Below the pieces are notes generated by a model that searched no databases, was not told the origin of the DNA, and saw only the letters and a list, made by a program, of their open reading frames with translations. A stretch of DNA of 64,000 nucleotides from a virus: the IMG/VR virus record IMGVR_UViG_3300040758_000047, positions 32,504 through 96,503 of that record; one strand, 5' to 3'. A program made the translations under genes and the position numbers. This document shows, piece by piece, positions 1 to 64,000 of this stretch (its first letter is position 1; every line of letters starts with the position of its first letter).

Positions 1-730
1 TGCCCAGATGAGTGACCCCCGGTTGTTTCATCTCCCGCATGGCCTCATCGTAAATCAGCTTCCACTGATTGGTCGGCGGGTTCGAGGCGATGATCTTCTC
101 CATGTTGTCGAACCCGTAGGCAATGACCAATTCAAGGTCATGCACCCACTGACGCGCTTTACGGAAGATCTTCAACAGGGGGAGGAGTCCGCGATCAGGA
201 GAACTGGCAAAGATGATCTTCCTTGGATTTCTCGTGGGCACGCCTTCGGCCTCGATCTCCCGTATCAAGTCGTTTCGGATGCCATTGAACCCCTGGCACA
301 CCTTCTTGGCGTATTTGGGGTACTCTTTCATCGTGAAACTGGCATGAGTCGGGCAGAGAGCGATAAAGCGGTCTAATTTCTCCCACCGTTCCTCGGTAAG
401 GTGGGGGTAGAACACATCTTGGCTAACCAATGACAAGACCTGTCCGGGATGCTCAAGGGGGAAATTATCGAGGACCTCTGGGCACCGAGACACGAACCAC
501 CATCCAGGCCGGGTGTAATCGGCCTCAGAAAGGGGTAGCCAGCGCGTCCCTAGCCACTCAGGGGGCGTATCCTGCCGCAGGGGGGCGTAGACCACCACCT
601 CGTGCCCGCGCCTCGCCAAGCGCCTAGAAACCTCCACAACGGCGGTCTCCGAACCGCCTATTCCGGGGTCCTCAGGGTTGCGCATATCCCAAGGCTCGAA
701 AGTGACGGGGCTGATGATCGTTACCTGCAT
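1..730 (-). CDS. GT-B fold glycosyltransferase (GT4-like), 5' part; runs off the window edge
   Basis: Not in ORF track. Manual translation from ATG at 730: MQVTIISPVTFEPWDMRNPEDPGIGGSETAVVEVSRRLARRGHEVVVYAP...KIIFASSPDRGLLPLL, open to base 1. GGSE..V..L...GHEV and SSPDRGL are typical GT4 motifs. Confidence 0.85.
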   Translation of the reverse strand, partial: MQVTIISPVTFEPWDMRNPEDPGIGGSETAVVEVSRRLARRGHEVVVYAPLRQDTPPEWLGTRWLPLSEADYTRPGWWFVSRCPEVLDNFPLEHPGQVLSLVSQDVFYPHLTEERWEKLDRFIALCPTHASFTMKEYPKYAKKVCQGFNGIRNDLIREIEAEGVPTRNPRKIIFASSPDRGLLPLLKIFRKARQWVHDLELVIAYGFDNMEKIIASNPPTNQWKLIYDEAMREMKQPGVTHLG

Positions 731-1018
731 CTAAAGGTACTCCGCAGCGGTCGGCTGCACGGTTATCATTTTGACGGGCTGGAGTTTCTGGTGGAAAGTC
801 ATCTGCTGAAGCCAGAGGTTGCCGGAAAATAGAACATCGAAACGTTCTTTCCATGTGAACCTCCACCGGGTGGTCACTACCCCATCTGGCCTAGAACTGA
901 TGATCGACGGAAGGGGCAAGTACTCAGGTTGGTCCTTGGCGATGACTGTCTCGTTGTACATCTTGGCGTCTGCCATCGACGGGTGACGCAACAAAACTGG
1001 TGAACACGGGTATGGCAT
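731..1018 (-). CDS. conserved hypothetical phage protein
   Basis: IAKDQPEYLPLP...TRWRFTWKERF...LWLQQMTF resembles a recurrent small phage family; abuts the GT start. Confidence 0.6.
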   Translation of the reverse strand: MPYPCSPVLLRHPSMADAKMYNETVIAKDQPEYLPLPSIISSRPDGVVTTRWRFTWKERFDVLFSGNLWLQQMTFHQKLQPVKMITVQPTAAEYL

Positions 1019-1060
1019 CTAATTTCCTCCTGTGTGCCCCGAGAATAAGCACTCGTGGGA

Positions 1061-1399
1061 CTACTTCTCCATTTGATTCGGCGTAGTGAGAGGTTTCACA
1101 ACCCCCTTGGGAGCTTCGGGTGGCCTGACCAACTCCAACTTGTCGGTCAGCGTGCAGTTCTCGCATTTAGCCGCTTTCCGTGCAGCGGTCGCCGCTTGAT
1201 CGAAGGCCGATTGCGCCACTTCGTGTTGCTTGTACAGGCCGTTGAACTGAATCTGGATTTGCGCCATCTGGTTCTCGATGGTCAATAAAGTGATCTTGGC
1301 GTCCTGAAGCTTCACTTTTTCCGCATCGGGAATCTTGGGCTGTTCTTGGGATTGAGCAAAAGCGAGGGAAGCCAGCAGAGAGAGAAGGACCGTTTTCAT
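1061..1399 (-). CDS. signal-peptide coiled-coil protein
   Basis: MKTVLLSLLASLAFA-Q signal peptide, coiled coil, CxxC; has its own promoter. Confidence 0.7.
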   Translation of the reverse strand: MKTVLLSLLASLAFAQSQEQPKIPDAEKVKLQDAKITLLTIENQMAQIQIQFNGLYKQHEVAQSAFDQAATAARKAAKCENCTLTDKLELVRPPEAPKGVVKPLTTPNQMEK

Positions 1400-1406
1400 G
1401 ACTCTG

Positions 1407-1435
1407 AGTATAGGGATTTACGTTGGTAGAGTCAA
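1407..1435 (-). promoter_or_regulatory. sigma70-type promoter, probably leaderless transcript
   Basis: TTGACT-N17-TATACT ending 7 nt before the ATG at 1399. Confidence 0.7.
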
Positions 1436-1701
1436 GAGACTTTCTCCGGCATATCCCAGATCAAGCGTGTACTGCGGCAACCAGTAGCAGGCGCTTCCCG
1501 GCTCAATCACTCGATAACCTTATGGCGGATCGCGGTGGCCACCGCCGGATGCGCCGGGTGAGCAGTACGTGCTGCTGCGAATCGGTGACCAATTATTCCG
1601 CGTGTGCGTCAGCGTAACTGCCGAGGAAATTGAGGGGGACGCCCGCCTTCTTGCAATCCGCCAACCCGCCCCCGGACCCGACAGAAAAGCCTAGTTCTGT
1701 C

Positions 1702-3303
1702 TTAGTGAAACGCCGTAATCAGCATACCTAGCGATTGACTCGGATTGACAACAAAATTGAAGCTTAGTTGTGTCTGCGCTGTGTCAAAGAAGTGGAGGCC
1801 GACATCGCCATTTGTGAGTCCACTCGAATCACCGCCGCAAACCCCGGCAGTCGTGACGGAACAAGCGTTGATGGCGGTTGGGCACGGGAAATCGTCCACT
1901 ACACCGGTCGGACCTGAGACAGACAGAACAGGCCCCGTTCCCATTGTGCCAGTACCAATCAATAAATCATTGGTTTCGCCTGGAGTTATCAGTGGCACCC
2001 CGGATATCGAGGCACCCGTGGATGGAGTGCTGCCCGCTGTCGTGTCCTTAAAGACAGATGAGGATGTGATTTGAGTACTGCCAGAGCCAGCCGTTGCTGC
2101 CGTGTCGAGAGAGGTAGCTGTGGTGCAGTAATAAGTCAGAAGGTCGTTGCCTCCGCCAGCGCTGACGGCACTAATCGTATAGGTATTGGGGTTTGAGATC
2201 GTGACGCTGTGGTACCAGACCGTCCCACTTCCACCACCATTTGACACGCTGGAAAAATTATTACTGAGACTATCCGAGACACTTGTCACGTAAGAAGCAT
2301 CGTCGGTGACAACCACCATGGTTGTATTTGTGGGACACGGAATGTTTTGCACATATGTAGCCGCCACATTAGACATATTCTGCGAGGATGCGAGCACCTG
2401 TGCCCCAGATCCAGTCGGGGCCGACCCTCCCGAACCGGGCTTGAACGCAGCAGCCATGATAGTGAATGAATCATGGGTTGTTTGAGAGATTGTGACCGCG
2501 GGAGTAAAGCTCGTCGCCGTGGCTATGCAATACATCTCCAGATGACCGGCAAATGTATTCTCATCCAATAGAGTGCAGCCGGAGGGTATCGTGATCGCGC
2601 CCCAGGCGTTGCCCTGCTGTATCGTGTTGTTTTCGCTCTCATCATCCACTTCGATATAGACAAGATCGCCCACCACCACGGTGATCCCTGTGCCGGAAAT
2701 GTTCGGAGCCGTGTTATTGGTTGGAACTACAGCAGTCTTGCAGGAACTAGTTCGCAGGGCACCCGTCGTAGCAATATTATAGAAACTTCCAAGGCCGAAA
2801 TAAAAATCTCCTGTTTTATGCCCCCACGTCACGGTTACTTGTGTTGGGGTGGTGGTTGCAGGGGGGACAAAATTCATCGCGTAGTAGATGTTATGATCTG
2901 CTCCATTTGGAATCGCAATCCCAGCGTCCTTGCAACCTGAACCGACCGTGAAAGTTGAGTTCCACGTATTCCCGCTTCCGCTGTTGCCATTGTCCGTCAG
3001 AGTTGGCGTGCAGGGTGACGCGCACGTTTGGACATATCCATTGCCGGTAGTGGGATTGTTGGGCCATTCCCCCGAGACGATTACGAGGGAGCCGGTGGTC
3101 ACGCCGTTGGGCCAAGCGGTCGGGTCTAGCGTAAAAATAGGAGCGTTCATACCAGTGGTTGTTGAACGCGTGATTACATTCTTGCCGAAAAATTGGGTCA
3201 ACGACGGAGTACCACCTGAAGCATGGGAGCCCATCGTCCCTGGACCCGGCATTGGAATCTGATGCCAGGACAGCGAGAGGAGAACAAGAGAAAGTAAAAT
3301 CAT
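1702..3303 (-). CDS. Thr/Ser/Gly-rich beta-strand protein (putative receptor-binding/fibre accessory) with hydrophobic N-terminus
   Basis: 533 aa, translationally coupled to the upstream fibre-like gene. Confidence 0.6.
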   Translation of the reverse strand: MILLSLVLLSLSWHQIPMPGPGTMGSHASGGTPSLTQFFGKNVITRSTTTGMNAPIFTLDPTAWPNGVTTGSLVIVSGEWPNNPTTGNGYVQTCASPCTPTLTDNGNSGSGNTWNSTFTVGSGCKDAGIAIPNGADHNIYYAMNFVPPATTTPTQVTVTWGHKTGDFYFGLGSFYNIATTGALRTSSCKTAVVPTNNTAPNISGTGITVVVGDLVYIEVDDESENNTIQQGNAWGAITIPSGCTLLDENTFAGHLEMYCIATATSFTPAVTISQTTHDSFTIMAAAFKPGSGGSAPTGSGAQVLASSQNMSNVAATYVQNIPCPTNTTMVVVTDDASYVTSVSDSLSNNFSSVSNGGGSGTVWYHSVTISNPNTYTISAVSAGGGNDLLTYYCTTATSLDTAATAGSGSTQITSSSVFKDTTAGSTPSTGASISGVPLITPGETNDLLIGTGTMGTGPVLSVSGPTGVVDDFPCPTAINACSVTTAGVCGGDSSGLTNGDVGLHFFDTAQTQLSFNFVVNPSQSLGMLITAFH

Positions 3304-6300
3304 CGCTCCACCCTCCAGTTTACCTCAGCCCCGCTTGCCACGGTTAAAGATCCAGTGGACCAGTTGCAGACTTGGAAGTTCACGTTGTTTGTCGTTGGAT
3401 AAGCAGTGATTGCTAAGCCACCCGTAGTAGCTGGAGTGAATCCGGTGACCGCTCCCCACGCCGCATTCGGGGTGAACGAGATAACATCAGTTGAGGCCAC
3501 TCCAGATGCCGAGATGGTCAAAGTAGCACAACTTGTGCTAGTAATCGCCCCTAGACTATTCAATGATCCAGTCGAGGATGATGCAGTCGTACCCGTGGCA
3601 ATAGTTTGGGGAATGTTGTACGCAGTACCACCTGCAAGGGCGAGGGTAGCGGCTCCAGATACTCCTGCCGTTCCCGAGCCACTCTTGGCACCGCCCGCTC
3701 CAGTGACCAACGCGATATTCCCTCCCGCGCCACCAGAATCATTACCCGCCCCGCCTGCCCCGCCAGTGCCCGAGGTGATAGTGATTGTCCCACCAGCACC
3801 TCCCACTGTGGAGGTGGTGCCCGAGCCGGTCGCTGCACCTCCTGTACCGCCTGCGATGGCCGGAGAACTACCAACGCCTCCAGTGTTGGTCCCAGTTGAC
3901 GAGGTAGCACCGCCCGCCACGCCACTGATATTGAAGAGGGTTGTGGCTGTCGTACCGTTGCCGCCTGCGCTGGCTGGAGCTGTTCCTGCTAGTGTCAACC
4001 CAGAACTGGAAGTAATAGGATACGTGAAGGTAGCGTCGGCGGTGGGGTTGGCCAAGCCAGATGTTGACTTATCGAGCGTGATTGCAGGTAGATCACCGGA
4101 GGCAATGGTTCCCCATACTGGCGCTGCACTGACCGTCCCGTTGCCCGTCTGGACTAGGAAGTTTTTAGTACTGGTGGTGTTGCCCGCCAGACGGGTGGGC
4201 GCTGGAGTAGAGTTCTCATAAATCAAATCTCCGAGGGTGTTCATCGGGTTAGTGAGAATGTTCGACCATGAGGTTGTGCCTGATCCATTGGTGGTGAGGG
4301 AGTACCCATTTGTGCCCCCGGTGGGCGGCAGGGTGAAAGTGTAGTTGGCTGTTGCCGCGCTAGCTAGGATTGTGTGGAAGGCGGCACTGGGGTTAGCCAG
4401 TTGGAGAGTGCCGCCCACGCTGTTGTCCACGCCCAGAGTTACAGCCGCCGTCCAGGAGGATGCGGAGGTGCTGGAAGCGTTGGGAACAGTTCCCGCCGCA
4501 GCGGAGGTGGCGTTCGTGCCACCCTGAGCGATGGTCACATTCGCTTCACTACCAACCGCGTAAGTCGAACCGGCAAAGGTCGCTATTCCAGCACTAGGTT
4601 GGCTAGTAGCATACACCAATCCACTAGCAACGATTGGACCTATTACAGTAATACTGCTAGCAGGAGCGGCAAAGTTTAGCGTAGTAGTGTTAGTCGTGCC
4701 CAACACTAACTGGTTTGTAGCAGCCGTAATAGTCTGAGCAGCAGTAAACGTATTAGCTCCCAGCGTGGCAAGAGTACTTGTAACGTTAGGAGCAGTAACA
4801 GTCACTGCTCCAGAACTAGTGGGGAACGACAAAGTGGTCAGATTAGAACCAGCACCAAATATCAACTGGTTAGACGTAGGGGAGAAAGTCTGTGCGGTAC
4901 TCCAGGTATTTGCTTGCCCGATACCAGGAATAGTTTGAGAAGTCGTTGGCATGGTAAAGGTTGCTGTACCACCCAACGCAAACGTAGCGGTATAGGCTCC
5001 TGTCTCTGTTATACCGCCGCCACTTGCGATAGACAATCCAGTAACCGTAGTAGCCGCAATCGCTCCAGTACCAATCACTGCCAACGCACCAGCGGAACTC
5101 ATTTGTACCCCGTTACCGTTGCTGTCGAACCGGACGGGGTGTGCCGCTGATCCAGACGCCGTACTAACTCGAAAGATATTACCAGTACCTGTGTTACTGG
5201 CCGTATCCGTCAACTCAAATAAATCTATAGCAGATCCAGTCGTAGAATTGTAGGTAAGAGTGGTAGTGTCGGCCGCCATTGTAAGCGATAGATTGCCAGT
5301 TGGATTTCCAATAGAACTCCAGCCTGGACTACCTCCCGATGGACAGGTCTGGAAAGATGGGGTAGTAGTCCCATAGCTAGTTGCACCAGACATCAAACAT
5401 TGTCCATTACCTGTGGGAGTTACCCATGTTGGATTTGTTGCACCAGACATCAACGCACTATACGCGGTCGTTGCTAACCCGGCAAGTGCTGTTGGGGATG
5501 ATCCATATACAAGATATCCTGCGGTCATTGACGTTGGGTAGGCAATGGTTGAGAAGATTGGATTCGCCGCTCCCTGTCCAATGAGAGGCATATTAGATGC
5601 CCCCTGTGCCGTGGACACCGGGGATGACCCAGAAGCTCCGGCAAGCACCACCCCGTATTGCGTGAGGAGACTTCCGCAAGATATAGCTGTCGAGGTCGAT
5701 CCGTAAAGAATGCCGCCCTGCGTACAGGAGCTTGGGTGAGAAACCGTAGAGTACGCCGGAGTTGCAGATGCCCCTTGGCCGACCAACGGCATATTTAGCG
5801 CTCCTGCTGCAAGCCTTGCCGCCGCTCCCGACGAACCACCAACAAATAAGTCCCCGGTCGTCGTTAAGGGGTAATTCGTGAGTGATGCGATGGCTGGAAC
5901 GTAGGAAGCCGTAAGCGCTGTCCCATTCCATACTCCAGAGCTAATCGTACCAACCGATGTCAAGCTTGATCCAGTGCCACAAATCCCAGTCTGCGGGTTT
6001 AATAGTTCCCAGTAAGTTCCATCATAAGTGGCAATGGCGACAGCGGTTGTCAATATATCGTTGGCAACCAAAGCGCTCTGCCCGCACTTGGTAATCGTCG
6101 GAGAGCTAAGGCCGTTGACCGTTAAGGTGGGAGCGGCGGCGGTATTAGCTGCCGTAGCCTTCCACATCACCGTTAATCCAGCGACCATTAATGTAGCTGG
6201 CGGAGCCAACGTCACGGTTTGCGCCTGAGCGGTCCCGCCACCCGCAGCGTACTCTGTTGAATCCAAGTCAGCCCAGCTTTTATATGAACCAACCGCTGAA

Positions 6301-7373
6301 GATCCGCCACTCGCCAACATCTGGTTAGCCGTGCCCGCCGTGCCTGATTGCACTGCCCCAGTCGAAGTCGTGCCTCCGAACAGAGGCGCATAGGCCGTCA
6401 GGGATGTCGCTCCCGTACCTCCACCAGCGACAAGAGCCGTACCAAAAGAAGGGGTCGTTGAAGACCCGCCAGAGACTAAAGGAACTCCGCTGGTTCCGCT
6501 GGTAGCAATCCAAGTAGGGTTCGTCGCTCCAGCCCCAAGAACCCCATAGGCCGTAGTGGCTAAGTTGGCGAGTGCTGTAGCGCTCGACCCATAAACGAGT
6601 CCCCCTGCGGTCATTGCAGTTGGATACGCGATCGAAGAAAAGACCGGATTCGCCGCGCCTTGGCCTATTAGCGGCATGTTAGATGCCCCCTGTGCACTAG
6701 CTGTGGGAGATGACCCAGCACCACCACCAAATAACACCCCGTATTGAGTTAATGCCGCTGAACTAGCCCAGGAAGATGCACTGCTGAAATAAGGGATACC
6801 TCCGTTGTTGCCTGCTACAGTCAACGCAGGAGTGGTCGTTGCTGAACCAACCGAGATCAATCCGCCCGTAAAGCTTACACTAGTGACGGTCCCGTTTATT
6901 GCCGAGGTCGTTAATAGATCCCCGTTCACATCATGAAATTGCCAGCCCGCTGCCGTGCTCATAATCGCCGAGGTGTTCGCAGCCATCGTCATTGGCGCTA
7001 GAATCTCGTATGCGGCGGTTGTGCCATTTACGTAGAGCGTGACAGATGACACTGAAGAACCACTCGCATTTACCAACTCGATTGAAGTTATATAGGTGTT
7101 CACGGTGGATGTGCCCGTATAAAGAGCGCTCCCGGTAGATGTCGGCAGTTGGCCTTGGGCTAACACGCCGGGAGTTGTTATGTATGGGGCCGACGTGCTC
7201 ACAGTGGTGCCAAAGATGGTGTAGGTGACCGCACTTGCGGTCCCCGCAGATCCATAGATTGTGCCGCTAGGTGCCAGCGTGAATAGTTCATTGTATGGCA
7301 CGCCGACCGTCGAGATTGGCTGTTGCGCCAACGCTGGCAAGCACAATACGAGGATAGGCAGGAACTTCCTCAT
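3300..7373 (-). CDS. long fibre-like/adhesin-like protein with signal peptide
   Basis: 1357 aa, G/T/S/A-rich; internal repeats (LTQYGV...AQGASNMPLIGQGAANP) and Gly-rich GGAGG block; N-terminus MRKFLPILVLCLPALA-QQ. Confidence 0.7.
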   Translation of the reverse strand: MRKFLPILVLCLPALAQQPISTVGVPYNELFTLAPSGTIYGSAGTASAVTYTIFGTTVSTSAPYITTPGVLAQGQLPTSTGSALYTGTSTVNTYITSIELVNASGSSVSSVTLYVNGTTAAYEILAPMTMAANTSAIMSTAAGWQFHDVNGDLLTTSAINGTVTSVSFTGGLISVGSATTTPALTVAGNNGGIPYFSSASSWASSAALTQYGVLFGGGAGSSPTASAQGASNMPLIGQGAANPVFSSIAYPTAMTAGGLVYGSSATALANLATTAYGVLGAGATNPTWIATSGTSGVPLVSGGSSTTPSFGTALVAGGGTGATSLTAYAPLFGGTTSTGAVQSGTAGTANQMLASGGSSAVGSYKSWADLDSTEYAAGGGTAQAQTVTLAPPATLMVAGLTVMWKATAANTAAAPTLTVNGLSSPTITKCGQSALVANDILTTAVAIATYDGTYWELLNPQTGICGTGSSLTSVGTISSGVWNGTALTASYVPAIASLTNYPLTTTGDLFVGGSSGAAARLAAGALNMPLVGQGASATPAYSTVSHPSSCTQGGILYGSTSTAISCGSLLTQYGVVLAGASGSSPVSTAQGASNMPLIGQGAANPIFSTIAYPTSMTAGYLVYGSSPTALAGLATTAYSALMSGATNPTWVTPTGNGQCLMSGATSYGTTTPSFQTCPSGGSPGWSSIGNPTGNLSLTMAADTTTLTYNSTTGSAIDLFELTDTASNTGTGNIFRVSTASGSAAHPVRFDSNGNGVQMSSAGALAVIGTGAIAATTVTGLSIASGGGITETGAYTATFALGGTATFTMPTTSQTIPGIGQANTWSTAQTFSPTSNQLIFGAGSNLTTLSFPTSSGAVTVTAPNVTSTLATLGANTFTAAQTITAATNQLVLGTTNTTTLNFAAPASSITVIGPIVASGLVYATSQPSAGIATFAGSTYAVGSEANVTIAQGGTNATSAAAGTVPNASSTSASSWTAAVTLGVDNSVGGTLQLANPSAAFHTILASAATANYTFTLPPTGGTNGYSLTTNGSGTTSWSNILTNPMNTLGDLIYENSTPAPTRLAGNTTSTKNFLVQTGNGTVSAAPVWGTIASGDLPAITLDKSTSGLANPTADATFTYPITSSSGLTLAGTAPASAGGNGTTATTLFNISGVAGGATSSTGTNTGGVGSSPAIAGGTGGAATGSGTTSTVGGAGGTITITSGTGGAGGAGNDSGGAGGNIALVTGAGGAKSGSGTAGVSGAATLALAGGTAYNIPQTIATGTTASSSTGSLNSLGAITSTSCATLTISASGVASTDVISFTPNAAWGAVTGFTPATTGGLAITAYPTTNNVNFQVCNWSTGSLTVASGAEVNWRVER

Positions 7374-7374
7374 A

Positions 7375-7989
7375 TTACTGGTAGTACGCCGTCAAAGACA
7401 TTGTAGTGCAACCAGTTGTGGTTGACCCAGCATCCGCAGTAGCCGCCGCAAAGCCAATGCCGCTAGTAAAATTCTCCAGCGCAAGCTGTCCAGGCGCAAT
7501 GGTAAGCCCAAGTCCAGCCTGTACCATATAGGAATCCACTACTCCCGTTCCAATGCTCGGCACGCCAGAGTTGTTATAAAACTGAAGGAAACACGTCACG
7601 GTGCCATAGTTGCTTGCGGAAAATCCGTAGAGGTTCCCGGCACTGCCCTTAATGTTTAAGGCCGTTCCCGTGTAGGTATGGTGATACATAGTGAAAGCAT
7701 ACGTGGCCGAGGTGCTGGGAGTAGTCGGTGAAACCGACAGGGCATTCGTCACGTAGGCATTCACCCCGATGACATTACCTGACGGGGCCGACCCATAAGC
7801 GGTAGGAGTGGCTGTAATTGAAGAGCCTCCTTCTTGTGATAAATTGACGCTCACGGGAATCATACTGGAGATGCCTTGCACGGTGATTACTCCAGGCGCA
7901 GCAGTGCCCGCCGTCCCAGATCCAGTTACGGGTTGCTGCGCCAAGGAGACACCGGCACAGAGAGTGAGTGCCGCGAATAATTTTCTCAT
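7375..7989 (-). CDS. signal-peptide beta-sandwich protein
   Basis: MRKLFAALTLCAGVSLA-QQ; C-terminal IKGSAGNLYG...FLQFYN...FTSGIGFAA domain of a kind common in phage structural regions. Confidence 0.65.
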   Translation of the reverse strand: MRKLFAALTLCAGVSLAQQPVTGSGTAGTAAPGVITVQGISSMIPVSVNLSQEGGSSITATPTAYGSAPSGNVIGVNAYVTNALSVSPTTPSTSATYAFTMYHHTYTGTALNIKGSAGNLYGFSASNYGTVTCFLQFYNNSGVPSIGTGVVDSYMVQAGLGLTIAPGQLALENFTSGIGFAAATADAGSTTTGCTTMSLTAYYQ

Positions 7990-8300
7990 TTCTGTTTCCT
8001 TTCAATCCATTCGAAGTCGTCGTTAATGTCCCAGTGCTTTTCATCGGCGCGGCAGAGTTCACGTACTTGTTTTCGCCAAACCTCAATCTTTTCGTTAAGC
8101 TCCTTCAGTTCTTTTTCGGCTTCCTTTTGGTCTATCTGGGCTTGGAGGATTTGATTCCTGTCCGTCATGACACGCTGGAGGGCTACGTAAGCCTTCCTAG
8201 TAAGTTGTAGCACTTCCACTTTTTGCGCGTCCGTCACGGGGGCTGGCTTCTCATCGGAGAATGCCACCAGCGAGGCGAGCAGGAGGATAAGCGTTCTCAT
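7986..8300 (-). CDS. signal-peptide coiled-coil protein (same architecture as 1061-1399)
   Basis: MRTLILLLASLVAFS, then PVTDAQKVEV coiled coil. Confidence 0.65.
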   Translation of the reverse strand: MRTLILLLASLVAFSDEKPAPVTDAQKVEVLQLTRKAYVALQRVMTDRNQILQAQIDQKEAEKELKELNEKIEVWRKQVRELCRADEKHWDINDDFEWIERKQK

Positions 8301-8428
8301 AGGCTATCTAGATGCCTCTTGTGGATACGGCGGCGGTCGGCGTAATTACGTATCGCCCGAGTCCACCGGCCAATCGGCTCTAACGCAATCAAGATCGCGC
8401 AAGCCATAATGACATCTACCTGCCACAT

Positions 8429-8785
8429 TTACGTAAACTCCGTTACCGAGAGAAGGCCACCGATGGCACTACTGACCGCAGCAATCGATCCCTTCCAGCA
8501 CGCATCCTGGTAGATTCGGCTACTACCGTCTCCAACGGTTCCGCCAGCAGGGAGTGATATATGAAATGCGCTCGATGTAGGATTTGCCCCTAGCCCGATG
8601 TAGATCACGGTTGTCCCTAAGTTCTGGAGCATGAAACTCAGTCGGGCTGGGTTGGCTGGTAGGACTGTCGCGGCCCCAAGTCCAACCGTGGTTTGACTCG
8701 GGGCGCTGGCTGTCGTAGAAATAGGCCCTTGCGTTATCGAAATCCCGTTGAGGGGGTTGACGCGAGGTGCCGGACAATAACCCAT
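8429..8785 (-). CDS. small beta-sandwich structural protein
   Basis: VLPANPARLSFMLQNLGTTVIYIG motif typical of small phage jelly-roll proteins. Confidence 0.6.
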   Translation of the reverse strand: MGYCPAPRVNPLNGISITQGPISTTASAPSQTTVGLGAATVLPANPARLSFMLQNLGTTVIYIGLGANPTSSAFHISLPAGGTVGDGSSRIYQDACWKGSIAAVSSAIGGLLSVTEFT

Positions 8786-8931
8786 ACTGCCCTTCCTAAG
8801 CCGTCCAACGTTGGACTAATTTAATGGTATTGCCTTGCACAATCACGGTCAAGCAATACCAAAAATAACGCCGCGCCCATCGGATCATTGACCCGACAGA
8901 CGCGGCGCTTTCCCTCTGCCGTGAGAGCCTG

Positions 8932-9390
8932 TTAGATGTATTCAAGCGTGACCGTGACGCCGCCTACCGGAGGCAACGCACCGGGAATTGACCAGCGCCA
9001 GCCGAGGCCGTCACCGACCGCCAATACAGTCAATACGGTCGAGTTGAACAGCGTGCCCTGCTGATAAACGTCCACCGCCGAGAAGTGAGATATGGTGGAA
9101 GCCAACACGTTCGCCGAAGACCCGAGTGGCGTTGAGCCAACCGCGTGAACCAGCATACCGGCGGTCGAACCCAGAACGCTGTGGCGCTCCGTCACCGCCA
9201 CCACTTGACACGGCGCATCGGCGGTAAAGATGTGATTGGTGATTGAGGTCTGGTAGGACGATCCAGCCGGGGAGCTTCCCGTCAATTGCCCCTGCCATGC
9301 GATTGTGTACGAGACCTGCGACGGAGTGACTGGGTTGTATGCTCCAGCCGGGTTGAACTGCGATCCGCTTTGATAAACGTTGGTAATCAT
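8932..9390 (-). CDS. putative structural/decoration protein
   Basis: Likely start MITNVYQ at 9390 after GAGAGGA; lies in the capsid operon. Confidence 0.55.
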   Translation of the reverse strand: MITNVYQSGSQFNPAGAYNPVTPSQVSYTIAWQGQLTGSSPAGSSYQTSITNHIFTADAPCQVVAVTERHSVLGSTAGMLVHAVGSTPLGSSANVLASTISHFSAVDVYQQGTLFNSTVLTVLAVGDGLGWRWSIPGALPPVGGVTVTLEYI

Positions 9391-9409
9391 AATCCTCTCT
9401 TGACCTCCA

Positions 9410-9958
9410 TTAACTGCTCGTCGGGGCCGGGCTTGAGCTAGTACTGGTGCTGGCATCTTCCACTTGCCACTGCGTTCCGTCCGACAGCAGCGTGACTGCC
9501 GATTCGTCCGAGTGGAAGGTGATCGTGGTGTGGGCGTTCCCGAGATTCTGCCCCGACTGGCAGACCACAGTTCCGTTGCCAGCACCCACTCTAGCGATCG
9601 TGATGGACTTGCCGACGAAAACCGTGGCATCGCACAGCGTTACTGCAAACGCGCTGGTTCCAGTCATGACGACATAATCGTCGGTGGCTCCGTTGACGGT
9701 GTACGCCGCCGAAACCGAGGTAGGCTTGGACACCCACGCAGCTATCTTCTGCCAAGCCCCGCCAGGGTAGGTCGTGCTGGGAGCGCTCACCAACTTGTAA
9801 ATAAGCGGCTGGCCAGCGGAGGCGGACGTGATCCAGATCAGGTCCCCGAGTTTGAGGTTCATCCCGGTCACGTCCGACGAAGCCGTAGGCAGCGTATTGG
9901 CGTAGAACATCTGCTGTTCGCTGGGAAGATAAGCCGGAGTCGCAATGAAAGACGGCAT
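9410..9958 (-). CDS. putative structural protein
   Basis: GGAGG RBS; C-terminal ESAVTLLSDGTQWQV fibre-like motif. Confidence 0.6.
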   Translation of the reverse strand: MPSFIATPAYLPSEQQMFYANTLPTASSDVTGMNLKLGDLIWITSASAGQPLIYKLVSAPSTTYPGGAWQKIAAWVSKPTSVSAAYTVNGATDDYVVMTGTSAFAVTLCDATVFVGKSITIARVGAGNGTVVCQSGQNLGNAHTTITFHSDESAVTLLSDGTQWQVEDASTSTSSSPAPTSS

Positions 9959-9967
9959 GAATCCTCC

Positions 9968-10492
9968 TTAGAGCACGCTCGAATTGAGCACGATGTTGTT
10001 GGCAACGTACTGTGACGGAGTCGTCACACGGAACATGGCGACGTCGATATTCAACACGCCAGCCGTGCAGTGAGCCAAGGTGTCACCTGTTGGCGTAAAG
10101 GTCACCTGGGGGGTGACCGCCGACAACTGACCCATCGGCTGTGCGAACGTCTCCTGGATGGTCGTGTCGGCCACCGCCTGGAACACATTGAACGGCTGAG
10201 TGAAGAAGTTGGTTGTCCCGCCCGACTTCCCTACACTGACCGTCATCCCAGTGAGCGAACCGCCGGTGAACGATGTCGAGTGCTTGACCCGCATGTAGAG
10301 CAGAAAACTGCCCTGCGGGAACGTCATCGCAGTGCTCGTGTTATACGGCGGCCCGCTCAGCGTGTTGTAGAGATTGAACGTGTACGCCACGCCGGAGCTG
10401 GTGCTCGTAGTCTGGAGGTCCAGATAGGTGAACTGGAAACTCCAAAACTGGATTGTGCCGCCGAGATTGCCTGCTAATCCTTGTTGTGTCAT
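9968..10492 (-). CDS. putative capsid decoration/cement protein
   Basis: Immediately downstream of the major capsid gene; beta-rich. Confidence 0.55.
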   Translation of the reverse strand: MTQQGLAGNLGGTIQFWSFQFTYLDLQTTSTSSGVAYTFNLYNTLSGPPYNTSTAMTFPQGSFLLYMRVKHSTSFTGGSLTGMTVSVGKSGGTTNFFTQPFNVFQAVADTTIQETFAQPMGQLSAVTPQVTFTPTGDTLAHCTAGVLNIDVAMFRVTTPSQYVANNIVLNSSVL

Positions 10493-10543
10493 TTACATGA
10501 TCCTCACTTCTTTTTCCTCTGCCACGCAACTCATTGAAAACAC

Positions 10544-12013
10544 TCAGAAAAGCGTCGAGGCGAGTTTGAAACAGGTCCGGGGGCTTGGCACCATTAGATT
10601 TGAGCCGCTAAGGAACTGGCCGCTCACATCGATCGAGTTGTTCACGCCCTTGAATCCGGTAAACCCGAATTGAAACAGGTCTACCTGGGAGAAGTACCAC
10701 TCCACGTAGGCCGTGTTCAATCCGAACATCTTGCCGATCGGCGAGCTACCCGAAGGAAGATACCGCGAAATGACCACATCGGCGGCATTGAACCTGAAGT
10801 TCTGGAATCCCACGTTGGCCAGATCGTTGTCTTTATTCTCATACCGCATTGCAGGCTGCGTGCCCTGCCAGATCAAGTTCCAGCCGTTCTGTGTGACCAC
10901 TATCAGGTCCGGGTGATCCGAGCCCCAACAGGCGTTTCCATAGGCCGTGTTGAGTTGTGCCAAGGTGAACGTGGTCACCGTGGCCTGATAGGCATTCAGC
11001 CCGCCAACGGTGCCAGTCGTCAAACCATTGATATCGGTTCGGTTCTGGCCGCCGACTTGGGAGTAATTTGTTCCGTCGTCGATCCACTCATCAAATCCGT
11101 TCAGGTATTTAGCCCGCGCACCCTGCCCGTTCTGGTACATATTGACGGCCAGGATCTTCGCCATCTTCAATGAGGCGTTGAGGAACTTCATCTCTACCTG
11201 ATTGAAAATCGCCTCTTGGCCATCGTCGTTCATCGCGTCCCATCCGTATAGCGTGATGTTTACCCACGCTACCTTCAGGTCCACCGTGATCGCCGCGTCG
11301 GTCGTAACGAAGTTGATGTCCATCGTTTCGCCCTTGCCCATAAAATCGCCGAGGAGTTCCCCAACAATCACGGGCCTCCTTACGCGGCTGTTGCCCGCGA
11401 ATCGTTCTGCTCTCTGCTGACTGAGCCTAGTAAATGCAGGATCTGCACCGTAGATGATCGTTCGTGTTGCGACCGGGTTCGCTATTCCCGGCCTTCTCAC
11501 ACTTTCATGTGAGACCAGACCATATCATCACCCCGAAGGGTGCCGCGCGCTTCCGAGCACTTGCCCGTACTCCCCGAAGGGATGGCCGTTGAACGTTCCC
11601 ATTTCTGGGCTTCGCTGCTGATTACCCCGAAGGGCTTCCCAGCAATTCACGCGGTTTTCGAGGCGGCTTTCACCGCCAAGGGACTATCAGTTAATCCGTT
11701 GTCTTCTCTACGATGTAATCGTACACATCCTTGATGTTGCGACCGGGTTCGCTATTCCCGGCCTTCTGCAAGTTTCCCAGCAGAGCAGATCATCTCATCG
11801 GCCCGCTTCGGGTCGCCTCGCGCTTCGGGCCGCTTGGCCCTACTCCCTCTCGGGATGATCGTTGAACCTTCCGACTCTCGTCGGCTTGGCTGCTGATTGC
11901 CTTGCCCGCCAATTCGGGTTTAGGTGTCCCAGCAATTCACGAGGTTTGCATAACCGATCTCTCGGCTAAGGCCCTATGTCTAAGGCGTCCAGCTCCGTTA
12001 GCTGCAAGGCCAT
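10544..12013 (-). CDS. major capsid protein, spliced from three exons (12013-11983, 11728-11694, 11458-10544), 326 aa
   Basis: AGGAGG RBS and ATG at 12013. Removing two group I introns gives MALQLTELDA-Y-VYDYIVEKTTD-IIYGADPAFTRLSQQ...; exon 3 has capsid-like features (PDLIVVTQ, GFQNFRFN) and follows the scaffold gene. Confidence 0.88.
11459..11693 (-). ncRNA. group I intron 2 in the major capsid gene (235 nt, no ORF)
   Basis: P GAATTGCTGGGA, Q AATCAGCAG, R GTTCAACGGCCA, S GATATGGTCTG; P1 exon GGAT with GTCC (U.G at splice site); P10 TGAT with exon ATCA; terminal G. Confidence 0.9.
11729..11982 (-). ncRNA. group I intron 1 in the major capsid gene (254 nt, no ORF)
   Basis: P GAATTGCTGGGA, Q AATCAGCAG, R GTTCAACGATCA, S GAGATGATCTG; P1 exon GCCT with GGGC; P10 ACAT with exon ATGT; terminal G. 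Confidence 0.9.
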
Positions 12014-12033
12014 TCTACGTACCTCCTATTTCA

Positions 12034-12062
12034 TTGACATTGAGTAGGGGTTGGCGTACACT
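12034..12062 (+). promoter_or_regulatory. sigma70 promoter of the free-standing endonuclease
   Basis: TTGACA-N17-TACACT, 6 nt before the ATG at 12069. Confidence 0.75.
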
Positions 12063-12068
12063 AAACGT

Positions 12069-12776
12069 ATGGAACAACCCCAGCAAACAAAGATCAGACT
12101 GAGTACTCGCGTGTACAAGGCCTGTCCTCACTGCGGAGAACAACATTCCGCCAGAGAAATATGGCCGCACCGAAAACGGTGCGAGCTTAACCCTAAGAAC
12201 CTGCCGAAGACGATAAAAGAGGCCCCAAAGAAAGGTCCGGGAATGCCTGTGTCTTGCAACTACTGCGGACACAAGACCGTGCAGTTGCTTCTTCAGAGAC
12301 ATTTCGCAACCTGCCCGAATATCACGATCCTCGAAGGACAGAAGGTCTGTACTATCTGCCAATCCATCCTGTCGATAGATGACTTTTCGGCTCATTGCAG
12401 ATCTCCGGGCGGAAGAAGCAACATCTGCAAGAAGTGCGCCTGCGCGAGATCTACGACTTGGTATCACACGCCGAAGAATCACATGTCCCGTAGAGAACGT
12501 ATGGAATACAAACTCTACGGCCTCAGTCCAGAAGGACGAAAGTCCCTTGAGACTGCGCAGAACGGTCTGTGCGCCATTTGCGGTAAGCCGCCCAGCGGAG
12601 GACCGAAGAACGAGAGGCTGGCCGTCGATCACAATCACAATTTCCCCGGCACTCACCGAGCACTCCTTTGCGAGAAGTGCAATACAGGCCTCGGTGGGTT
12701 TTTGGACGACCCGGCCTTGCTCGTCAAGGCAATCGCTTACCTTGCGAGTCACCGAAAGATCGCCGCTGTTTCCTAG
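12069..12776 (+). CDS. free-standing endonuclease VII-family (HNH) homing endonuclease
   Basis: CAICGK...LAVDHNH...RALLCEKCNTGLGGFLDD...AIAYL plus N-terminal Zn fingers; antisense to the head operon. Confidence 0.85.
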   Translation: MEQPQQTKIRLSTRVYKACPHCGEQHSAREIWPHRKRCELNPKNLPKTIKEAPKKGPGMPVSCNYCGHKTVQLLLQRHFATCPNITILEGQKVCTICQSILSIDDFSAHCRSPGGRSNICKKCACARSTTWYHTPKNHMSRRERMEYKLYGLSPEGRKSLETAQNGLCAICGKPPSGGPKNERLAVDHNHNFPGTHRALLCEKCNTGLGGFLDDPALLVKAIAYLASHRKIAAVS

Positions 12777-12799
12777 CCTCATCTTGCCTTTCGGGAGCG

Positions 12800-13723
12800 C
12801 TATACTGCGCTCCCGCTCATTTCCTTCTCTAACTTCTTCTGGACGTACTGCTGCGAGATGATCCCTTTACCTAAAGGCGCTTCAATGGCGTCGCCTTCCT
12901 TGGGCTTCAACCGTTCCAGTTGGCGCCGCTGCAAAGGTCCCAGCTTCCTTCCGCCACCGCCGCCGTCCACAATCGTCGGACTGTGCCCGCTCAACGCCGC
13001 TGCTTGCTTGCGGCCCTCCGCAATGCCTTCTTCGCGAGCCGCCTTCTTCTCCGCTTCACGGGTCGCCGTATCGCGTGCTGCGAACTTATCCTTGTAGAAG
13101 TCGTTGTAGGCTTCGTCTGGGTCGATGTTCGCCATCGATGTTTTCTTAGCTTCGGCCAACTTCTTCATGTGCTCGAAGACGGCGGGCGCATCCAAGGCCT
13201 CTCCGAAGGTCTTCTCGTGCGCCCCGAATTTCGGCGTCAATTTCTGGTAGACCTCCTGGAAGCGATTGCCCCAACCGTTGATAGTCGAGTTCAGTTCGGG
13301 GCGGATTTCCTTGTCCCGAAATTCCGTCAGCTTCGAGGTCAGCGTGTTCACATCCACCACGCCCTTCGCGGTCAGCGATTCATCGATCAACTTCTTTACG
13401 TCTTCGGCGGTCATATCAAGTTCTCCACGCGCCCGCAACTTCTCCACCTCTGCGGTGGCTTCGGCTAGTGATGTCCGAACGCGGCTGTGTTCTTGTTCCC
13501 ACATAGGCCAATCTGTTTCCTTGAAGTGCCGCCATTTCTCCAACTCCTCGACTACCGGAGGCAGAGTTTCGTATTGAAGTGCTTTGACCCTGGGAAGTAA
13601 TGGTTCCACTTGCTCCCCAAGTTCGGCATATCGTTTCACGGCAGGATACTTCTCGGAGATGGCCTTGAGACTGTTGCGTTCGCCGTCATCGGCGATCGCG
13701 GCTAATAGGTTCTCAAAGGGCAT
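12800..13723 (-). CDS. putative capsid scaffolding protein
   Basis: Charged, helical, 307 aa, between portal and capsid genes. Confidence 0.65.
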   Translation of the reverse strand: MPFENLLAAIADDGERNSLKAISEKYPAVKRYAELGEQVEPLLPRVKALQYETLPPVVEELEKWRHFKETDWPMWEQEHSRVRTSLAEATAEVEKLRARGELDMTAEDVKKLIDESLTAKGVVDVNTLTSKLTEFRDKEIRPELNSTINGWGNRFQEVYQKLTPKFGAHEKTFGEALDAPAVFEHMKKLAEAKKTSMANIDPDEAYNDFYKDKFAARDTATREAEKKAAREEGIAEGRKQAAALSGHSPTIVDGGGGGRKLGPLQRRQLERLKPKEGDAIEAPLGKGIISQQYVQKKLEKEMSGSAV

Positions 13724-13735
13724 CTTTATTCTCTC

Positions 13736-14104
13736 TTACATCACCGGACTGGGAGGTCCGGCTGATGGGTTAGACGGCGGTTGCGGCGGCACTACCGGGC
13801 TACCCTTGGCCATTCCGCTCCGCTGTGCTTTCTTCTGGATCTCTTCGGCGAGTTTCATGCCCGCTTCGGCGATCGGTTTGAACAGTGGAACCAATGAGGG
13901 GTCGAAGGATTCCAATAGGGTTTTCGTCTCACCCACCCACTGGTCGAGCTTTTGAATCTGCCCCATCACCTGTTGCACGACCTGCATCCCATCCTGGGGC
14001 TGATTGACGCCTTGCGCTGAGAATACCGATTGCTGCTGCTCTGGAGGGGCCTGCTGTTGCTGGATAATGTCAGGAGGCAGCGGAGGTGTGGTGCCCGTGG
14101 CCAT
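13736..14104 (-). CDS. hypothetical Pro/Gln-rich head-region protein
   Basis: ORF in operon context. Confidence 0.6.
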   Translation of the reverse strand: MATGTTPPLPPDIIQQQQAPPEQQQSVFSAQGVNQPQDGMQVVQQVMGQIQKLDQWVGETKTLLESFDPSLVPLFKPIAEAGMKLAEEIQKKAQRSGMAKGSPVVPPQPPSNPSAGPPSPVM

Positions 14105-14413
14105 TTACGCCTTCTTGGTCCGATTCTTCCCTTCGAACGAGTGCTGCATAGTTGTCTCGCTCATCCCGTCCTTGTCGTATGGGCTGCTTGCCTTCCTCGA
14201 CAAATTGACAAGCGTGGCCCCGTCGTGCGAGTGCTCGCCATGACTCTGCCTATCGCCGAAGGCGGCGACTGGATTCGGTTTACGGCTGAGGGAAACCTGG
14301 GTTGCCGTGATATGGGCGTTCGGTTTGGGACCGCCTCGATCCGGCATATCTTTCGGGCCTTGGGCTAACTTCTCCTTGCTCGAAGTTGCGTGAAAGTTTT
14401 GAGGGTATTTCAT
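14105..14413 (-). CDS. hypothetical basic head-region protein
   Basis: ORF in operon context. Confidence 0.55.
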   Translation of the reverse strand: MKYPQNFHATSSKEKLAQGPKDMPDRGGPKPNAHITATQVSLSRKPNPVAAFGDRQSHGEHSHDGATLVNLSRKASSPYDKDGMSETTMQHSFEGKNRTKKA

Positions 14414-14416
14414 AGA

Positions 14417-14479
14417 CTATCTCCGGTACACGCGCTTGTTACGGCGCGATGCCTTCTTCCTGCCCTTCTTTCTGGCCAT
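14417..14479 (-). CDS. 20-aa Arg/Lys-rich micropeptide MARKKGRKKASRRNKRVYRR
   Basis: Manual translation; stop 3 nt before the next start. Confidence 0.55.
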   Translation of the reverse strand: MARKKGRKKASRRNKRVYRR

Positions 14480-14571
14480 AAATTTTTTCCGTGGTCATGC
14501 TGGAATAAAGGGTGGCCTATTTTCTTGACTTAGGCACGCCACCGGGCCACCCCAGCGGGAGGCGTGTTGGG

Positions 14572-14616
14572 TTACTTGCGACCGTGCTTGCGGCCTTTCT
14601 TTCCCCGACGTGCCAT
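14572..14616 (-). CDS. 14-aa Arg/Lys-rich micropeptide MARRGKKGRKHGRK
   Basis: Manual translation; strong RBS AAGGGAGG. Confidence 0.6.
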   Translation of the reverse strand: MARRGKKGRKHGRK

Positions 14617-14745
14617 GGTGGGCCTCCCTTCGTAAAAGTCCTCAAACGGAACCTGAGGCTGTAATAAACGTACTACAAGTCAATGAAAGGGGATGCTTCC
14701 CAACGTGTCTAGACAGTTGCTCACTTTCTGGCTATTCTTGGATCA

Positions 14746-14985
14746 GTGGCTACCCCTAAAGACTTGAAACTATGGACTTCCGAGATTCCTCACTTCCCAT
14801 TCGTAGACCCTAATCTTGAGTACATCGGAACTAGCAAACTGAGGCTTCTAAATGCTAAGGCGCTGCGCCAACTAAGACGACCAATAGTTGTTCAGGACCA
14901 GATCACCAACAAGCCATTGGTAGTGATCGTCAAGTACGAGCACTACCTCCAGGTTCAAAGGATTCTCTTGGAGGGATACGAGTGA
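14746..14985 (+). CDS. Phd/YefM antitoxin-like protein (orphan)
   Basis: IGTSKLR...RPIVV...KPLVVIVKYEHY fits the Phd/YefM pattern; no toxin adjacent. Confidence 0.5.
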   Translation: MATPKDLKLWTSEIPHFPFVDPNLEYIGTSKLRLLNAKALRQLRRPIVVQDQITNKPLVVIVKYEHYLQVQRILLEGYE

Positions 14986-14993
14986 TGGCGGTA

Positions 14994-15007
14994 GTCCCAC
15001 GTGGGAC
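14994..15007. promoter_or_regulatory. parS-like palindrome GTCCCACGTGGGAC (one of about 19 dispersed copies)
   Basis: Perfect copies also at 19291, 37392, 43106, 59489 and 61095. Confidence 0.8.
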
Positions 15008-15155
15008 TCAACTCAGCGATAGTTCGAGCATCGTGCCACCGCGCTCTCCGTTCGGATGCTTCCACTGACCAAGATCGCGTACCACAACCATGTACCCCCA
15101 ACCCCCTCTTTGTACGTGAAGGTAGAGAGACATCAAGGTGAACGGGGTCCAGGCG

Positions 15156-17024
15156 CTATACGGGTGAGCCCTGTCGCTGACTTCTCGTTTGACGCGGCGT
15201 TCTTCCTGCACCCTTCGGCCCTCCACCAATACCCGCCTCGTGTTCTTTCTGCATTTCCTGTATGACAAGGTCTGCGTTCTCCGGGAATTCCGCTTGCCGA
15301 TAAAGACCGTGAAGTGACAGAGCGCCCATCTTGAAATACGTGGCCGCCCTCACCTCCTTCTGCATTCTACTCGTTCCGTGAGTCGATCCAGGAGCGATCT
15401 TCATACTGAATGCCCGCCAGAAATCCTCCTTCGGTGCCGAGGAAGGAACCATGGTCCCAGCGTCGTAATCGAAGTCTTCCGGCGTCATCCCGTCTGCCCC
15501 CAGCACTCTCATACGTCCGCTTAAAGTGGCGTACTGGAAGACGTTCGATACCATCTGTGACCCAGCTTCTTCTAATGCGATCTCAAGGTAGCGGCTTTCC
15601 AATTGGAATGGACCGCTCAACGTCTCCCTCATCTGTTCGATGGCTTCACCTCCCGGCACTTGCTTTTTCTTGGCGATGCCGGAGATGTCCAATGATCCAG
15701 AACGTTTCTTGATCGTCTCGACGAGATACCGGAGAAACTCTCCGATGTACGGAGGCAGATTCGGCGGGTCCATGTAGCGGAAGTCACCGGGTTGGGCGAT
15801 TGGGTTCATCAGAATTTTTTGCGCCGGTTTAGCGGGTTGGAAGGCATCCCACACCACTTCGGCCATCGCACCACGCTTGCCCACTACGTTCAGGTTCAAC
15901 GCTCTCTTTACGGCTTCCTCTACTCCGGCACCGATGCTATTCGTGGCTTGGCACTGTGGGATCAATCTTCGGTACTTCGAGATTCCACCGGGGCTCCACA
16001 CGCAGGGATTCAACTGAAGCATCGTGAAAGGATACAGTCCGTGCCAGAAGGGGCTTGGACCGTCGTACATGATCCGATCCCCGGCGAAAATCACCAGCCT
16101 CTTACGCGGGAATAATCTTGCTCCTGGGGGCACAAGATAGTGGTAATTGTACTGACTGGGATGAAGGTCCTGATTCTGAACGAACACTTCATTGCCAGAT
16201 TCATTGATCGACCAATCGTCGAAATAGACCTCCTTCAACTCGATCACTGGGAACGGTACGTAGGTCCCTTCGGATTCTCGAACTGGACCGCCGCGCTGCG
16301 ACATCTTGTGCTTCATGGCGGGACTCATCGCATTCCACGTGTACTCAGGCACGCTAGAAGGTCGAACGTACTTGTCCTGAGAAAGTGACCGGCTCAGGTT
16401 GACCGTGTACTTTTCCAGCCCTTGGCATTTCTCTTTGCCGAACTTGGCGTAGAAGTACGGGAGTGGTTTGTAGTTCTGATAGATGACCGCTGCCGATTCC
16501 TGTATCTTTCCGTTACAGAGAACCGGAATCACCTGATCGGCCCCGTGCGCTGAAAACTGGAATTGGTTTTCTCCGGCTACGTGCTTCAGGAATCCTGTCC
16601 CAAATAGCGCATGGTCCAGCCACTCCACCACAATCGCATCCAGGTTCATGTTGAACCACAGCGACCGGATGTACTTGTGAACCGTCTCGGCTTGCTTTTT
16701 GTACGCCTCGACCGATGACGTGATGTCGATAGTAGGGCGGATCTGACTCAATGACGACAGGGCTTCTAAACGCATATCACCCATGTAATCGTCATAGTAC
16801 TTTGACCTGTAGTCTGGACGTGTCGAGGGATACCAGTTGCCGTCCAAGTAGTCCAGGATTCTTTCGATCTCTTGCAGGTCCCGCCAAGAGCGCATTTCCT
16901 CCATCCCCTGGCGGAGAAGGGCGTCGCGCCAACCTAGAAGTTTTCTAGAGTATTGGTCAGGGAAATCGCGCGAGCCAGAATTGCGTTCGACGGATGCGCG
17001 AGGAACGATCGCTAACGAAGCCAT
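15156..17024 (-). CDS. portal protein (P22-like)
   Basis: 622 aa; DHALFGTGFLK and DGPSPFWHGLYPF motifs; lies between terminase and scaffold. Confidence 0.85.
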   Translation of the reverse strand: MASLAIVPRASVERNSGSRDFPDQYSRKLLGWRDALLRQGMEEMRSWRDLQEIERILDYLDGNWYPSTRPDYRSKYYDDYMGDMRLEALSSLSQIRPTIDITSSVEAYKKQAETVHKYIRSLWFNMNLDAIVVEWLDHALFGTGFLKHVAGENQFQFSAHGADQVIPVLCNGKIQESAAVIYQNYKPLPYFYAKFGKEKCQGLEKYTVNLSRSLSQDKYVRPSSVPEYTWNAMSPAMKHKMSQRGGPVRESEGTYVPFPVIELKEVYFDDWSINESGNEVFVQNQDLHPSQYNYHYLVPPGARLFPRKRLVIFAGDRIMYDGPSPFWHGLYPFTMLQLNPCVWSPGGISKYRRLIPQCQATNSIGAGVEEAVKRALNLNVVGKRGAMAEVVWDAFQPAKPAQKILMNPIAQPGDFRYMDPPNLPPYIGEFLRYLVETIKKRSGSLDISGIAKKKQVPGGEAIEQMRETLSGPFQLESRYLEIALEEAGSQMVSNVFQYATLSGRMRVLGADGMTPEDFDYDAGTMVPSSAPKEDFWRAFSMKIAPGSTHGTSRMQKEVRAATYFKMGALSLHGLYRQAEFPENADLVIQEMQKEHEAGIGGGPKGAGRTPRQTRSQRQGSPV

Positions 17025-17058
17025 AGGTGCCTCAAATCGTCCTCACGGCAGGGGAGAT

Positions 17059-17160
17059 TCAGCGCCGCGCCTTTAGTTTGCGTTCGGCGCGATGAGGGGC
17101 ATTTGGCTGGCGAGGGCTGTTGCCTCCCTTCACCTTCCGGCCTTTGTGGCCTCGTTTCAT
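17059..17160 (-). CDS. 33-aa basic micropeptide MKRGHKGRKVKGGNSPRQPNAPHRAERKLKARR
   Basis: Manual translation; AGGAGG RBS; directly upstream of the portal gene. Confidence 0.6.
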   Translation of the reverse strand: MKRGHKGRKVKGGNSPRQPNAPHRAERKLKARR

Positions 17161-17298
17161 AGAGGAGCCTCCTGCGCTTATCCTAAGCTATTTCTTTGGA
17201 TTCGGCAACGTTACCTACACTGTTCAGCCTACATCAAGTCCCACGTTGGGCCCATGTTCGCTTAAGGAGCATTCCATAATCTACCACCAAATGGCTAA

Positions 17299-17850
17299 TC
17301 ACGGTTTGCGCCACGTCAAACCGGCGTGCGAGCGGCGGATGGCGCGGGCCAGCGCGGAGATCACTTTCTCGCTGAATTCCGACAGTAGGGAGCTTTCCTT
17401 GGGCCGGGTGGGAGCTTTCTCGCTCTGCGAACGTTGCAATTCTTCGCGGATGGTGGCAAGGCGCAGGCCGCGCTCATGCAGGATTCCGGCGGCGAAACAC
17501 TTCTCCTCGCGCAGCAGGCCGAGCAGCAGGTGCTCGGTGCCGATGTGCTTGTGGTTGAGGCGCTCGACTTCCTCGGCCCCGTAAGCGAGCACGCGCTTGC
17601 ATTCGTGGCTGAGTGGCAGCTCGACGGAAGTGGAGACCTTTTCCCGGGGCGCGGTATGCCCCTCGATCTGTTTGCGGATCGATTCCACCGCGCTGTCCGA
17701 GCGCAGAAAGCGGTTCGCCAGCGCCTTGTCCTCGCGCAGCAGGCCCAGCAGCAGATGCTCCGTCTCGATATAGGGACTGCCGAACTTCCTGGACTCATAG
17801 CGGGCGACGAAGATCACCCGCCTCGCTTTTTCCGTGTATCGCTCAAACAT
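17299..17850 (-). CDS. stand-alone ClpC N-terminal (double Clp-N repeat) domain, no AAA+ module
   Basis: MFERYTEKARRVIF...IETEHLLLGLLRE...IGTEHLLLGLLREEK; similarity ends at SLLSEFS, where the ATPase domain normally begins. Confidence 0.9.
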   Translation of the reverse strand: MFERYTEKARRVIFVARYESRKFGSPYIETEHLLLGLLREDKALANRFLRSDSAVESIRKQIEGHTAPREKVSTSVELPLSHECKRVLAYGAEEVERLNHKHIGTEHLLLGLLREEKCFAAGILHERGLRLATIREELQRSQSEKAPTRPKESSLLSEFSEKVISALARAIRRSHAGLTWRKP

Positions 17851-17888
17851 AGGATTTGCGAAGCCCCCGGTAGATCGTTTCACTGTCG

Positions 17889-18752
17889 TCAGGATACATC
17901 ATTATCGACGTTTGGTTCTGGCTTTGCGGGGATGTCCTCTTCGAGAAAATCTTCAGCAAAGGTGATCTTTGGAATTTTGTATGGTCGCAATTTATTTTCG
18001 AAATACTTAAAGCCTTTATCGCTGATGCTGTACTTTTGGGCACCGCCAACAATAATGTCAACGCTAGTTCCGGTTCCAACATCACGACTCCGCTCCGCCG
18101 CAAACTTGGCGCGTAGTAGTTCATAAATGCAGGCCCCAAGCGTTATAGTGTCGGGATCGTACATCTCATTCTGACAAAGAAACGCCTGAGCAATGTCTGA
18201 CCCAGTGCCGATTGTTGAATAGTCGTTTTCCCAATGTACTTCGCCGGAAAGATCAACACGAACGATCTGTCCGTATTGTTCCGCATCGAATAACGCAATC
18301 AACAACTCTGCGCCAAGGTTCAAATGGCGTATCTCGTGCCACACATCGTCGTAGTGAGATTCTCGGAGCCATTCCCGCCCGTGTTTAGAGAATTCCTCAA
18401 AGTCCATGTTAAGGGTCATACTAACGAAGTGATTTACTAATTTACGCTTCACATTGCGGCACGCCGCTCTCAATCCCTCAAGTAAGGCGTCGATATGCAA
18501 ATCGGTATCTGCCGGATTAGACTCTCGCATGTATCCACGTATCGCTGGATCACAAGCGTTAAGTAATTGATCGGCGCGTGTCGGTTGTCCAGAAATCAAG
18601 ATCGAGCAGTGCGATTCTCCTTCTTCGATTTCTCGTAGCTTGTCTGCATCGTCCGAAGTTATTAGCGTGCCTTTGTTAACCTGCCAGTCACGGCACAAAA
18701 CTAGCGTTGACTTTGCTTGGTAGGTGCAGGTTGCGGCAATACACAGCGTCAT
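17889..18752 (-). CDS. proteasome-beta-like Ntn-hydrolase (T1-type protease)
   Basis: Start M-TLCIAA after GAGGAG exposes Thr1; also LVLCRD, DADK, STIGTGS and DVGTG motifs. Confidence 0.7.
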   Translation of the reverse strand: MTLCIAATCTYQAKSTLVLCRDWQVNKGTLITSDDADKLREIEEGESHCSILISGQPTRADQLLNACDPAIRGYMRESNPADTDLHIDALLEGLRAACRNVKRKLVNHFVSMTLNMDFEEFSKHGREWLRESHYDDVWHEIRHLNLGAELLIALFDAEQYGQIVRVDLSGEVHWENDYSTIGTGSDIAQAFLCQNEMYDPDTITLGACIYELLRAKFAAERSRDVGTGTSVDIIVGGAQKYSISDKGFKYFENKLRPYKIPKITFAEDFLEEDIPAKPEPNVDNDVS

Positions 18753-18820
18753 GGCCTCAGGCTCCTCTGTGTATTGATCCTCACAGATTTCCTGTGGGTG
18801 TGTCGAGTATATTTGTGCCG

Positions 18821-19279
18821 TCACGACGCCTCTTTGGCTTCGGCAACCTGTTGTTTCTTTTCGGCTTCCTTGAGGTCACGTAATGTGGCGGTAGCTTTCT
18901 GCAATTTCCTCCCATCTTCGGAGGCTTCACAATTGCTTGGGAGTTCGGATGGGAGGGCCACACCATTGCTGCGGCACCACTCTTTTTGCTGTTGGAAGGT
19001 TTCTATGTAGCGGGGCTTAGGTTTGCCGTCCGGGGTATTCCTGTCCCAGACCCAGTGGTGAAGGTCCTGGCGGTCGCCATCGTCTAGGGATCTGTCCACG
19101 TATTTCCGTCCCATATCTCCCATGAAGGGACTGGCGAACGAACTGGGTATCTTCTCCGTTCTTTCCCCGCACTCTTCGCAGGGCTCAGTCGGATCGTCCC
19201 AGTGTTTATAGAAGTGCTCCACAATCAGACCACGGTTGCCGCAGGTCTTGGAGACGCACACTGACTCAAAAACTGGCAC
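18821..19279 (-). CDS. FmdB-like zinc-ribbon protein
   Basis: MPVFESVC...C...CEECG pattern. Confidence 0.65.
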   Translation of the reverse strand: MPVFESVCVSKTCGNRGLIVEHFYKHWDDPTEPCEECGERTEKIPSSFASPFMGDMGRKYVDRSLDDGDRQDLHHWVWDRNTPDGKPKPRYIETFQQQKEWCRSNGVALPSELPSNCEASEDGRKLQKATATLRDLKEAEKKQQVAEAKEAS

Positions 19280-19282
19280 AAT

Positions 19283-19777
19283 CTACTCCTGTCCCACGTG
19301 GGACTCCTGAACTGGCCGTAAGGCCATCTCCAAGCTTTCTATTGCCGCCTTAGTTGCTGCGGCTACCTCGCACAGATCAGCAAGGCTTTCTCGTGGTATA
19401 TTAATTGATCGGAACTCAGCCAAACGGATGGCTGGATATATCTGACCAGTAAACGGTCCTTCGTGACCTCTCTTGAAGCCAGTGAACCCGTATTTAACAG
19501 TCCTGCCAAGGGTTCTATTGGCGATCATGCGCCTTACCAATTCATTAGCCGCTGGGATCAGGATAGAGTCTTCTTGTTTCCGACGAGCAGCCTCATTTTT
19601 ATCAATGAGGTAGAACTCAACGTCTATGGTCTTGCAGGAGGCTACCGCCTCAATATCCGCTCCTTCAAGGTTTTCAGTCGCACAGTCTGATCCGTACAAC
19701 GTTATGTGGCCTTCGTTCCTGCGAAGAAATTCAAGTGCGAGTAACCTGTATTTGTCCTTGTCGAGTTCGAACATCAC
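19283..19777 (-). CDS. hypothetical protein
   Basis: Coupled ORF in the operon. Confidence 0.55.
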   Translation of the reverse strand: MMFELDKDKYRLLALEFLRRNEGHITLYGSDCATENLEGADIEAVASCKTIDVEFYLIDKNEAARRKQEDSILIPAANELVRRMIANRTLGRTVKYGFTGFKRGHEGPFTGQIYPAIRLAEFRSINIPRESLADLCEVAAATKAAIESLEMALRPVQESHVGQE

Positions 19778-20349
19778 ACCGCCTCCGTATGGCTCTCTGC
19801 GATGTCCTGGAACAGCCCGCCGCCCAGAGACTCCTGAATCAGTTTGACCAGATCGGTGCCTGTCTCGAACTTACCGCCCAGAAGTGTTTCTAGGGCCTGC
19901 TTGTCTTTGGGCATCATGCGGACCAAGTGAGGATAGCCGGAGTTTCCCATATTGTATTGCATCGGGTCTCCGTCTATGAAGATGTCCCAGATGTCCTGGA
20001 TCAGCTCTTTCACGGTTCGCCCTTGAGATGTTGCGGCCTCCTGGTAATAGTCTTCGTATACCGGGTCCACGGAGCACCGGAACGTCAACTTGCCCTCTTC
20101 GCGGCCCGCCGCCTCCGCCAATAGCGGCAAGAGTTCTTCGCCGGAAGTCGGTTCTAAGCCGGTGGACTCCGTGATGCGCGCCATCTCGTTCGGGGTGAGC
20201 ATCAGCCCGCCGCCTGAAACGTCCTTTAAGAGTGTCTGGATGATCTGGGTGAGCTTCTGAACTTCGTTCTCATCCCCCTCGACCATGGTCATTAGGGGTC
20301 CGATGTCGTTCTCGGATAGCTCAAGTTGAATGTTGTACTTAACGCTCAC
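19774..20349 (-). CDS. hypothetical protein
   Basis: AGGAG RBS; acidic, 191 aa. Confidence 0.6.
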   Translation of the reverse strand: MSVKYNIQLELSENDIGPLMTMVEGDENEVQKLTQIIQTLLKDVSGGGLMLTPNEMARITESTGLEPTSGEELLPLLAEAAGREEGKLTFRCSVDPVYEDYYQEAATSQGRTVKELIQDIWDIFIDGDPMQYNMGNSGYPHLVRMMPKDKQALETLLGGKFETGTDLVKLIQESLGGGLFQDIAESHTEAV

Positions 20350-20391
20350 GGCTTTCTCCTTGGGTTTTATAGTACTCCCGTTTCCCCTTGA

Positions 20392-22638
20392 CTACAAGTC
20401 CTCAATCCTCGGTTCATAAGGCTGGCCTTCCGGCTTCTTCCCCATCAACGTCATCAGTCCTTCAAAACCCAACGAGTTGGGCAGTTGGATTTCCAGCGAA
20501 ATAGCCTTCAGTTGGATCGAGCCGCATTGCGGACAACGGTATTCTCGTTCCGGGTTATCGCAGACCCACGGCCATTTGCCTTCCGAGTCCACCGTCTCCC
20601 CGTACCGGCAAGTCTGACAGTAACACCGATACCGCGCGGGCTTCTGGACTTCCACTACGCCTGGAACGCGAACGCGGCCTCCTTCGTCACAGTCCATTTC
20701 ATGGGCGCAGTAAAGAGAGATGAGACCGGCAAGGAGTTCGTCGTCGTGAAACGTTTCCTCAGCCCCGAAGGTCCGCGAGTCAGCCTCTTCTTTCCGGTAA
20801 GTGGTCATTTCCTCTGCAAAGTTTGCTGACCTAATTACCCAAGTGTGAGACAAGAGCCAGTCCACTCCCGTCTGATGAAGGTACGCCTTCGTATTCACTT
20901 TGGTGTACCAATGCCATTTCCCGGACAAAGGGTGCAGGGAGTCCAGATGTTTCCACCGGAAGACATTTGGGTACTGATAAAAAATCAGCACATCGTCACC
21001 AACAGTCTGATAGACGTTGTACTCGATGCACATCAAGGCGTCGTTGTACCACCTTCCAATGACGTTACAGTAGAAGGCCAATTCCTTGGGCTTGGTGTGG
21101 TTATCCCTCCAGACCGCCACTTGCTCATCGGGCTGGCCAAACTTACCGATCTTGTTGACGAAGATCACACTGTAGTCTTGGCCGATTCCTTCGCTCGGGT
21201 CCACTCCAACTGAGTACTCAACGCCCAGTAGCGGCTCCTCCCAGACCCAAAAAGGGGTCTCGTCTTGGCGATGATCGACATTGCACCCCTTGATGTAACA
21301 CCGGCCATCTTCTCCGCCCGCCCCGTGGATTTCGCCGGTTTCCCGATAAATCTTTCCCTTCCTGACTGGATTCCGATCTACGGTCGAATTCACCCACTCG
21401 CGGCAGGCATCGTTGAACATCACGAAACCACTTACCTGCCAAGCGTCCTCGGCGGTGACGGCCATTTCCTGAAGCCACTGTTTCTTGGCCTTCTCCCCCT
21501 GTTCTTCAGCTTGCTCGCGGTTGTCCTGATGCCAATAGCATTGCTCGTCCGTCAGCACCATCGGTTGCAAGGTTCCCGTGTCACAGTCGGGGCACTTTGC
21601 TCCACTGACCGATTCTCCGAATAACGCGGCTTTGCGCCACTTCCGACAATTCGCGCACGTCAGCCATTCCTTCTTGGCCCGCTCCCGCATCAGTCTCTCT
21701 GGTTCTTGAATGCACCAACCGTTCGGAGGAGCCAGAACTCTGGTTGTCTCGAAGAAGCTCGGAAGAAACAGTGGATACCAACGTGGCCATTTGCCTTGAT
21801 CCATACGCCGCTCACACGCTCTCCAGATTCGATGCGCAGCGGTTCCGGCTCCTTCACCCGTCCCTTCGATGAATCCGAAGACTTGCGGTTTATCAGCCAT
21901 CGAGTTGCCTAAATCGGCGTTGACAATGCGCTCTAAGTCGTCCTCAAGGTAGCCACAAAACTCTGAGACGTGGGCCGCGTCTACAGCGATCCCTTGTCCT
22001 ACTCCAGAGTATTGGTTCGACCATTGCACCATTACACGAGAGTTCATGCCAGGATGTCTTAAACGGAGTAGCGGGTCCTCATTCTCGAAGAATAAGCCCG
22101 TCTCTTCTTTACGGCTGGACTGCATCGGCTTCAACCACCACGGCATGTTGTCGTAGATGTACAGCATATAGCCGAATAAGTAAGAAGAGTGCGCCCGATC
22201 AACCGAGACTACGATGGCTCTCGTATTTGGAAAGAACATCGCCCGCCAAGCGATCATCGCTTCAATCAAAGTCGAGCAGCCCAATTGGCGAGCTTTCAAA
22301 ATCAAAATCTTCTGTGCTCTGCCCTTGGCCTTCAGTTCGTAGTACTTATCGAGAATGATGAACTGGCTTTCCCAGAGTGATAGGAGTTGTCGCTTCAGTT
22401 CCTTCGTAGTGATCCAGAAGTAATTTCTCGCGGCGTAGCTGAAATCGTTTCGGCAGGCACGGGCTTGTTCGACGATGGCCGCTTTGAGCTTCTTCCCGTC
22501 AGCCAACCCCTCAATCAGTTCAAATCTTTCGATAGAGGGGATCAGGTCCCAGTCTTCTTCCCTAATCTTCAGTTTTAAGGGGAGGTCCCGATCCAAGTAC
22601 TCGATCATGGCGGATACGCCAGGGTCGCGTCGCCACAT
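20392..22638 (-). CDS. terL: terminase large subunit
   Basis: ILKARQLGCST (Walker A region), HVSE (Walker B), FIEGT (motif III), nuclease GVDPSEG..QDYS and HDD. Confidence 0.92.
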   Translation of the reverse strand: MWRRDPGVSAMIEYLDRDLPLKLKIREEDWDLIPSIERFELIEGLADGKKLKAAIVEQARACRNDFSYAARNYFWITTKELKRQLLSLWESQFIILDKYYELKAKGRAQKILILKARQLGCSTLIEAMIAWRAMFFPNTRAIVVSVDRAHSSYLFGYMLYIYDNMPWWLKPMQSSRKEETGLFFENEDPLLRLRHPGMNSRVMVQWSNQYSGVGQGIAVDAAHVSEFCGYLEDDLERIVNADLGNSMADKPQVFGFIEGTGEGAGTAAHRIWRACERRMDQGKWPRWYPLFLPSFFETTRVLAPPNGWCIQEPERLMRERAKKEWLTCANCRKWRKAALFGESVSGAKCPDCDTGTLQPMVLTDEQCYWHQDNREQAEEQGEKAKKQWLQEMAVTAEDAWQVSGFVMFNDACREWVNSTVDRNPVRKGKIYRETGEIHGAGGEDGRCYIKGCNVDHRQDETPFWVWEEPLLGVEYSVGVDPSEGIGQDYSVIFVNKIGKFGQPDEQVAVWRDNHTKPKELAFYCNVIGRWYNDALMCIEYNVYQTVGDDVLIFYQYPNVFRWKHLDSLHPLSGKWHWYTKVNTKAYLHQTGVDWLLSHTWVIRSANFAEEMTTYRKEEADSRTFGAEETFHDDELLAGLISLYCAHEMDCDEGGRVRVPGVVEVQKPARYRCYCQTCRYGETVDSEGKWPWVCDNPEREYRCPQCGSIQLKAISLEIQLPNSLGFEGLMTLMGKKPEGQPYEPRIEDL

Positions 22639-22640
22639 GA

Positions 22641-23144
22641 CTATTCCTCGACCGGCTTGGTCTTCTCGTACTCCACGGGGGTGGCAACCAGATCCACCAC
22701 TCTGCGAGCTGGTCCTAACTGGCGGGTTTCCTGTTCGTCAGCCAACATGCGGAAGATAGCGTCCGGTGTAGCCAGCCCCTTGGAACCTGAGGCGCTGATA
22801 TTGGCTGTCTGATTATTGTTGTTCTGTTGGACGTTGACAACCGTGCCCGCCTTGCCACCTTCTACTAAGCCGTACATCTGGGCCACAAGTCTCATCGCCG
22901 CCACATCTCCCGCTTCTACGCTAATCTCCAAGTTATGGAATAACTTAAATAGGTGCTTGATGGCGTGAAAGGCCTGGATTTTCCCTTGAATGGAACGGCT
23001 GGAGAGGTTCTTGGCGGTGACCTTGATGCCAGCGAATTTCTCGGGAATAACCAGTGGGGGAGCGGGGTTCAACGTGGGACTGCTGGCAACCTGCTTGATC
23101 TGGGTTGCGATGGGGGTCACTTTCGGCTTCTTTTTGTCCGCCAC
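22641..23144 (-). CDS. candidate terminase small subunit
   Basis: Position directly upstream of terL, size, and GDVAAMRL helical motif; inference only. Confidence 0.45.
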   Translation of the reverse strand: MADKKKPKVTPIATQIKQVASSPTLNPAPPLVIPEKFAGIKVTAKNLSSRSIQGKIQAFHAIKHLFKLFHNLEISVEAGDVAAMRLVAQMYGLVEGGKAGTVVNVQQNNNNQTANISASGSKGLATPDAIFRMLADEQETRQLGPARRVVDLVATPVEYEKTKPVEE

Positions 23145-23251
23145 GACCCCAATATAGCAGACTTACTTTAAGAGTCAATCTGAACAAAAAAATCGGCTGT
23201 GGCCGCAACGGAGGATGCAGCCACAGCCAGATCCAGACGCGGATTGAAAGT

Positions 23252-23593
23252 TTAGGTGGCCGATGTTGGTAATTCCGCTACGGCTGCGTCGGCGGCGGTC
23301 TTTGCGGTTGCCGCCTGCGTGACCAGATTCGTCAGGATCGTCTGCGTCGCGGGACTCAATACGTCCCCTTGGTTGGCGATCGACTGCTGAAGCTGTGTAA
23401 TGGTGGCCTCCAGGCCGGTGATGCCGGTTGCAAGCGTGGCTACATCCCCTTGCAAGGCTGTGATGGAACCTTGAATTGCCGTCAGTTGCGTTGCGATTGC
23501 GCTCATTTGTCTCTCCAGAAACGATTGGCCTGCTAGTATAGCAGCGAGTTGAATCCCGATGCCTGCCAGCGGATTTTGAATAGGCCAGTTCAT
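23252..23593 (-). CDS. coiled-coil protein
   Basis: Heptad-rich sequence. Confidence 0.55.
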   Translation of the reverse strand: MNWPIQNPLAGIGIQLAAILAGQSFLERQMSAIATQLTAIQGSITALQGDVATLATGITGLEATITQLQQSIANQGDVLSPATQTILTNLVTQAATAKTAADAAVAELPTSAT

Positions 23594-23688
23594 AGAACGA
23601 TGGTACTACACCTTGGGACTTATACTATATAATTCCCTTCGTTTTCGTCGGTTTCTACTCTCATTTCCTAACCTCTCTGCCTGACCCT

Positions 23689-23973
23689 CTACTGCGTAAT
23701 CTCTTTGACTCTAAGGAAGCGGTAATCGTCATACGCTCCTTCCTTAAAATACTTGTCATGGTTATGACCGGCGTTATCTACCGCCGATAGATATTGCTCT
23801 TTCGTGGCAGTCCCAGTGACCTTAAAGGTATGACTGGCGATCGTCACCAAATCATCAATTTCGGGGGCCAGCCCTGCCTTGAATGCTATGATCCCTATTC
23901 GGGAAAGCTCTTCAGCAATACGATCCGTTGGCTCACGTAACCGGGGATCATAGCATTCAGGGCGCTGTCCCAT
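23689..23973 (-). CDS. hypothetical protein
   Basis: ORF in operon context. Confidence 0.5.
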   Translation of the reverse strand: MGQRPECYDPRLREPTDRIAEELSRIGIIAFKAGLAPEIDDLVTIASHTFKVTGTATKEQYLSAVDNAGHNHDKYFKEGAYDDYRFLRVKEITQ

Positions 23974-23984
23974 CTATTTGCCCT

Positions 23985-24356
23985 TCACTCTGGCAACGCC
24001 TGGACCATTTCGCGCACGTCGCGCATACTAACGCCAGCAGCCAAGAGGTCGCGCGCACTGACGCCAGCAGCCAAGAGGGCGCGCGTACTGACGCCAGCGG
24101 CCAAGAGGTAGCGCGCACTAAAGCCAGCGACCCAGAGGGCGCGCGCACTGACGCCAGCGACCCAGAGGTCGCGCGTACTGACGCCAGCGGCCAAGAGGTC
24201 GCGCGCACTGACGCCAGCAGCCAAGAGGTCGCGCGCGATAACGCCAGCAGCCACGAGGTCGCGCGTACTAACGCCAGCAGCCCACTTTTCTTTGATGGCT
24301 GATATATCAGCTTCCAGTCGATCCAGTTCCTTCAATAACTCAGATTTCGTTTGCAT
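23985..24356 (-). CDS. 10-aa tandem-repeat protein (AAGVSxRDLx)9, copy A
   Basis: Nine 30-bp units; paralogue at 36929-37330. Confidence 0.75.
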   Translation of the reverse strand: MQTKSELLKELDRLEADISAIKEKWAAGVSTRDLVAAGVIARDLLAAGVSARDLLAAGVSTRDLWVAGVSARALWVAGFSARYLLAAGVSTRALLAAGVSARDLLAAGVSMRDVREMVQALPE

Positions 24357-24422
24357 CGTCTCTCTCTCCTAAACATGTGGCGTCCGTCCATTCGATCTTG
24401 CTGTGGCTGTCCCATCTACTTC

Positions 24423-25391
24423 CTAACCTCCTGGCCTGGGGGGAACCAGCCGTGAATTGGCCACACTCTGATCCCTCAAGGATGACTGCAAAATCGAATC
24501 CTCATGCTTAGAAGCTCTAGGGTCGGATATGGACCGAAAACCTTTTTGCATCTGCCCTTCTTGCTTTGTAAGCCGGTCGCCCATCGGAAGGTTGTCAGTG
24601 TCGAAATTTCCAATCTCCCTTAATGGAGGGGAATCACCGATCTCCGCCGGAGACATGTACTTCGGGCGGGGCTTGTACATTGCCTTCAATTGCTCCAGGA
24701 TTTCATCGAGCGCCGCGCTAATGTCCTGCTTTTCGTCGTAGACGCTGAAGGTCTTGCGAGCTACCAATAGGCCAAGAGATGTAGGCTGTCCTTCAACAGC
24801 TCCCCCGCCAGCACTATCCGACACGGCATCGTGCTTGTAGGTCAAATGAACCAGTCCCATCCCGGCCTGGTTGAGGACATTCTTGCGCGCCCGTAAAGTC
24901 AACTTTCCTTCCAGCCCCCTCGGCTCGAATTCGATGTAGTCCGGTGAATTATCGTTAATAAGAGCAATCAGATCCGACACGTCCCACTTAGGGTTTTCCG
25001 TTAGGTTTGATGGCCTTTTTCCTGTGACTGCCCGCCTGCGGACGGTTCCCGCCGTGAATACCTTACGCTTTATATCGGCGGGCTTATGCTCGTCGAATCC
25101 CGGATCTCCCGGCATTAAAATTACGCTCTTGGCCTCTCCGGGGTCCGTAGCAACGTCTTTATGGAGCACCACGGCTCCCAGTGGCGGGGGAGGGTGAACG
25201 TCCAACGTGGGACTCGGCACGCCCGGTGGAACCGTGGCAATACCGGATTCCTCCGTGTTCATGTCATAGAGCATTTCCACCGTGTCCACCACGTCCTCGG
25301 TGAGTAGAATAGAGTCCTGGGTCTTCTTCAGCCCACGGTCGAGGGTCTTCTGAATGTAGCGGGCGAACTTATCCTTGAGTGCTTGGTCCAT
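24423..25391 (-). CDS. hypothetical protein
   Basis: Likely start MDQALKDK at 25391. Confidence 0.6.
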   Translation of the reverse strand: MDQALKDKFARYIQKTLDRGLKKTQDSILLTEDVVDTVEMLYDMNTEESGIATVPPGVPSPTLDVHPPPPLGAVVLHKDVATDPGEAKSVILMPGDPGFDEHKPADIKRKVFTAGTVRRRAVTGKRPSNLTENPKWDVSDLIALINDNSPDYIEFEPRGLEGKLTLRARKNVLNQAGMGLVHLTYKHDAVSDSAGGGAVEGQPTSLGLLVARKTFSVYDEKQDISAALDEILEQLKAMYKPRPKYMSPAEIGDSPPLREIGNFDTDNLPMGDRLTKQEGQMQKGFRSISDPRASKHEDSILQSSLRDQSVANSRLVPPRPGG

Positions 25392-25567
25392 GCTTCCTGG
25401 CGTCTCTTTCCTTGCAGAGCCTTGAAATTCAGCGCACCCACCTCCCCAGAAATTAGTCCGCCTCACTCCAAGGCTCTGCACGGCCCTCTATCCGCTAGAG
25501 GGTTGCGTTTGTACTCCAACCGGCTGCGGTGTATTGTGTTTTAGACTGTCGGGTGTTTTCTCCTTTC

Positions 25568-25891
25568 TTACTGGTTCAGATTACTCGTCGTCGTTTGCGA
25601 CATATTGGACAGGGTTGCAACGTTGTACGACATGGCCCCGACCGGAGCTTTCCCGTAGAAAACGGTGGCTCCACTAGTGGTCGTGGGGAATAGACCGCCT
25701 TGCGTCTCGACGAGATACCGGAGAAACTCTCCGATGTACGGAGGCAGATTCGGCGGGTCCATGTAGCGGAAGTCACCGGGTTGGGCGATTGGGTTCATCA
25801 GAATTTTTTGCGCCGGTTTAGCGGGGTGTAAAGCATCCCACACCGCTTCGGCCACCACAGCACTCTTGCCCCAGGGGCTATCTTGCTCCAC
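25568..25891 (-). CDS. small ORF containing an in-frame copy of about 55 aa of the portal
   Basis: 25703-25825 is identical to portal 15714-15836. Confidence 0.5.
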   Translation of the reverse strand: MEQDSPWGKSAVVAEAVWDALHPAKPAQKILMNPIAQPGDFRYMDPPNLPPYIGEFLRYLVETQGGLFPTTTSGATVFYGKAPVGAMSYNVATLSNMSQTTTSNLNQ

Positions 25892-25908
25892 CGCCTTCTG
25901 GACGGTGG

Positions 25909-26109
25909 CTAGGCGAAAGGGCGGACCAGTACCTCCGCCTTCTGCATATCCACTTTGGGTGCTTCACCACCCATCACGGCAGCAAGGGCGGCGGACTGTC
26001 CATCTCGGGCAATCACAGCCTTGGGGCCAAAGACCAACTTCTCGACGGCCCCTTCTTCGGCTTCTTTCTTGCTCGGCTTCTCGATGATCGCTACTTCAAA
26101 CAACGGCAT
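25909..26109 (-). CDS. conserved small phage protein
   Basis: MPLFEVAII...VLVRPF; AGGAG RBS. Confidence 0.65.
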   Translation of the reverse strand: MPLFEVAIIEKPSKKEAEEGAVEKLVFGPKAVIARDGQSAALAAVMGGEAPKVDMQKAEVLVRPFA

Positions 26110-26123
26110 TGCACTTCTCCTTT

Positions 26124-26666
26124 TCAGACTTGATCCTTCATTCTTGCGTTTGGCTCGTATACTAAAGTCTTCTTGGCCCGGTCCATGGCTTCTGCCCAAT
26201 CTACCCCGTAACGTCGCCGGATTCCTTCCGCCCGTTCGCGGAGTTCCGCCTCCTGATCGGTCATGTCCGTGTAGCCGCTTCCATCTCCACCCAGAATCTT
26301 AGTCAACCAGTTGGTCTGGCTCCTGGTGAACTTCTCGAAGGAGAGGGACAGGGAATCCAGGGCGGCGAGTTGCTTGGATGCTTGATCTGTCCGCTCGACA
26401 CGCCCGCCAACAAGACCATCACGAACTAAAGCGAGATTGTCGTTGATCGTTGAAAGATGCGTTCGGGTTATGCCCGCCTGCTCCTGGATGGCTGCGTTCA
26501 CTTTGCAAATCTGGTCGCGGATCTCGGTGAACTCCAGCGATGGCTGGTACACCGTGGGACTGCGCATGACCCTCACGGTGGAGAGTACCATCTTGTAGAC
26601 GGCCACTACCACCGCGATCGCCACGATCCCGTAGCCAATCCACGACATCAAGACTTGCAGCGTCAT
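26124..26666 (-). CDS. membrane-anchored coiled-coil protein
   Basis: Start MTLQVLM at 26666; one N-terminal TM helix. Confidence 0.6.
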   Translation of the reverse strand: MTLQVLMSWIGYGIVAIAVVVAVYKMVLSTVRVMRSPTVYQPSLEFTEIRDQICKVNAAIQEQAGITRTHLSTINDNLALVRDGLVGGRVERTDQASKQLAALDSLSLSFEKFTRSQTNWLTKILGGDGSGYTDMTDQEAELRERAEGIRRRYGVDWAEAMDRAKKTLVYEPNARMKDQV

Positions 26667-26995
26667 TTCGCAACCTTCTTTTTGTGGCTTTTCCTGACCT
26701 CGACGAAGTAACCTTGGCTCAATAGAAAGTCCGTGCCCGACTTCACATACTGTTGTACGCGGGCCTTGGAGATATCCAGCGCTTGAGTGTACTTCATCCC
26801 GATTAAATAAGCCTTGGTTTCCGGCCACTCCGAACCCTGCAAGAACATAATGGCGGCATTGATCGCAACCTTCAATCGAGTCCGTTTACGATGTGACCAG
26901 TCTTCGGGAGGTTCCGGCGCGCGTTTATAGATACGCGGGTCCGATGCCGTCATACGGCCTTCGCGGATCGCCTTCCTCAGGTCGCGAGGGGTCAT
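26663..26995 (-). CDS. putative helix-turn-helix protein
   Basis: YTQALDISKARVQQYV resembles an HTH. Confidence 0.5.
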   Translation of the reverse strand: MTPRDLRKAIREGRMTASDPRIYKRAPEPPEDWSHRKRTRLKVAINAAIMFLQGSEWPETKAYLIGMKYTQALDISKARVQQYVKSGTDFLLSQGYFVEVRKSHKKKVAK

Positions 26996-27261
26996 TCCAG
27001 GATGTCCTCGGCTCTTTCCAGCCATTCGGGAATCGGTTTGCCGTGGTAGATGAACTCCAAGAAACGAACCGCCATTTCATTGCACGACAGTTCGCTTTGG
27101 ATGTGGACAACGTCGAACACGCTCTCGATGGAGGCGAACCGCTCGATGGCGATGCCGATCTTGTTTGGTCCTTGGCATCCTACTTCATAGCAGAGCCCCA
27201 AGGTTTTGATGATCTCAAGGGTGAGTTGGAATTTGGTCATTGCTTTGGATGCTCCTTCCAA
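26992..27261 (-). CDS. hypothetical protein
   Basis: Coupled ORF. Confidence 0.45.
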   Translation of the reverse strand: MEGASKAMTKFQLTLEIIKTLGLCYEVGCQGPNKIGIAIERFASIESVFDVVHIQSELSCNEMAVRFLEFIYHGKPIPEWLERAEDILE

Positions 27262-27400
27262 TACTTCGCCGTTGCTATAATGGTGTACCCATCTTGGTCT
27301 TCGACATTTTCCCAGCGCCCTGTCGAGATCAAGAACTTCTTCGCCTCATCGTAGGTCATCCCCATTGCTATTTCGAAATCGCTGGGCCTTTGCTCGGGCT

Positions 27401-28219
27401 TCATCCCAACACCCCTACCTTCCCATCGCCTTCATACTTTAAGATGATCTCGTCTTCACTGATTTCCTTGACCACCACATTTGTTTCCAGTTGTACCCTG
27501 CCCGACTTCCCTACGACTTTAAGAGCGGCAATCATCCCCGGTTTTGCTGACCACTGCCACGCTGCCTTCGGCCCCTCCATCAACTTCACAACTTCGGCTT
27601 CGTCAACCACGTCGTTGGTCAAGTAGTCCTGAATTTGGCGCAAAATCATGGCTTTGGTGGGCCGATCGTCGGGCTCCTCGCGTTCGCGGGCCGTCACTCC
27701 CCTAGTCGAGGCTTCCCGCTTGGCCTTCCGTTCCGCCACTTTCTTTTTCTTGGCTTGCTTGGTTTCGCCTCTTCGAATCTCGCCGACCAACGATAAGGAG
27801 ACGCCAATGTACTTGGCGATCTGGGTGTCTTTCCACTCCCCAATCTTCTCGTCGGTTACCGCCAATTCAACGGCGCGTCTTTTGTCGGCATTGGTCAGCC
27901 GTGCGCCGTGATGGGAGTTTTCCAATAGGGCGTACTTCAGTGCATCGGAGGCGTCCCCATCGTGTATGACGGCGGGGATTTCCAGCTTGTTTTCCTGCCG
28001 GTAGGCTTCGATGCGATGGAAGCCGTCCGCGACACGGTAGGAGTTGTCTCCGTTACGGAAGATATGAATGGGGTCCATATTCCCGTGCTCCTGAATTAAG
28101 GAGCGGTACTGATGGACCAATCTGGCGTCGAGGGTGATGCGAATTTGGACGGAATTAGTTTCGTCAATTTGCTCGATGGGAACCAGCTTAACGGTTTTCT
28201 TGGTGGCAGAGGGTGTCAT
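27401..28219 (-). CDS. parB: ParB-family protein (ParB/Srx CTPase domain + HTH)
   Basis: DPIHIF, VADGFHRIEA (GxxRxxA), LLEN, and HTH DTQIAKYIGVSLSLVGEIRR. Confidence 0.82.
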   Translation of the reverse strand: MTPSATKKTVKLVPIEQIDETNSVQIRITLDARLVHQYRSLIQEHGNMDPIHIFRNGDNSYRVADGFHRIEAYRQENKLEIPAVIHDGDASDALKYALLENSHHGARLTNADKRRAVELAVTDEKIGEWKDTQIAKYIGVSLSLVGEIRRGETKQAKKKKVAERKAKREASTRGVTAREREEPDDRPTKAMILRQIQDYLTNDVVDEAEVVKLMEGPKAAWQWSAKPGMIAALKVVGKSGRVQLETNVVVKEISEDEIILKYEGDGKVGVLG

Positions 28220-28226
28220 TGTCTTT

Positions 28227-28240
28227 GTCCCACGTTGTAC
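28227..28240. promoter_or_regulatory. parS-like site immediately upstream of parB
   Basis: GTCCCACGTTGTAC, 7 nt before the parB ATG. Confidence 0.7.
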
Positions 28241-28591
28241 TCGATCTATAGGGTACGCGGAGTCAAGAGTGAAGTCAAGAGGTGTTTTAATACCTTCTCA
28301 AGACGTTTCCCTGGATCATCAGTTCAGCCTCCCGTAACACCACGAACCCATGGATTTGCTGAACTTCTTTTTTGGAGTATCCAGAAAGCAGCATGATCTT
28401 AGCCGCACGCACCCTGGACTCATAGACGGGGTTCGCAGGCTTCGGTCGGCGGTCCTCCACATCATCTTCAATTTGGTGGATCATATAAATGTCGGACATA
28501 GGATAAGATCGTTATCCAGAGCCAGAGCCATCGCAATAGCCATGGCCACCGCCATCGCCAGAGCCGTAATCCGGGTCGGAGTTTCACGGCC

Positions 28592-28924
28592 TCAGTCCTT
28601 CAGCGCCTCGCGGAGCTTGTCAAGTTCCACTGTGTAGGTCGGTTCTGTGTATTCCCCGCCGTGAATCTTGTACAGAATCCAGACCGACTGGTAGCGCTCA
28701 TCGGCGTGAACCGCATCCAATCTGTTCTTCAAGTCTTCCGCCGCCCGCGCGACGGCGAGCAGGCCTTGCCGCTCTCGTTGGAGTTTCAGGATCTCATCCC
28801 GCAGTAGGGGATAGCTGCGAAATGCTGCAATGGACCACTTTAAGTCAGCCGATGGCCATTCCTGTGCCACCGCAGCCAGACGCAGTCGGTCCAACTCCGC
28901 GATGATCTCGTTGATGTCAGCCAC
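28592..28924 (-). CDS. hypothetical phage protein
   Basis: AGGAGG RBS. Confidence 0.55.
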   Translation of the reverse strand: MADINEIIAELDRLRLAAVAQEWPSADLKWSIAAFRSYPLLRDEILKLQRERQGLLAVARAAEDLKNRLDAVHADERYQSVWILYKIHGGEYTEPTYTVELDKLREALKD

Positions 28925-29007
28925 GTTCTACCTCCTGCCTCAGCACTTGCGCCAACGCTGGGACTTATATACATGATATAGATTGAGATTCAGGGAGTGT
29001 TTCAACA

Positions 29008-30114
29008 TCAACTTGTAGCCCGCTGTTCTGAGGGGCATAGCCCCGCAAGGCTCATCCCGAGCCTTTTGATGTTTAGTGCCGCGTTGTGATCCCGCCCCAA
29101 AGTCAACCCGCATGAACAGGAATGCACCCGCTCGCTAAGTTCCTTTCGGATGATGACACCACAGCCGCTGCACTTCTGAGATGTCCCCTTCGGGTTGACC
29201 GGCACCATCCACTTACCAGCGTATTCTGCTTTGTAAGTTACCTGCCAGATCAACAGCCCCCAGGCTGCATCCATGATTGACTTTGCTAACTTGGATCGCA
29301 CCATATTTCGGATCTTCAGATCCTCGTGAGCAATTAAATCGTAGTTCGCTACCAGCCACTTGCTGACGTGGTGGATGTAGTTCAACCGCGCACTTGCGGC
29401 CCGTTGATGAGCGCGGCGCAACGCCTCACGCGCACGGAGGCGGTTATGTGACCCGCGCGTCTTGGTTGCTAACGAGCGATTGGCGGAGGCGATCCGATTT
29501 TCGTGCTGACGTATCCAACGCGGATTCTCAATCTCGGTTCCGTCACTCAGTGTCGCCAGGGTAGTCAGGCCAACATCAATCCCTACCGGGTGCATTACCA
29601 CGCACTTCTCTGGGGCGGGGCCGATATCACAGACTACGTTAGCCGTCCATCTCTTGCCATCACGCTTTACCGTGCAGTATTTTGCGCGGCCCCAAATAGG
29701 ACGCCCACCACGCGCCCGAATATCCCCCACGTTCGGTATTTTGATCGAACGCTCGCGGACTACGGGCAAACTGAACCCGAAGGAATCGTACCTGAAACGT
29801 GAACGATAACGCGGGAACCCCGGCTTCTCGCCAGCCTTGCAACGGCGGTAGAACGCCTTGAATGCCCGGTCAACCCGACGCAACGGGTCACGCTGGATAT
29901 CACAGGCGATCCACTGGAATGCCAGGTCTTTGCGGAGTTCCGTCAACTCCTTCTGCTGGTCATAGTACGTGATCGACTTGTGCTGGAGTTTCCATGCCTC
30001 TTTTCGCTCCTGAATACAGGCGTTCGCAGTCTCGCAGTTATCCTCAAGAATCCGATTCAACTCCGCAACCTGCGTAGCGTTTGGACGAAGACGAAACTGA
30101 AAGGTTCTCAGCAT
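29008..30114 (-). CDS. tnpB: IS200/IS605-family RNA-guided endonuclease TnpB (solo, no tnpA)
   Basis: FQFRLRPN, PGFPRYR, RuvC-I GIDVG, RuvC-II HEDL, TSQKCSGCG/CSCG zinc finger, RuvC-III RDHNAALNI; D-E-D triad intact. Confidence 0.93.
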   Translation of the reverse strand: MLRTFQFRLRPNATQVAELNRILEDNCETANACIQERKEAWKLQHKSITYYDQQKELTELRKDLAFQWIACDIQRDPLRRVDRAFKAFYRRCKAGEKPGFPRYRSRFRYDSFGFSLPVVRERSIKIPNVGDIRARGGRPIWGRAKYCTVKRDGKRWTANVVCDIGPAPEKCVVMHPVGIDVGLTTLATLSDGTEIENPRWIRQHENRIASANRSLATKTRGSHNRLRAREALRRAHQRAASARLNYIHHVSKWLVANYDLIAHEDLKIRNMVRSKLAKSIMDAAWGLLIWQVTYKAEYAGKWMVPVNPKGTSQKCSGCGVIIRKELSERVHSCSCGLTLGRDHNAALNIKRLGMSLAGLCPSEQRATS

Positions 30115-30137
30115 GTTTCAGCGCACAGGGGAGTCAA

Positions 30138-30545
30138 CTATATAATTCCCTTGACTTTCCTGGGGACCACCCGTCTGACCGGCTTGGATGGATCGGAGAT
30201 CGGGCCGGAGACCATGCGATTGTCGATCTCGGCATTCCCCAGTTTCGGCAGTTCCCCCGTGACTTTCTCGATCGTCTCCGCGATATGCGCCTGAGCTTCG
30301 GTTACGGCCACCGGAAGGTCCGGTGCCGGGATGTCCCACGGCATCTCCAGATCTTCACCGTCGAATGCCGTCGATTCCACCGGGGTCTCGGCAGGGGAAC
30401 TCTCCGCAGACTTGATTGGCCTTCCGGCTCCCCTCTTCCTTTTTCTGGGGACGTCCCACAGAGGCGACCCGCACTCCGCACAACGTTTCGGAGTTTCCAG
30501 GGTAGAGTCGAAGTCCTCTTCGCAACGAATACAGTGGTAGGTCAT
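30138..30545 (-). CDS. zinc-ribbon protein
   Basis: CIRC...PKRCAECGSPLWD. Confidence 0.65.
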   Translation of the reverse strand: MTYHCIRCEEDFDSTLETPKRCAECGSPLWDVPRKRKRGAGRPIKSAESSPAETPVESTAFDGEDLEMPWDIPAPDLPVAVTEAQAHIAETIEKVTGELPKLGNAEIDNRMVSGPISDPSKPVRRVVPRKVKGII

Positions 30546-30549
30546 TTAC

Positions 30550-31035
30550 TTATGTACCCTCCCTGATTCGCTTGGCGGCTTCCTTCAAGACGTCCCGCCA
30601 CCCAATGCAGGAATCTGGTTTATTCCCGGAGACCATCGTGTCTAGAATCTTTGCGCAGCGCTCGGAGATCACTTCACGACCATCAAGCAAAGTGATCCTC
30701 TTTTCCGTAACCTTCTTAATCATGCGTTTCCTCTTGTTTCCATTGTTCCGCCTCGCCTTCCCGGACGCCCTCTCCACGGTGAGCAACTCGAACTCCTCGG
30801 GGGATATGACCTTATCGATCTCGACAAATTCGATCGGGCCATCCTCATTATTAATCGACGCTACAAATGGCCAATCGTCAGTGAGTGAGTCCGTCCGAAG
30901 TCGATCTCGGAACCAACAGCAGCCGTCTTCTACTGCGATCTCCAAGTTGAGTTTCGCACCTTCCTCTTGGATTAGATTCCAAAAACGCGCCACGCGCTTA
31001 GCGCATTCATCAGTCGCTATTCTGATCGATTTCAT
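30550..31035 (-). CDS. hypothetical protein
   Basis: AGGAGG RBS. Confidence 0.55.
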   Translation of the reverse strand: MKSIRIATDECAKRVARFWNLIQEEGAKLNLEIAVEDGCCWFRDRLRTDSLTDDWPFVASINNEDGPIEFVEIDKVISPEEFELLTVERASGKARRNNGNKRKRMIKKVTEKRITLLDGREVISERCAKILDTMVSGNKPDSCIGWRDVLKEAAKRIREGT

Positions 31036-31492
31036 GATTGGTCCTCCTAGGAGCCTCGATCATCTTGAACTTGGTCTCGGTCAGCCATTGGTACAACGTG
31101 GTACCGGAAGCGTTGACCACACGGTAGGGCAAATACACCTCAGCGGCGGAAACCATCGAGGTTTGGATCATGGCGTTCTGCGCCTGCACCCACCTCAATA
31201 ATTGCCTCCAGGCAATTCGCTCGGCGTCGCGCATGGCTTTCTCGCGGAAGTCCGCACGGGGCCGCTTGGCTCTGGCTTCGAGCAGCCGGAAGACCGGCTC
31301 GATCCTGACCGGCATGTCGAACAGAACATCCTTCTCGCCGATGCGCATCACCCACCGCAGGCCGGAAACCCTGCCGTCTTTGTAATCCGTGTTGACCGCC
31401 GTTGCCCCGGAACTCACCAGTTCGCCCACAATCTCACTGACTGTCCGCTGAACGGAGACGCCGGTGGTTTCCATGAAAATCGCTTTGCTCAT
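31010..31492 (-). CDS. conserved phage protein
   Basis: AERIAWRQLLRWVQAQ...EVYLPY...TLY motif of a recurrent phage family. Confidence 0.65.
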   Translation of the reverse strand: MSKAIFMETTGVSVQRTVSEIVGELVSSGATAVNTDYKDGRVSGLRWVMRIGEKDVLFDMPVRIEPVFRLLEARAKRPRADFREKAMRDAERIAWRQLLRWVQAQNAMIQTSMVSAAEVYLPYRVVNASGTTLYQWLTETKFKMIEAPRRTNHEIDQNSD

Positions 31493-31559
31493 TTGGGGTC
31501 TTCCACTGGGCCGTAGACGACGCTCTTACCTGTTGCCGCATACCGGCAAAACTCCACCA

Positions 31560-31958
31560 GGTTGTCGTAAGATCCAACGTACTGCAAGCGGACGGCTTGC
31601 CCAGAAAGAGCCGCAGCGTTTACTAAGATTACTGAGAGACATTCATGCCTCGAATCAGGAGAGCGCTCAAGCTATACGCGCAAACACAGATGCTCACAAC
31701 AAGAAGCAGGAACCATCCCCATCCGTAGTGGCCCCACTGAAGCCGCCAGAAGCTATAGCCGCCTATTATGATGCTGAGCAAAATGAAAGAAAACGGAACA
31801 ACTTCTGGAAGTCGAGTGAGAGACTTGCAAAAGCAATCGTAAGTGGACAAGCTTCCCCTATAGGTTGGAGAAGCCAGAACTTTATGAAGAATGTCGGAAG
31901 GACGGCTGCTTTCAATATTGCGGTACGAGCGCCACGTGGCGCAACTATGCAGATCTAA
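31560..31958 (+). pseudogene. internally deleted remnant related to 33484-34464
   Basis: KNVGRTAAFNIAVRA versus KNMGRTAAFDVTVKA; boundaries approximate. Confidence 0.45.
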
Positions 31959-32596
31959 CTTCTTGTAGGGGGATGGGGACGTAACTATTTGAATCACTAC
32001 CCCAACCCAACAACCGAGAACGAACGCGACAGCCAGCTTCATAATTGGTCCTCCTACTCGGGTAGATAGTCGAGAATCTGTTGTGCGAACTGCCGGAGCG
32101 CTTCGATAGTGGGACCGTGCAGGTACAACAGGAGCCCGGAGTTCAGGAAATTGATGTACAGCGTGTTGTCGCCATGTCCTGGCGGGGACCCCCACGCATT
32201 GATGTCGGCAACGTTCAGGTGAATTGAAACCATTAGTGAGCCTCCGCTTCGGGATAACACAATTTGCAAACCCTGCCCTCCGGCACATCCCCTACGTGAA
32301 ATTCCGTCCGCCCCGGATGTAAGTCCACACGCCCGCACACCGCCTTACCATTCACCCTGATCTTGTGCCATGGCCGGTTGTGCCCTCCGTATTTCTGCCG
32401 TGCCCAAGTGGCTAGCATTCTGAACCAAATCGCTACTTTGACCACAATCCCGAACACGATCCTAAGCGCGAAGGCGATCCCGACCACGACCATGCCGAAG
32501 ACCACGATCCCGACCGTGACCACAGTGCCAACCACAACTGCCCAGACGATCCCGACCACGACTGCGACCACGACCATCTTGACCGTCTTCCGCGCA

Positions 32597-32860
32597 TCAT
32601 TTGCCGACTCCGAACGACTCGATAGCCCCTCGTTGCACATATAACTTCTCGCAGTGGAGGCGCTGTGCGTCTTTCCACGTCGCGGCCGACCACTCGCCAG
32701 TCTCATACACAATCGAAGGCTCGGCCAGTAGCACGCAATCCGTGTCCACGCCTTCGAGCACGCCAACATAGATGTAGTTTAGGCAGAGCAACACTACGCG
32801 CTCGCCAAGTAGAGATTTCAGGGCCTCACCTGAAACAACCTTCTTCATGCTCATCCTCAC
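32597..32860 (-). CDS. conserved small phage protein
   Basis: LLGERVVLLCLNYIYVGVLEGV...IESFG; followed by a Ser/Trp low-complexity ORF. Confidence 0.65.
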   Translation of the reverse strand: MRMSMKKVVSGEALKSLLGERVVLLCLNYIYVGVLEGVDTDCVLLAEPSIVYETGEWSAATWKDAQRLHCEKLYVQRGAIESFGVGK

Positions 32861-32894
32861 TTCCTCGTATTTGGTTCGGGTCGAACCAAATACT

Positions 32895-33375
32895 TCACTC
32901 CCTTTTCCCTTTCATTTCGTCGCAGTACGCTCTGATGAACGCCGCCGCGACTTGCGCGACGATTCCATCGCCGTAACCCCGCAATCGTCCCACACGCCCG
33001 GAAGTCCCATGAGCCAGCGGGAATGCGCCGCGTTCAACTGGCCGCAAGCCGGGACGATCTCCCACCCGTTGGGGCCGAGTAAGTACCCAATCGGCCGATC
33101 GCCAAAAGCCGTTAACCGGGCCTCGCCCAGCAGGGTCAGGTTGCCTCGCATCATCATTTCGCTGCCCTGCTCGCCGTCTGCCTTCTTTGGCGTTGCCCAG
33201 CCGCTCAGTTGCGCCTGCTCGTTCAGTGGCCACTGGCACATCTCTACTGTCTTGCGCCCGCTGTCCGTGTTCCCCGCTTCGTTGTTCCCGTTCTGCGCCG
33301 GAGTGCCCGCCATTGGCGTCGGCCAGCCAGCCAGCACAGCCGCTCCATCCAGATCGATCCCGCCCGTGTGTGTAG
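32895..33375 (-). pseudogene. 3' remnant of a split C5 cytosine methyltransferase with two overlapping frames
   Basis: One frame ends GRVGRLRGYGDGIVAQVAAAFI (motif X-like); the other carries WPTP...GQLNAAHSRWLMGLP (motif IX-like); catalytic N-terminus absent. Confidence 0.65.
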
Positions 33376-33483
33376 ACCGCAGGGTGAGAATCGCGAAACA
33401 AACATCGCCGCGCTCTGGTAATCCAAACGCGCCGGGACGTAAGTCAAAGGGTCAATGACGTCCAAGAGGTCTCGGATACATCT

Positions 33484-34464
33484 TTGAGCACAGAAGAAAA
33501 GCAGCAGCCCGAAAACTCCAACCACCAAGGACCGCAGGATGGTGGGCTGGACCGGCAGAACGACACGGAGCATGAACAGACCGGAGAGGATACAAAGAAT
33601 CCCGCCGAGCAAAAACCCAGCCGCTTTTATAAGGTGGCCACTCTGCCTATTCAATTCACTCGGCGAATTGTCAGATACATGTGGGGAATGGCCACTAGCT
33701 ATGAAGCTAAAAAGTTTTATATAAGTCCCATGGTGTGGCTGGAAGTCGGCGCTCTGAGCGTTCTGATCGTCTATACCGTCTTCACTGGTAGATTGGTGAG
33801 GATTACCAACAATACTCTTTCCGAGGTCAAAAAACAGAGCACCTCTTCTGAGCTTGCAGCTAAGGCGGCCATGAGCGCGGCTGAAACTTCCCTTGACGCT
33901 CTTAATCGTAACATTGATCAGTTTAGGATCGATGAACGCGCTTGGGTAGAGATTGATCCCATCAAGCCAATTCTTGTTGCACCACCATCGCCGCCATTCG
34001 GATACGTCTACAGGTATGAAGTATACCCTAAAAACATGGGAAGGACGGCTGCCTTCGACGTAACGGTCAAGGCGCAATCTAGCCAGAGCGACATCAGTAT
34101 GGGCACTCACGCAGACTGGATGCATAACTGGCAAGACAAGATGTTGCTCGACAAGTTTACGTACATGGGGACCGGAAAACCCGTCATTGTCCCACGCAAT
34201 CCCGTCACTCGGACTCTTGCTCCAAACACTATCTCTGCTGTTCCGTTCATCCTTACAGGACAAGAACCGACCATCTACCCAACCTCCGAAATGGTCTCTT
34301 TTCTGGTTGGTAGAATCGATTACCTTGACCAGTTCAAGGTTCCGCATTGGCTGAAGTTCTGCTTCTTTGTGGCCAATGCTCGCGGGGAGCTTTGGAATTG
34401 TCAAGAAGGTAATGACGAAGATCGCAATCCAGAGACGCCGCCTACTCCAGAGAAGAAGCGCTAG
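33484..34464 (+). CDS. single-pass membrane protein (moron-like)
   Basis: One TM helix, short coil, ERAWV...KNMGRTAA beta domain; antisense to its neighbours. Confidence 0.7.
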   Translation: MSTEEKQQPENSNHQGPQDGGLDRQNDTEHEQTGEDTKNPAEQKPSRFYKVATLPIQFTRRIVRYMWGMATSYEAKKFYISPMVWLEVGALSVLIVYTVFTGRLVRITNNTLSEVKKQSTSSELAAKAAMSAAETSLDALNRNIDQFRIDERAWVEIDPIKPILVAPPSPPFGYVYRYEVYPKNMGRTAAFDVTVKAQSSQSDISMGTHADWMHNWQDKMLLDKFTYMGTGKPVIVPRNPVTRTLAPNTISAVPFILTGQEPTIYPTSEMVSFLVGRIDYLDQFKVPHWLKFCFFVANARGELWNCQEGNDEDRNPETPPTPEKKR

Positions 34465-34519
34465 CCTGTCACGCCACCCCCAAGCGTAACCGGTGAAAGC
34501 CAGGAAAGTCAAGTATATT

Positions 34520-35000
34520 ATTACCCTTATTTCTCCCGCCCCTGGCCCCCTGTAATTTCTCCCCGCCATCGCTGGCTCCTGCATCTCGGACATCGCTTCG
34601 GCTCACCTTTCCCCACCCTCGGCGTCCAAACCCATGTGCAAATTACACACCTCAACACTTCTCTCTTATTTCTGTCACTTATTTCGGTATCCATAATCTG
34701 GATATACTCTGCGCTATTTCTGCCCTAAAGTCAAGAGTTTTTTTGCCCCTCATTTTTTCCCTGGGATTTTTTTTCCGCCGCGCCCGCAGAGGTCCAATGC
34801 TCTTCCCGGCCGCCGCCGCGCGCGACCCCTACCCCCTGGGCCTCCGGCCCGAGGTCCCAAATCTCGCGCGCGCCCGGCCTTGGAAATAAGCCAGAAATAG
34901 GACAGAAATAAGCACTAGGCCGCAAGGTGTTGATAACACAAGGACAGTGCTCTAGAGGCTCGGCGCAGTTTGACAGCAAACCGAAATAAGTGCAGTATCA
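34520..35000. promoter_or_regulatory. divergent control region with eight GAAATA(A/G)G-type boxes around a GC-rich core
   Basis: Reverse boxes at 34526, 34665, 34678, 34714; forward boxes at 34883, 34894, 34905, 34983; this is the strand-switch point. Confidence 0.6.
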
Positions 35001-35031
35001 AGAGGCCGAGCGGGAGAAAGGATGAAACACC

Positions 35032-35331
35032 ATGAAGGCAACTGAAGAACTCTACGAATTGAGGAACTACTACACGGCAGAGAACCTCATCTACCGCGAG
35101 TTGGGGCCAGCATGTGACGCCCTACAAAGACGCATGATCGCCGATAAAGCCAAGCGAGATCCACACTTTCATTGCTGGTGCGTGAGCCGCGTATCGGATG
35201 GCGCATTTTGGCAAGGTGCTGGTTGCACGCAATCGGCTCCGCATCCTACGGCGACGTTCGGACGCCGCATCTACACGGTTACAGGAGACGCCTTACGGCT
35301 GGAATTGGCCGCTAAGAGGATCCGGGGCTGA
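35032..35331 (+). CDS. early hypothetical protein
   Basis: First ORF of the rightward arm. Confidence 0.55.
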   Translation: MKATEELYELRNYYTAENLIYRELGPACDALQRRMIADKAKRDPHFHCWCVSRVSDGAFWQGAGCTQSAPHPTATFGRRIYTVTGDALRLELAAKRIRG

Positions 35332-35404
35332 GTAGTCCCACGTTGGACCTGAGGAGCCACCTATACGGCGCGCTCCGATTGGCCTAACGGCTAGAAAGGG
35401 AAAT

Positions 35405-35620
35405 ATGGACTTTATCAATCTGAGAGTAGTCAAGTACGTTCGCGGCATTCCGCCCTATGTGGCTGGCTCTTGGTTTTGCCCGGACGAAAAGCACCCCAAC
35501 CTGAAAGCAGCCATGCGACTGTTAGCTGACGCCCGCGAAGAGGAGCCGGGAGACTGGCGCATTGAGACACGCGGGACGGAGGTTGGTTGGCACAGCATCA
35601 CAGAACAGGCGACGGCGTAG
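35405..35620 (+). CDS. early hypothetical protein
   Basis: RBS and ORF. Confidence 0.55.
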   Translation: MDFINLRVVKYVRGIPPYVAGSWFCPDEKHPNLKAAMRLLADAREEEPGDWRIETRGTEVGWHSITEQATA

Positions 35621-35668
35621 CGTTTCTTCTCTCTTCCGCTCACAAGAGTAGAAGAGAGTGGAGGCACT

Positions 35669-35866
35669 ATGAACAAACGCACGGTTCGCTTTACCGAAGA
35701 GGCAATCAGACAGCACGATTACACCGACGAAGACGCGAAAATCTGGACCATAGACGCTGAGCGTGAGGTGCGCCGAGACGCACGCGGCGACTGGTACGTG
35801 GACACCTCGCGCGGCGACTCCAGTATGATAGAGTCCGCCGAAGCGGCGGAATTGATCGGTCAGTGA
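35669..35866 (+). CDS. early hypothetical protein
   Basis: GGAGG RBS. Confidence 0.6.
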   Translation: MNKRTVRFTEEAIRQHDYTDEDAKIWTIDAEREVRRDARGDWYVDTSRGDSSMIESAEAAELIGQ

Positions 35867-36108
35867 GATCTCACATCGAGCGGGTACTGCGCAAGTACGG
35901 GTTACCCAGGGGCGCTACGGCCACACGTATATTCCGCCTCGCTTGCGCGGGCGATCACACCGTGCCCGAAATCAGCGACATAACGGGTGCGGCGCAAGCG
36001 CTCGTGAGGCACTATATTTATCGCTGGCGAGCGGCTGGCCACAGGCTGATTTTACCTGATGGCCGAGAGCATAATGGTTTCCGGGGTGGCAAGAGGACAG
36101 CTAAATGA
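35863..36108 (+). CDS. putative HTH protein
   Basis: TVPEISDITGAAQALVRHYIYRWR. Confidence 0.55.
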   Translation: MRSHIERVLRKYGLPRGATATRIFRLACAGDHTVPEISDITGAAQALVRHYIYRWRAAGHRLILPDGREHNGFRGGKRTAK

Positions 36109-36314
36109 CGCGCGGCCGATGGCTTTGTAATGCTTCTGCCATTCCGACAGCGGCGCCGAGGTCCAGCTCAGGTTCTGCTGGCTCAGGTTCGCCGCCGCAA
36201 GGGCTAGGAATTTGCGGAACGAATCTAAACGCGCGTGGCGCGACTTGGGGATTACACGGCCTCGCTTGAGGCCGTAAGCAATCCAACGTGGGACTCAACA
36301 GGGAGAGGAACGTC

Positions 36315-36905
36315 ATGAAGACAGAATCAACAGAGGTGAATGCACCCTTGCACGTTGACGAAGTGTTTCGCGCGCTGGAAGCGTGGATTAAACAACGTCC
36401 CGGCCTGGACTGGCGCAATTACTATGACCGGGCTTACACGCGCAACGAATGGGGCAAGCTGGCCCCGTCCGACGGGTTGCGGGCGTACCGGACGGAGATT
36501 CGCGAGATAGGGAAGCATCGCCATCGGGCGCTATCAGCGTTGGATGAAGCCCGCGGGTTGACGCCTGCCAGGCCGGACCTGCTAGCGGACGCGTTCCGGG
36601 CGTTTAGCGGTAGACTGCAATGGCTGGTTGGGGAATCAGACTGGGCCGTTACGCCCGACTACACCTGTCCCTGCGGTATGTACGTGCATCCGTCAAAACG
36701 CAGTGACATTCAATGGCACATAAAAGATTGCCAGTATTACAACCACGGCCAGATTCACTACACTACGGGGCAGTACTGGCCGACAGAATACCGCAAGGCT
36801 GCAACGGCGGTACTTGAGGCTTACATTGCGGGCTGGAAACAAGCGGAAGCCGCGGAACATCCGCCCACATTCACCTATCGCACAATGGACGATGTGATGT
36901 ACTAG
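36315..36905 (+). CDS. hypothetical phage protein
   Basis: GAGG RBS; WIKQRPGLD..NY and YTTGQYWPTEYRKAA motifs. Confidence 0.65.
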   Translation: MKTESTEVNAPLHVDEVFRALEAWIKQRPGLDWRNYYDRAYTRNEWGKLAPSDGLRAYRTEIREIGKHRHRALSALDEARGLTPARPDLLADAFRAFSGRLQWLVGESDWAVTPDYTCPCGMYVHPSKRSDIQWHIKDCQYYNHGQIHYTTGQYWPTEYRKAATAVLEAYIAGWKQAEAAEHPPTFTYRTMDDVMY

Positions 36906-36928
36906 CCGAACGAAAGGACGTTTAGACG

Positions 36929-37330
36929 ATGCAAACGAAATCTGAGTTATTGAAGGAACTGGATCAGCTGGAAGCTGATATATCAGCCATCAAAAAAAAG
37001 TGGGCTGCTGGCTTTAGTGCGCGCTACCTCTGGGCTGCTGGCGTTAGTATGCGCTACCTCTGGGCTGCTGGCGCTAATGTGCGCAACCTCTGGGCTGCTG
37101 GCGTTAGTACGCGCGACCTCTTGGCCGCTGGCGCTAATGTGCGCAACCTCTGGGCTGCTGGCGCTAGTACGCGCGACCTCTGGGCTGCTGGCGCTAGTAC
37201 GCGCGACCTCTTGGCTGCTGGCGTTAGTACGCGCGACCTCTGGGCTGCTGGCGTTAGTGCGCGCGACCTCTTGGCTGCTGGCGTTAGTACGCGCGCCCTG
37301 CGCAAAATGGTCGAGGCGTTGCCAGAGTGA
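36929..37330 (+). CDS. 10-aa tandem-repeat protein, copy B (10 units)
   Basis: Near-identical N- and C-termini to 23985-24356. Confidence 0.75.
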   Translation: MQTKSELLKELDQLEADISAIKKKWAAGFSARYLWAAGVSMRYLWAAGANVRNLWAAGVSTRDLLAAGANVRNLWAAGASTRDLWAAGASTRDLLAAGVSTRDLWAAGVSARDLLAAGVSTRALRKMVEALPE

Positions 37331-37573
37331 AGGGCAAACTTGTACAATCAACTGTTTTTACCACACAGAAATAAAGTCGGTTTAACGGGTAGTCCCACGT
37401 GGGACTCTTGGCGAATCGGCCCGCCGCTAACCTTCAACCAGTGCGCGGCGGGCTAACCTAGGGGCTCGGGAGGCCCCGAAAAGGATGTTTAATGGGGTCT
37501 TTCTCCTTCCCCGAAGGGGAAGGACCTCAACCACAGAAACAAGTTCGTAGAAATTAGACTATTAGGAGAACTT

Positions 37574-37909
37574 ATGAAACGCTTACTGTTGGTTTTCGCA
37601 ACGCTCTGCGGCGCAGCCGTAGGGCAAGTAATTTCGGTTGACTCAAACCTGACGCTGACCTTTATCCCCATCCCTCGGTTGCTTGGGACAATGCTCGTCA
37701 CGGCCTGCTTTACCCAGCCGGACGTTCACACGGCGGTGATTACCACATACTCGAGCTCACTAGTCACTTCGGGGCTTCACCCAATCCAGAGCTTCACCCT
37801 GTCTTATCCTTCAAACGGGTGCTTTTCAACCTTCTGGCACTGGGGAGACCCAGCGAACATCAAAACCGTGGTCTACGCGGTCAACCCCGTGGAGGTCAAG
37901 ATCGAATGA
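37574..37909 (+). CDS. signal-peptide protein
   Basis: AGGAG RBS; MKRLLLVFATLCGAAVG-Q. Confidence 0.65.
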   Translation: MKRLLLVFATLCGAAVGQVISVDSNLTLTFIPIPRLLGTMLVTACFTQPDVHTAVITTYSSSLVTSGLHPIQSFTLSYPSNGCFSTFWHWGDPANIKTVVYAVNPVEVKIE

Positions 37910-38156
37910 AGCGGATTCAATCGCACTTCACAGTACTCTTGGTTCTGATTTTGTTCGGGATCATTGGGTACTTCGTTGGGGTTCATCTGTTCGAGTGATT
38001 CCACCGGCCCCGGTGACAGCGGGGCCTTAGGATGGAGGCACTAAGGACGTGGGCTATACACACTACTGGTATCGAAACGTGACCATCCCCACTGCGGTGT
38101 GGTCAAAGATCATCGCGGAAGTACCGGCCTAAACAACGAAAGGAAGAGAGAAATCC

Positions 38157-38831
38157 ATGAGCCACGCATGTGTGTTGGTAGCGGTCGATGTGGTGAACCC
38201 CAACGACCGCGCGGAAGTGGAAGCCGCCGTACAGTTCCAGATGGAACCTTACGACGCAAACGGCATTTTGTTTCGGGATGGCTCCCGTTGGGACTGGTAT
38301 CAGATCGGCGGGCGCTGTACCGGGATGTTATTCCCAGACTACAAGGCCAGCGAGGATCCTCGTAATAGCGAGGTCTGCGAGTTGTGTGCCGGAACCGGAA
38401 TCAGGCCGGAAGGACTCGCTCAGTTTGGACAAGCGTGGTACGACAGGTGCAACGGGTGCAACGGCTGCCACGGAACCGGCAAGGCACTAAAGCACCCTGG
38501 CTTCTGGGTGCCCTTCGATGGAGACATAATCCAGTTGAAGGAACTGAAGGGGAAGCCAGTACCGGCAGCGTATGCTTTCCTGCGGAATCGCCACTGGCAT
38601 GAACCTGAGCGTCTGGGCTGGTTCGGCTGCGCCACGGCGACTGAGTGCGAACTCAAAGACCCCGACAATCTTGATGTGGCGGCAAATAAGTGCGTCACGA
38701 CAGGCGACGAAAACGCCATTATTGTGGTGTGGAATGAGCCTTGGGAACTCTGGAAACAAAAGTTTCTCCATCGCTTCATTGAACCTCTGCCGCCCGAAAC
38801 TGTTTTGGTTGTGGTGGACTATCACGTATAG
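38157..38831 (+). CDS. phage protein with DnaJ-type CxxCxGxG zinc finger
   Basis: WDWYQIGGR, CELCAGTG, CNGCHGTG, C-terminal VVDYH. Confidence 0.7.
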   Translation: MSHACVLVAVDVVNPNDRAEVEAAVQFQMEPYDANGILFRDGSRWDWYQIGGRCTGMLFPDYKASEDPRNSEVCELCAGTGIRPEGLAQFGQAWYDRCNGCNGCHGTGKALKHPGFWVPFDGDIIQLKELKGKPVPAAYAFLRNRHWHEPERLGWFGCATATECELKDPDNLDVAANKCVTTGDENAIIVVWNEPWELWKQKFLHRFIEPLPPETVLVVVDYHV

Positions 38832-38881
38832 CGCCCGTCAGACCACGCAGCCCCTAACCGGGCTGCGTTCCTGGAGGCACT

Positions 38882-39145
38882 ATGTATCCAATTTCAGACG
38901 CGACAGTACGAGGATGGCTTTACTTGAGTGATAGCTTTTGGGGCTCACTCACAGCCGAACAGCGCAAACAACTCAGGGATGAAGTGACAAACTGCCCGGA
39001 GTATTGCCCAAACACGAAAACTCACATCCACATCCCAGACAAACGGTCGCTCCGTATCGACGATGCTTTCGTTAACGTAGACTGCTCCGCGTGTGGCCGG
39101 ACGGGATGCGCGGGAAAATTCGATCCTGAAAAGATCGACTGGTAG
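38882..39145 (+). CDS. Cys-containing hypothetical protein
   Basis: GGAGG RBS. Confidence 0.55.
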   Translation: MYPISDATVRGWLYLSDSFWGSLTAEQRKQLRDEVTNCPEYCPNTKTHIHIPDKRSLRIDDAFVNVDCSACGRTGCAGKFDPEKIDW

Positions 39146-39244
39146 TCCCACGTTGTACTATTTATCCAGACGGTGAAAAGGGGATGTTCCATTGTCCCAA
39201 GTGCTCCCCGTTCTGGTTGGAGAAATTTCTCATTTGGCGCATGA

Positions 39245-39736
39245 ATGAACTTCGCGCCGATAACAAACTGGAGGCGATATGAAACTGGAGGTGGAGTACC
39301 TCACCGAAATGGTGCGGCTCGCATCGAAGGTATGAAACGCCCCCCGAGCGATGGCTGGACCTATTGGGATGAGGATGGCACACCTCACCGCCGCCGCCGT
39401 AACCCCTTGGACGCTCCGATCTATGACGTGGATCACATGAGCCGTCAAGAGATGCGGGCGATTATGAGCTGCTACGAGCAGGCTAAACGGCGTTGCGATC
39501 ATCTGAATCGCCGGGCGTTCCCAGGAGTTCTCACCGTCTCGCACATGCTCTACCCCATGCGGCCAGCCTATGCCCTGAAAGCAACGGCGGGCCTGCTACG
39601 GATGATCGAGCTGAGGTTGCACTATCACGTCGGAAAGGAGTATGAGAGGATTTATGCGAAGCTCCCTGTTTACGCGCAGTTCAGACGGTTCTTTAACGTC
39701 AAAGCCGCCGTGGAGAGTCAAGATAAAAAGTCTTGA
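39245..39736 (+). CDS. hypothetical protein
   Basis: ORF in the rightward arm. Confidence 0.5.
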   Translation: MNFAPITNWRRYETGGGVPHRNGAARIEGMKRPPSDGWTYWDEDGTPHRRRRNPLDAPIYDVDHMSRQEMRAIMSCYEQAKRRCDHLNRRAFPGVLTVSHMLYPMRPAYALKATAGLLRMIELRLHYHVGKEYERIYAKLPVYAQFRRFFNVKAAVESQDKKS

Positions 39737-39761
39737 CTCTAGGTTGGAATGGCTTTATACT
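39733..39761 (+). promoter_or_regulatory. sigma70 promoter
   Basis: TTGACT-N17-TATACT. Confidence 0.7.
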
Positions 39762-39781
39762 CACCGAGGAGAAACAGATTT

Positions 39782-39997
39782 GTGACTCTTATCAAGACTC
39801 CTGTTCGCCGGGAGACGTGTAGCCTTTACCGGCGACGGCCACTTGTGATTGTGGCCCACCCGAGACATCTGGAGATCAAGGAGAAGAAACGCCGAGACTC
39901 GGTGAACGTGTCGTATGAAGCTATTTACGAGTTTGCGCTCGCCATTCGCTACCGGCAACAACAGGCGGAGAAACGCGCCAAACGGAGACGGCTATGA
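39782..39997 (+). CDS. small basic phage protein
   Basis: GTG start after GAGGAG, downstream of the promoter. Confidence 0.55.
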   Translation: MTLIKTPVRRETCSLYRRRPLVIVAHPRHLEIKEKKRRDSVNVSYEAIYEFALAIRYRQQQAEKRAKRRRL

Positions 39998-40773
39998 GTT
40001 ATTGGAAAGTTCTGACGAGTGAGTTCCGGCCACCACTACAAGGCGGGAAGCCGCTTTGCGATGGCAAAACGTGGCCTGTGGAGCTACCGACAGTGCCGCT
40101 GGACCGCGGCTGGCACTTCTGCCGCGACATTCAGACCGCATTAAAAAGCGCTGGTTTTTGGCGAACTGGGCACCCAAACGCAGTTATACTCGTTGAGCCT
40201 CACGGCGACATTATCGAACGGGTCGATAAATTGCGAGCGGCGAGCCTCACACTGAAACGGCTGGCAACGGACAAAGAAATCTACAGCGCCCTAACCGCGT
40301 TCTCAACGCTTTTCGGAGAACATCGGGCAGCGATGGCTGAAGAACAATGGCTCTGGTGGCAGGCCCTTGCCCATCCCACATGGGATCGTGAGGCCGTTAT
40401 TGAAGGGTTGACCATTGCGCTTCGTGCCCGGTCGCTGCATTGGACAATCAAAGAATACCCTTCAGAAAAGGCTGCGTGGGATGCGTGGGCGTGGACTGCG
40501 TGGGCTGCGCGGGATGCGTGGGATGCGTGGGATGAGCGGTGGGCGTGGGATGCGGCGCGGGCTTTGCGGGATGCGGTGGCTACGCGGGATGCGTGGGGTG
40601 CTGGGGATGCGTGGGCTGCGCTCACACTTCAATTCGCAGCACGCAGTGGTTGGATCAGTCATAGCCACGATCTTCTGACAGTTGGTATTCGGGATGCCTA
40701 CCGTCACGGGCTTTTCGTTGCATTACCAACCGGCCCAAATGAACTTGGTTTTGTAATGGAGCCGCCAAAATGA
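39994..40773 (+). CDS. phage protein with Ala/Trp/Asp low-complexity repeats
   Basis: GWHFC motif plus AAWDAW repeats. Confidence 0.65.
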
Positions 40774-41148
40774 CCCACCACGACATCGACCTTGCCATCA
40801 AACGGCTACGCCGACGATTAGACAAGATCATGGCCTGTACTTCGGGGATGCCGAACTACCCCAGCATCGCCAAACGAGTGAGCCTGATTCGAGAGGCCAT
40901 TGAGTCAGTCGAAGGACGAGAACAGCGGTTGCGGAGGGTGTCGTGACCCGATGGTGGACCCGCTTTGTCCGCAACCTGTTCCCCTACTCCACCCTGGCTG
41001 AAGTCGAAGACAGCGTGACCTCGCACCTCAGACGGTTGATTCCACCTACTGGATCGCGTTTGGATCTGTTAGCCCGACAAGAACGCGGAGAGACTTTAAC
41101 TAAACCACAACCAAGACCTGTCTTGGTTAAAAGAAAGAAGGCTTCCAA

Positions 41149-41754
41149 ATGAAGCAAAATAAGGGGCAGAAGAGAGGGAAAGTTCGACAAGCGATGACCA
41201 TCGTTCAGAAAGCCGTCCTGAAGCATCCCGATCAGCGCACCCAGAACCTCTCGCTGTTCCGCTTGGAGCCCTCGGTTTACCGTTGGATTATTGACGGACC
41301 CGGCAGGCCGTTTGACTGCGTAGACTATCTGAGCCTTCACGACGGAGTGAAGCAACTGCGCGTTTTGGTCGAGACCGATCCAGCCTATGTCGGTGTGGAC
41401 CTCACGATTGTTCCAGTGGAACTACCGCCAGAGGAAAGAGCGGCGCGACGTGTGAGTCCGCTTTGCAAGGATAGAGATCTAGAAGCAATCGCCACAATTA
41501 TCCGGGAAGAGACCGCGATAGATAAGCTCATCGAGGCTACCAACCTTCTCTTAGCATACGAGTATCCGAGACGCCTGCAACCAAAACGCCCAGGCCTTGA
41601 CCTTACATGGGCAGGTTTGGTGCTCTCAATCATCGAGGCTTTGGAAATAGCCCAAAGGCAGGACCTCTCTAACCTCAAGAAACAGCTTACGGAAGGCATC
41701 AAGGACATCAAGATTTACTCTGCCTTGCCTCCCCAGATGGAGAAACCGCAATGA
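41149..41754 (+). CDS. hypothetical protein
   Basis: Coupled ORF. Confidence 0.55.
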   Translation: MKQNKGQKRGKVRQAMTIVQKAVLKHPDQRTQNLSLFRLEPSVYRWIIDGPGRPFDCVDYLSLHDGVKQLRVLVETDPAYVGVDLTIVPVELPPEERAARRVSPLCKDRDLEAIATIIREETAIDKLIEATNLLLAYEYPRRLQPKRPGLDLTWAGLVLSIIEALEIAQRQDLSNLKKQLTEGIKDIKIYSALPPQMEKPQ

Positions 41755-42448
41755 GCATCGACATCACTACGTTTGTGGACCCCACAGACCCCGATTTCGC
41801 AGAAATCCGAGGGATGGCTATCGCTGGTTTCTCCTTGGACGAAATGAGGGCAATGTGGAGGCTGAAACATAGCAAGAGAAAGGTAGTGTCCCAAAACGGG
41901 GCTGATCCCAAGACTTTTTCTCTTGACCAAACCAAACAAGAAAGGAATAGTCGTGAGAACGATTAATACCACAACACTACACGAAGCTCAGGAACCGCGT
42001 CACGCCCCGTTCGAGCGGGGGCGCATGTATAGCATGCTGGATTTGCTAGGAGGGGGCACCGCTACCTGCGATGACTGCCACCGCTGGCAGCGATTTTCAT
42101 CGCTTGACCCCCGACGTTCGCTCGCACAAACAGGATGGACATTCGAAGGCGGTAAAGATCTTTGTCCTGTATGCTCACCCAAGCGTAACCAAACCGAAAG
42201 GGAGAAAGGAGCGCCTTAAATGCAACACAACATCGATTGCTCTCCAGCGGTTGCTGGAGAGGCAGCCGGATCTCGCCGGAGAGTTTCAGGCGATACGCCA
42301 AGGTTTAAAGACCGGAGAAGTAGCGCGGCAACACGAGATCCAACTCGGTTTGCTTGATGGGATAATCGCGCAACTTCGCGGTACTTAGATGCGTCTTGCA
42401 TTTTGGCACACTCCAATGCATTATTGAATTGCGCCAAGATTCTAGTGA

Positions 42449-42474
42449 GGCCCCGGTGCCAGCCGGGGCTTTTG
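42449..42474 (+). terminator. intrinsic terminator
   Basis: GGCCCCGG-TGCCAG-CCGGGGCT followed by TTTT. Confidence 0.55.
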
Positions 42475-42516
42475 CATTTATGCTATCTTAACCTCGGTTG
42501 TGAAGAAAGGGCCGAA

Positions 42517-43008
42517 ATGGAATTATCCCCATCAATGAGAGATTTGGTTGACCGCCTAGTGGAGCAGCAGCGGGCGTCCAATGCCGATTTGTCGCTTCAG
42601 AATCGGGTCATGCTGGAGCACGCAAGAATCGCCGAAGAGAACAACGATTTCCTGTGGCGTGCGATCATTGCCGAGATGCGCGCTCTCATCACGAAGTACA
42701 ACGGGACGTTTCGGAACCAATTCTACCTCACGCCCGAAGATCCAGAGGGCGAGAAGTCCGTTATGGTAAGCTGCTCGGTATTCCCGCTGGCGAGCCTCAC
42801 CCTTTCCCGGCCATCCCCACATTTCTTCGAGTTCTCTATTGACCGAACTCAGGGGTCTTTTGCTCCCCGCAAGGGCACGAATGGTCGTATTGACGTTAAG
42901 CCGGACTCTAACCGCAACGTCCCCATGGTGGCCCAAGACGGGACCCCGCTCCCAACACCCCTCGACGTAGCCGAATACCTGCTTGAGCCTCTTTTCCGTC
43001 CCCGCTAA
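42517..43008 (+). CDS. hypothetical protein (moron-like)
   Basis: Likely start MELSPSM at 42517. Confidence 0.55.
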   Translation: MELSPSMRDLVDRLVEQQRASNADLSLQNRVMLEHARIAEENNDFLWRAIIAEMRALITKYNGTFRNQFYLTPEDPEGEKSVMVSCSVFPLASLTLSRPSPHFFEFSIDRTQGSFAPRKGTNGRIDVKPDSNRNVPMVAQDGTPLPTPLDVAEYLLEPLFRPR

Positions 43009-43062
43009 ACGATCAACGGCAGATTTAGGACACTACCACTCATGCGGTAGAAGAAAAAACTC

Positions 43063-43119
43063 TTGACTTGAGTCAAGAGAAGAACTATACTCACAAACGG
43101 AAGAAGTCCCACGTGGGAC
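43063..43119 (+). promoter_or_regulatory. sigma70 promoter followed by a perfect parS-like palindrome
   Basis: TTGACT-N17-TATACT (the -35 lies in the palindrome TCTTGACT..AGTCAAGA), then GTCCCACGTGGGAC at 43106. Confidence 0.7.
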
Positions 43120-43328
43120 AAGAAGGAGAAAACACAAATGAACTGGCCCAGTAAGCTGTTTGCGGTTCGCCGCCGATTCAAGGGGTTGGGACCGTCTCCC
43201 ACGGTCGTGTTCTGCGAAGAAAGCGCCTTGCGGCGCGGTGATATCGCCGTCGAGTATACATTGAACACCGATCCATTCTTGGTGGATTTAACGGTCGTCA
43301 GAAACGACATCCCGGAAGGAGAAGAGAA

Positions 43329-45137
43329 GTGAACGACGAACTGCAACCGGCCAAGGCCGTGCCCGAAACCATGAAAGCGGTGACCAAGTTTACCGCAGAA
43401 CATGCCCGCGAAGTCGGATTGCCCAGCCCCGAAGCCGTGAACTACATGATGAGCATTGCGAACATGCTGTTAAGCAGCGCCCTCATTACTCAGGACATGG
43501 CATTGCCAGATTCGGAGATTGGCAGACTCAGAGGCATGGGCTACACCCCAGAACAGATCACGGAATTTCGCGACAAGTACGTCCGCTCGAACGCAATGGC
43601 GAAAATGCTAGTGGGCCACGAAATGAGCATTGACCCGATGGCCGCTCTCCAAGACATCGACATCGTGAAGGGCAAGATTTTCGTCCGCTACCCTCAACTG
43701 ATCGACCAGATGATCCGCAAGGGCTTCACCGTCAAATGGGTAGAGCGGACCAACGAACGAGCCGCTATCGAGGTCGCTCGGCCCGGTATTGACGCGGAAA
43801 CCTTCGAGTTTACCATTCAGGACGCCAAGCAGGCCGGTCTCACCGAAACCAAAGAAGGCAAAGAGGGTATGTACCAGAAGCGTCCACGAGTGATGCTCTC
43901 TGCCCGTGCTGCGTCGGAAGCCTACCGAATGACTGGTGGACGTGGGAACGTCTACACTCCAGAGGAAAAGGATGAGATATTCAACTCCACGACAGCCGAA
44001 CCTTCCGAATCGGACAAAAAACGGGCGGAAGTAATTGCGGCCCGCGACGATATGAAGGTGGCGCTCAAACCCAAGCCCGAACCGTCGCCGGTTGTGGAAA
44101 TTACCAAAGATCCTCAACCTGCTCAAACCGAGCCGATTACTGCCCAATACGCGATTCACAGGGTTTTCCACACCGGGGGTGGCGGCGAACGGGTGATCCC
44201 GACCGACGAAATTCGGCCGAAACGCGAGGAGGATGCCAACCTTAGAGCACAAGCCCTTGCGAATGAGACCAATAGCCCATACGAAGTGGTTGAGGTCAGC
44301 GCATCGGGCGAAGTTCAAACCAAACAAAGATTCAACCCGCCAACTAGGATGCCCGAGAAACCGCAGGAGAAGCCGCAGGTTGAGCCGGAGCACTCCAAGC
44401 CAGTCATAGAGCCCTCCGAAGCATCGGACGCCAAGAAGGCCCTCATGGCCCGTCTAAATGCCCTTGCAAAAACCCTGGCGCTTCCCATCAAGACGGCGGG
44501 TTCCCGATTCAACGCTTTTTTCGCGGGATGGTTCGGTTGCGGGCTGAAAGAGCTTCCCAAGGACCCGGCTGAGTATCAGGTGGCTGTGGAAGAACTCGAA
44601 AGCTGTATCAATGCCGACGTAAACGAGTTCAACTCGGGACCGGAAGAGGCCGGGAAGAGGCGCGCACGGTGGGCCAAGGAAGTGCGCAATTTCCTTGACG
44701 GTCAATGGCCCAAGAACCCCGAAACCGTGGCTTTGGGATGCACCCTTTGCCGACGCTGGAGATTAACCCCTCCCCAGTTCAAGACTTGGTTTGAATCGGG
44801 GGTCATCGCTCTCGACTTCACTCCCCAAGAGGACGGCCACGCTTACATTCGGCTGATGCTGGCTACTCCCAATCTGCGGTCTGGAGCCGATCTGTTGGAT
44901 TGGTACAACAAAAATAAACTCGAATCTGGGGTCTTGGCGGCAGCAGTGCAGCAGATCGAGCAACGGGCCTTGAAGTGTTCTTTGGAACAAGCCAAGGAAC
45001 AAGACATCGACAAAGCAGTGAAGGCTTGGTTATTGGCGGCGGGTGAACAGACTCCCAAGACCGCGCCGCCGCCCAAACAGGAGCCCCCAGCATCCACTGA
45101 GGACGATGGGGGCGGAATCTTTGACGAACTGTTATAA
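43329..45137 (+). CDS. RecT/Bet-like ssDNA-annealing protein with long C-terminal extension
   Basis: GHEMSIDPMAALQDIDIVKGK...FTIQDAKQAGL...YQKRPRVMLSARA...YTPEE. Confidence 0.75.
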   Translation: MNDELQPAKAVPETMKAVTKFTAEHAREVGLPSPEAVNYMMSIANMLLSSALITQDMALPDSEIGRLRGMGYTPEQITEFRDKYVRSNAMAKMLVGHEMSIDPMAALQDIDIVKGKIFVRYPQLIDQMIRKGFTVKWVERTNERAAIEVARPGIDAETFEFTIQDAKQAGLTETKEGKEGMYQKRPRVMLSARAASEAYRMTGGRGNVYTPEEKDEIFNSTTAEPSESDKKRAEVIAARDDMKVALKPKPEPSPVVEITKDPQPAQTEPITAQYAIHRVFHTGGGGERVIPTDEIRPKREEDANLRAQALANETNSPYEVVEVSASGEVQTKQRFNPPTRMPEKPQEKPQVEPEHSKPVIEPSEASDAKKALMARLNALAKTLALPIKTAGSRFNAFFAGWFGCGLKELPKDPAEYQVAVEELESCINADVNEFNSGPEEAGKRRARWAKEVRNFLDGQWPKNPETVALGCTLCRRWRLTPPQFKTWFESGVIALDFTPQEDGHAYIRLMLATPNLRSGADLLDWYNKNKLESGVLAAAVQQIEQRALKCSLEQAKEQDIDKAVKAWLLAAGEQTPKTAPPPKQEPPASTEDDGGGIFDELL

Positions 45138-45140
45138 CTC

Positions 45141-45328
45141 GTAAGCAACCGCGCGGCTGAAGCCGGCGGCTTTGTAACTAAGCCATGCTAAACAGCAGCA
45201 CAACTCGCTACGTTCGGCCCGCTTACAGTGGCCCTGCCAGCTATTACCCTGGCAGCGTTGGTATCCGCGTGCGCCGCGCTATCCCTCCGCATGGCTGAAG
45301 CCAGCGGTTTCTCGCGCAAAGGAGTTTT
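45141..45328 (+). mobile_element. non-autonomous IS200/IS605-type miniature element (IscB/HEARO-like ends), copy 1
   Basis: GGCTGAAGCC hairpins at both ends, internal CTACGTT, 3' flank ATGAA; first 125 nt identical to 63876-64000. Confidence 0.7.
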
Positions 45329-46000
45329 ATGAACGGCCTCACTTATCTCGACGACAGACACGAGTACCGGCTGAATGGAATCTGGAAGCCGGGAGTCACA
45401 CGAGTGCTTGCCGACTGCGGTTTTAACAAGGGGTCCGACTTCTTCGATGAAGAGTCTCGGGTGCGTGGGCAATTAGTCCATAAGGCTCGTTTCCTAGTGG
45501 ACGAGCACGCACCCGAGGCCGAAACACTGGAGGACGTGCTTGAAGTGATGGACCTCGGCGAGACTATCCAGCCTTACGTAGCGGGGTGGGTATGGTTCAA
45601 GAGGGAAACGGGATTCAAACCGATCGGCCACGAGCAGCCGATGTGTCTACCGGACCTGAATGTTTGCGGGACTCCAGACGTTTGGGGCCTGTACCCAAGC
45701 GGCAAGCTGGTCCTGATCGATACCAAGGGTTGGAAAAGTCAGGGGAGTAGGCCCAAGCGGGCGGCAGAGATCCAAACAGCGGGCTACAAGTTGATGTTGA
45801 AACACTCCCTGAATCTCACCGCCGATTTACGGGATATTGTGGCGTTGCCTGGGGATGGCACCTTTCGAGTGTATCGGTGCTCCAACCCCATGGATGAAGC
45901 AATCTTTCGGGCGTGCTGTATGATCTGGCACGACCGTGCCAATAACAAATTGATTGATGGTCTGGAAGGACCATCGGACAGGAGTAACTCTAATGGATAA
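45329..46000 (+). CDS. PD-(D/E)XK nuclease (partner of the RecT-like protein)
   Basis: PGVTRVL, RGQLVH, CGTPD...LIDTK, QTAGY. Confidence 0.8.
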   Translation: MNGLTYLDDRHEYRLNGIWKPGVTRVLADCGFNKGSDFFDEESRVRGQLVHKARFLVDEHAPEAETLEDVLEVMDLGETIQPYVAGWVWFKRETGFKPIGHEQPMCLPDLNVCGTPDVWGLYPSGKLVLIDTKGWKSQGSRPKRAAEIQTAGYKLMLKHSLNLTADLRDIVALPGDGTFRVYRCSNPMDEAIFRACCMIWHDRANNKLIDGLEGPSDRSNSNG

Positions 46001-46784
46001 ATCCACAGCGTTAGTGCCGTTCAATGCCCAGACCTTAAAGACGCAAGCCAGCCAATTGTCGGTGGTCTTGGATATCAACGTCCCGGCGTTACAGATGGAG
46101 GTTGAGGCCCATCTTCAAGGGCTCGCCTCTTTACAGGTTCAGGCGAAAACCCTGAACATCCAAGATGACTCCACTTACGGCGAAGCGATGGAGTTACGGA
46201 AGAACGTGGCCACCCGCGCCGATGGACTGACGCGGATCTGGTCGAGGTTCAAGGGGCCTTTGAACGGCGCTCGCGCTACCGTGCTGGAGTTAGAACACGC
46301 GACAGTGGACCCCTTGACCGCTATCAAGGACATACTCACCAAGAAGGGCGAGAAGTACCTGAACGACATGCGGCGTGCCAAGGCGGAAAGCGAAGCGGCC
46401 TTCGCTCGCGTAGCTGAAGAACAGCGCCTCAAACTGGAACGCGAAGCCGCCGCACTGATGGCCCGTGGGCGGGTGGCAGAAGCCGAAGCCAAGACTCAGG
46501 AGGCCCAGATCACCATTACGCCGACCTTGGCTAACGCTATCCCTGTAGTCGCCGATGCCAAGGTGGGCACGCAGTTCAAAGGCTCCTGTACGGATATCAT
46601 TGCTTTCGCCAAGGCGATTGCAACGGGCAAGGTCAATCTGATGCAGGAAGTCAAGCCGGGAGACATGCGGCCTATCCTGGTCGTCGATCAGGTAGTGTTG
46701 AATGCCGTTGTCTTTCATCATCAGGATTCCCTCAACTGGCCCGGTATCACGGTTACGAGCGGGGCCAAGATATCCACGAGGTAA
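45993..46784 (+). CDS. coiled-coil phage protein of the recombination module
   Basis: Long helical region with C-terminal PGI motif; start MDKSTAL. Confidence 0.6.
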   Translation: MDKSTALVPFNAQTLKTQASQLSVVLDINVPALQMEVEAHLQGLASLQVQAKTLNIQDDSTYGEAMELRKNVATRADGLTRIWSRFKGPLNGARATVLELEHATVDPLTAIKDILTKKGEKYLNDMRRAKAESEAAFARVAEEQRLKLEREAAALMARGRVAEAEAKTQEAQITITPTLANAIPVVADAKVGTQFKGSCTDIIAFAKAIATGKVNLMQEVKPGDMRPILVVDQVVLNAVVFHHQDSLNWPGITVTSGAKISTR

Positions 46785-47079
46785 ACTTATGCGAGAAGCC
46801 ATCTCGTTCATCTTATGGTGCGCGTTATTTGCTCTTGCCTCTATAGGAGGGTTCGCTTGGGGCTCCTGGGTGGGGCAAGCAATCGTGCACGCGAAACAGC
46901 GGAAGACTCAACCTCCTGTCTGCCGATTCTGCGGTGAGTCAGATGTTATTTTAGTCTCAGATGAGGACGGCACAGCCTGTCTGCCATGCTTTCGATTCAG
47001 GGAAGCTTTGGCCGAGTTAGAGAGGATGTGGAACTTGAGATAGGGGACGTGAAATGAACGTCAATATAGGAGCAAGTCT

Positions 47080-47316
47080 ATGAAAACGTATACGAATTTT
47101 GTGTCGAGCAACGTAAAATCTCTCGCTTACGATGAGGCGGCTAAGGAGGTTTTTGTGACCTTCAAGGATAAGGCTGGTAATGCAACGTCAACCCACGCCT
47201 ATCGACCTATCCCCGAAGACACCTTCACCGACCGAATCCTGAACGCCCCCTCCGTGGGAAGCGCCGTCCACCAGTTCCTTGTCAAGGGAACCTGTGAGCG
47301 GAGGAAGATAAGCTAA
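47080..47316 (+). CDS. KTSC domain protein
   Basis: VSSNVKSLAYD...VTFK...AY...LNAPSVGS. Confidence 0.8.
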   Translation: MKTYTNFVSSNVKSLAYDEAAKEVFVTFKDKAGNATSTHAYRPIPEDTFTDRILNAPSVGSAVHQFLVKGTCERRKIS

Positions 47317-47621
47317 TGGAATACTCACGCGAGGGGAGCCTGCCCGAAAATACAGGTGCCCGCTGCCGGTACTGCCATGGCGACCACAACAAGGAGACCA
47401 TTCTGTGCGACCGCGAGGCTTATCTGCGTCTGCGTGCGGTGGAGGCGCTCGAAGATATCGCAGAATACCTCCGTTCACTTTTCGAGTCCCACGTGGGATA
47501 ACCCATGCCCTACCTCTACTACCGGCTCCTTTTCGGGCTCGCGGTGTTCGGTGAAGCTCGGGCTGTCATTGTTAGGGGAATTGATATAATTCCCATTGTT
47601 AGGCTGCGGGGGATCGGGTAG

Positions 47622-49424
47622 ATGCCTCTCCGCCCCTACCAGACTCAGTGCCTAGCCGACATCCAAGAGAACCTTCACCAGGGGATCTCCAGACAATTAG
47701 TCGTGATGGCAACGGGGCTGGGCAAGACCGTGGTCGCGGCCCATATTCCCGAAATGGTTGAACTACGCAGGCAGAGAAAGCGCGGCCTCTTCCTTGTCCA
47801 TCGCAATGAACTTTGTGAGCAGGCCGCGCGCAAATTCCATCAGTACAATCCCCATCTGAAGGTCGCTATTGAACGTGCCGACTATCGGGCTGAAGATGCC
47901 GACATCGTAGTGGCTTCTGTTCAGACACTCGGTAAGGCCGAGTATGAAGGGGCGGAAAACGAAGGCTACTGGAAGTATGGTGACCGGCTGACTCAGTTCG
48001 ATCCCGACCAGTTCAGCTTTCTGATAGTTGACGAGTGCCATCATGCCAGTGCCGTGAGTTACCAGTCTGTCTTCCGTTACTTCCGTGTGCTGAAAGGCGA
48101 GGCTGACTGCGACCCATCGAAGCTATTCATTGGGATCACCGCCACACCAAACAGAAGCGACAACATCGGCTTGGAAGTCCTATTCGACCGCATAAGTTAC
48201 AACTACGGAATCGCGGAGGGGATCACGGATGGATGGCTGACGCGGATCATCGCTCATCGAATCGAGACAGAGCATGACATCAGCCAGGTCCACATAACGC
48301 ATGGAGACTTCAACCAAGCCGAGTTAGAGGCGGCAGTCAACACCCCCGCACGAAATGAACTCATCGCTCGTGAATACTGCAAACATAAGCCAGAAGGGCC
48401 AGCTTTCTTCTTCACCGTGGACATAAAACATGCTGTTGACTTAGCAGAGGTTATGCGGGCACACGGCGTTAAAGTCTACCCGATCAGCGGTCACACTCCA
48501 GAATTAGAGTGTAAGCGGTTCATGCGGCTAATTAACGAAGGCGAGATCGACGGCCTAGCTTCTGCGGGGAAACTCATTGAGGGCATCGACGCCCCGCGTG
48601 TGATGACGGCGGCTATGTGTGTGCCGACGAAATCCAAACTCCGTTTCCAGCAGATGGCCGGGAGAGTTGTCAGGCCCTTCCCGGCACCCGAGGACAAAGA
48701 GTCCCACGTGGGATGGGTTAAGCCACATGCTTTGATCCTTGACTTTTGCGATCTGAGCGGCAGACATTCTCTGGTCACGATCGCTTCTCTCTTCGGTCTA
48801 CGGGCTAAGTTCGATGCCAAGGGCGGCGACGTTCTTCAGCAGGCCCGCGCTATTGAAGAACTCGAAGCCCAAAACCCCGGTTTAGACTTCCGTGACGAAC
48901 CGGATCTGGAGTCCGCCAGAGCCAAAGCTGACAAGTTCAAGACCTCTCGTCACCTGGTAGACCTTTTGAAGCCTCCCGAGTGCCCCGAGGAACTCCGCAA
49001 ACTAAGCCGATTTACATGGCTGAAAGAGACTGAGGGATCTTACCACCTTGGCCTGATGAACAACAGTATGCTTTCGATCCGCGAGAACGGATTAGGGCAT
49101 TGTGAAGTTTACCGCCATGTTCGGGGGATCAGAACCAAACTGTACGTAGCCAAAGACCTAAAAGAAGCAGTGGAAATGGCCGAACATGAGGTTCCAGGAG
49201 AAGATCGAAAAATTATGGCGGCGACAGCCGCCTGGAGAAAAGAACCGCCAACTGGAGCCCAAGCGAGGCTGCTGTTTGTGTTGGACCGGAAGCTCAAACG
49301 GGAGTTCCGGGACCCTGGTCAATTACATACCTTCCTTCTACAGCGCTTCACGGCTGGAGATATCTCCCAGAGCCGAGGAGGTGTGAGCGCTAGAATCGAT
49401 TCTCTCCGTGCCGCTCGCTCCTAA
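47622..49424 (+). CDS. superfamily 2 DEAD/DEAH-box helicase
   Basis: LRPYQ, ATGLGKT, DECHH, TATPNR, EGIDAP, QMAGR. Confidence 0.92.
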   Translation: MPLRPYQTQCLADIQENLHQGISRQLVVMATGLGKTVVAAHIPEMVELRRQRKRGLFLVHRNELCEQAARKFHQYNPHLKVAIERADYRAEDADIVVASVQTLGKAEYEGAENEGYWKYGDRLTQFDPDQFSFLIVDECHHASAVSYQSVFRYFRVLKGEADCDPSKLFIGITATPNRSDNIGLEVLFDRISYNYGIAEGITDGWLTRIIAHRIETEHDISQVHITHGDFNQAELEAAVNTPARNELIAREYCKHKPEGPAFFFTVDIKHAVDLAEVMRAHGVKVYPISGHTPELECKRFMRLINEGEIDGLASAGKLIEGIDAPRVMTAAMCVPTKSKLRFQQMAGRVVRPFPAPEDKESHVGWVKPHALILDFCDLSGRHSLVTIASLFGLRAKFDAKGGDVLQQARAIEELEAQNPGLDFRDEPDLESARAKADKFKTSRHLVDLLKPPECPEELRKLSRFTWLKETEGSYHLGLMNNSMLSIRENGLGHCEVYRHVRGIRTKLYVAKDLKEAVEMAEHEVPGEDRKIMAATAAWRKEPPTGAQARLLFVLDRKLKREFRDPGQLHTFLLQRFTAGDISQSRGGVSARIDSLRAARS

Positions 49425-49538
49425 ACAGAGAGTGCTGTGTTCTTTGGTAGTGTCCTAAACACCAGCGCGCGCAGCGCTTCGGTGGCAAGGGGCGTGAATT
49501 TGTGATACTATCCGTAGTATCAAGCTGGAATACGCCGT

Positions 49539-49907
49539 ATGAACACTGAAAAACACGATCTTGCACACTACATGGCGCTGCCATATACGAAACTACTTCG
49601 TCCCGATACGGACGGCGACATCGTTGCAAGAATTGTAGAACTGCCTGGGTGCTCTGCTCATGGAGAGAACGCAGAAGAGGCGCTAGAGAATCTTCAGGAG
49701 GCACAGCGCCTGTGGCTGGAGGACTGCATCGAGGCAGGCGATCCTGTACCTGAGCCAGAAAAGGAGGATCCCCTTCCGAGCGGAAAGTGGGTTCAGCGTG
49801 TACCGCGCAGTTTGCATCAGCGTCTCGTCAGGGCAGCAAACTCTGAGCGCGTCAGTCTCAATCAGCTTGTGACATCAATGCTGTCCGAGAGGATCAGCTT
49901 ACGGTAG
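49539..49907 (+). CDS. hicB: HicB-family antitoxin (orphan)
   Basis: ELPGCSAHGE..EEAL...SGKWVQRVPRSLHQRL...VSLNQL. Confidence 0.88.
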   Translation: MNTEKHDLAHYMALPYTKLLRPDTDGDIVARIVELPGCSAHGENAEEALENLQEAQRLWLEDCIEAGDPVPEPEKEDPLPSGKWVQRVPRSLHQRLVRAANSERVSLNQLVTSMLSERISLR

Positions 49908-50002
49908 TGTCCTAAATCTGAAAACGGGATTTTTAAAGTAGCCCACTACCAGCAGAGAGTCCTGTATTCTTTATTACACAAGAGTAGGTATACTAGTGCC
50001 AT

Positions 50003-50623
50003 ATGGCTAGTGATGCCATCATGACGGCTGGCTACGCCCTAGTGTTTCTCGTCATTCTCCATCATCCCTTACGCCAAAAGCTACATTTGATGTTGTTCTC
50101 TTGCGCGTTTGCAGCCATCTACAACGTCGCTTACAGAACCGCAGTATGGTATATCCCTTTGGATGGGATCGCGCTGTTTGTGAGGCTCCTAGCCCCCTTG
50201 GAGGCCGTTTGGAACGTCATCGAGGTGAGGAAGGATTGTCGGTTCGGATTCGCTGGACTTTGCGCAGCCCTATCGTTGGGGATCTACAACCCGAACGTGC
50301 TGGCTTGGGGATATTTACCGATCAGGAACCTAAGTACCTTATCCGTGGCTGGAGTCTGCCTGATGGTTAGCTTAGGGAACCACTTCGAGCCATTCACTAA
50401 GAACCGGCTGCTCTCAGTCCACATTGAACTTCAGACCGCTTGGATGATCTTGCACGCCCTTACTTCGGCGTCTTACCACTTCTTAACCACAGCCCAGAGA
50501 TGGGACACAGCCCGGTGGTTTTACGTGGCCGGATCTGTGGTGATCTTCGGCCTATATCACCACTTCTTTTTTAAGAGTCCGGTGGGACAGGTGGCGGGCC
50601 AGGTGGGTCGCTTAACGCTTTGA
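50003..50623 (+). CDS. multi-pass membrane protein
   Basis: About 6-7 hydrophobic segments. Confidence 0.65.
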   Translation: MASDAIMTAGYALVFLVILHHPLRQKLHLMLFSCAFAAIYNVAYRTAVWYIPLDGIALFVRLLAPLEAVWNVIEVRKDCRFGFAGLCAALSLGIYNPNVLAWGYLPIRNLSTLSVAGVCLMVSLGNHFEPFTKNRLLSVHIELQTAWMILHALTSASYHFLTTAQRWDTARWFYVAGSVVIFGLYHHFFFKSPVGQVAGQVGRLTL

Positions 50624-50744
50624 CGAGATCCTGGAGTAATTTTTCTGCTTCTGCGGTGGTTGGGGTGCCAATGGCCTTTAGGATCGCCAGCACCTTGTTG
50701 AGAACAACAATTATTAGCTGCTCGTACTTCATGGTCTAATCCCC

Positions 50745-51011
50745 TTACCGATCATGGCTAGACCGCCATGCCGCATCGTCTTTGTCGTGCTGTTCCAAAA
50801 TACCTCGAACTCGGGCCTGTTCCTCGCGGACTGAATTTAAGTCACTCATGACCTTTTGTTGGTTGTTTTGGACCATGTTGATCCGTTCGGCCTGTGCGTC
50901 TATCTTGGCCCCAAGGTTTCCCCAAGAGACCGCGAGCCCCATAAGAACCAATAGGATGGTGAGGACTTGTCCAGCGTCTACTTTCCAGGTCAACTGCGGC
51001 ATTTGCGTCAT
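50745..51011 (-). CDS. TM plus coiled-coil protein of the lysis region
   Basis: AGGAG RBS; one TM helix. Confidence 0.6.
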   Translation of the reverse strand: MTQMPQLTWKVDAGQVLTILLVLMGLAVSWGNLGAKIDAQAERINMVQNNQQKVMSDLNSVREEQARVRGILEQHDKDDAAWRSSHDR

Positions 51012-51089
51012 CTCCTAAAGCCCACGGCAGAGATGCGCGCCCTACAACTTCAATCTTATCATGGGTCTCTTACCCAGTACAACGTGGGA

Positions 51090-51446
51090 CTAGAGTACCA
51101 CAAACTCCCAATCAATTTGCCCGTTGTCCACCATTCCCAACAGACTCCAGACCTTCTCCCCGAGGTCGATCCCGGCTCCATTGGTCGGACGCCCCGTCAT
51201 GTCAGTTCCACTCTCTGCTTGCGGGCGCTGGCCATCAAAGACATAGGCGTCATCGTTGATATTCCATGGACCGACATCAAGGACAATCGCCAGGGAGGAC
51301 TTGGTGTTTAGGGGATTAGTCAACTGGATGAAGCAACCGAGGGCTTTGGTGGATGGAAGTGCCACGAAGGGGACAACAGTGTCGATCACGTAGCCGCTGG
51401 CTGTGCGCTGTCCCACTAACCCTTCGCGGGTAGCTTTGACAATCAC
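51090..51446 (-). CDS. RlpA-like double-psi beta-barrel protein, putative endolysin
   Basis: TASG, VALP, VLDVGPW and GIDL motifs. Confidence 0.65.
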   Translation of the reverse strand: MIVKATREGLVGQRTASGYVIDTVVPFVALPSTKALGCFIQLTNPLNTKSSLAIVLDVGPWNINDDAYVFDGQRPQAESGTDMTGRPTNGAGIDLGEKVWSLLGMVDNGQIDWEFVVL

Positions 51447-51649
51447 GGCGTCTTTATGCCGTTCTTGGCCCCGACCAAGGCTTTATTAGCGCCGATGATT
51501 TGCAGCACGTTGTAGAGCCAAGTATAGAACGGGTTACCCATCGGCTGCGGGGTGGGCATCGAGTGGATTACCCACGAGTAGATCCACAGCGCGACAGGCC
51601 CAGAGAACCAACCCCAGTGCTGCTGGAAGAATTGAACTATCTGCGTCAT
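51443..51649 (-). CDS. putative holin-like membrane protein
   Basis: 68 aa, hydrophobic, coupled to the putative endolysin. Confidence 0.5.
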   Translation of the reverse strand: MTQIVQFFQQHWGWFSGPVALWIYSWVIHSMPTPQPMGNPFYTWLYNVLQIIGANKALVGAKNGIKTP

Positions 51650-51825
51650 TGCTTTGCTCCTAACTTGATGGTTGAGGTCACTGTGGCCCCATCCAGGCGG
51701 TCCACAAGTGCCACAAGCTGCGACACGACCGCTTCCAGCCGCGTCATGAAGTCGCCTTCGATCTTCTCGCCAGCCGTAGCCACTGTCTGCGCCGCCTGCT
51801 CGCCCGCCGATTCGCCGAATGCCAT
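51646..51825 (-). CDS. small hypothetical protein
   Basis: AGGAGG RBS, start MAFGESAG; the longer ORF-track call is a frame overlap. Confidence 0.55.
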   Translation of the reverse strand: MAFGESAGEQAAQTVATAGEKIEGDFMTRLEAVVSQLVALVDRLDGATVTSTIKLGAKQ

Positions 51826-51833
51826 GCCGCCTC

Positions 51834-53648
51834 CTAGGACACCTGAGAGATCAGCCAGACATCCGTACATAGATTTGCGTCGAGGATGTAGGCGTAGGGA
51901 ATCGAGGCGTACCCTCGCTTGCCCCAAGCCGTTCCCCACGAGTTCTGCATGATGAAGCTCTGCGGCGGAATGTCGGCCAAGCCATTGTCCGTGTAGCCTA
52001 CCAGACGCACGCAATGCCCCCCTAATTGGTTCTCGCTCGCTCCTGGCATAGGTACGTCGCCGCTCGCCGCCACGGCATCCGACTCGAACGAATCGTACAC
52101 TAAGATACCGATCACCAGCCCGTGCGCTGGATCGGTTCGCACCGCGCGGGCTAGTGATGTAGTCGAGTTGCCATAGGCCAGAGCCGTCTTCAGATCCGTC
52201 AAGTCCTGATTGACACTCTGCGCGCCCAACGCAAGGAACTGCAAGGCGTCGGCATAGCACTTGTCCGGCGGCTGGACGGCAAACTGCGAAATGTCGTAAG
52301 GCCACTCCGTCTCAGAGCAAGCGCCTTGAGTTTGTACGGCAGCGATACCGTCTGGGATTGTAGCCCCAGCGTCTTGCGGGACGGTCCCCTCGATCACGCG
52401 GCTGCAATAATACACAAAAAGACGACTCCGCATTGTGAGCGGTTCTCCTTGAGCCAAAGCCTGAGCCTCCAGTTCTTCGCAGGTTCCATTGGCAGTGCAA
52501 GAGTTCCCGGAGATCAGTATAGAACCACTGCGCCTAGTAATCAGTATGGAATTGGGGACGGAGGCGCAGAACACTTCGCCCTTGTAATAATCGGGTTTGA
52601 ACGTCTCCCGCGGTTTTAGGTTGAGATGATCGGTTTCCCATTGAGTCAGGTATCGTTCAGACGAACGAGAAACAATCGGAACACCGTCATTCCGCACGGC
52701 TGGCGCCCTAAGTTCAGCCCTATAAATTGAGGATCGATTACCACATTTGAGCAGCAGTTCCTGCAAGTCATCGATCATCCCATCGCTCGTGCTAAAAAAC
52801 TGATGCGGGCGCTTCCCGGTGTGGGTTTGGTCACCAAAAAATGATAGAAACAGTTTGATTTGGCGTTGTGATGCAAAGCGGATAATCCCCGGCACTCTTT
52901 TGGCTGATGCCGATCTGCCATTGCATCCACACGACTCACGGAACCAGTTAGCCAACTCAGCACTGAAGAACGTCCATTTACGCGGAGCGCTCTCGTAAAT
53001 GCCCAATCGCTGCGCCAACGAAGCGATGATGTTATACCGCCCGTCGTTGAAGCAGCAGAATCCGCCAACCCTATTCTCTTTGGCTTCGGAATCGGAAATC
53101 CATCCATCTGAGATAACCAGCGCGGCAAGGGATATCAGATCATCCCCACTCAGTTCGTATTTGCCGATCCGAAGGCCCCTCAAGTCTATTCCGGTCCATC
53201 CTCGCGGAGCAGCCAAAAGGCCCGCGATGGAAGGGATGCTATCGGCAGTCTCAAATCCGAAACCTGCACTTTTGCGAGGGCGAATGTACATGCGGTGATT
53301 CGGCGTTACCGCGCAATCGAGTGAACGATGGTCGGCAAAATACATCGGGCCTTCATAGACGTACCGAAAAAGGGCGGTCGGGTGCTGATACTCAAATGCA
53401 TGGGTTAACGGATTTACTGTGGCAAGAGAATCGTGCCCATCGTATGCGTTCCACGGCTTCCATCCGCTCTCTGTGAGCACTTCGGTTTTATCATCATGGC
53501 ATCCAAGCGAGCCCTGATCGACTACCGGAGGTTGCAAATTCCGCATGTCGAGGTCTTGAGGCAGCGTGAAGTGCGGAGCGTCGAAGACTCGGTACCGCGC
53601 CTTTTTAGCGCTCGGTGTGGGGATGCAGCCGTAAATGTGCTTTGACAT
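51834..53648 (-). CDS. papain-family (C1) cysteine peptidase interrupted by an intein
   Basis: DQGSLG|SCTAN, SRLFVYY, GGHCVRLVGY, QNSWGTAWG..GY; start at 53648. Confidence 0.88.
   Translation of the reverse strand: MSKHIYGCIPTPSAKKARYRVFDAPHFTLPQDLDMRNLQPPVVDQGSLGCHDDKTEVLTESGWKPWNAYDGHDSLATVNPLTHAFEYQHPTALFRYVYEGPMYFADHRSLDCAVTPNHRMYIRPRKSAGFGFETADSIPSIAGLLAAPRGWTGIDLRGLRIGKYELSGDDLISLAALVISDGWISDSEAKENRVGGFCCFNDGRYNIIASLAQRLGIYESAPRKWTFFSAELANWFRESCGCNGRSASAKRVPGIIRFASQRQIKLFLSFFGDQTHTGKRPHQFFSTSDGMIDDLQELLLKCGNRSSIYRAELRAPAVRNDGVPIVSRSSERYLTQWETDHLNLKPRETFKPDYYKGEVFCASVPNSILITRRSGSILISGNSCTANGTCEELEAQALAQGEPLTMRSRLFVYYCSRVIEGTVPQDAGATIPDGIAAVQTQGACSETEWPYDISQFAVQPPDKCYADALQFLALGAQSVNQDLTDLKTALAYGNSTTSLARAVRTDPAHGLVIGILVYDSFESDAVAASGDVPMPGASENQLGGHCVRLVGYTDNGLADIPPQSFIMQNSWGTAWGKRGYASIPYAYILDANLCTDVWLISQVS
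52503..53501 (-). mobile_element. intein (333 aa) with LAGLIDADG-type endonuclease region
   Basis: Begins CHDDKTEVLTESGWK; block B VTPNHRM; LAALVISDG; ends VFCASVPN...ISGN followed by Ser(+1). Confidence 0.9.
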
Positions 53649-53649
53649 T

Positions 53650-54405
53650 TCAGGACTTCTCCGTCCTTGCATGAGGCAGGAAGTACCGTATGCCAGGCGT
53701 ATCGGGGATCGGAATCGACGACGTTAGCTGCAAAGTGTTGATCGCTATCGGTTTCGCTGGCAATAACATCCTGAGCTTCGCCGCTTTCTTCGCAGCCCGG
53801 CTACCGGGTCTTGGCTGGCGGTCGGTGTACTCATACGTGGTCACGCCAGCGCCCGGCATTACGGTCACGGTTGGGAATGGAACCGATGTGGTAGGAGCGA
53901 ACACGGACTGGAGCGTAATCGCCGGGTTAGGCGCTTGCTTCTGAAATACTGCGCTTATCGCAGGTAGTTCCTGGGCCACGCCAGCGGATGCGTCTGCGAC
54001 GATAAGACCGGCTCTCTCCGATATGGTGCCAATCAATCCGGCGCTCGCGCCTACGGGGATGGCGAGGTTTGCGGCAAACACGGTAATGGTGGCCACTTTA
54101 GCCAACAGCGACTTATTAGCCGCGCCCTGTAGGTTGAGTTGCGCGGCATTGGGCGCGATCAGGTGCAGGTTATCGGGAGCCGGAAGAGCCCTGACCGCGT
54201 GCGACATTTGAATGAAGGACGTCGTGCAGGGGACGGTTGACCAAATATCCACCTCTACGGGCGTCATATTATGGGCGGCAGGGATGAAGTCCGTCACCGT
54301 CCCCTGCGGGAGCACGGTCACTTGCACGGAAATACTAGCGCAGGGCGGCGGCACTTGCGCGATAGCGACCGCCGCCAACGTTAGGATAACCAGAAAGACT
54401 TTCAT
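53650..54405 (-). CDS. signal-peptide protein
   Basis: MKVFLVILTLAAVAIA-Q. Confidence 0.65.
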   Translation of the reverse strand: MKVFLVILTLAAVAIAQVPPPCASISVQVTVLPQGTVTDFIPAAHNMTPVEVDIWSTVPCTTSFIQMSHAVRALPAPDNLHLIAPNAAQLNLQGAANKSLLAKVATITVFAANLAIPVGASAGLIGTISERAGLIVADASAGVAQELPAISAVFQKQAPNPAITLQSVFAPTTSVPFPTVTVMPGAGVTTYEYTDRQPRPGSRAAKKAAKLRMLLPAKPIAINTLQLTSSIPIPDTPGIRYFLPHARTEKS

Positions 54406-54521
54406 ATATCTCCTCTACGAGATCTTTCCCAGCGCTGCCTCGATCTCCAGTTCGAAGTTTCGGCGGCTAGCATTTCGGTTCTCCCTCCCGATGTTTGGGG
54501 AATTTACTTGAGTACAGCAGT

Positions 54522-54965
54522 TCATTCTCCGACTGCCCTTAAAACGTTGATAATAAGCGTGTCACGAACAACCTGCAAGTCATCCGTTATCAAATGGGCC
54601 ATCTTCACCATCAGGTCAGGCTCGCGTAATCCTGGCACATAAACGATGACAAGTTTGCCCGCGCCACAGGCCCAACCAGCTTCCAAGCTGGCAGACACAC
54701 CGCATGGCATCACGTATACACACGCGTCGCAGGCTTTCAGTGCTCCCATATCTCGATTGAATCCACGTTCAGCGCATGGATGATCCAACCCAGCCAAGTA
54801 CTTGGGAACATCACTAGGCCAATCCAGCCATGCTGGATCGACCTCAGACCAATGAAAACCATCGGAGTCCATGAAGTCATAGACGGTATGACCATCTTCG
54901 CGAAGTGCCGCCACAACAGACGGCTGAAACTTGTTCCGCCAAGAACTAGCCACGTAAACGTTCAT
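54522..54965 (-). CDS. nucleoside 2-deoxyribosyltransferase-like protein
   Basis: VYVASSWRN...DMGAL..CDACVYVMPCGVSASLEAGW. Confidence 0.65.
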   Translation of the reverse strand: MNVYVASSWRNKFQPSVVAALREDGHTVYDFMDSDGFHWSEVDPAWLDWPSDVPKYLAGLDHPCAERGFNRDMGALKACDACVYVMPCGVSASLEAGWACGAGKLVIVYVPGLREPDLMVKMAHLITDDLQVVRDTLIINVLRAVGE

Positions 54966-54999
54966 ATGTCTCCGCTGTACTCAAGTCGCGGACACTCCT

Positions 55000-55629
55000 C
55001 TACGAGATCTTTCCGAGCGCTGCCTCGATCTCCAGTTCCACATCGTCGAGGCCGCATTTACCGTCGCCGACGTTGGCCGCTTGGCCGGTACATGTGCCGT
55101 GTAGCGCGTCCGAGATCATGGCAAGGACATCGGCTATTGCTGCCGTGCAATCTCCGGTGATGGCATACACCGAGCAGATGTTGAAAGCCCCAGAGGTGGC
55201 CGTCAACGTTACCGGGCCTCCGGCGCTGGTAGCTGCGGCGGGGCTGGATACCGATACCGTTGCCGATTGCGGCTTGGTGCTGGCCGGGATAGCGATTGGC
55301 ACGGTCAGCAACGCGCCGCTACCGATCACCGTGTCGTTCAGCGTGCTGGAGCCAGCCAGAATAAAAGCGGCACCGTTGACCGTGACCGCCTTGACCGCAG
55401 CGGTGGCCGCCGCGCCAAGCGCGAGCGTACCAGGTGTCAGCGTGGTCGGCGTGGTGGCAACTGTTCCACCGAATGCCGCGATACCGGACGATGGGGAGGA
55501 GTCGCTGAACGCAATGGTGGCAGTAACGGACTGTCCGGGCCATACCTGCGTCGGGGCCACGGTGACAGAGAGAGATTGCGCACCGGCCAGTGCTCCAGCC
55601 AGCGCGAAGAGAATCGTTAGTCGTTTCAT
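55000..55629 (-). CDS. secreted cohesin-like plus dockerin-like protein
   Basis: Signal peptide, beta-sandwich, duplicated GD....D(V) loops ending AALG. Confidence 0.5.
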   Translation of the reverse strand: MKRLTILFALAGALAGAQSLSVTVAPTQVWPGQSVTATIAFSDSSPSSGIAAFGGTVATTPTTLTPGTLALGAAATAAVKAVTVNGAAFILAGSSTLNDTVIGSGALLTVPIAIPASTKPQSATVSVSSPAAATSAGGPVTLTATSGAFNICSVYAITGDCTAAIADVLAMISDALHGTCTGQAANVGDGKCGLDDVELEIEAALGKIS

Positions 55630-55819
55630 AGTTACTCCGTTGTTCCTCGGGCGGCGTTGCCGTCTGCCGCCTGCTTGCGTAACCGCTGGTTCTCCACGAG
55701 TTCATCCGCCAGTTGGGATGCGAGAGATTGAACACGGGCGCGAAGGCGCTCGATCTCCCGCTCGGCGTCTTGAAGCTCAGGCGGGGGCGGCTTTACGGTG
55801 AGTCCTTCATTCTGATTAA

Positions 55820-56230
55820 TTACTCCCATGGTTGGGGAATTATATACCCTTCAATATCTGGAAAGTTTGGGACTGCTATAACATCGTTAGACAGGCTTCG
55901 CAGTCCATAAAGCAATATCGGCTCCCAGTTGTTGAAGCCGCGAAGTTTCCCGTTACGCTGCACCGATCCCAAGCGAACCCAAGCCATCACCCAATCTGGG
56001 CGCGGATAATCGTACATTGCTTTCACTCCTGAAAATAGCGCAACCGGGGCGATACTGCGGGCAATAGGCAACCATGATTCCCACGGTACGATAGACATAT
56101 CCCACGGGGCCTTGTGCATCCCATATGGCGGGTCTGTCAACGTCAGATTCACATTCGTCAACGTCGGCAGAATGTCGCGGCAGTCTCCGTGGTAGATTGT
56201 GATCCTATTTTCTTCGTAATAGGGCTTCAC
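55820..56230 (-). pseudogene. truncated N4/N6 DNA methyltransferase
   Basis: IYHGDC and TDPPYG present; SAM-binding FxGxG half missing. Confidence 0.7.
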
Positions 56231-56652
56231 TTGTTACCCTCGTGCGGTCCCGCCTTCAACACATTTTCAGCTCTATCTACGTTTTCCAAATACTGTTTGA
56301 TTCTCTTCCTTATTCTCCGGCGAAGCCCAGGAACCAATGGATTACCTTGACCAAACTCGGCACAAACGATGTTTGTTAACCTTCTAACTAGTACGTCATT
56401 CGCGTTGCCGTCTGCCGCCTGCTTGCGTAACCGCTGGTTCTCCACGCGTTCATCCGCTAGTTGGGATGCGAGAGATGCGACGTGGGCACGAAGACGTTCA
56501 ATCTCCCGCTCGGCCTCTTGAAGCTCAGGCGCGGGCGCCTTTATGGTATCATCTTCAGGTAATCTACGAAGAGACTCATAATACCCATGACAAATGCACC
56601 TACACTTTAATGATCCTTCTTCAGTAATACAATTACACAAAGCACAATTCAT
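56227..56652 (-). CDS. hypothetical protein with a duplicated coiled-coil segment
   Basis: 56402-56547 is repeated at 55654-55799. Confidence 0.55.
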   Translation of the reverse strand: MNCALCNCITEEGSLKCRCICHGYYESLRRLPEDDTIKAPAPELQEAEREIERLRAHVASLASQLADERVENQRLRKQAADGNANDVLVRRLTNIVCAEFGQGNPLVPGLRRRIRKRIKQYLENVDRAENVLKAGPHEGNK

Positions 56653-56718
56653 GATCTCTCCATTGCTTAGAGGCGGCTTAAGTCAGAGTCAGCCGCCACG
56701 GAGACAGCGGCTAACTCG

Positions 56719-57456
56719 CTACAAAGGATCGGAGTAATAGTAGCTCGCTCCGAACTCCCCAAACTGCTTTGTCACATTCAGAATGGTCGGACCCTGCACC
56801 GATCCGAGAACCCCCGTATACGTGTACAGACCGTAGGTTTCCCCGATAATCAGGGAGGTCTCAGGATCGGCCTGGGTTACCGTGTCTAGCCCCGCTACCA
56901 ACGAAAATACTGCGAACTGCCCATTCCTGCTCTTGGCCAGCCCCAAAAATCCATTGATATACGGAACACCGGCAGGGGGGGCAGGAGGCACGAACGGAGG
57001 GCATACACCAGCCAATGGCCCTGTGGTGGCGGGGTATACCCATCCTGAGCCGTCTCCGCTTGGGTCCATGATTACCGTGCAGGGGCCGACTGGCACGGGA
57101 CTTGCCACGGGCGGCGCGGCGGTAGGTGTAAATATCGGGGGATCACCGGCAGCATCCCAAGCGGCCTTCTGCTGCGCCTGATAATTTAGCGCTGCCTGAT
57201 TGAAAGTGTCGATTGCAACTTGATTGGCCTCCGCACCGCCCGTACCCGTCGTCGCTGGGACAGTGGCTTGCCCCTGATAGGCAGCGATGAACTGGGTAAC
57301 CAGTTGATTTGTCGGTTGCACGGGTTGACCTTGGAAATTCGGCCACGCAGGGATGTGTGCCCCGCCCGAAGGCAGTGGCGACGGCGCTTCATTGGCTGGC
57401 ACGACCGTCACTATCGGAGTGGCCGATGGCGGGTTCGTGATATACGTTGTGCTCAT
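56719..57456 (-). CDS. Pro-rich hypothetical protein
   Basis: GAGG RBS. Confidence 0.6.
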   Translation of the reverse strand: MSTTYITNPPSATPIVTVVPANEAPSPLPSGGAHIPAWPNFQGQPVQPTNQLVTQFIAAYQGQATVPATTGTGGAEANQVAIDTFNQAALNYQAQQKAAWDAAGDPPIFTPTAAPPVASPVPVGPCTVIMDPSGDGSGWVYPATTGPLAGVCPPFVPPAPPAGVPYINGFLGLAKSRNGQFAVFSLVAGLDTVTQADPETSLIIGETYGLYTYTGVLGSVQGPTILNVTKQFGEFGASYYYSDPL

Positions 57457-57689
57457 AATTTCCTCTCGATTTTTTGTAAGGGTTCCTTCGGCTACAAAGG
57501 TATCCCTTTACTTGGATGAAGTCAAGAGGTTTTAGGGGGCGAATGAATACGTTACGTTCACGCGCACCAGACACACCCGTTTAATTCCGCTACAAAATTC
57601 TATAGGCCCAACTATAAGTTCCTGCCGGAAGAACTGGGTTTGCGGACAACCCCCATCCGTAAACACACTTGGCATTGAAGTTCTCCTTT

Positions 57690-58148
57690 TTACGGTGCAA
57701 AGAAATACGTAACAGTGACTCGGATGGTTTGGTGGCTGGCAAAAGCTGGCTCAATTATTGTAACGGGAGTTCCTGGCTGCAAAGCCTTCAACCCTGTCGG
57801 ATAGGTTACGCTGAACGTCTGCACGCAAGAGCCGACTCCAGCATTTACGCCGCTCGCCATCATCCAAGACAAACTAGCAGCCGCCAGAATACCGCCTAAA
57901 TTGGTACTAGTCACGAAGGTAGGTACCGCGACAGCGACTCCCGTAGCGTCTTGGCAATTTGAAAAATCAATTTGCGTAACATAGACGCTTTGGCCTGCTG
58001 GCGGAGTCAAGGTTATCGTGGTTCCAGTACTTGCGACGGTCTGAGTGAATAAGCCGACATCCAATCGACTAGCTGACTGCTGAACCGACGCGGGAAGCTG
58101 GGCAAACGCCGCAGCAGAGAGTGCGAAAAATACAAGAAGTCTTTTCAC
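57690..58148 (-). CDS. signal-peptide beta-sandwich protein (paralogue of 58159-58605)
   Basis: GTG start after AAGGAG; shares TITLTP, QS.YV and YPTGLK with its neighbour. Confidence 0.7.
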   Translation of the reverse strand: MKRLLVFFALSAAAFAQLPASVQQSASRLDVGLFTQTVASTGTTITLTPPAGQSVYVTQIDFSNCQDATGVAVAVPTFVTSTNLGGILAAASLSWMMASGVNAGVGSCVQTFSVTYPTGLKALQPGTPVTIIEPAFASHQTIRVTVTYFFAP

Positions 58149-58158
58149 GTTATTCTCC

Positions 58159-58605
58159 TTACGGGGCCGATGAGTACGCCACATTTACGCCAATAGTTTG
58201 GTTCGTAGCGAAAGTTGGCAGTACAATCGTCACTACGGTTCCAGGAACCGTTGACTTTAGTCCGGTCGGATAGCTAATAACTAGATTTTGCACACAAGCC
58301 CCCGCAGTTGTTCCGCTCCCCATTTGCCATTGCGGAGACCCAGTCAAATTTGTCGTGGTGACCGCTGTCTGAGCAGCAGCGGAAACCGCCGAGGACCCGG
58401 CGCAGTTGAGAATATCGATCTCATATACATAGATCGACTGTGAGCCGAGCGGCGTCAATGTAATGGTGGCCCCGGTGGCATGGCTTGAAGCTGCCATCAA
58501 TGCGGCGTCGGCCCGCGTGTTTGTCTGTTGGATGTTTGTGGGGCCTTGAGCAAATGCCGATACCGCCAAGAGCAGCCCGAGCGCCACAAGAAGCAATTTC
58601 TTCAT
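58159..58605 (-). CDS. signal-peptide beta-sandwich protein
   Basis: MKKLLLVALGLLLAVSAFA-Q. Confidence 0.7.
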   Translation of the reverse strand: MKKLLLVALGLLLAVSAFAQGPTNIQQTNTRADAALMAASSHATGATITLTPLGSQSIYVYEIDILNCAGSSAVSAAAQTAVTTTNLTGSPQWQMGSGTTAGACVQNLVISYPTGLKSTVPGTVVTIVLPTFATNQTIGVNVAYSSAP

Positions 58606-58618
58606 CGTAATTCTCCTT

Positions 58619-58951
58619 CTAGTTACAAAATGTAGTCCTCACCGGGGGCGCACACTTCGGGTACAGCGGCGAAGTGATTGTTAACGTCCCGTCGATTCTA
58701 GCCGTGATCGAGTTCCAGTTGATGTTGTCCTTCGTAAAACAGATTGCCGTGTTTGAGCCGCCGCTCCCGCTCGCTCCCGCCGTGGGACAGACATTGGAAG
58801 TGCTTGCCCCTGTCCAAACATAGAGTACGTTCGGCAAAGCTTCGGTGGCAGTCGGAAGAGTGCTTCCGACAATAGGCTGGTTTGGTGCGGGAAAGAGTTG
58901 GGCGTATCCCAATGCGGCCAACCCGAATAAGAGCACAAGTAGCTTCTTCAT
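58619..58951 (-). CDS. signal-peptide protein
   Basis: MKKLLVLLFGLAALGYA-Q. Confidence 0.65.
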   Translation of the reverse strand: MKKLLVLLFGLAALGYAQLFPAPNQPIVGSTLPTATEALPNVLYVWTGASTSNVCPTAGASGSGGSNTAICFTKDNINWNSITARIDGTLTITSPLYPKCAPPVRTTFCN

Positions 58952-58958
58952 GGCGTCC

Positions 58959-59369
58959 TCACATGATGACGATCATGACGTTCACATAGCACGTCGCCGC
59001 GCTGGCCTGGACGTACACTGCGCTTAGCGGGATTGCCATCCCTTCCCGATACAGGTATTGCGCTTGTCCAGCGCTCATCTTCAGGCCGTACCTTGTTAGG
59101 CTGAGATTTGAGTCGCCGACCATAACGTAGTTCCCTGCATTATTCTGGTCGGCTTGGATTTGGAGGGTGGCAACGTTTTGAAGGATCCCCCCACCCGTCG
59201 TAGTTGGGCTCAGCGTGGAATCTACGGCGATCAGCAATGGTAGAAGCTGGTGAGGGTTTGTGTCGCTGAGGGTGACCTGGATTCCGTAAAAAGCATTAAG
59301 CGCCACGAGGGTAGCCCCTTCTCCCTCACGGCAGTTCAGGAGTCCCACGTTGGACTGTTGTCGGGCCAC
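58959..59369 (-). CDS. small beta-sandwich protein
   Basis: LQIQADQNNAGNYVMVGDS; similar class to 8429-8785. Confidence 0.55.
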   Translation of the reverse strand: MARQQSNVGLLNCREGEGATLVALNAFYGIQVTLSDTNPHQLLPLLIAVDSTLSPTTTGGGILQNVATLQIQADQNNAGNYVMVGDSNLSLTRYGLKMSAGQAQYLYREGMAIPLSAVYVQASAATCYVNVMIVIM

Positions 59370-59967
59370 CCGCCACTCCCGACTAGGCTGGTGGCCCTTG
59401 CCTTATGGGTGCCTTACATCAAGTTTATCCTATCTCGTTCAAAGCAGGGAGTCAAGGGTCTTTAGTCTGGGCGCTTAATCGCTAAGCTGTCCCACGTGGG
59501 ACTATGCAGCCTGCCGAAGCCGCTCATCCGATTGGATAACCGGAAAGACTTTATTGCATAGTGGACAAACCACTTCAGTGGACACACCGAGAATTTGCTC
59601 TTTGAGGATTATGACTTCCTCGGCATCGAACCCGGCTTTCCAGAACAATTGGTCGTCCATGGGTGACCCACACTTTTGAGTGTACACCAAAAACGGCTAT
59701 TGACATAAAGAAAAGATGGGGCTACCGTCAAACTGTTCACGTTTCTCCGGCCAGAGAACGTGATCGCGGCAAAGACAAACGGGCAGGGAGTTCGGGCTAA
59801 TCCTCAGTCTAGCCTGAAAACCACGCCCGGCTCCCTCGTTTGTTTTGAGGGCTAGACGAAAGTCAACAGCGTCTTTAGTAGGGGCGGAAGAAAGTAGAGG
59901 ATCAGTGTGCCCAAAATAGGCGAGCGATTTAACCCGCCGGAGAATTTAGATCCTAACTGAGATTTGT

Positions 59968-61203
59968 ATGCCTAGATTCAAGAAACCAGGGTACACACAG
60001 ATCCCAAATGAAATCTTGGATGATCTAATGCCTTCTCTCACGGGCGCTCAACTGAAAGTTCTCTTGCTTATTTCCCGAAAGACTCTCGGTTTCCATCGCG
60101 ATTGCCATGCGATGAGTTTATCCGCGATCCGCTCTGGCACCGGACTATCGGAAAACGGCGTTCTGGAATCAGTTAGATCACTTGAGGATTCTGGTTTTAT
60201 TGTGGCGGAAAAGAGATTTATGGGGGACGGGATGCGACCCAGAGCTACCGAGTACTACCTAGGCATTGAGGATGATGACCAACACCTCACTGAGTGCGGT
60301 GTTGCCAATACTTCACAGGTAGATTCAATACCTCAACCAGTGAGGGATTCAATACCTCAACCAGTGAGGGATTCAATACCTCAACCAGTGAGGGATGTTA
60401 ATAAGGAGTCTAAAGAAACAAGTAAAGAAAATAGCAAGACAACCACTCTGGAACTTCTTGATCCGGTAGACCTCTCTGACCCCGTAGAGGACTTCGTCAA
60501 AAATGCGTACTCCCGAGAAAACAGGGCGGCGAAAATCGACAATCTAAGATCCAAGGCGTCGGCTTCCTTACGGGAACAGTTACATTCAGCCGAATCCAAC
60601 GTTGGGCCTGAGGAATTTCGCCAGTCGCTGGTCAAATATCTTCATTCTGAGTCTCCTTGGCTTCGTGAGCACAGATGGCCGCTATACGCATTCCTTAAGA
60701 CACAGGACACATCGCGTAATAACGGGCGATCCAAGGTCAGGACACCCCAAACTACCACCCCGACCCCACCGAAGCAGCCAGCGGTCTGTAATGCGCAGGA
60801 AACGGCATTTCCTGACGAGGCCAAAACGTGGAATCGGATCGTAGAGCACGGCACTAAAGTCGAGTTGTTTGATTGGAACATGGAGGAAGGGGAATTTCTT
60901 AACAGATGCCGTTCCTATGAAGATTTCGGACCTTCATGGGAGAAAATTTGCGGGAAGATCGAGGCCATCCTGCAATCAGAGAATCCAAAAGCGCAGTTTT
61001 TATCGACGTTTCACTGGATTATCAAAGAGCGCAAGAATTGGTGGAAGGTACTGAACGGGACCTACGATACTTTGATCCAAAGGCCGAACGGAAAGTCCCA
61101 CGTGGGACACGACCCGAACGCGGTAGTCGATGAGGCCCTAAGGATCATACGAGGTAAGCGCCGTGAGACTGGAACGCCGCGAGAAGACCAAACCCCTGGA
61201 TAA
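59968..61203 (+). CDS. phage replication initiator (lambda O-like N-terminal wHTH)
   Basis: GYTQIPNEILD...LKVLLLISRKTLGF...TGLS; internal iterons; upstream of dnaB. Confidence 0.8.
   Translation: MPRFKKPGYTQIPNEILDDLMPSLTGAQLKVLLLISRKTLGFHRDCHAMSLSAIRSGTGLSENGVLESVRSLEDSGFIVAEKRFMGDGMRPRATEYYLGIEDDDQHLTECGVANTSQVDSIPQPVRDSIPQPVRDSIPQPVRDVNKESKETSKENSKTTTLELLDPVDLSDPVEDFVKNAYSRENRAAKIDNLRSKASASLREQLHSAESNVGPEEFRQSLVKYLHSESPWLREHRWPLYAFLKTQDTSRNNGRSKVRTPQTTTPTPPKQPAVCNAQETAFPDEAKTWNRIVEHGTKVELFDWNMEEGEFLNRCRSYEDFGPSWEKICGKIEAILQSENPKAQFLSTFHWIIKERKNWWKVLNGTYDTLIQRPNGKSHVGHDPNAVVDEALRIIRGKRRETGTPREDQTPG
60322..60393 (+). repeat. three exact 24-bp iterons, probable replication origin
   Basis: GATTCAATACCTCAACCAGTGAGG x3, each with the internal inverted repeat CCTCA/TGAGG, followed by an A-rich tract. 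Confidence 0.8.
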
Positions 61204-61531
61204 ACGAACCGAGGATGTCGCAACGGCCCTACGGAAACTTCGGTTCATGCCGAGATTCCCCGAGGACCCCGACCAGTTGGCATTCGTTGCCGAGTTGATC
61301 GCCCGGTTTTGCGAAACACAGGATGTGAACGACGTAAAAGAGCCGGATGAGCCCGATGGCTTGAAGCATCGCGGCTGGTTCAATCCACTGGAGTGGCTCA
61401 TCAAAGAAGTCGGTTCAACGTACACCTTCTTCCCAACCCCAATCCAATTCAGGCGGGTTTACGATAAGGGGATTGTGAGCCCATTAGACGGCAAATCGGC
61501 CTTGGATCTTGAAAACGCGGTGGAGGATTGA
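61163..61531 (+). CDS. hypothetical protein (possible helicase loader)
   Basis: Between initiator and DnaB; FFPTP motif. Confidence 0.5.
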   Translation: MRLERREKTKPLDKRTEDVATALRKLRFMPRFPEDPDQLAFVAELIARFCETQDVNDVKEPDEPDGLKHRGWFNPLEWLIKEVGSTYTFFPTPIQFRRVYDKGIVSPLDGKSALDLENAVED

Positions 61532-62907
61532 GGTCGGTGGGCATCCCCAATCTAAGGATTCCGAGCAGCCCGGATAGTGAGCGATTTGTTCTTGGCTCTG
61601 TTCTCCTGGACCCATCCCATCTTGCGAAACACACTTTATCCCCAGAACTGTTTCATCTGGAGTCCAACCGCAGGATTCTTCGCCGAATACTCGAATTGAA
61701 AGAAGCGGGCCAAGAGATCGACCGCGTTACTGTTGCTGAGAGACTCTCGGCTTTTGGTGAACTTGAGTCCATCGGCGGGCTAAGTTACCTCGTCTCACTA
61801 GATGACGGTCTCCCCCAACTTCCAAATATCGGTGCATACATTAACACTTTACGGGAGAAGTCCGCCCTCCGAAAATTGCTGAGCGTCGGCCAAAAGCTCA
61901 TGACCCAGGCCAGCGCGGAGACGGAGCCCCCATCGAGATTGCTGCATGGTCTTGGCTCCTACGTTTCCAAAATGCAGATGGCCTACGATCCTGAGCCGCC
62001 ATCGAGAACGCCGCTGGAAATCATGCAGGCCCATCCTGGTGGAGTCACAGGGTTCTTGTCTGAAGGCATCAAGATGGGGCTCTCTACTGGGTTCCCACAA
62101 CTGGACGAGAGGATCATGGGCCTCCAGAAGGGAGGGTATTACGTTTTCGCCGGGGTCCCCAAGTCCGGCAAATCCAGTCTGGTTGAGAATATCGGCATCA
62201 ACTTGGCATCCTCGGGCCATCCCGGCGTGGTCTTCTCGGTTGAGATGTCCGAGAAACAGTGGGTGGCCAGAGCGCTATGCTCGATCGCGGAGGTCCCTTT
62301 GCGAATGTACGTCAAGAACGAACTTGACCGGGACCAGAGAAAGAACATCAACACCGCAGTGGCGACTATCGAGGAATTAAGTAATAACAAGCTGCTCTTT
62401 GTAGATGAGACGCCGGACCTCATGATTTCTGATTTTGAGCAACGAGTCGCCAGGGCGGTCCAGGAGAAGAAAATTGAATGGTTCGCTTTGGACTATCTGC
62501 AAATCCTGGATACTCACGCCGATAAGCACTTGAAGTTCTACAACGCCACCGAAGCGGTGACCTATGCGAGTAGCGTGTGCCGAAGGGTCTGCCGAAAGTA
62601 TGGGGTAATTGGGCTGGTAGTATCGTCACTAGCCAAGCCTGACCGCAAAAAACAATGCGAGAGGCCTACATACAATGACCTGAAACAATCGGGGCAGATC
62701 GCCTTTGACGCTTACGCGGTCATCATGATTCACCGGCCTGAAATGTTCAAACCGGGAGATTCGGCCTTACGCGGGAAAGCCGAAGCAATTGTTGGGTTGA
62801 CCCGCATGGGAGAAGCCGGAACGTGTCATCTGGAGTTCCGGTCTAGGTACACAAAGTTCATTGACAACGGGCCACCACCGGATGAATACCAAGAGGAGGA
62901 CGCATGA
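61528..62907 (+). CDS. dnaB: DnaB-like replicative helicase
   Basis: ERFVLGSVL, GGLSYL, GVPKSGKS, FSVEMS, DYLQ, LKQSGQI..DA. Confidence 0.92.
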   Translation: MRSVGIPNLRIPSSPDSERFVLGSVLLDPSHLAKHTLSPELFHLESNRRILRRILELKEAGQEIDRVTVAERLSAFGELESIGGLSYLVSLDDGLPQLPNIGAYINTLREKSALRKLLSVGQKLMTQASAETEPPSRLLHGLGSYVSKMQMAYDPEPPSRTPLEIMQAHPGGVTGFLSEGIKMGLSTGFPQLDERIMGLQKGGYYVFAGVPKSGKSSLVENIGINLASSGHPGVVFSVEMSEKQWVARALCSIAEVPLRMYVKNELDRDQRKNINTAVATIEELSNNKLLFVDETPDLMISDFEQRVARAVQEKKIEWFALDYLQILDTHADKHLKFYNATEAVTYASSVCRRVCRKYGVIGLVVSSLAKPDRKKQCERPTYNDLKQSGQIAFDAYAVIMIHRPEMFKPGDSALRGKAEAIVGLTRMGEAGTCHLEFRSRYTKFIDNGPPPDEYQEEDA

Positions 62908-63017
62908 TCTGCTGGTGCGGTGGCCGCCCCCAACAAAAATCTTGACTTTGCCCTTGACTCGCGTTATCGTCATAAGCGAATGAAGTTTTCCCCATCAACC
63001 ACAAGGAGCTTTTCCCA

Positions 63018-63809
63018 ATGCCAAGTACGGCTTTAGCAATTGCCAAGAAGAAATTAACCGACGAAGAACAGCAGATGATTACCGCCATGACGAAGCCGGG
63101 GGCGGTAATCGACGTTGTAGTACCCGCCGAAATCGATCCCAAGCAGTGGAAGTCCAACACCAGCCTCGTCTGCCGCGTCCTGATTCGGGCGCAAATGCAG
63201 GAACAAGTCATGATGCCCGTTCTGGGGCGGCTGTTAGTGATCGCCAAAAACACGCCGACCATCATCGAGGGGCACGAGTCCTTTGAAGCCTTCCTGAAGT
63301 CGGAGATTTACGAGAAGTACGGGGTCAGCCGGACAACCTGTTTTGAGTCCATCCAGATGTGCCGCTGGGAAGGGTTGACCATCAGCCAGTTCGAGGCCAT
63401 CGGGCGACGTAACTTCCGGTTGCTCAACCAGGCCGTCCCGAAGGGCGACGAGAAAGAGAAGTGGGCCAAAGCCTTGCTGGCCAAAGCCTCCGAACTAACG
63501 GAAGAGGAACTCGAAGAGTATTGCGAGGAAAAGGGCTACTTCGCGAAGGGTGAGGCCCAAGGGGCGCATTTCAAGTTCGCCTGCAACAAGCGCCAACTCA
63601 AGGACGCAAAGAAATGGTACGACGATCCCCGCGTCCATGCGGCGGTTGGCAGCGAGAGCCCAGCGGACATCCATGACGCGATGATCGCGGAGTGTTCGGC
63701 AGAATGGTTCAACCGGGGGCAGAAGATCCTCGATGAGCGTAAAGCAGCCGAAGAGGCCGACGAGAAACGCACAGCTGACGCCGAGGAGGCCGAGGGAGTC
63801 GAGGCGTGA
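63018..63809 (+). CDS. hypothetical protein
   Basis: AAGGAG RBS. Confidence 0.6.
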   Translation: MPSTALAIAKKKLTDEEQQMITAMTKPGAVIDVVVPAEIDPKQWKSNTSLVCRVLIRAQMQEQVMMPVLGRLLVIAKNTPTIIEGHESFEAFLKSEIYEKYGVSRTTCFESIQMCRWEGLTISQFEAIGRRNFRLLNQAVPKGDEKEKWAKALLAKASELTEEELEEYCEEKGYFAKGEAQGAHFKFACNKRQLKDAKKWYDDPRVHAAVGSESPADIHDAMIAECSAEWFNRGQKILDERKAAEEADEKRTADAEEAEGVEA

Positions 63810-63875
63810 CGACGTTCGCGGAGTTTCAGCAGGGGTGTGCTATAGCCCCTCTGGTCGTCATTCGGTCACACAGTC

Positions 63876-64000
63876 GTAAGCAACCGCGCGGCTGAAGCCG
63901 GCGGCTTTGTAACTAAGCCATGCTAAACAGCAGCACAACTCGCTACGTTCGGCCCGCTTACAGTGGCCCTGCCAGCTATTACCCTGGCAGCGTTGGTATC
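63876..64000 (+). mobile_element. IS200/IS605-type miniature element, copy 2 (cut by window end)
   Basis: 125 nt identical to 45141-45265. Confidence 0.7.

Follow-up and report, generated by a model that had tools for sequence, protein, structure and literature searches.

The window analysed here is a stretch of 64,000 nucleotides (G000:C1:32504-96503) from G000, the complete 96,503-bp genome of a soil phage with direct terminal repeats; coordinates below refer to this window. On its minus strand, at 27401..28219, lies an orphan ParB-like gene whose 272-aa product combines a ParB_N fold, a helix-turn-helix, a Lys-rich linker and a conserved C-terminal domain. The ParB_N (ParB/Srx) fold was recognized by Pfam PF02195 (2e-8; 34.6 bits, cut-off 26.3), a PHROG ParB-like family matched at 4.6e-18, and profile searches returned M. 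xanthus ParB, Noc and C. crescentus ParB. Similarly, the best Foldseek matches of an AF2 model were CTP-ParB, Noc and KorB structures (7bnk, 6sdk, 7nfu and 8qa8; E 3e-8). The originally predicted helix-turn-helix directly follows the N-terminal domain: Noc and ParB profile alignments reach residue ~149, the model places helices at 131-138 and 142-150, and the pattern IA..IGVS.SLV...RRG is conserved, although chromosomal ParB has a longer version of this domain. The CTPase motif ascribed to the protein did not hold up, since Box II reads G-F-H-R-I-E-A rather than GERRxRA and keeps one of the three arginines (the second); ADGFHR is conserved throughout the subfamily. The counterpart of Box III (ENLQR, with the catalytic Glu and Asn) is LLENSHHG in G000, LANC or KNNC in close relatives and GAN..HG in the wider subfamily, the Asn being kept and the Glu and Arg not. 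The departures in both boxes count against the ParB reading. The conserved C-terminal domain (residues ~187-272) is modelled as two helices followed by strands, with pLDDT 56-80. ParB folds have been reported to bind CTP, ATP or GTP (10.1101/2025.10.10.680097), and a nucleotide switch, sliding, spreading or whole-genome coating by the G000 protein is putative. The lack of a ParA noted earlier for the window was confirmed for the whole G000 genome, where PF13614 and PF01656 are absent (controls were positive in 14/14 genomes), and no tyrosine integrase was found in G000.

Dispersed over the same DNA is a 14-base palindrome. Its perfect form, GTCCCACGTGGGAC, occurs six times in the window (0 expected in 100 shuffles), at exactly the positions named in the original prediction, and 18 window sites match it with at most two mismatches against 0.20 expected. 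All variants named in that prediction fall within this limit except the weak site at 31091..31104 (GTACAACGTGGTAC), which has three mismatches. A scan of all 96,503 bp bore out the claim that the motif is genome-wide: there are seven perfect copies, 27 matches to GTCCMAYRTKGGAC at no more than one mismatch (0.1-0.2 expected) and about 30 copies in total, and the half-site CGTGGGAC is the commonest 8-mer of the whole genome. Gaps between sites range from 0.15 to 9.6 kb, about one site per 3.5 kb, unlike the few, clustered sites of a centromere. In the consensus, aGTCC(C/A)ACGT(G/T)GGACt, the central ACGT is invariant in G000. The half-site variants (C or A at positions 3 and 5) occur independently of one another, asymmetric variants show no bias relative to transcription (9 to 8), and no conserved flanking sequence was found around the sites; together these properties fit a symmetric dimer on duplex DNA.

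Gene boundaries are strongly favoured, with 18 of the 27 genome sites lying within 40 bp of one (P=7e-9). In the window, for example, GTCCAACGTTGGAC at 8803..8816 occupies a gene gap 8 nt past a promoter-like match (TTGACC-17-TACCAT, 8824-8852, minus strand), a perfect site at 14994..15007 is intergenic, 3′ of the stop of a 79-aa ORF, with orthologous sites in the related phages G001 and G002, and GTCCCACGTTGGGC at 17238..17251 separates an upstream gene from the portal gene start. Further perfect sites are intergenic at 37392..37405 and adjoin a stop codon at 59489..59502. The three variants said to adjoin stop codons indeed do so: GTCCCACGTTGGAC at 35335..35348 begins 4 nt past the stop, the first G of GTCCCACGTTGTAC at 39145..39158 is the final base of a TAG, and GTACAACGTGGGAC at 51077..51090 lies between two minus-strand genes. 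Upstream positions include ATCCAACGTGGGAC at 36281..36294, 21 nt before an ATG with a ribosome-binding site, and GTCCCACGTGGGAT at 47486..47499, in the divergent intergenic region ahead of the helicase gene.

Two sites singled out earlier for their regulatory positions were confirmed there. The copy at 28227..28240 (GTCCCACGTTGTAC) ends 8 nt upstream of the parB ATG, and the perfect copy at 43106..43119 starts 15 nt past the -10 of a sigma-70-type promoter and 19 nt upstream of the ATG at 43138. This promoter (TTGACT-17-TATACT, 10/12, plus strand, 43063..43091), ahead of the recombination module, was detected by both the pattern scan and a stricter scan; the possible sigma-70-type promoter of parB (TTGACT-17-TACCCT, minus strand, 28250..28278) has a weak -10, came from the pattern scan and failed the stricter one. 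Altogether three sites lie shortly 3′ of sigma-70-like promoters, namely parB's own, that of the recombination module and that of the tail-fibre operon, and the possible parB promoter heads an operon reaching into the terminase and portal genes.

Sites inside genes include GTTCAACGTGGGAC at 23067..23080 (codon 21 of a 167-aa gene that precedes the large terminase gene; G001 orthologue at 3 bp), GTCCAACGTGGGAC at 25200..25213 (within a 352-aa gene; G002 orthologue at 6 bp) and GTCCCACGTTGGAC at 59342..59355 (codons 4-9 of a 136-aa ORF). The predicted in-frame SHVG was found in the helicase (GTCCCACGTGGGAT, 48701..48714; G001 has GTCCAACGTTGGAC at 0 bp), in a RepO-like initiator (perfect site, 61095..61108), in the 164-aa gene whose junction with a 152-aa gene carries the perfect site at 19291..19304 (G002 orthologue at 0 bp), and in a 1348-aa gene outside the window. 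The remaining intragenic sites are read in the other two frames (VQRGT, PTLD). Because all frames are used, the constraint acts on the DNA.

The suggested co-occurrence of motif and ParB was upheld among related phages that encode a ParB homologue, in which members of the motif family are present: GTCCAAC(A/G)TTGGAC occurs 29 times in G001, G004, whose ParB is more divergent, has 21 copies of GTCCGRATYCGGAC, and G002, G003, G005 and five metagenome contigs have the family as well. Each of three relatives encoding a ParB homologue has a palindrome variant of its own. Against a chance of ~0.08 per site, orthologous positions are shared with G000 by 4/6 sites in G002, 4/19 in G001 (two at 0-3 bp) and 3/16 in G004 (one at 0 bp). 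Variant palindromes thus occupy orthologous positions, and the sites have therefore changed in concert. The site directly upstream of parB is kept in five relatives, including G002, L053, L060 and L054, where it lies 16-56 nt from the ATG. This conservation fits the earlier proposal that parB is autoregulated, although autorepression itself is putative. One relative, L059, counts against ParB as the reader, having a rather different recognition helix and the same motif as its relatives.

The association extends to unrelated phages. Among 68 viral loci picked solely because they encode a distant member of the ParB subfamily, 17 have at least three dispersed copies of one 14-bp palindrome within the stretch available per locus, as compared to 0/48 control loci; about 50 of the 68 have no such array in the stretch examined, which speaks against ParB as the reader. 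The palindromes in these contigs are again 14 bp long and dispersed, mostly with an AACGTT centre. For example, the complete 60-kb phage G013 contains 23 perfect copies of TGGAAACGTTTCCA, and ParB is the sole G000 protein with a homologue there. Across 11 representative loci ParB was the only common family. A point against ParB as the reader is that small DNA-binding proteins too divergent for tblastn could co-travel undetected. Each ParB clade has one motif, and the structure of the ParB tree is mirrored in the motif classes: sister clades with 64% identity have motifs one symmetric base pair apart, and changes in the recognition helix go along with changes in the base preceding AACGTT. The distant clades also have a site inside parB. 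We found this pairing of the ParB subfamily with dispersed palindromes in unrelated phages in no paper.

Co-occurrence in relatives, concerted change, recurrence in unrelated phages and the restriction to one motif per clade all link the palindrome to ParB, and we infer that ParB binds it; as reader, ParB is supported by comparison though unproven. The original ParB/parS-like interpretation is thereby retained in part, for a real, parS-like and genome-wide motif comparatively tied to a ParB-like gene, without its CTPase motif. Judged from sequence and comparison, the palindrome is probably the specific double-stranded DNA site for the orphan ParB/Noc/KorB-like protein that the phage itself encodes, which would act in a KorB-like genome-wide mode. 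A ParB dimer would bind through its helix-turn-helix, each monomer contacting one half-site. The roughly 30 sites over 96.5 kb are mostly fitted into the few nucleotides that separate a stop codon from the following ribosome-binding site, and some are imposed on coding sequence regardless of reading frame. Occupancy at the parB promoter would bring autorepression, and the many loading or operator sites could serve to control or organise the phage chromosome genome-wide, in the manner of KorB. The KorB-like mode appears most likely given the three sites just 3′ of sigma-70-like promoters; repression by ParB is putative.

It is possible, if rather unlikely, that the reader is another dimeric phage protein, a small repressor or activator that sequence does not reveal as such, with ParB unrelated or only a partner, as KorA is to KorB. 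The G006 clade speaks for this. No ParB family member is detectable in G006 (96% complete; large terminase 40% identical), yet fragments of its clade contain dispersed 14-bp GTC..GAC palindromes (GTCTGNATNCAGAC), and palindrome arrays of this kind can therefore exist without the ParB family. It had been proposed that relatives keeping the motif without parB would tell against ParB; this ParB-less sister clade indeed has palindromes, but of another sequence and at positions that are non-orthologous to those in ParB-bearing relatives (0/9 and 0/8), so they look like a separate system. Candidates for such a reader in G000 are a weak Sigma70_r4_2/HTH_23 match at 35863-36108 and a HicB-type protein at 49539-49907, and most of its conserved non-structural proteins have no family match, whereas ParB alone is common to the unrelated array-bearing phages and motif classes track its tree. 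We regard a host reader, either a global regulator or host ParB that the phage would plug into or titrate, as distinctly improbable. Some bacterial genomes do contain far more copies of the exact 14-mer than the ~0.03 expected, with 20 perfect copies in a Vulcanimicrobiota MAG, often as pairs 36-44 bp apart, and 4-5 copies in each of several Myxococcota MAGs. However, those MAGs have a G+C of 64-75% against 55% in the phage, and their sites are absent from the contig bearing chromosomal parB. Moreover, the concerted change to a separate variant in each related phage, and an association with the phage-encoded ParB subfamily that persists across unrelated backbones, argue against a host reader.

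Two further readings fare worse. That the motif is the target of a sequence-specific system for DNA modification or nicking is very improbable. Phage ParB-like proteins do activate 5mYOX thymine dioxygenases (PMC13229309), phages commonly encode fusions of ParB to a methyltransferase (10.1101/2025.10.10.680097) and P0024, among the distant homologues, is a fusion of this kind, but a specificity of 14-16 bp far exceeds the length of known modification motifs, enrichment at gene boundaries is not expected of one, and no dioxygenase or DNA methyltransferase was found among the roughly 70 window proteins scanned. A nucleic-acid hairpin, whether a cruciform in the DNA or an RNA stem-loop between cistrons that serves as a terminator, a processing signal or a translational signal, is more improbable still. 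Many sites do have a stop codon on one side and the next ribosome-binding site on the other, and in G001, G004 and G006 the variable bases are the central four, the would-be loop; in G000, however, the ACGT centre is invariant and one-sided arm changes would break the 5-bp stem, the one-sided variant GTCCCACGTTGTAC alone being present five times. T-runs after the sites are absent, none of the 17 terminator-like matches between 27500 and 44000 overlaps a site, and sites that are intragenic or in divergent promoter regions do not fit.

Several known systems resemble parts of this arrangement. The stoperators of Cluster A mycobacteriophages are about 30 short sites, distributed over the phage genome in small gene gaps and bound by one phage protein (PMC4351075), as predicted for G000, but they are asymmetric, oriented with transcription and used by a temperate-phage immunity repressor. 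Stoperator-type silencing was rejected for G000 because its sites are palindromic, their variants are unbiased and no tyrosine integrase was found. The 5mYOX activators are also orphan phage ParB folds, with a nucleotide-binding N-terminal and a C-terminal domain and a use other than segregation; they lack a DNA-binding domain and act with an adjacent 5mYOX (PMC13229309), whereas the G000 protein has a helix-turn-helix and its neighbourhood yielded no 5mYOX. Cluster O mycobacteriophages (Corndog) have more than 30 copies of a 17-bp dyad, TGTTCGG-N3-CCGAACA, of unknown function (PMC4351075). Like G000, they carry one palindrome throughout the genome (~70 kb), often intergenic and not tied to promoters, have no integrase and encode a ParB-like protein, gp90, which the authors did not link to the repeats (PMC4351075). 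Sequence and spacing differ, and gp90 has 502 aa and only a weak ParB_N resemblance to the family of the G000 protein (hhalign probability 12%).

The remaining parallels are among ParB-family proteins themselves, and G000 most likely encodes a KorB/Noc-like orphan ParB with genome-wide sites, one of them at its own gene start. KorB, which acts on the OB operators of plasmid RK2, is a CTP clamp of the ParB family that works as a global repressor (PMC11790492, PMC13584720). It shares with G000 ParB the fold and helix-turn-helix, regulation of its own operon (predicted in G000), and a dozen or more dispersed palindromes, at promoters or far away, on a mobile element of 60-100 kb. However, KorB has the canonical GERRxRA and the partners IncC/ParA, KorA and TrbA, whereas G000 has GFHRIEA, no ParA and no recognisable KorA-like partner; G000 is also a phage that does not seem to be temperate, has about 30 sites and encodes a ParB whose C-terminal domain forms its own family. 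Noc of Bacillus subtilis with its NBS sites (PDB 7nfu, 7ol9) is likewise an orphan ParB paralogue without ParA that has many scattered 14-bp palindromes. Both by structure and by sequence, it ranks among the best matches of the G000 protein. Noc attaches to the membrane by an amphipathic helix at its N-terminus and inhibits cell division, whereas no such helix is obvious in the G000 N-terminus, MTPSATKKTVK. The chromosomal parS core is GTT(T/C)CACGTG(A/G)AAC, and the 14-bp G000 core lies one or two bases per half-site away, sharing GT..CACGTG..AC; the fold and domain order of the proteins are the same. The few parS sites form near-origin clusters and work with ParA, whereas the G000 sites are dispersed, with no ParA and no ParA-binding N-terminal motif seen. 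One ParABS trait is nevertheless present in G000, the cognate palindrome at the parB locus.

The observation of a genome-wide palindrome was confirmed and extended. All six perfect copies of GTCCCACGTGGGAC that the original prediction placed in the window were found in position, and 18 window sites occur at ≤2 mismatches as compared to 0.2 expected; its list of variants has to be qualified for the site at 31091, which carries 3 mismatches and is weaker than the two-mismatch set. Across the complete soil phage genome of which the window forms bases 32504-96503 (G000; 96,503 bp, direct terminal repeats, 54.8% G+C), 27 sites match GTCCMAYRTKGGAC at ≤1 mismatch, as compared to 0.1-0.2 in shuffled sequence. 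Indeed, the commonest 8-mer of this genome is a half-site of the palindrome. The core is preferentially preceded by A and followed by T, producing a 16-bp palindrome, and the 45 nt on each side of the sites revealed no further conservation beyond these A/T flanks.

The form and placement of these sites bear on what kind of element they are. The ACGT centre is invariant, and arm positions 3 and 5 are C or A, independently on each side; for example, GTCCCACGTTGTAC alone occurs 5 times in the genome. A hairpin reading was rejected, since the observed arm changes would break a 5-bp stem. Asymmetric sites are oriented 9 to 8 relative to the direction of transcription, and no terminator-like hairpins overlapping sites were found in the 16.5 kb scanned. 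The pattern is that of a predicted duplex-DNA target for a symmetric protein dimer. Based on a crude gene map of longest ORFs, 18 of the 27 sites are no more than 40 bp away from an ORF boundary, as compared to 16% of random points (P=7e-9). Typically, a site follows a stop codon and is itself followed by 10-30 nt that include a ribosome-binding site and lead to the next start codon; the stop is often a TAG that shares its G with the first position of the site. Intragenic sites are read in all three frames (SHVG/SNVG, VQRGT, PTLD), which argues that conservation acts on the DNA. Three sites begin 8-15 nt past the -10 of TTGACN-N17-TANNNT matches, located before parB (with a weak -10), before the recombination module (10/12 matching, confirmed in a second scan) and before a tail-fibre operon, and the majority of sites are without a nearby promoter. 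A promoter role for the motif was therefore rejected, because only these 3 of 27 sites fall ≤20 nt after a TTGACN-N16-18-TANNNT match and promoter-like matches in the sequence are not above those in shuffles.

The candidate reader is the phage's own 272-aa orphan ParB-like protein (27401-28219, minus strand), which contains a ParB_N domain and for which 18 full-length relatives (39-61% identity) define a family. Members of this family share an N-terminal domain carrying ADGFHRI and ENGHHGAxMTNAxKR, followed by a helix-turn-helix (IAxxIGCSxSLVxxxRRGE) and, beyond a Lys-rich linker, a C-terminal domain that is conserved among them. Against the PDB the family profile matches Myxococcus xanthus ParB, Noc and Caulobacter crescentus ParB in alignments that extend through the helix-turn-helix; similarly, the best Foldseek matches of an AlphaFold model (pLDDT 77) are CTP-bound ParB, Noc and KorB. 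The protein had also been credited with the ParB CTPase motif, a claim that was not supported: Box II reads G-F-H-R-I-E-A rather than G-E-R-R-x-R-A, and the Box III glutamate is not kept across the wider subfamily, so that its CTPase status is not established. The absence of ParA noted for the window extends to complete G000, in which no tyrosine integrase was found either. A megablast of 20 kb of the phage against GenBank phages gave no match, tblastn of ParB gave two remote matches, and single-protein ParB scans of viral and metagenome contigs gave none; homologues were recovered by alignment-based scans. The wider subfamily comprises 12,916 clusters in a profile search at E≤1e-10. The generic ParB_N model was insensitive here (E 0.02 for related phage G001, no match for G004), and the presence of ParB in relatives was judged instead by family profiles on six-frame ORFs. 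We also observed a TnpB-type gene (OrfB_IS605 plus Cas12f1-like TNB domain; 29008-30114, minus strand) 0.8 kb from parB, of which a 39% identical copy is present in related phage G006 and none in G001.

The pairing of motif and ParB proposed for the window recurs in related phages, where contigs with a full-length homologue bear the same motif family. For example, the complete 94.6-kb genome G001 encodes a 42% identical ParB and contains 29 copies, mainly of GTCCAACATTGGAC, and three fragments (G002, G003 and G005) contain 9-11 copies each. The 83-kb G004, whose more divergent ParB matches the profile only to position 232, contains 21 copies of GTCCG(G/A)AT(T/C)CGGAC. When G000 sites were placed in these relatives via flanking homologous genes, 4/6 coincided with a G002 site, 4/19 with a G001 site (two within 0-3 bp) and 3/16 with a G004 site (one at 0 bp), where chance would give about 0.08 per site in each comparison. 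One site orthologous between G000 and G001 lies inside the helicase gene, and there the peptide is altered along with the motif. At orthologous positions the sequence has thus been converted to the variant of each lineage, as expected for coevolution with one trans-acting reader. The site immediately before parB is itself retained in G002 and in three further contigs (L053, L060 and L054). It is worth noting that the G003 homologue (L068:9932-11043) is seemingly split by a frameshift into a 248-aa ORF and, in another frame, a 160-aa ORF that would contain the C-terminal domain.

The alignment-based scan also revealed 68 viral loci that encode more distant proteins of the subfamily, with 28-37% identity across the N-terminal domain and helix-turn-helix. 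With mere G+C-rich low-complexity palindromes left out, 17 of the 68 contain at least 3 dispersed copies of one 14-bp palindrome, and none of 48 control viral loci passed the same test (Fisher P=4e-5). The 17 are not all independent and represent about seven motif classes: TGGAAACGTTTCCA, TGGCAACGTTGCCA, TGGTAACGTTACCA, CCATAACGTTATGG, TTATAACGTTATAA, GAAACGGCCGTTTC and GTGCTGCGCAGCAC. Palindromes of 15 bp are also present among the distant loci. For example, the unrelated complete phage G013 (59,960 bp, terminal repeats) contains 23 perfect copies of TGGAAACGTTTCCA, and two 27-kb fragments contain 18-19 copies of TGGCAACGTTGCCA. Of the G000 proteins, ParB alone is matched in G013 by tblastn, and it is likewise the sole family common to 11 representative distant loci. 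In a tree built from the N-terminal domain and helix-turn-helix, every clade goes with one motif only. The clades named TGGA and TGGC after their motif classes (recognition helices SHAYI and SHTYI) are 64% identical and have motifs that differ by one symmetric base pair; a VS(H/Q)PFV.K(M/L)R helix is common to all three classes with T before AACGTT, and the helices of classes that lack an ACGT centre are markedly different. The G013 sites occur in all reading frames, with 10 of 23 near ORF boundaries. Those of TGGC phages are mostly intragenic, which points to selection for the number of sites and not for position at promoters. At one distant ParB locus (L076:9197-9349), four palindromes of the 15-bp TGTAACAATGTGACA type, exactly 46 bp apart, directly follow the ParB match, an arrangement typical of centromere-like arrays and not of dispersed sites.

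Readers other than ParB have to be weighed against this association. A scan of approximately 70 window proteins for another conserved DNA-binding protein gave only two candidates, one with a weak helix-turn-helix (35863-36108) and one of HicB type. A host factor is kept in consideration because the exact 14-mer GTCCCACGTGGGAC is far over-represented in a few bacterial metagenome-assembled genomes (MAGs): a Vulcanimicrobiota MAG (G023; L177, L211) contains 20 copies, often in pairs 36-44 bp apart, and several Myxococcota MAGs (L195, L172, L180, L202) contain 4-5 each; in L195, four sites are packed into 150 bp flanked by an NTP-transferase gene and a TlyA-like gene. One of these genomes, G027, contains 5 copies; it is flagged unpublished and is the basis of no claim. 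A host parS was rejected, as the bacterial copies are neither beside parAB nor on the contig with chromosomal parB. They look like the regulon of a bacterial factor; we assign a low probability to such a factor reading the phage sites. Separately, three viral fragments (L029, L042 and L048) have 2-3 perfect GTCCCACGTGGGAC about 0.8 kb apart, each directly before a ribosome-binding site and start codon, and no ParB was found in the available pieces (13-34% complete).

The original prediction held that relatives keeping the motif without parB would count against ParB, and in form such relatives exist. The 96-kb G006, which is 96% complete and has a 40% identical large terminase, yielded no ParB with the family or wider subfamily profile at E≤1, nor by profile-profile comparison (hhalign) among the three genes upstream of its terminase, and Pfam on 20 of its proteins identified a Sigma70_r4 protein (L159:14694-15503) and methyltransferases, two of them encoded upstream of the terminase, and no ParB. 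Nevertheless GTCTG(N)AT(N)CAGAC occurs 16 times in G006, with an excess at ORF boundaries (among loci L159-L163, for example, L159:16721 and L160:6370), and is common to fragments of its clade. This palindrome, however, differs in sequence, is without an ACGT or AATT centre, and does not coincide in position with any of the 9 G000 sites that could be mapped or with any of 8 G004 sites. We read the G006 array as a separate, analogous system, presumably with another reader; the case lowers confidence in the ParB assignment without overturning it.

Taken together, we consider it probable that this is an orphan ParB/KorB/Noc-like protein with approximately 30 cognate sites across the genome, one of them at the start of its own gene. 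ParB may act in repression, spreading from its sites and using nucleotide, and may have a role in transcription, packaging or protection. KorB of RK2, which belongs to the ParB family, is a CTP clamp that represses globally from dispersed palindromic operators (PMC11790492, PMC13584720). A DNA-binding domain is missing from the ParB-like proteins that activate thymine dioxygenases in phages (PMC13229309). Orphan ParB-fold proteins are very common in phages, with roles mostly unassigned, and a 2025 survey lists many such homologues (10.1101/2025.10.10.680097); the word stem "palindrom" is absent from its main text. In Cluster O mycobacteriophages a 17-bp dyad without known function is present in over 30 copies, and these phages also encode a ParB-like gp90; the authors drew no link between the two (PMC4351075). 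Corndog gp90 was excluded by comparison from the G000 subfamily. A literature search with six 14-mers gave no match, and within the literature searched we found no description of this ParB subfamily paired with dispersed palindromes.

The finding thus joins two puzzles, orphan phage ParBs (10.1101/2025.10.10.680097) and unexplained genome-wide phage palindromes (PMC4351075), and gives a large subfamily of 12,916 clusters candidate cognate sites. The ready-made specificity shifts between clades, sometimes of one base pair, allow direct tests of how DNA is read by helices of the ParB type and of the use that a virus has for a ParB that lacks a ParA, and if ParB spreads from its approximately 30 sites it would offer a simple model for clamp coating of an entire genome. 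A more speculative view, which we hold to be rather unlikely, is that of an undescribed and widespread viral chromatin, in which orphan ParBs of this subfamily, with its thousands of sequence clusters, would load at lineage-specific palindromes, tens in number and spaced 2-4 kb apart, and starting from these cover or organise the whole phage chromosome. Such coverage would mark the chromosome as self and control transcription, packaging, or protection from host nucleases and silencers, with the Cluster O dyad repeats and the G006 array as parallel solutions to the same need.

Several further window features were observed. The HicB-family antitoxin-like gene (49539-49907; Pfam 2.7e-9) has no obvious HicA adjoining. 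Two 30-bp tandem-repeat arrays in inverted orientation (24029-24300 and 37033-37290) lie inside two small genes, and the repeat gene at 36929-37330 matches the Pfam "Decapeptide repeat region" (1.2e-20). Finally, a 612-aa protein (51834-53672, minus strand) combines a C-terminal papain-family peptidase domain with an N-terminal part that weakly matches PHROGs annotated as thymidylate synthase or ribonucleotide reductase.
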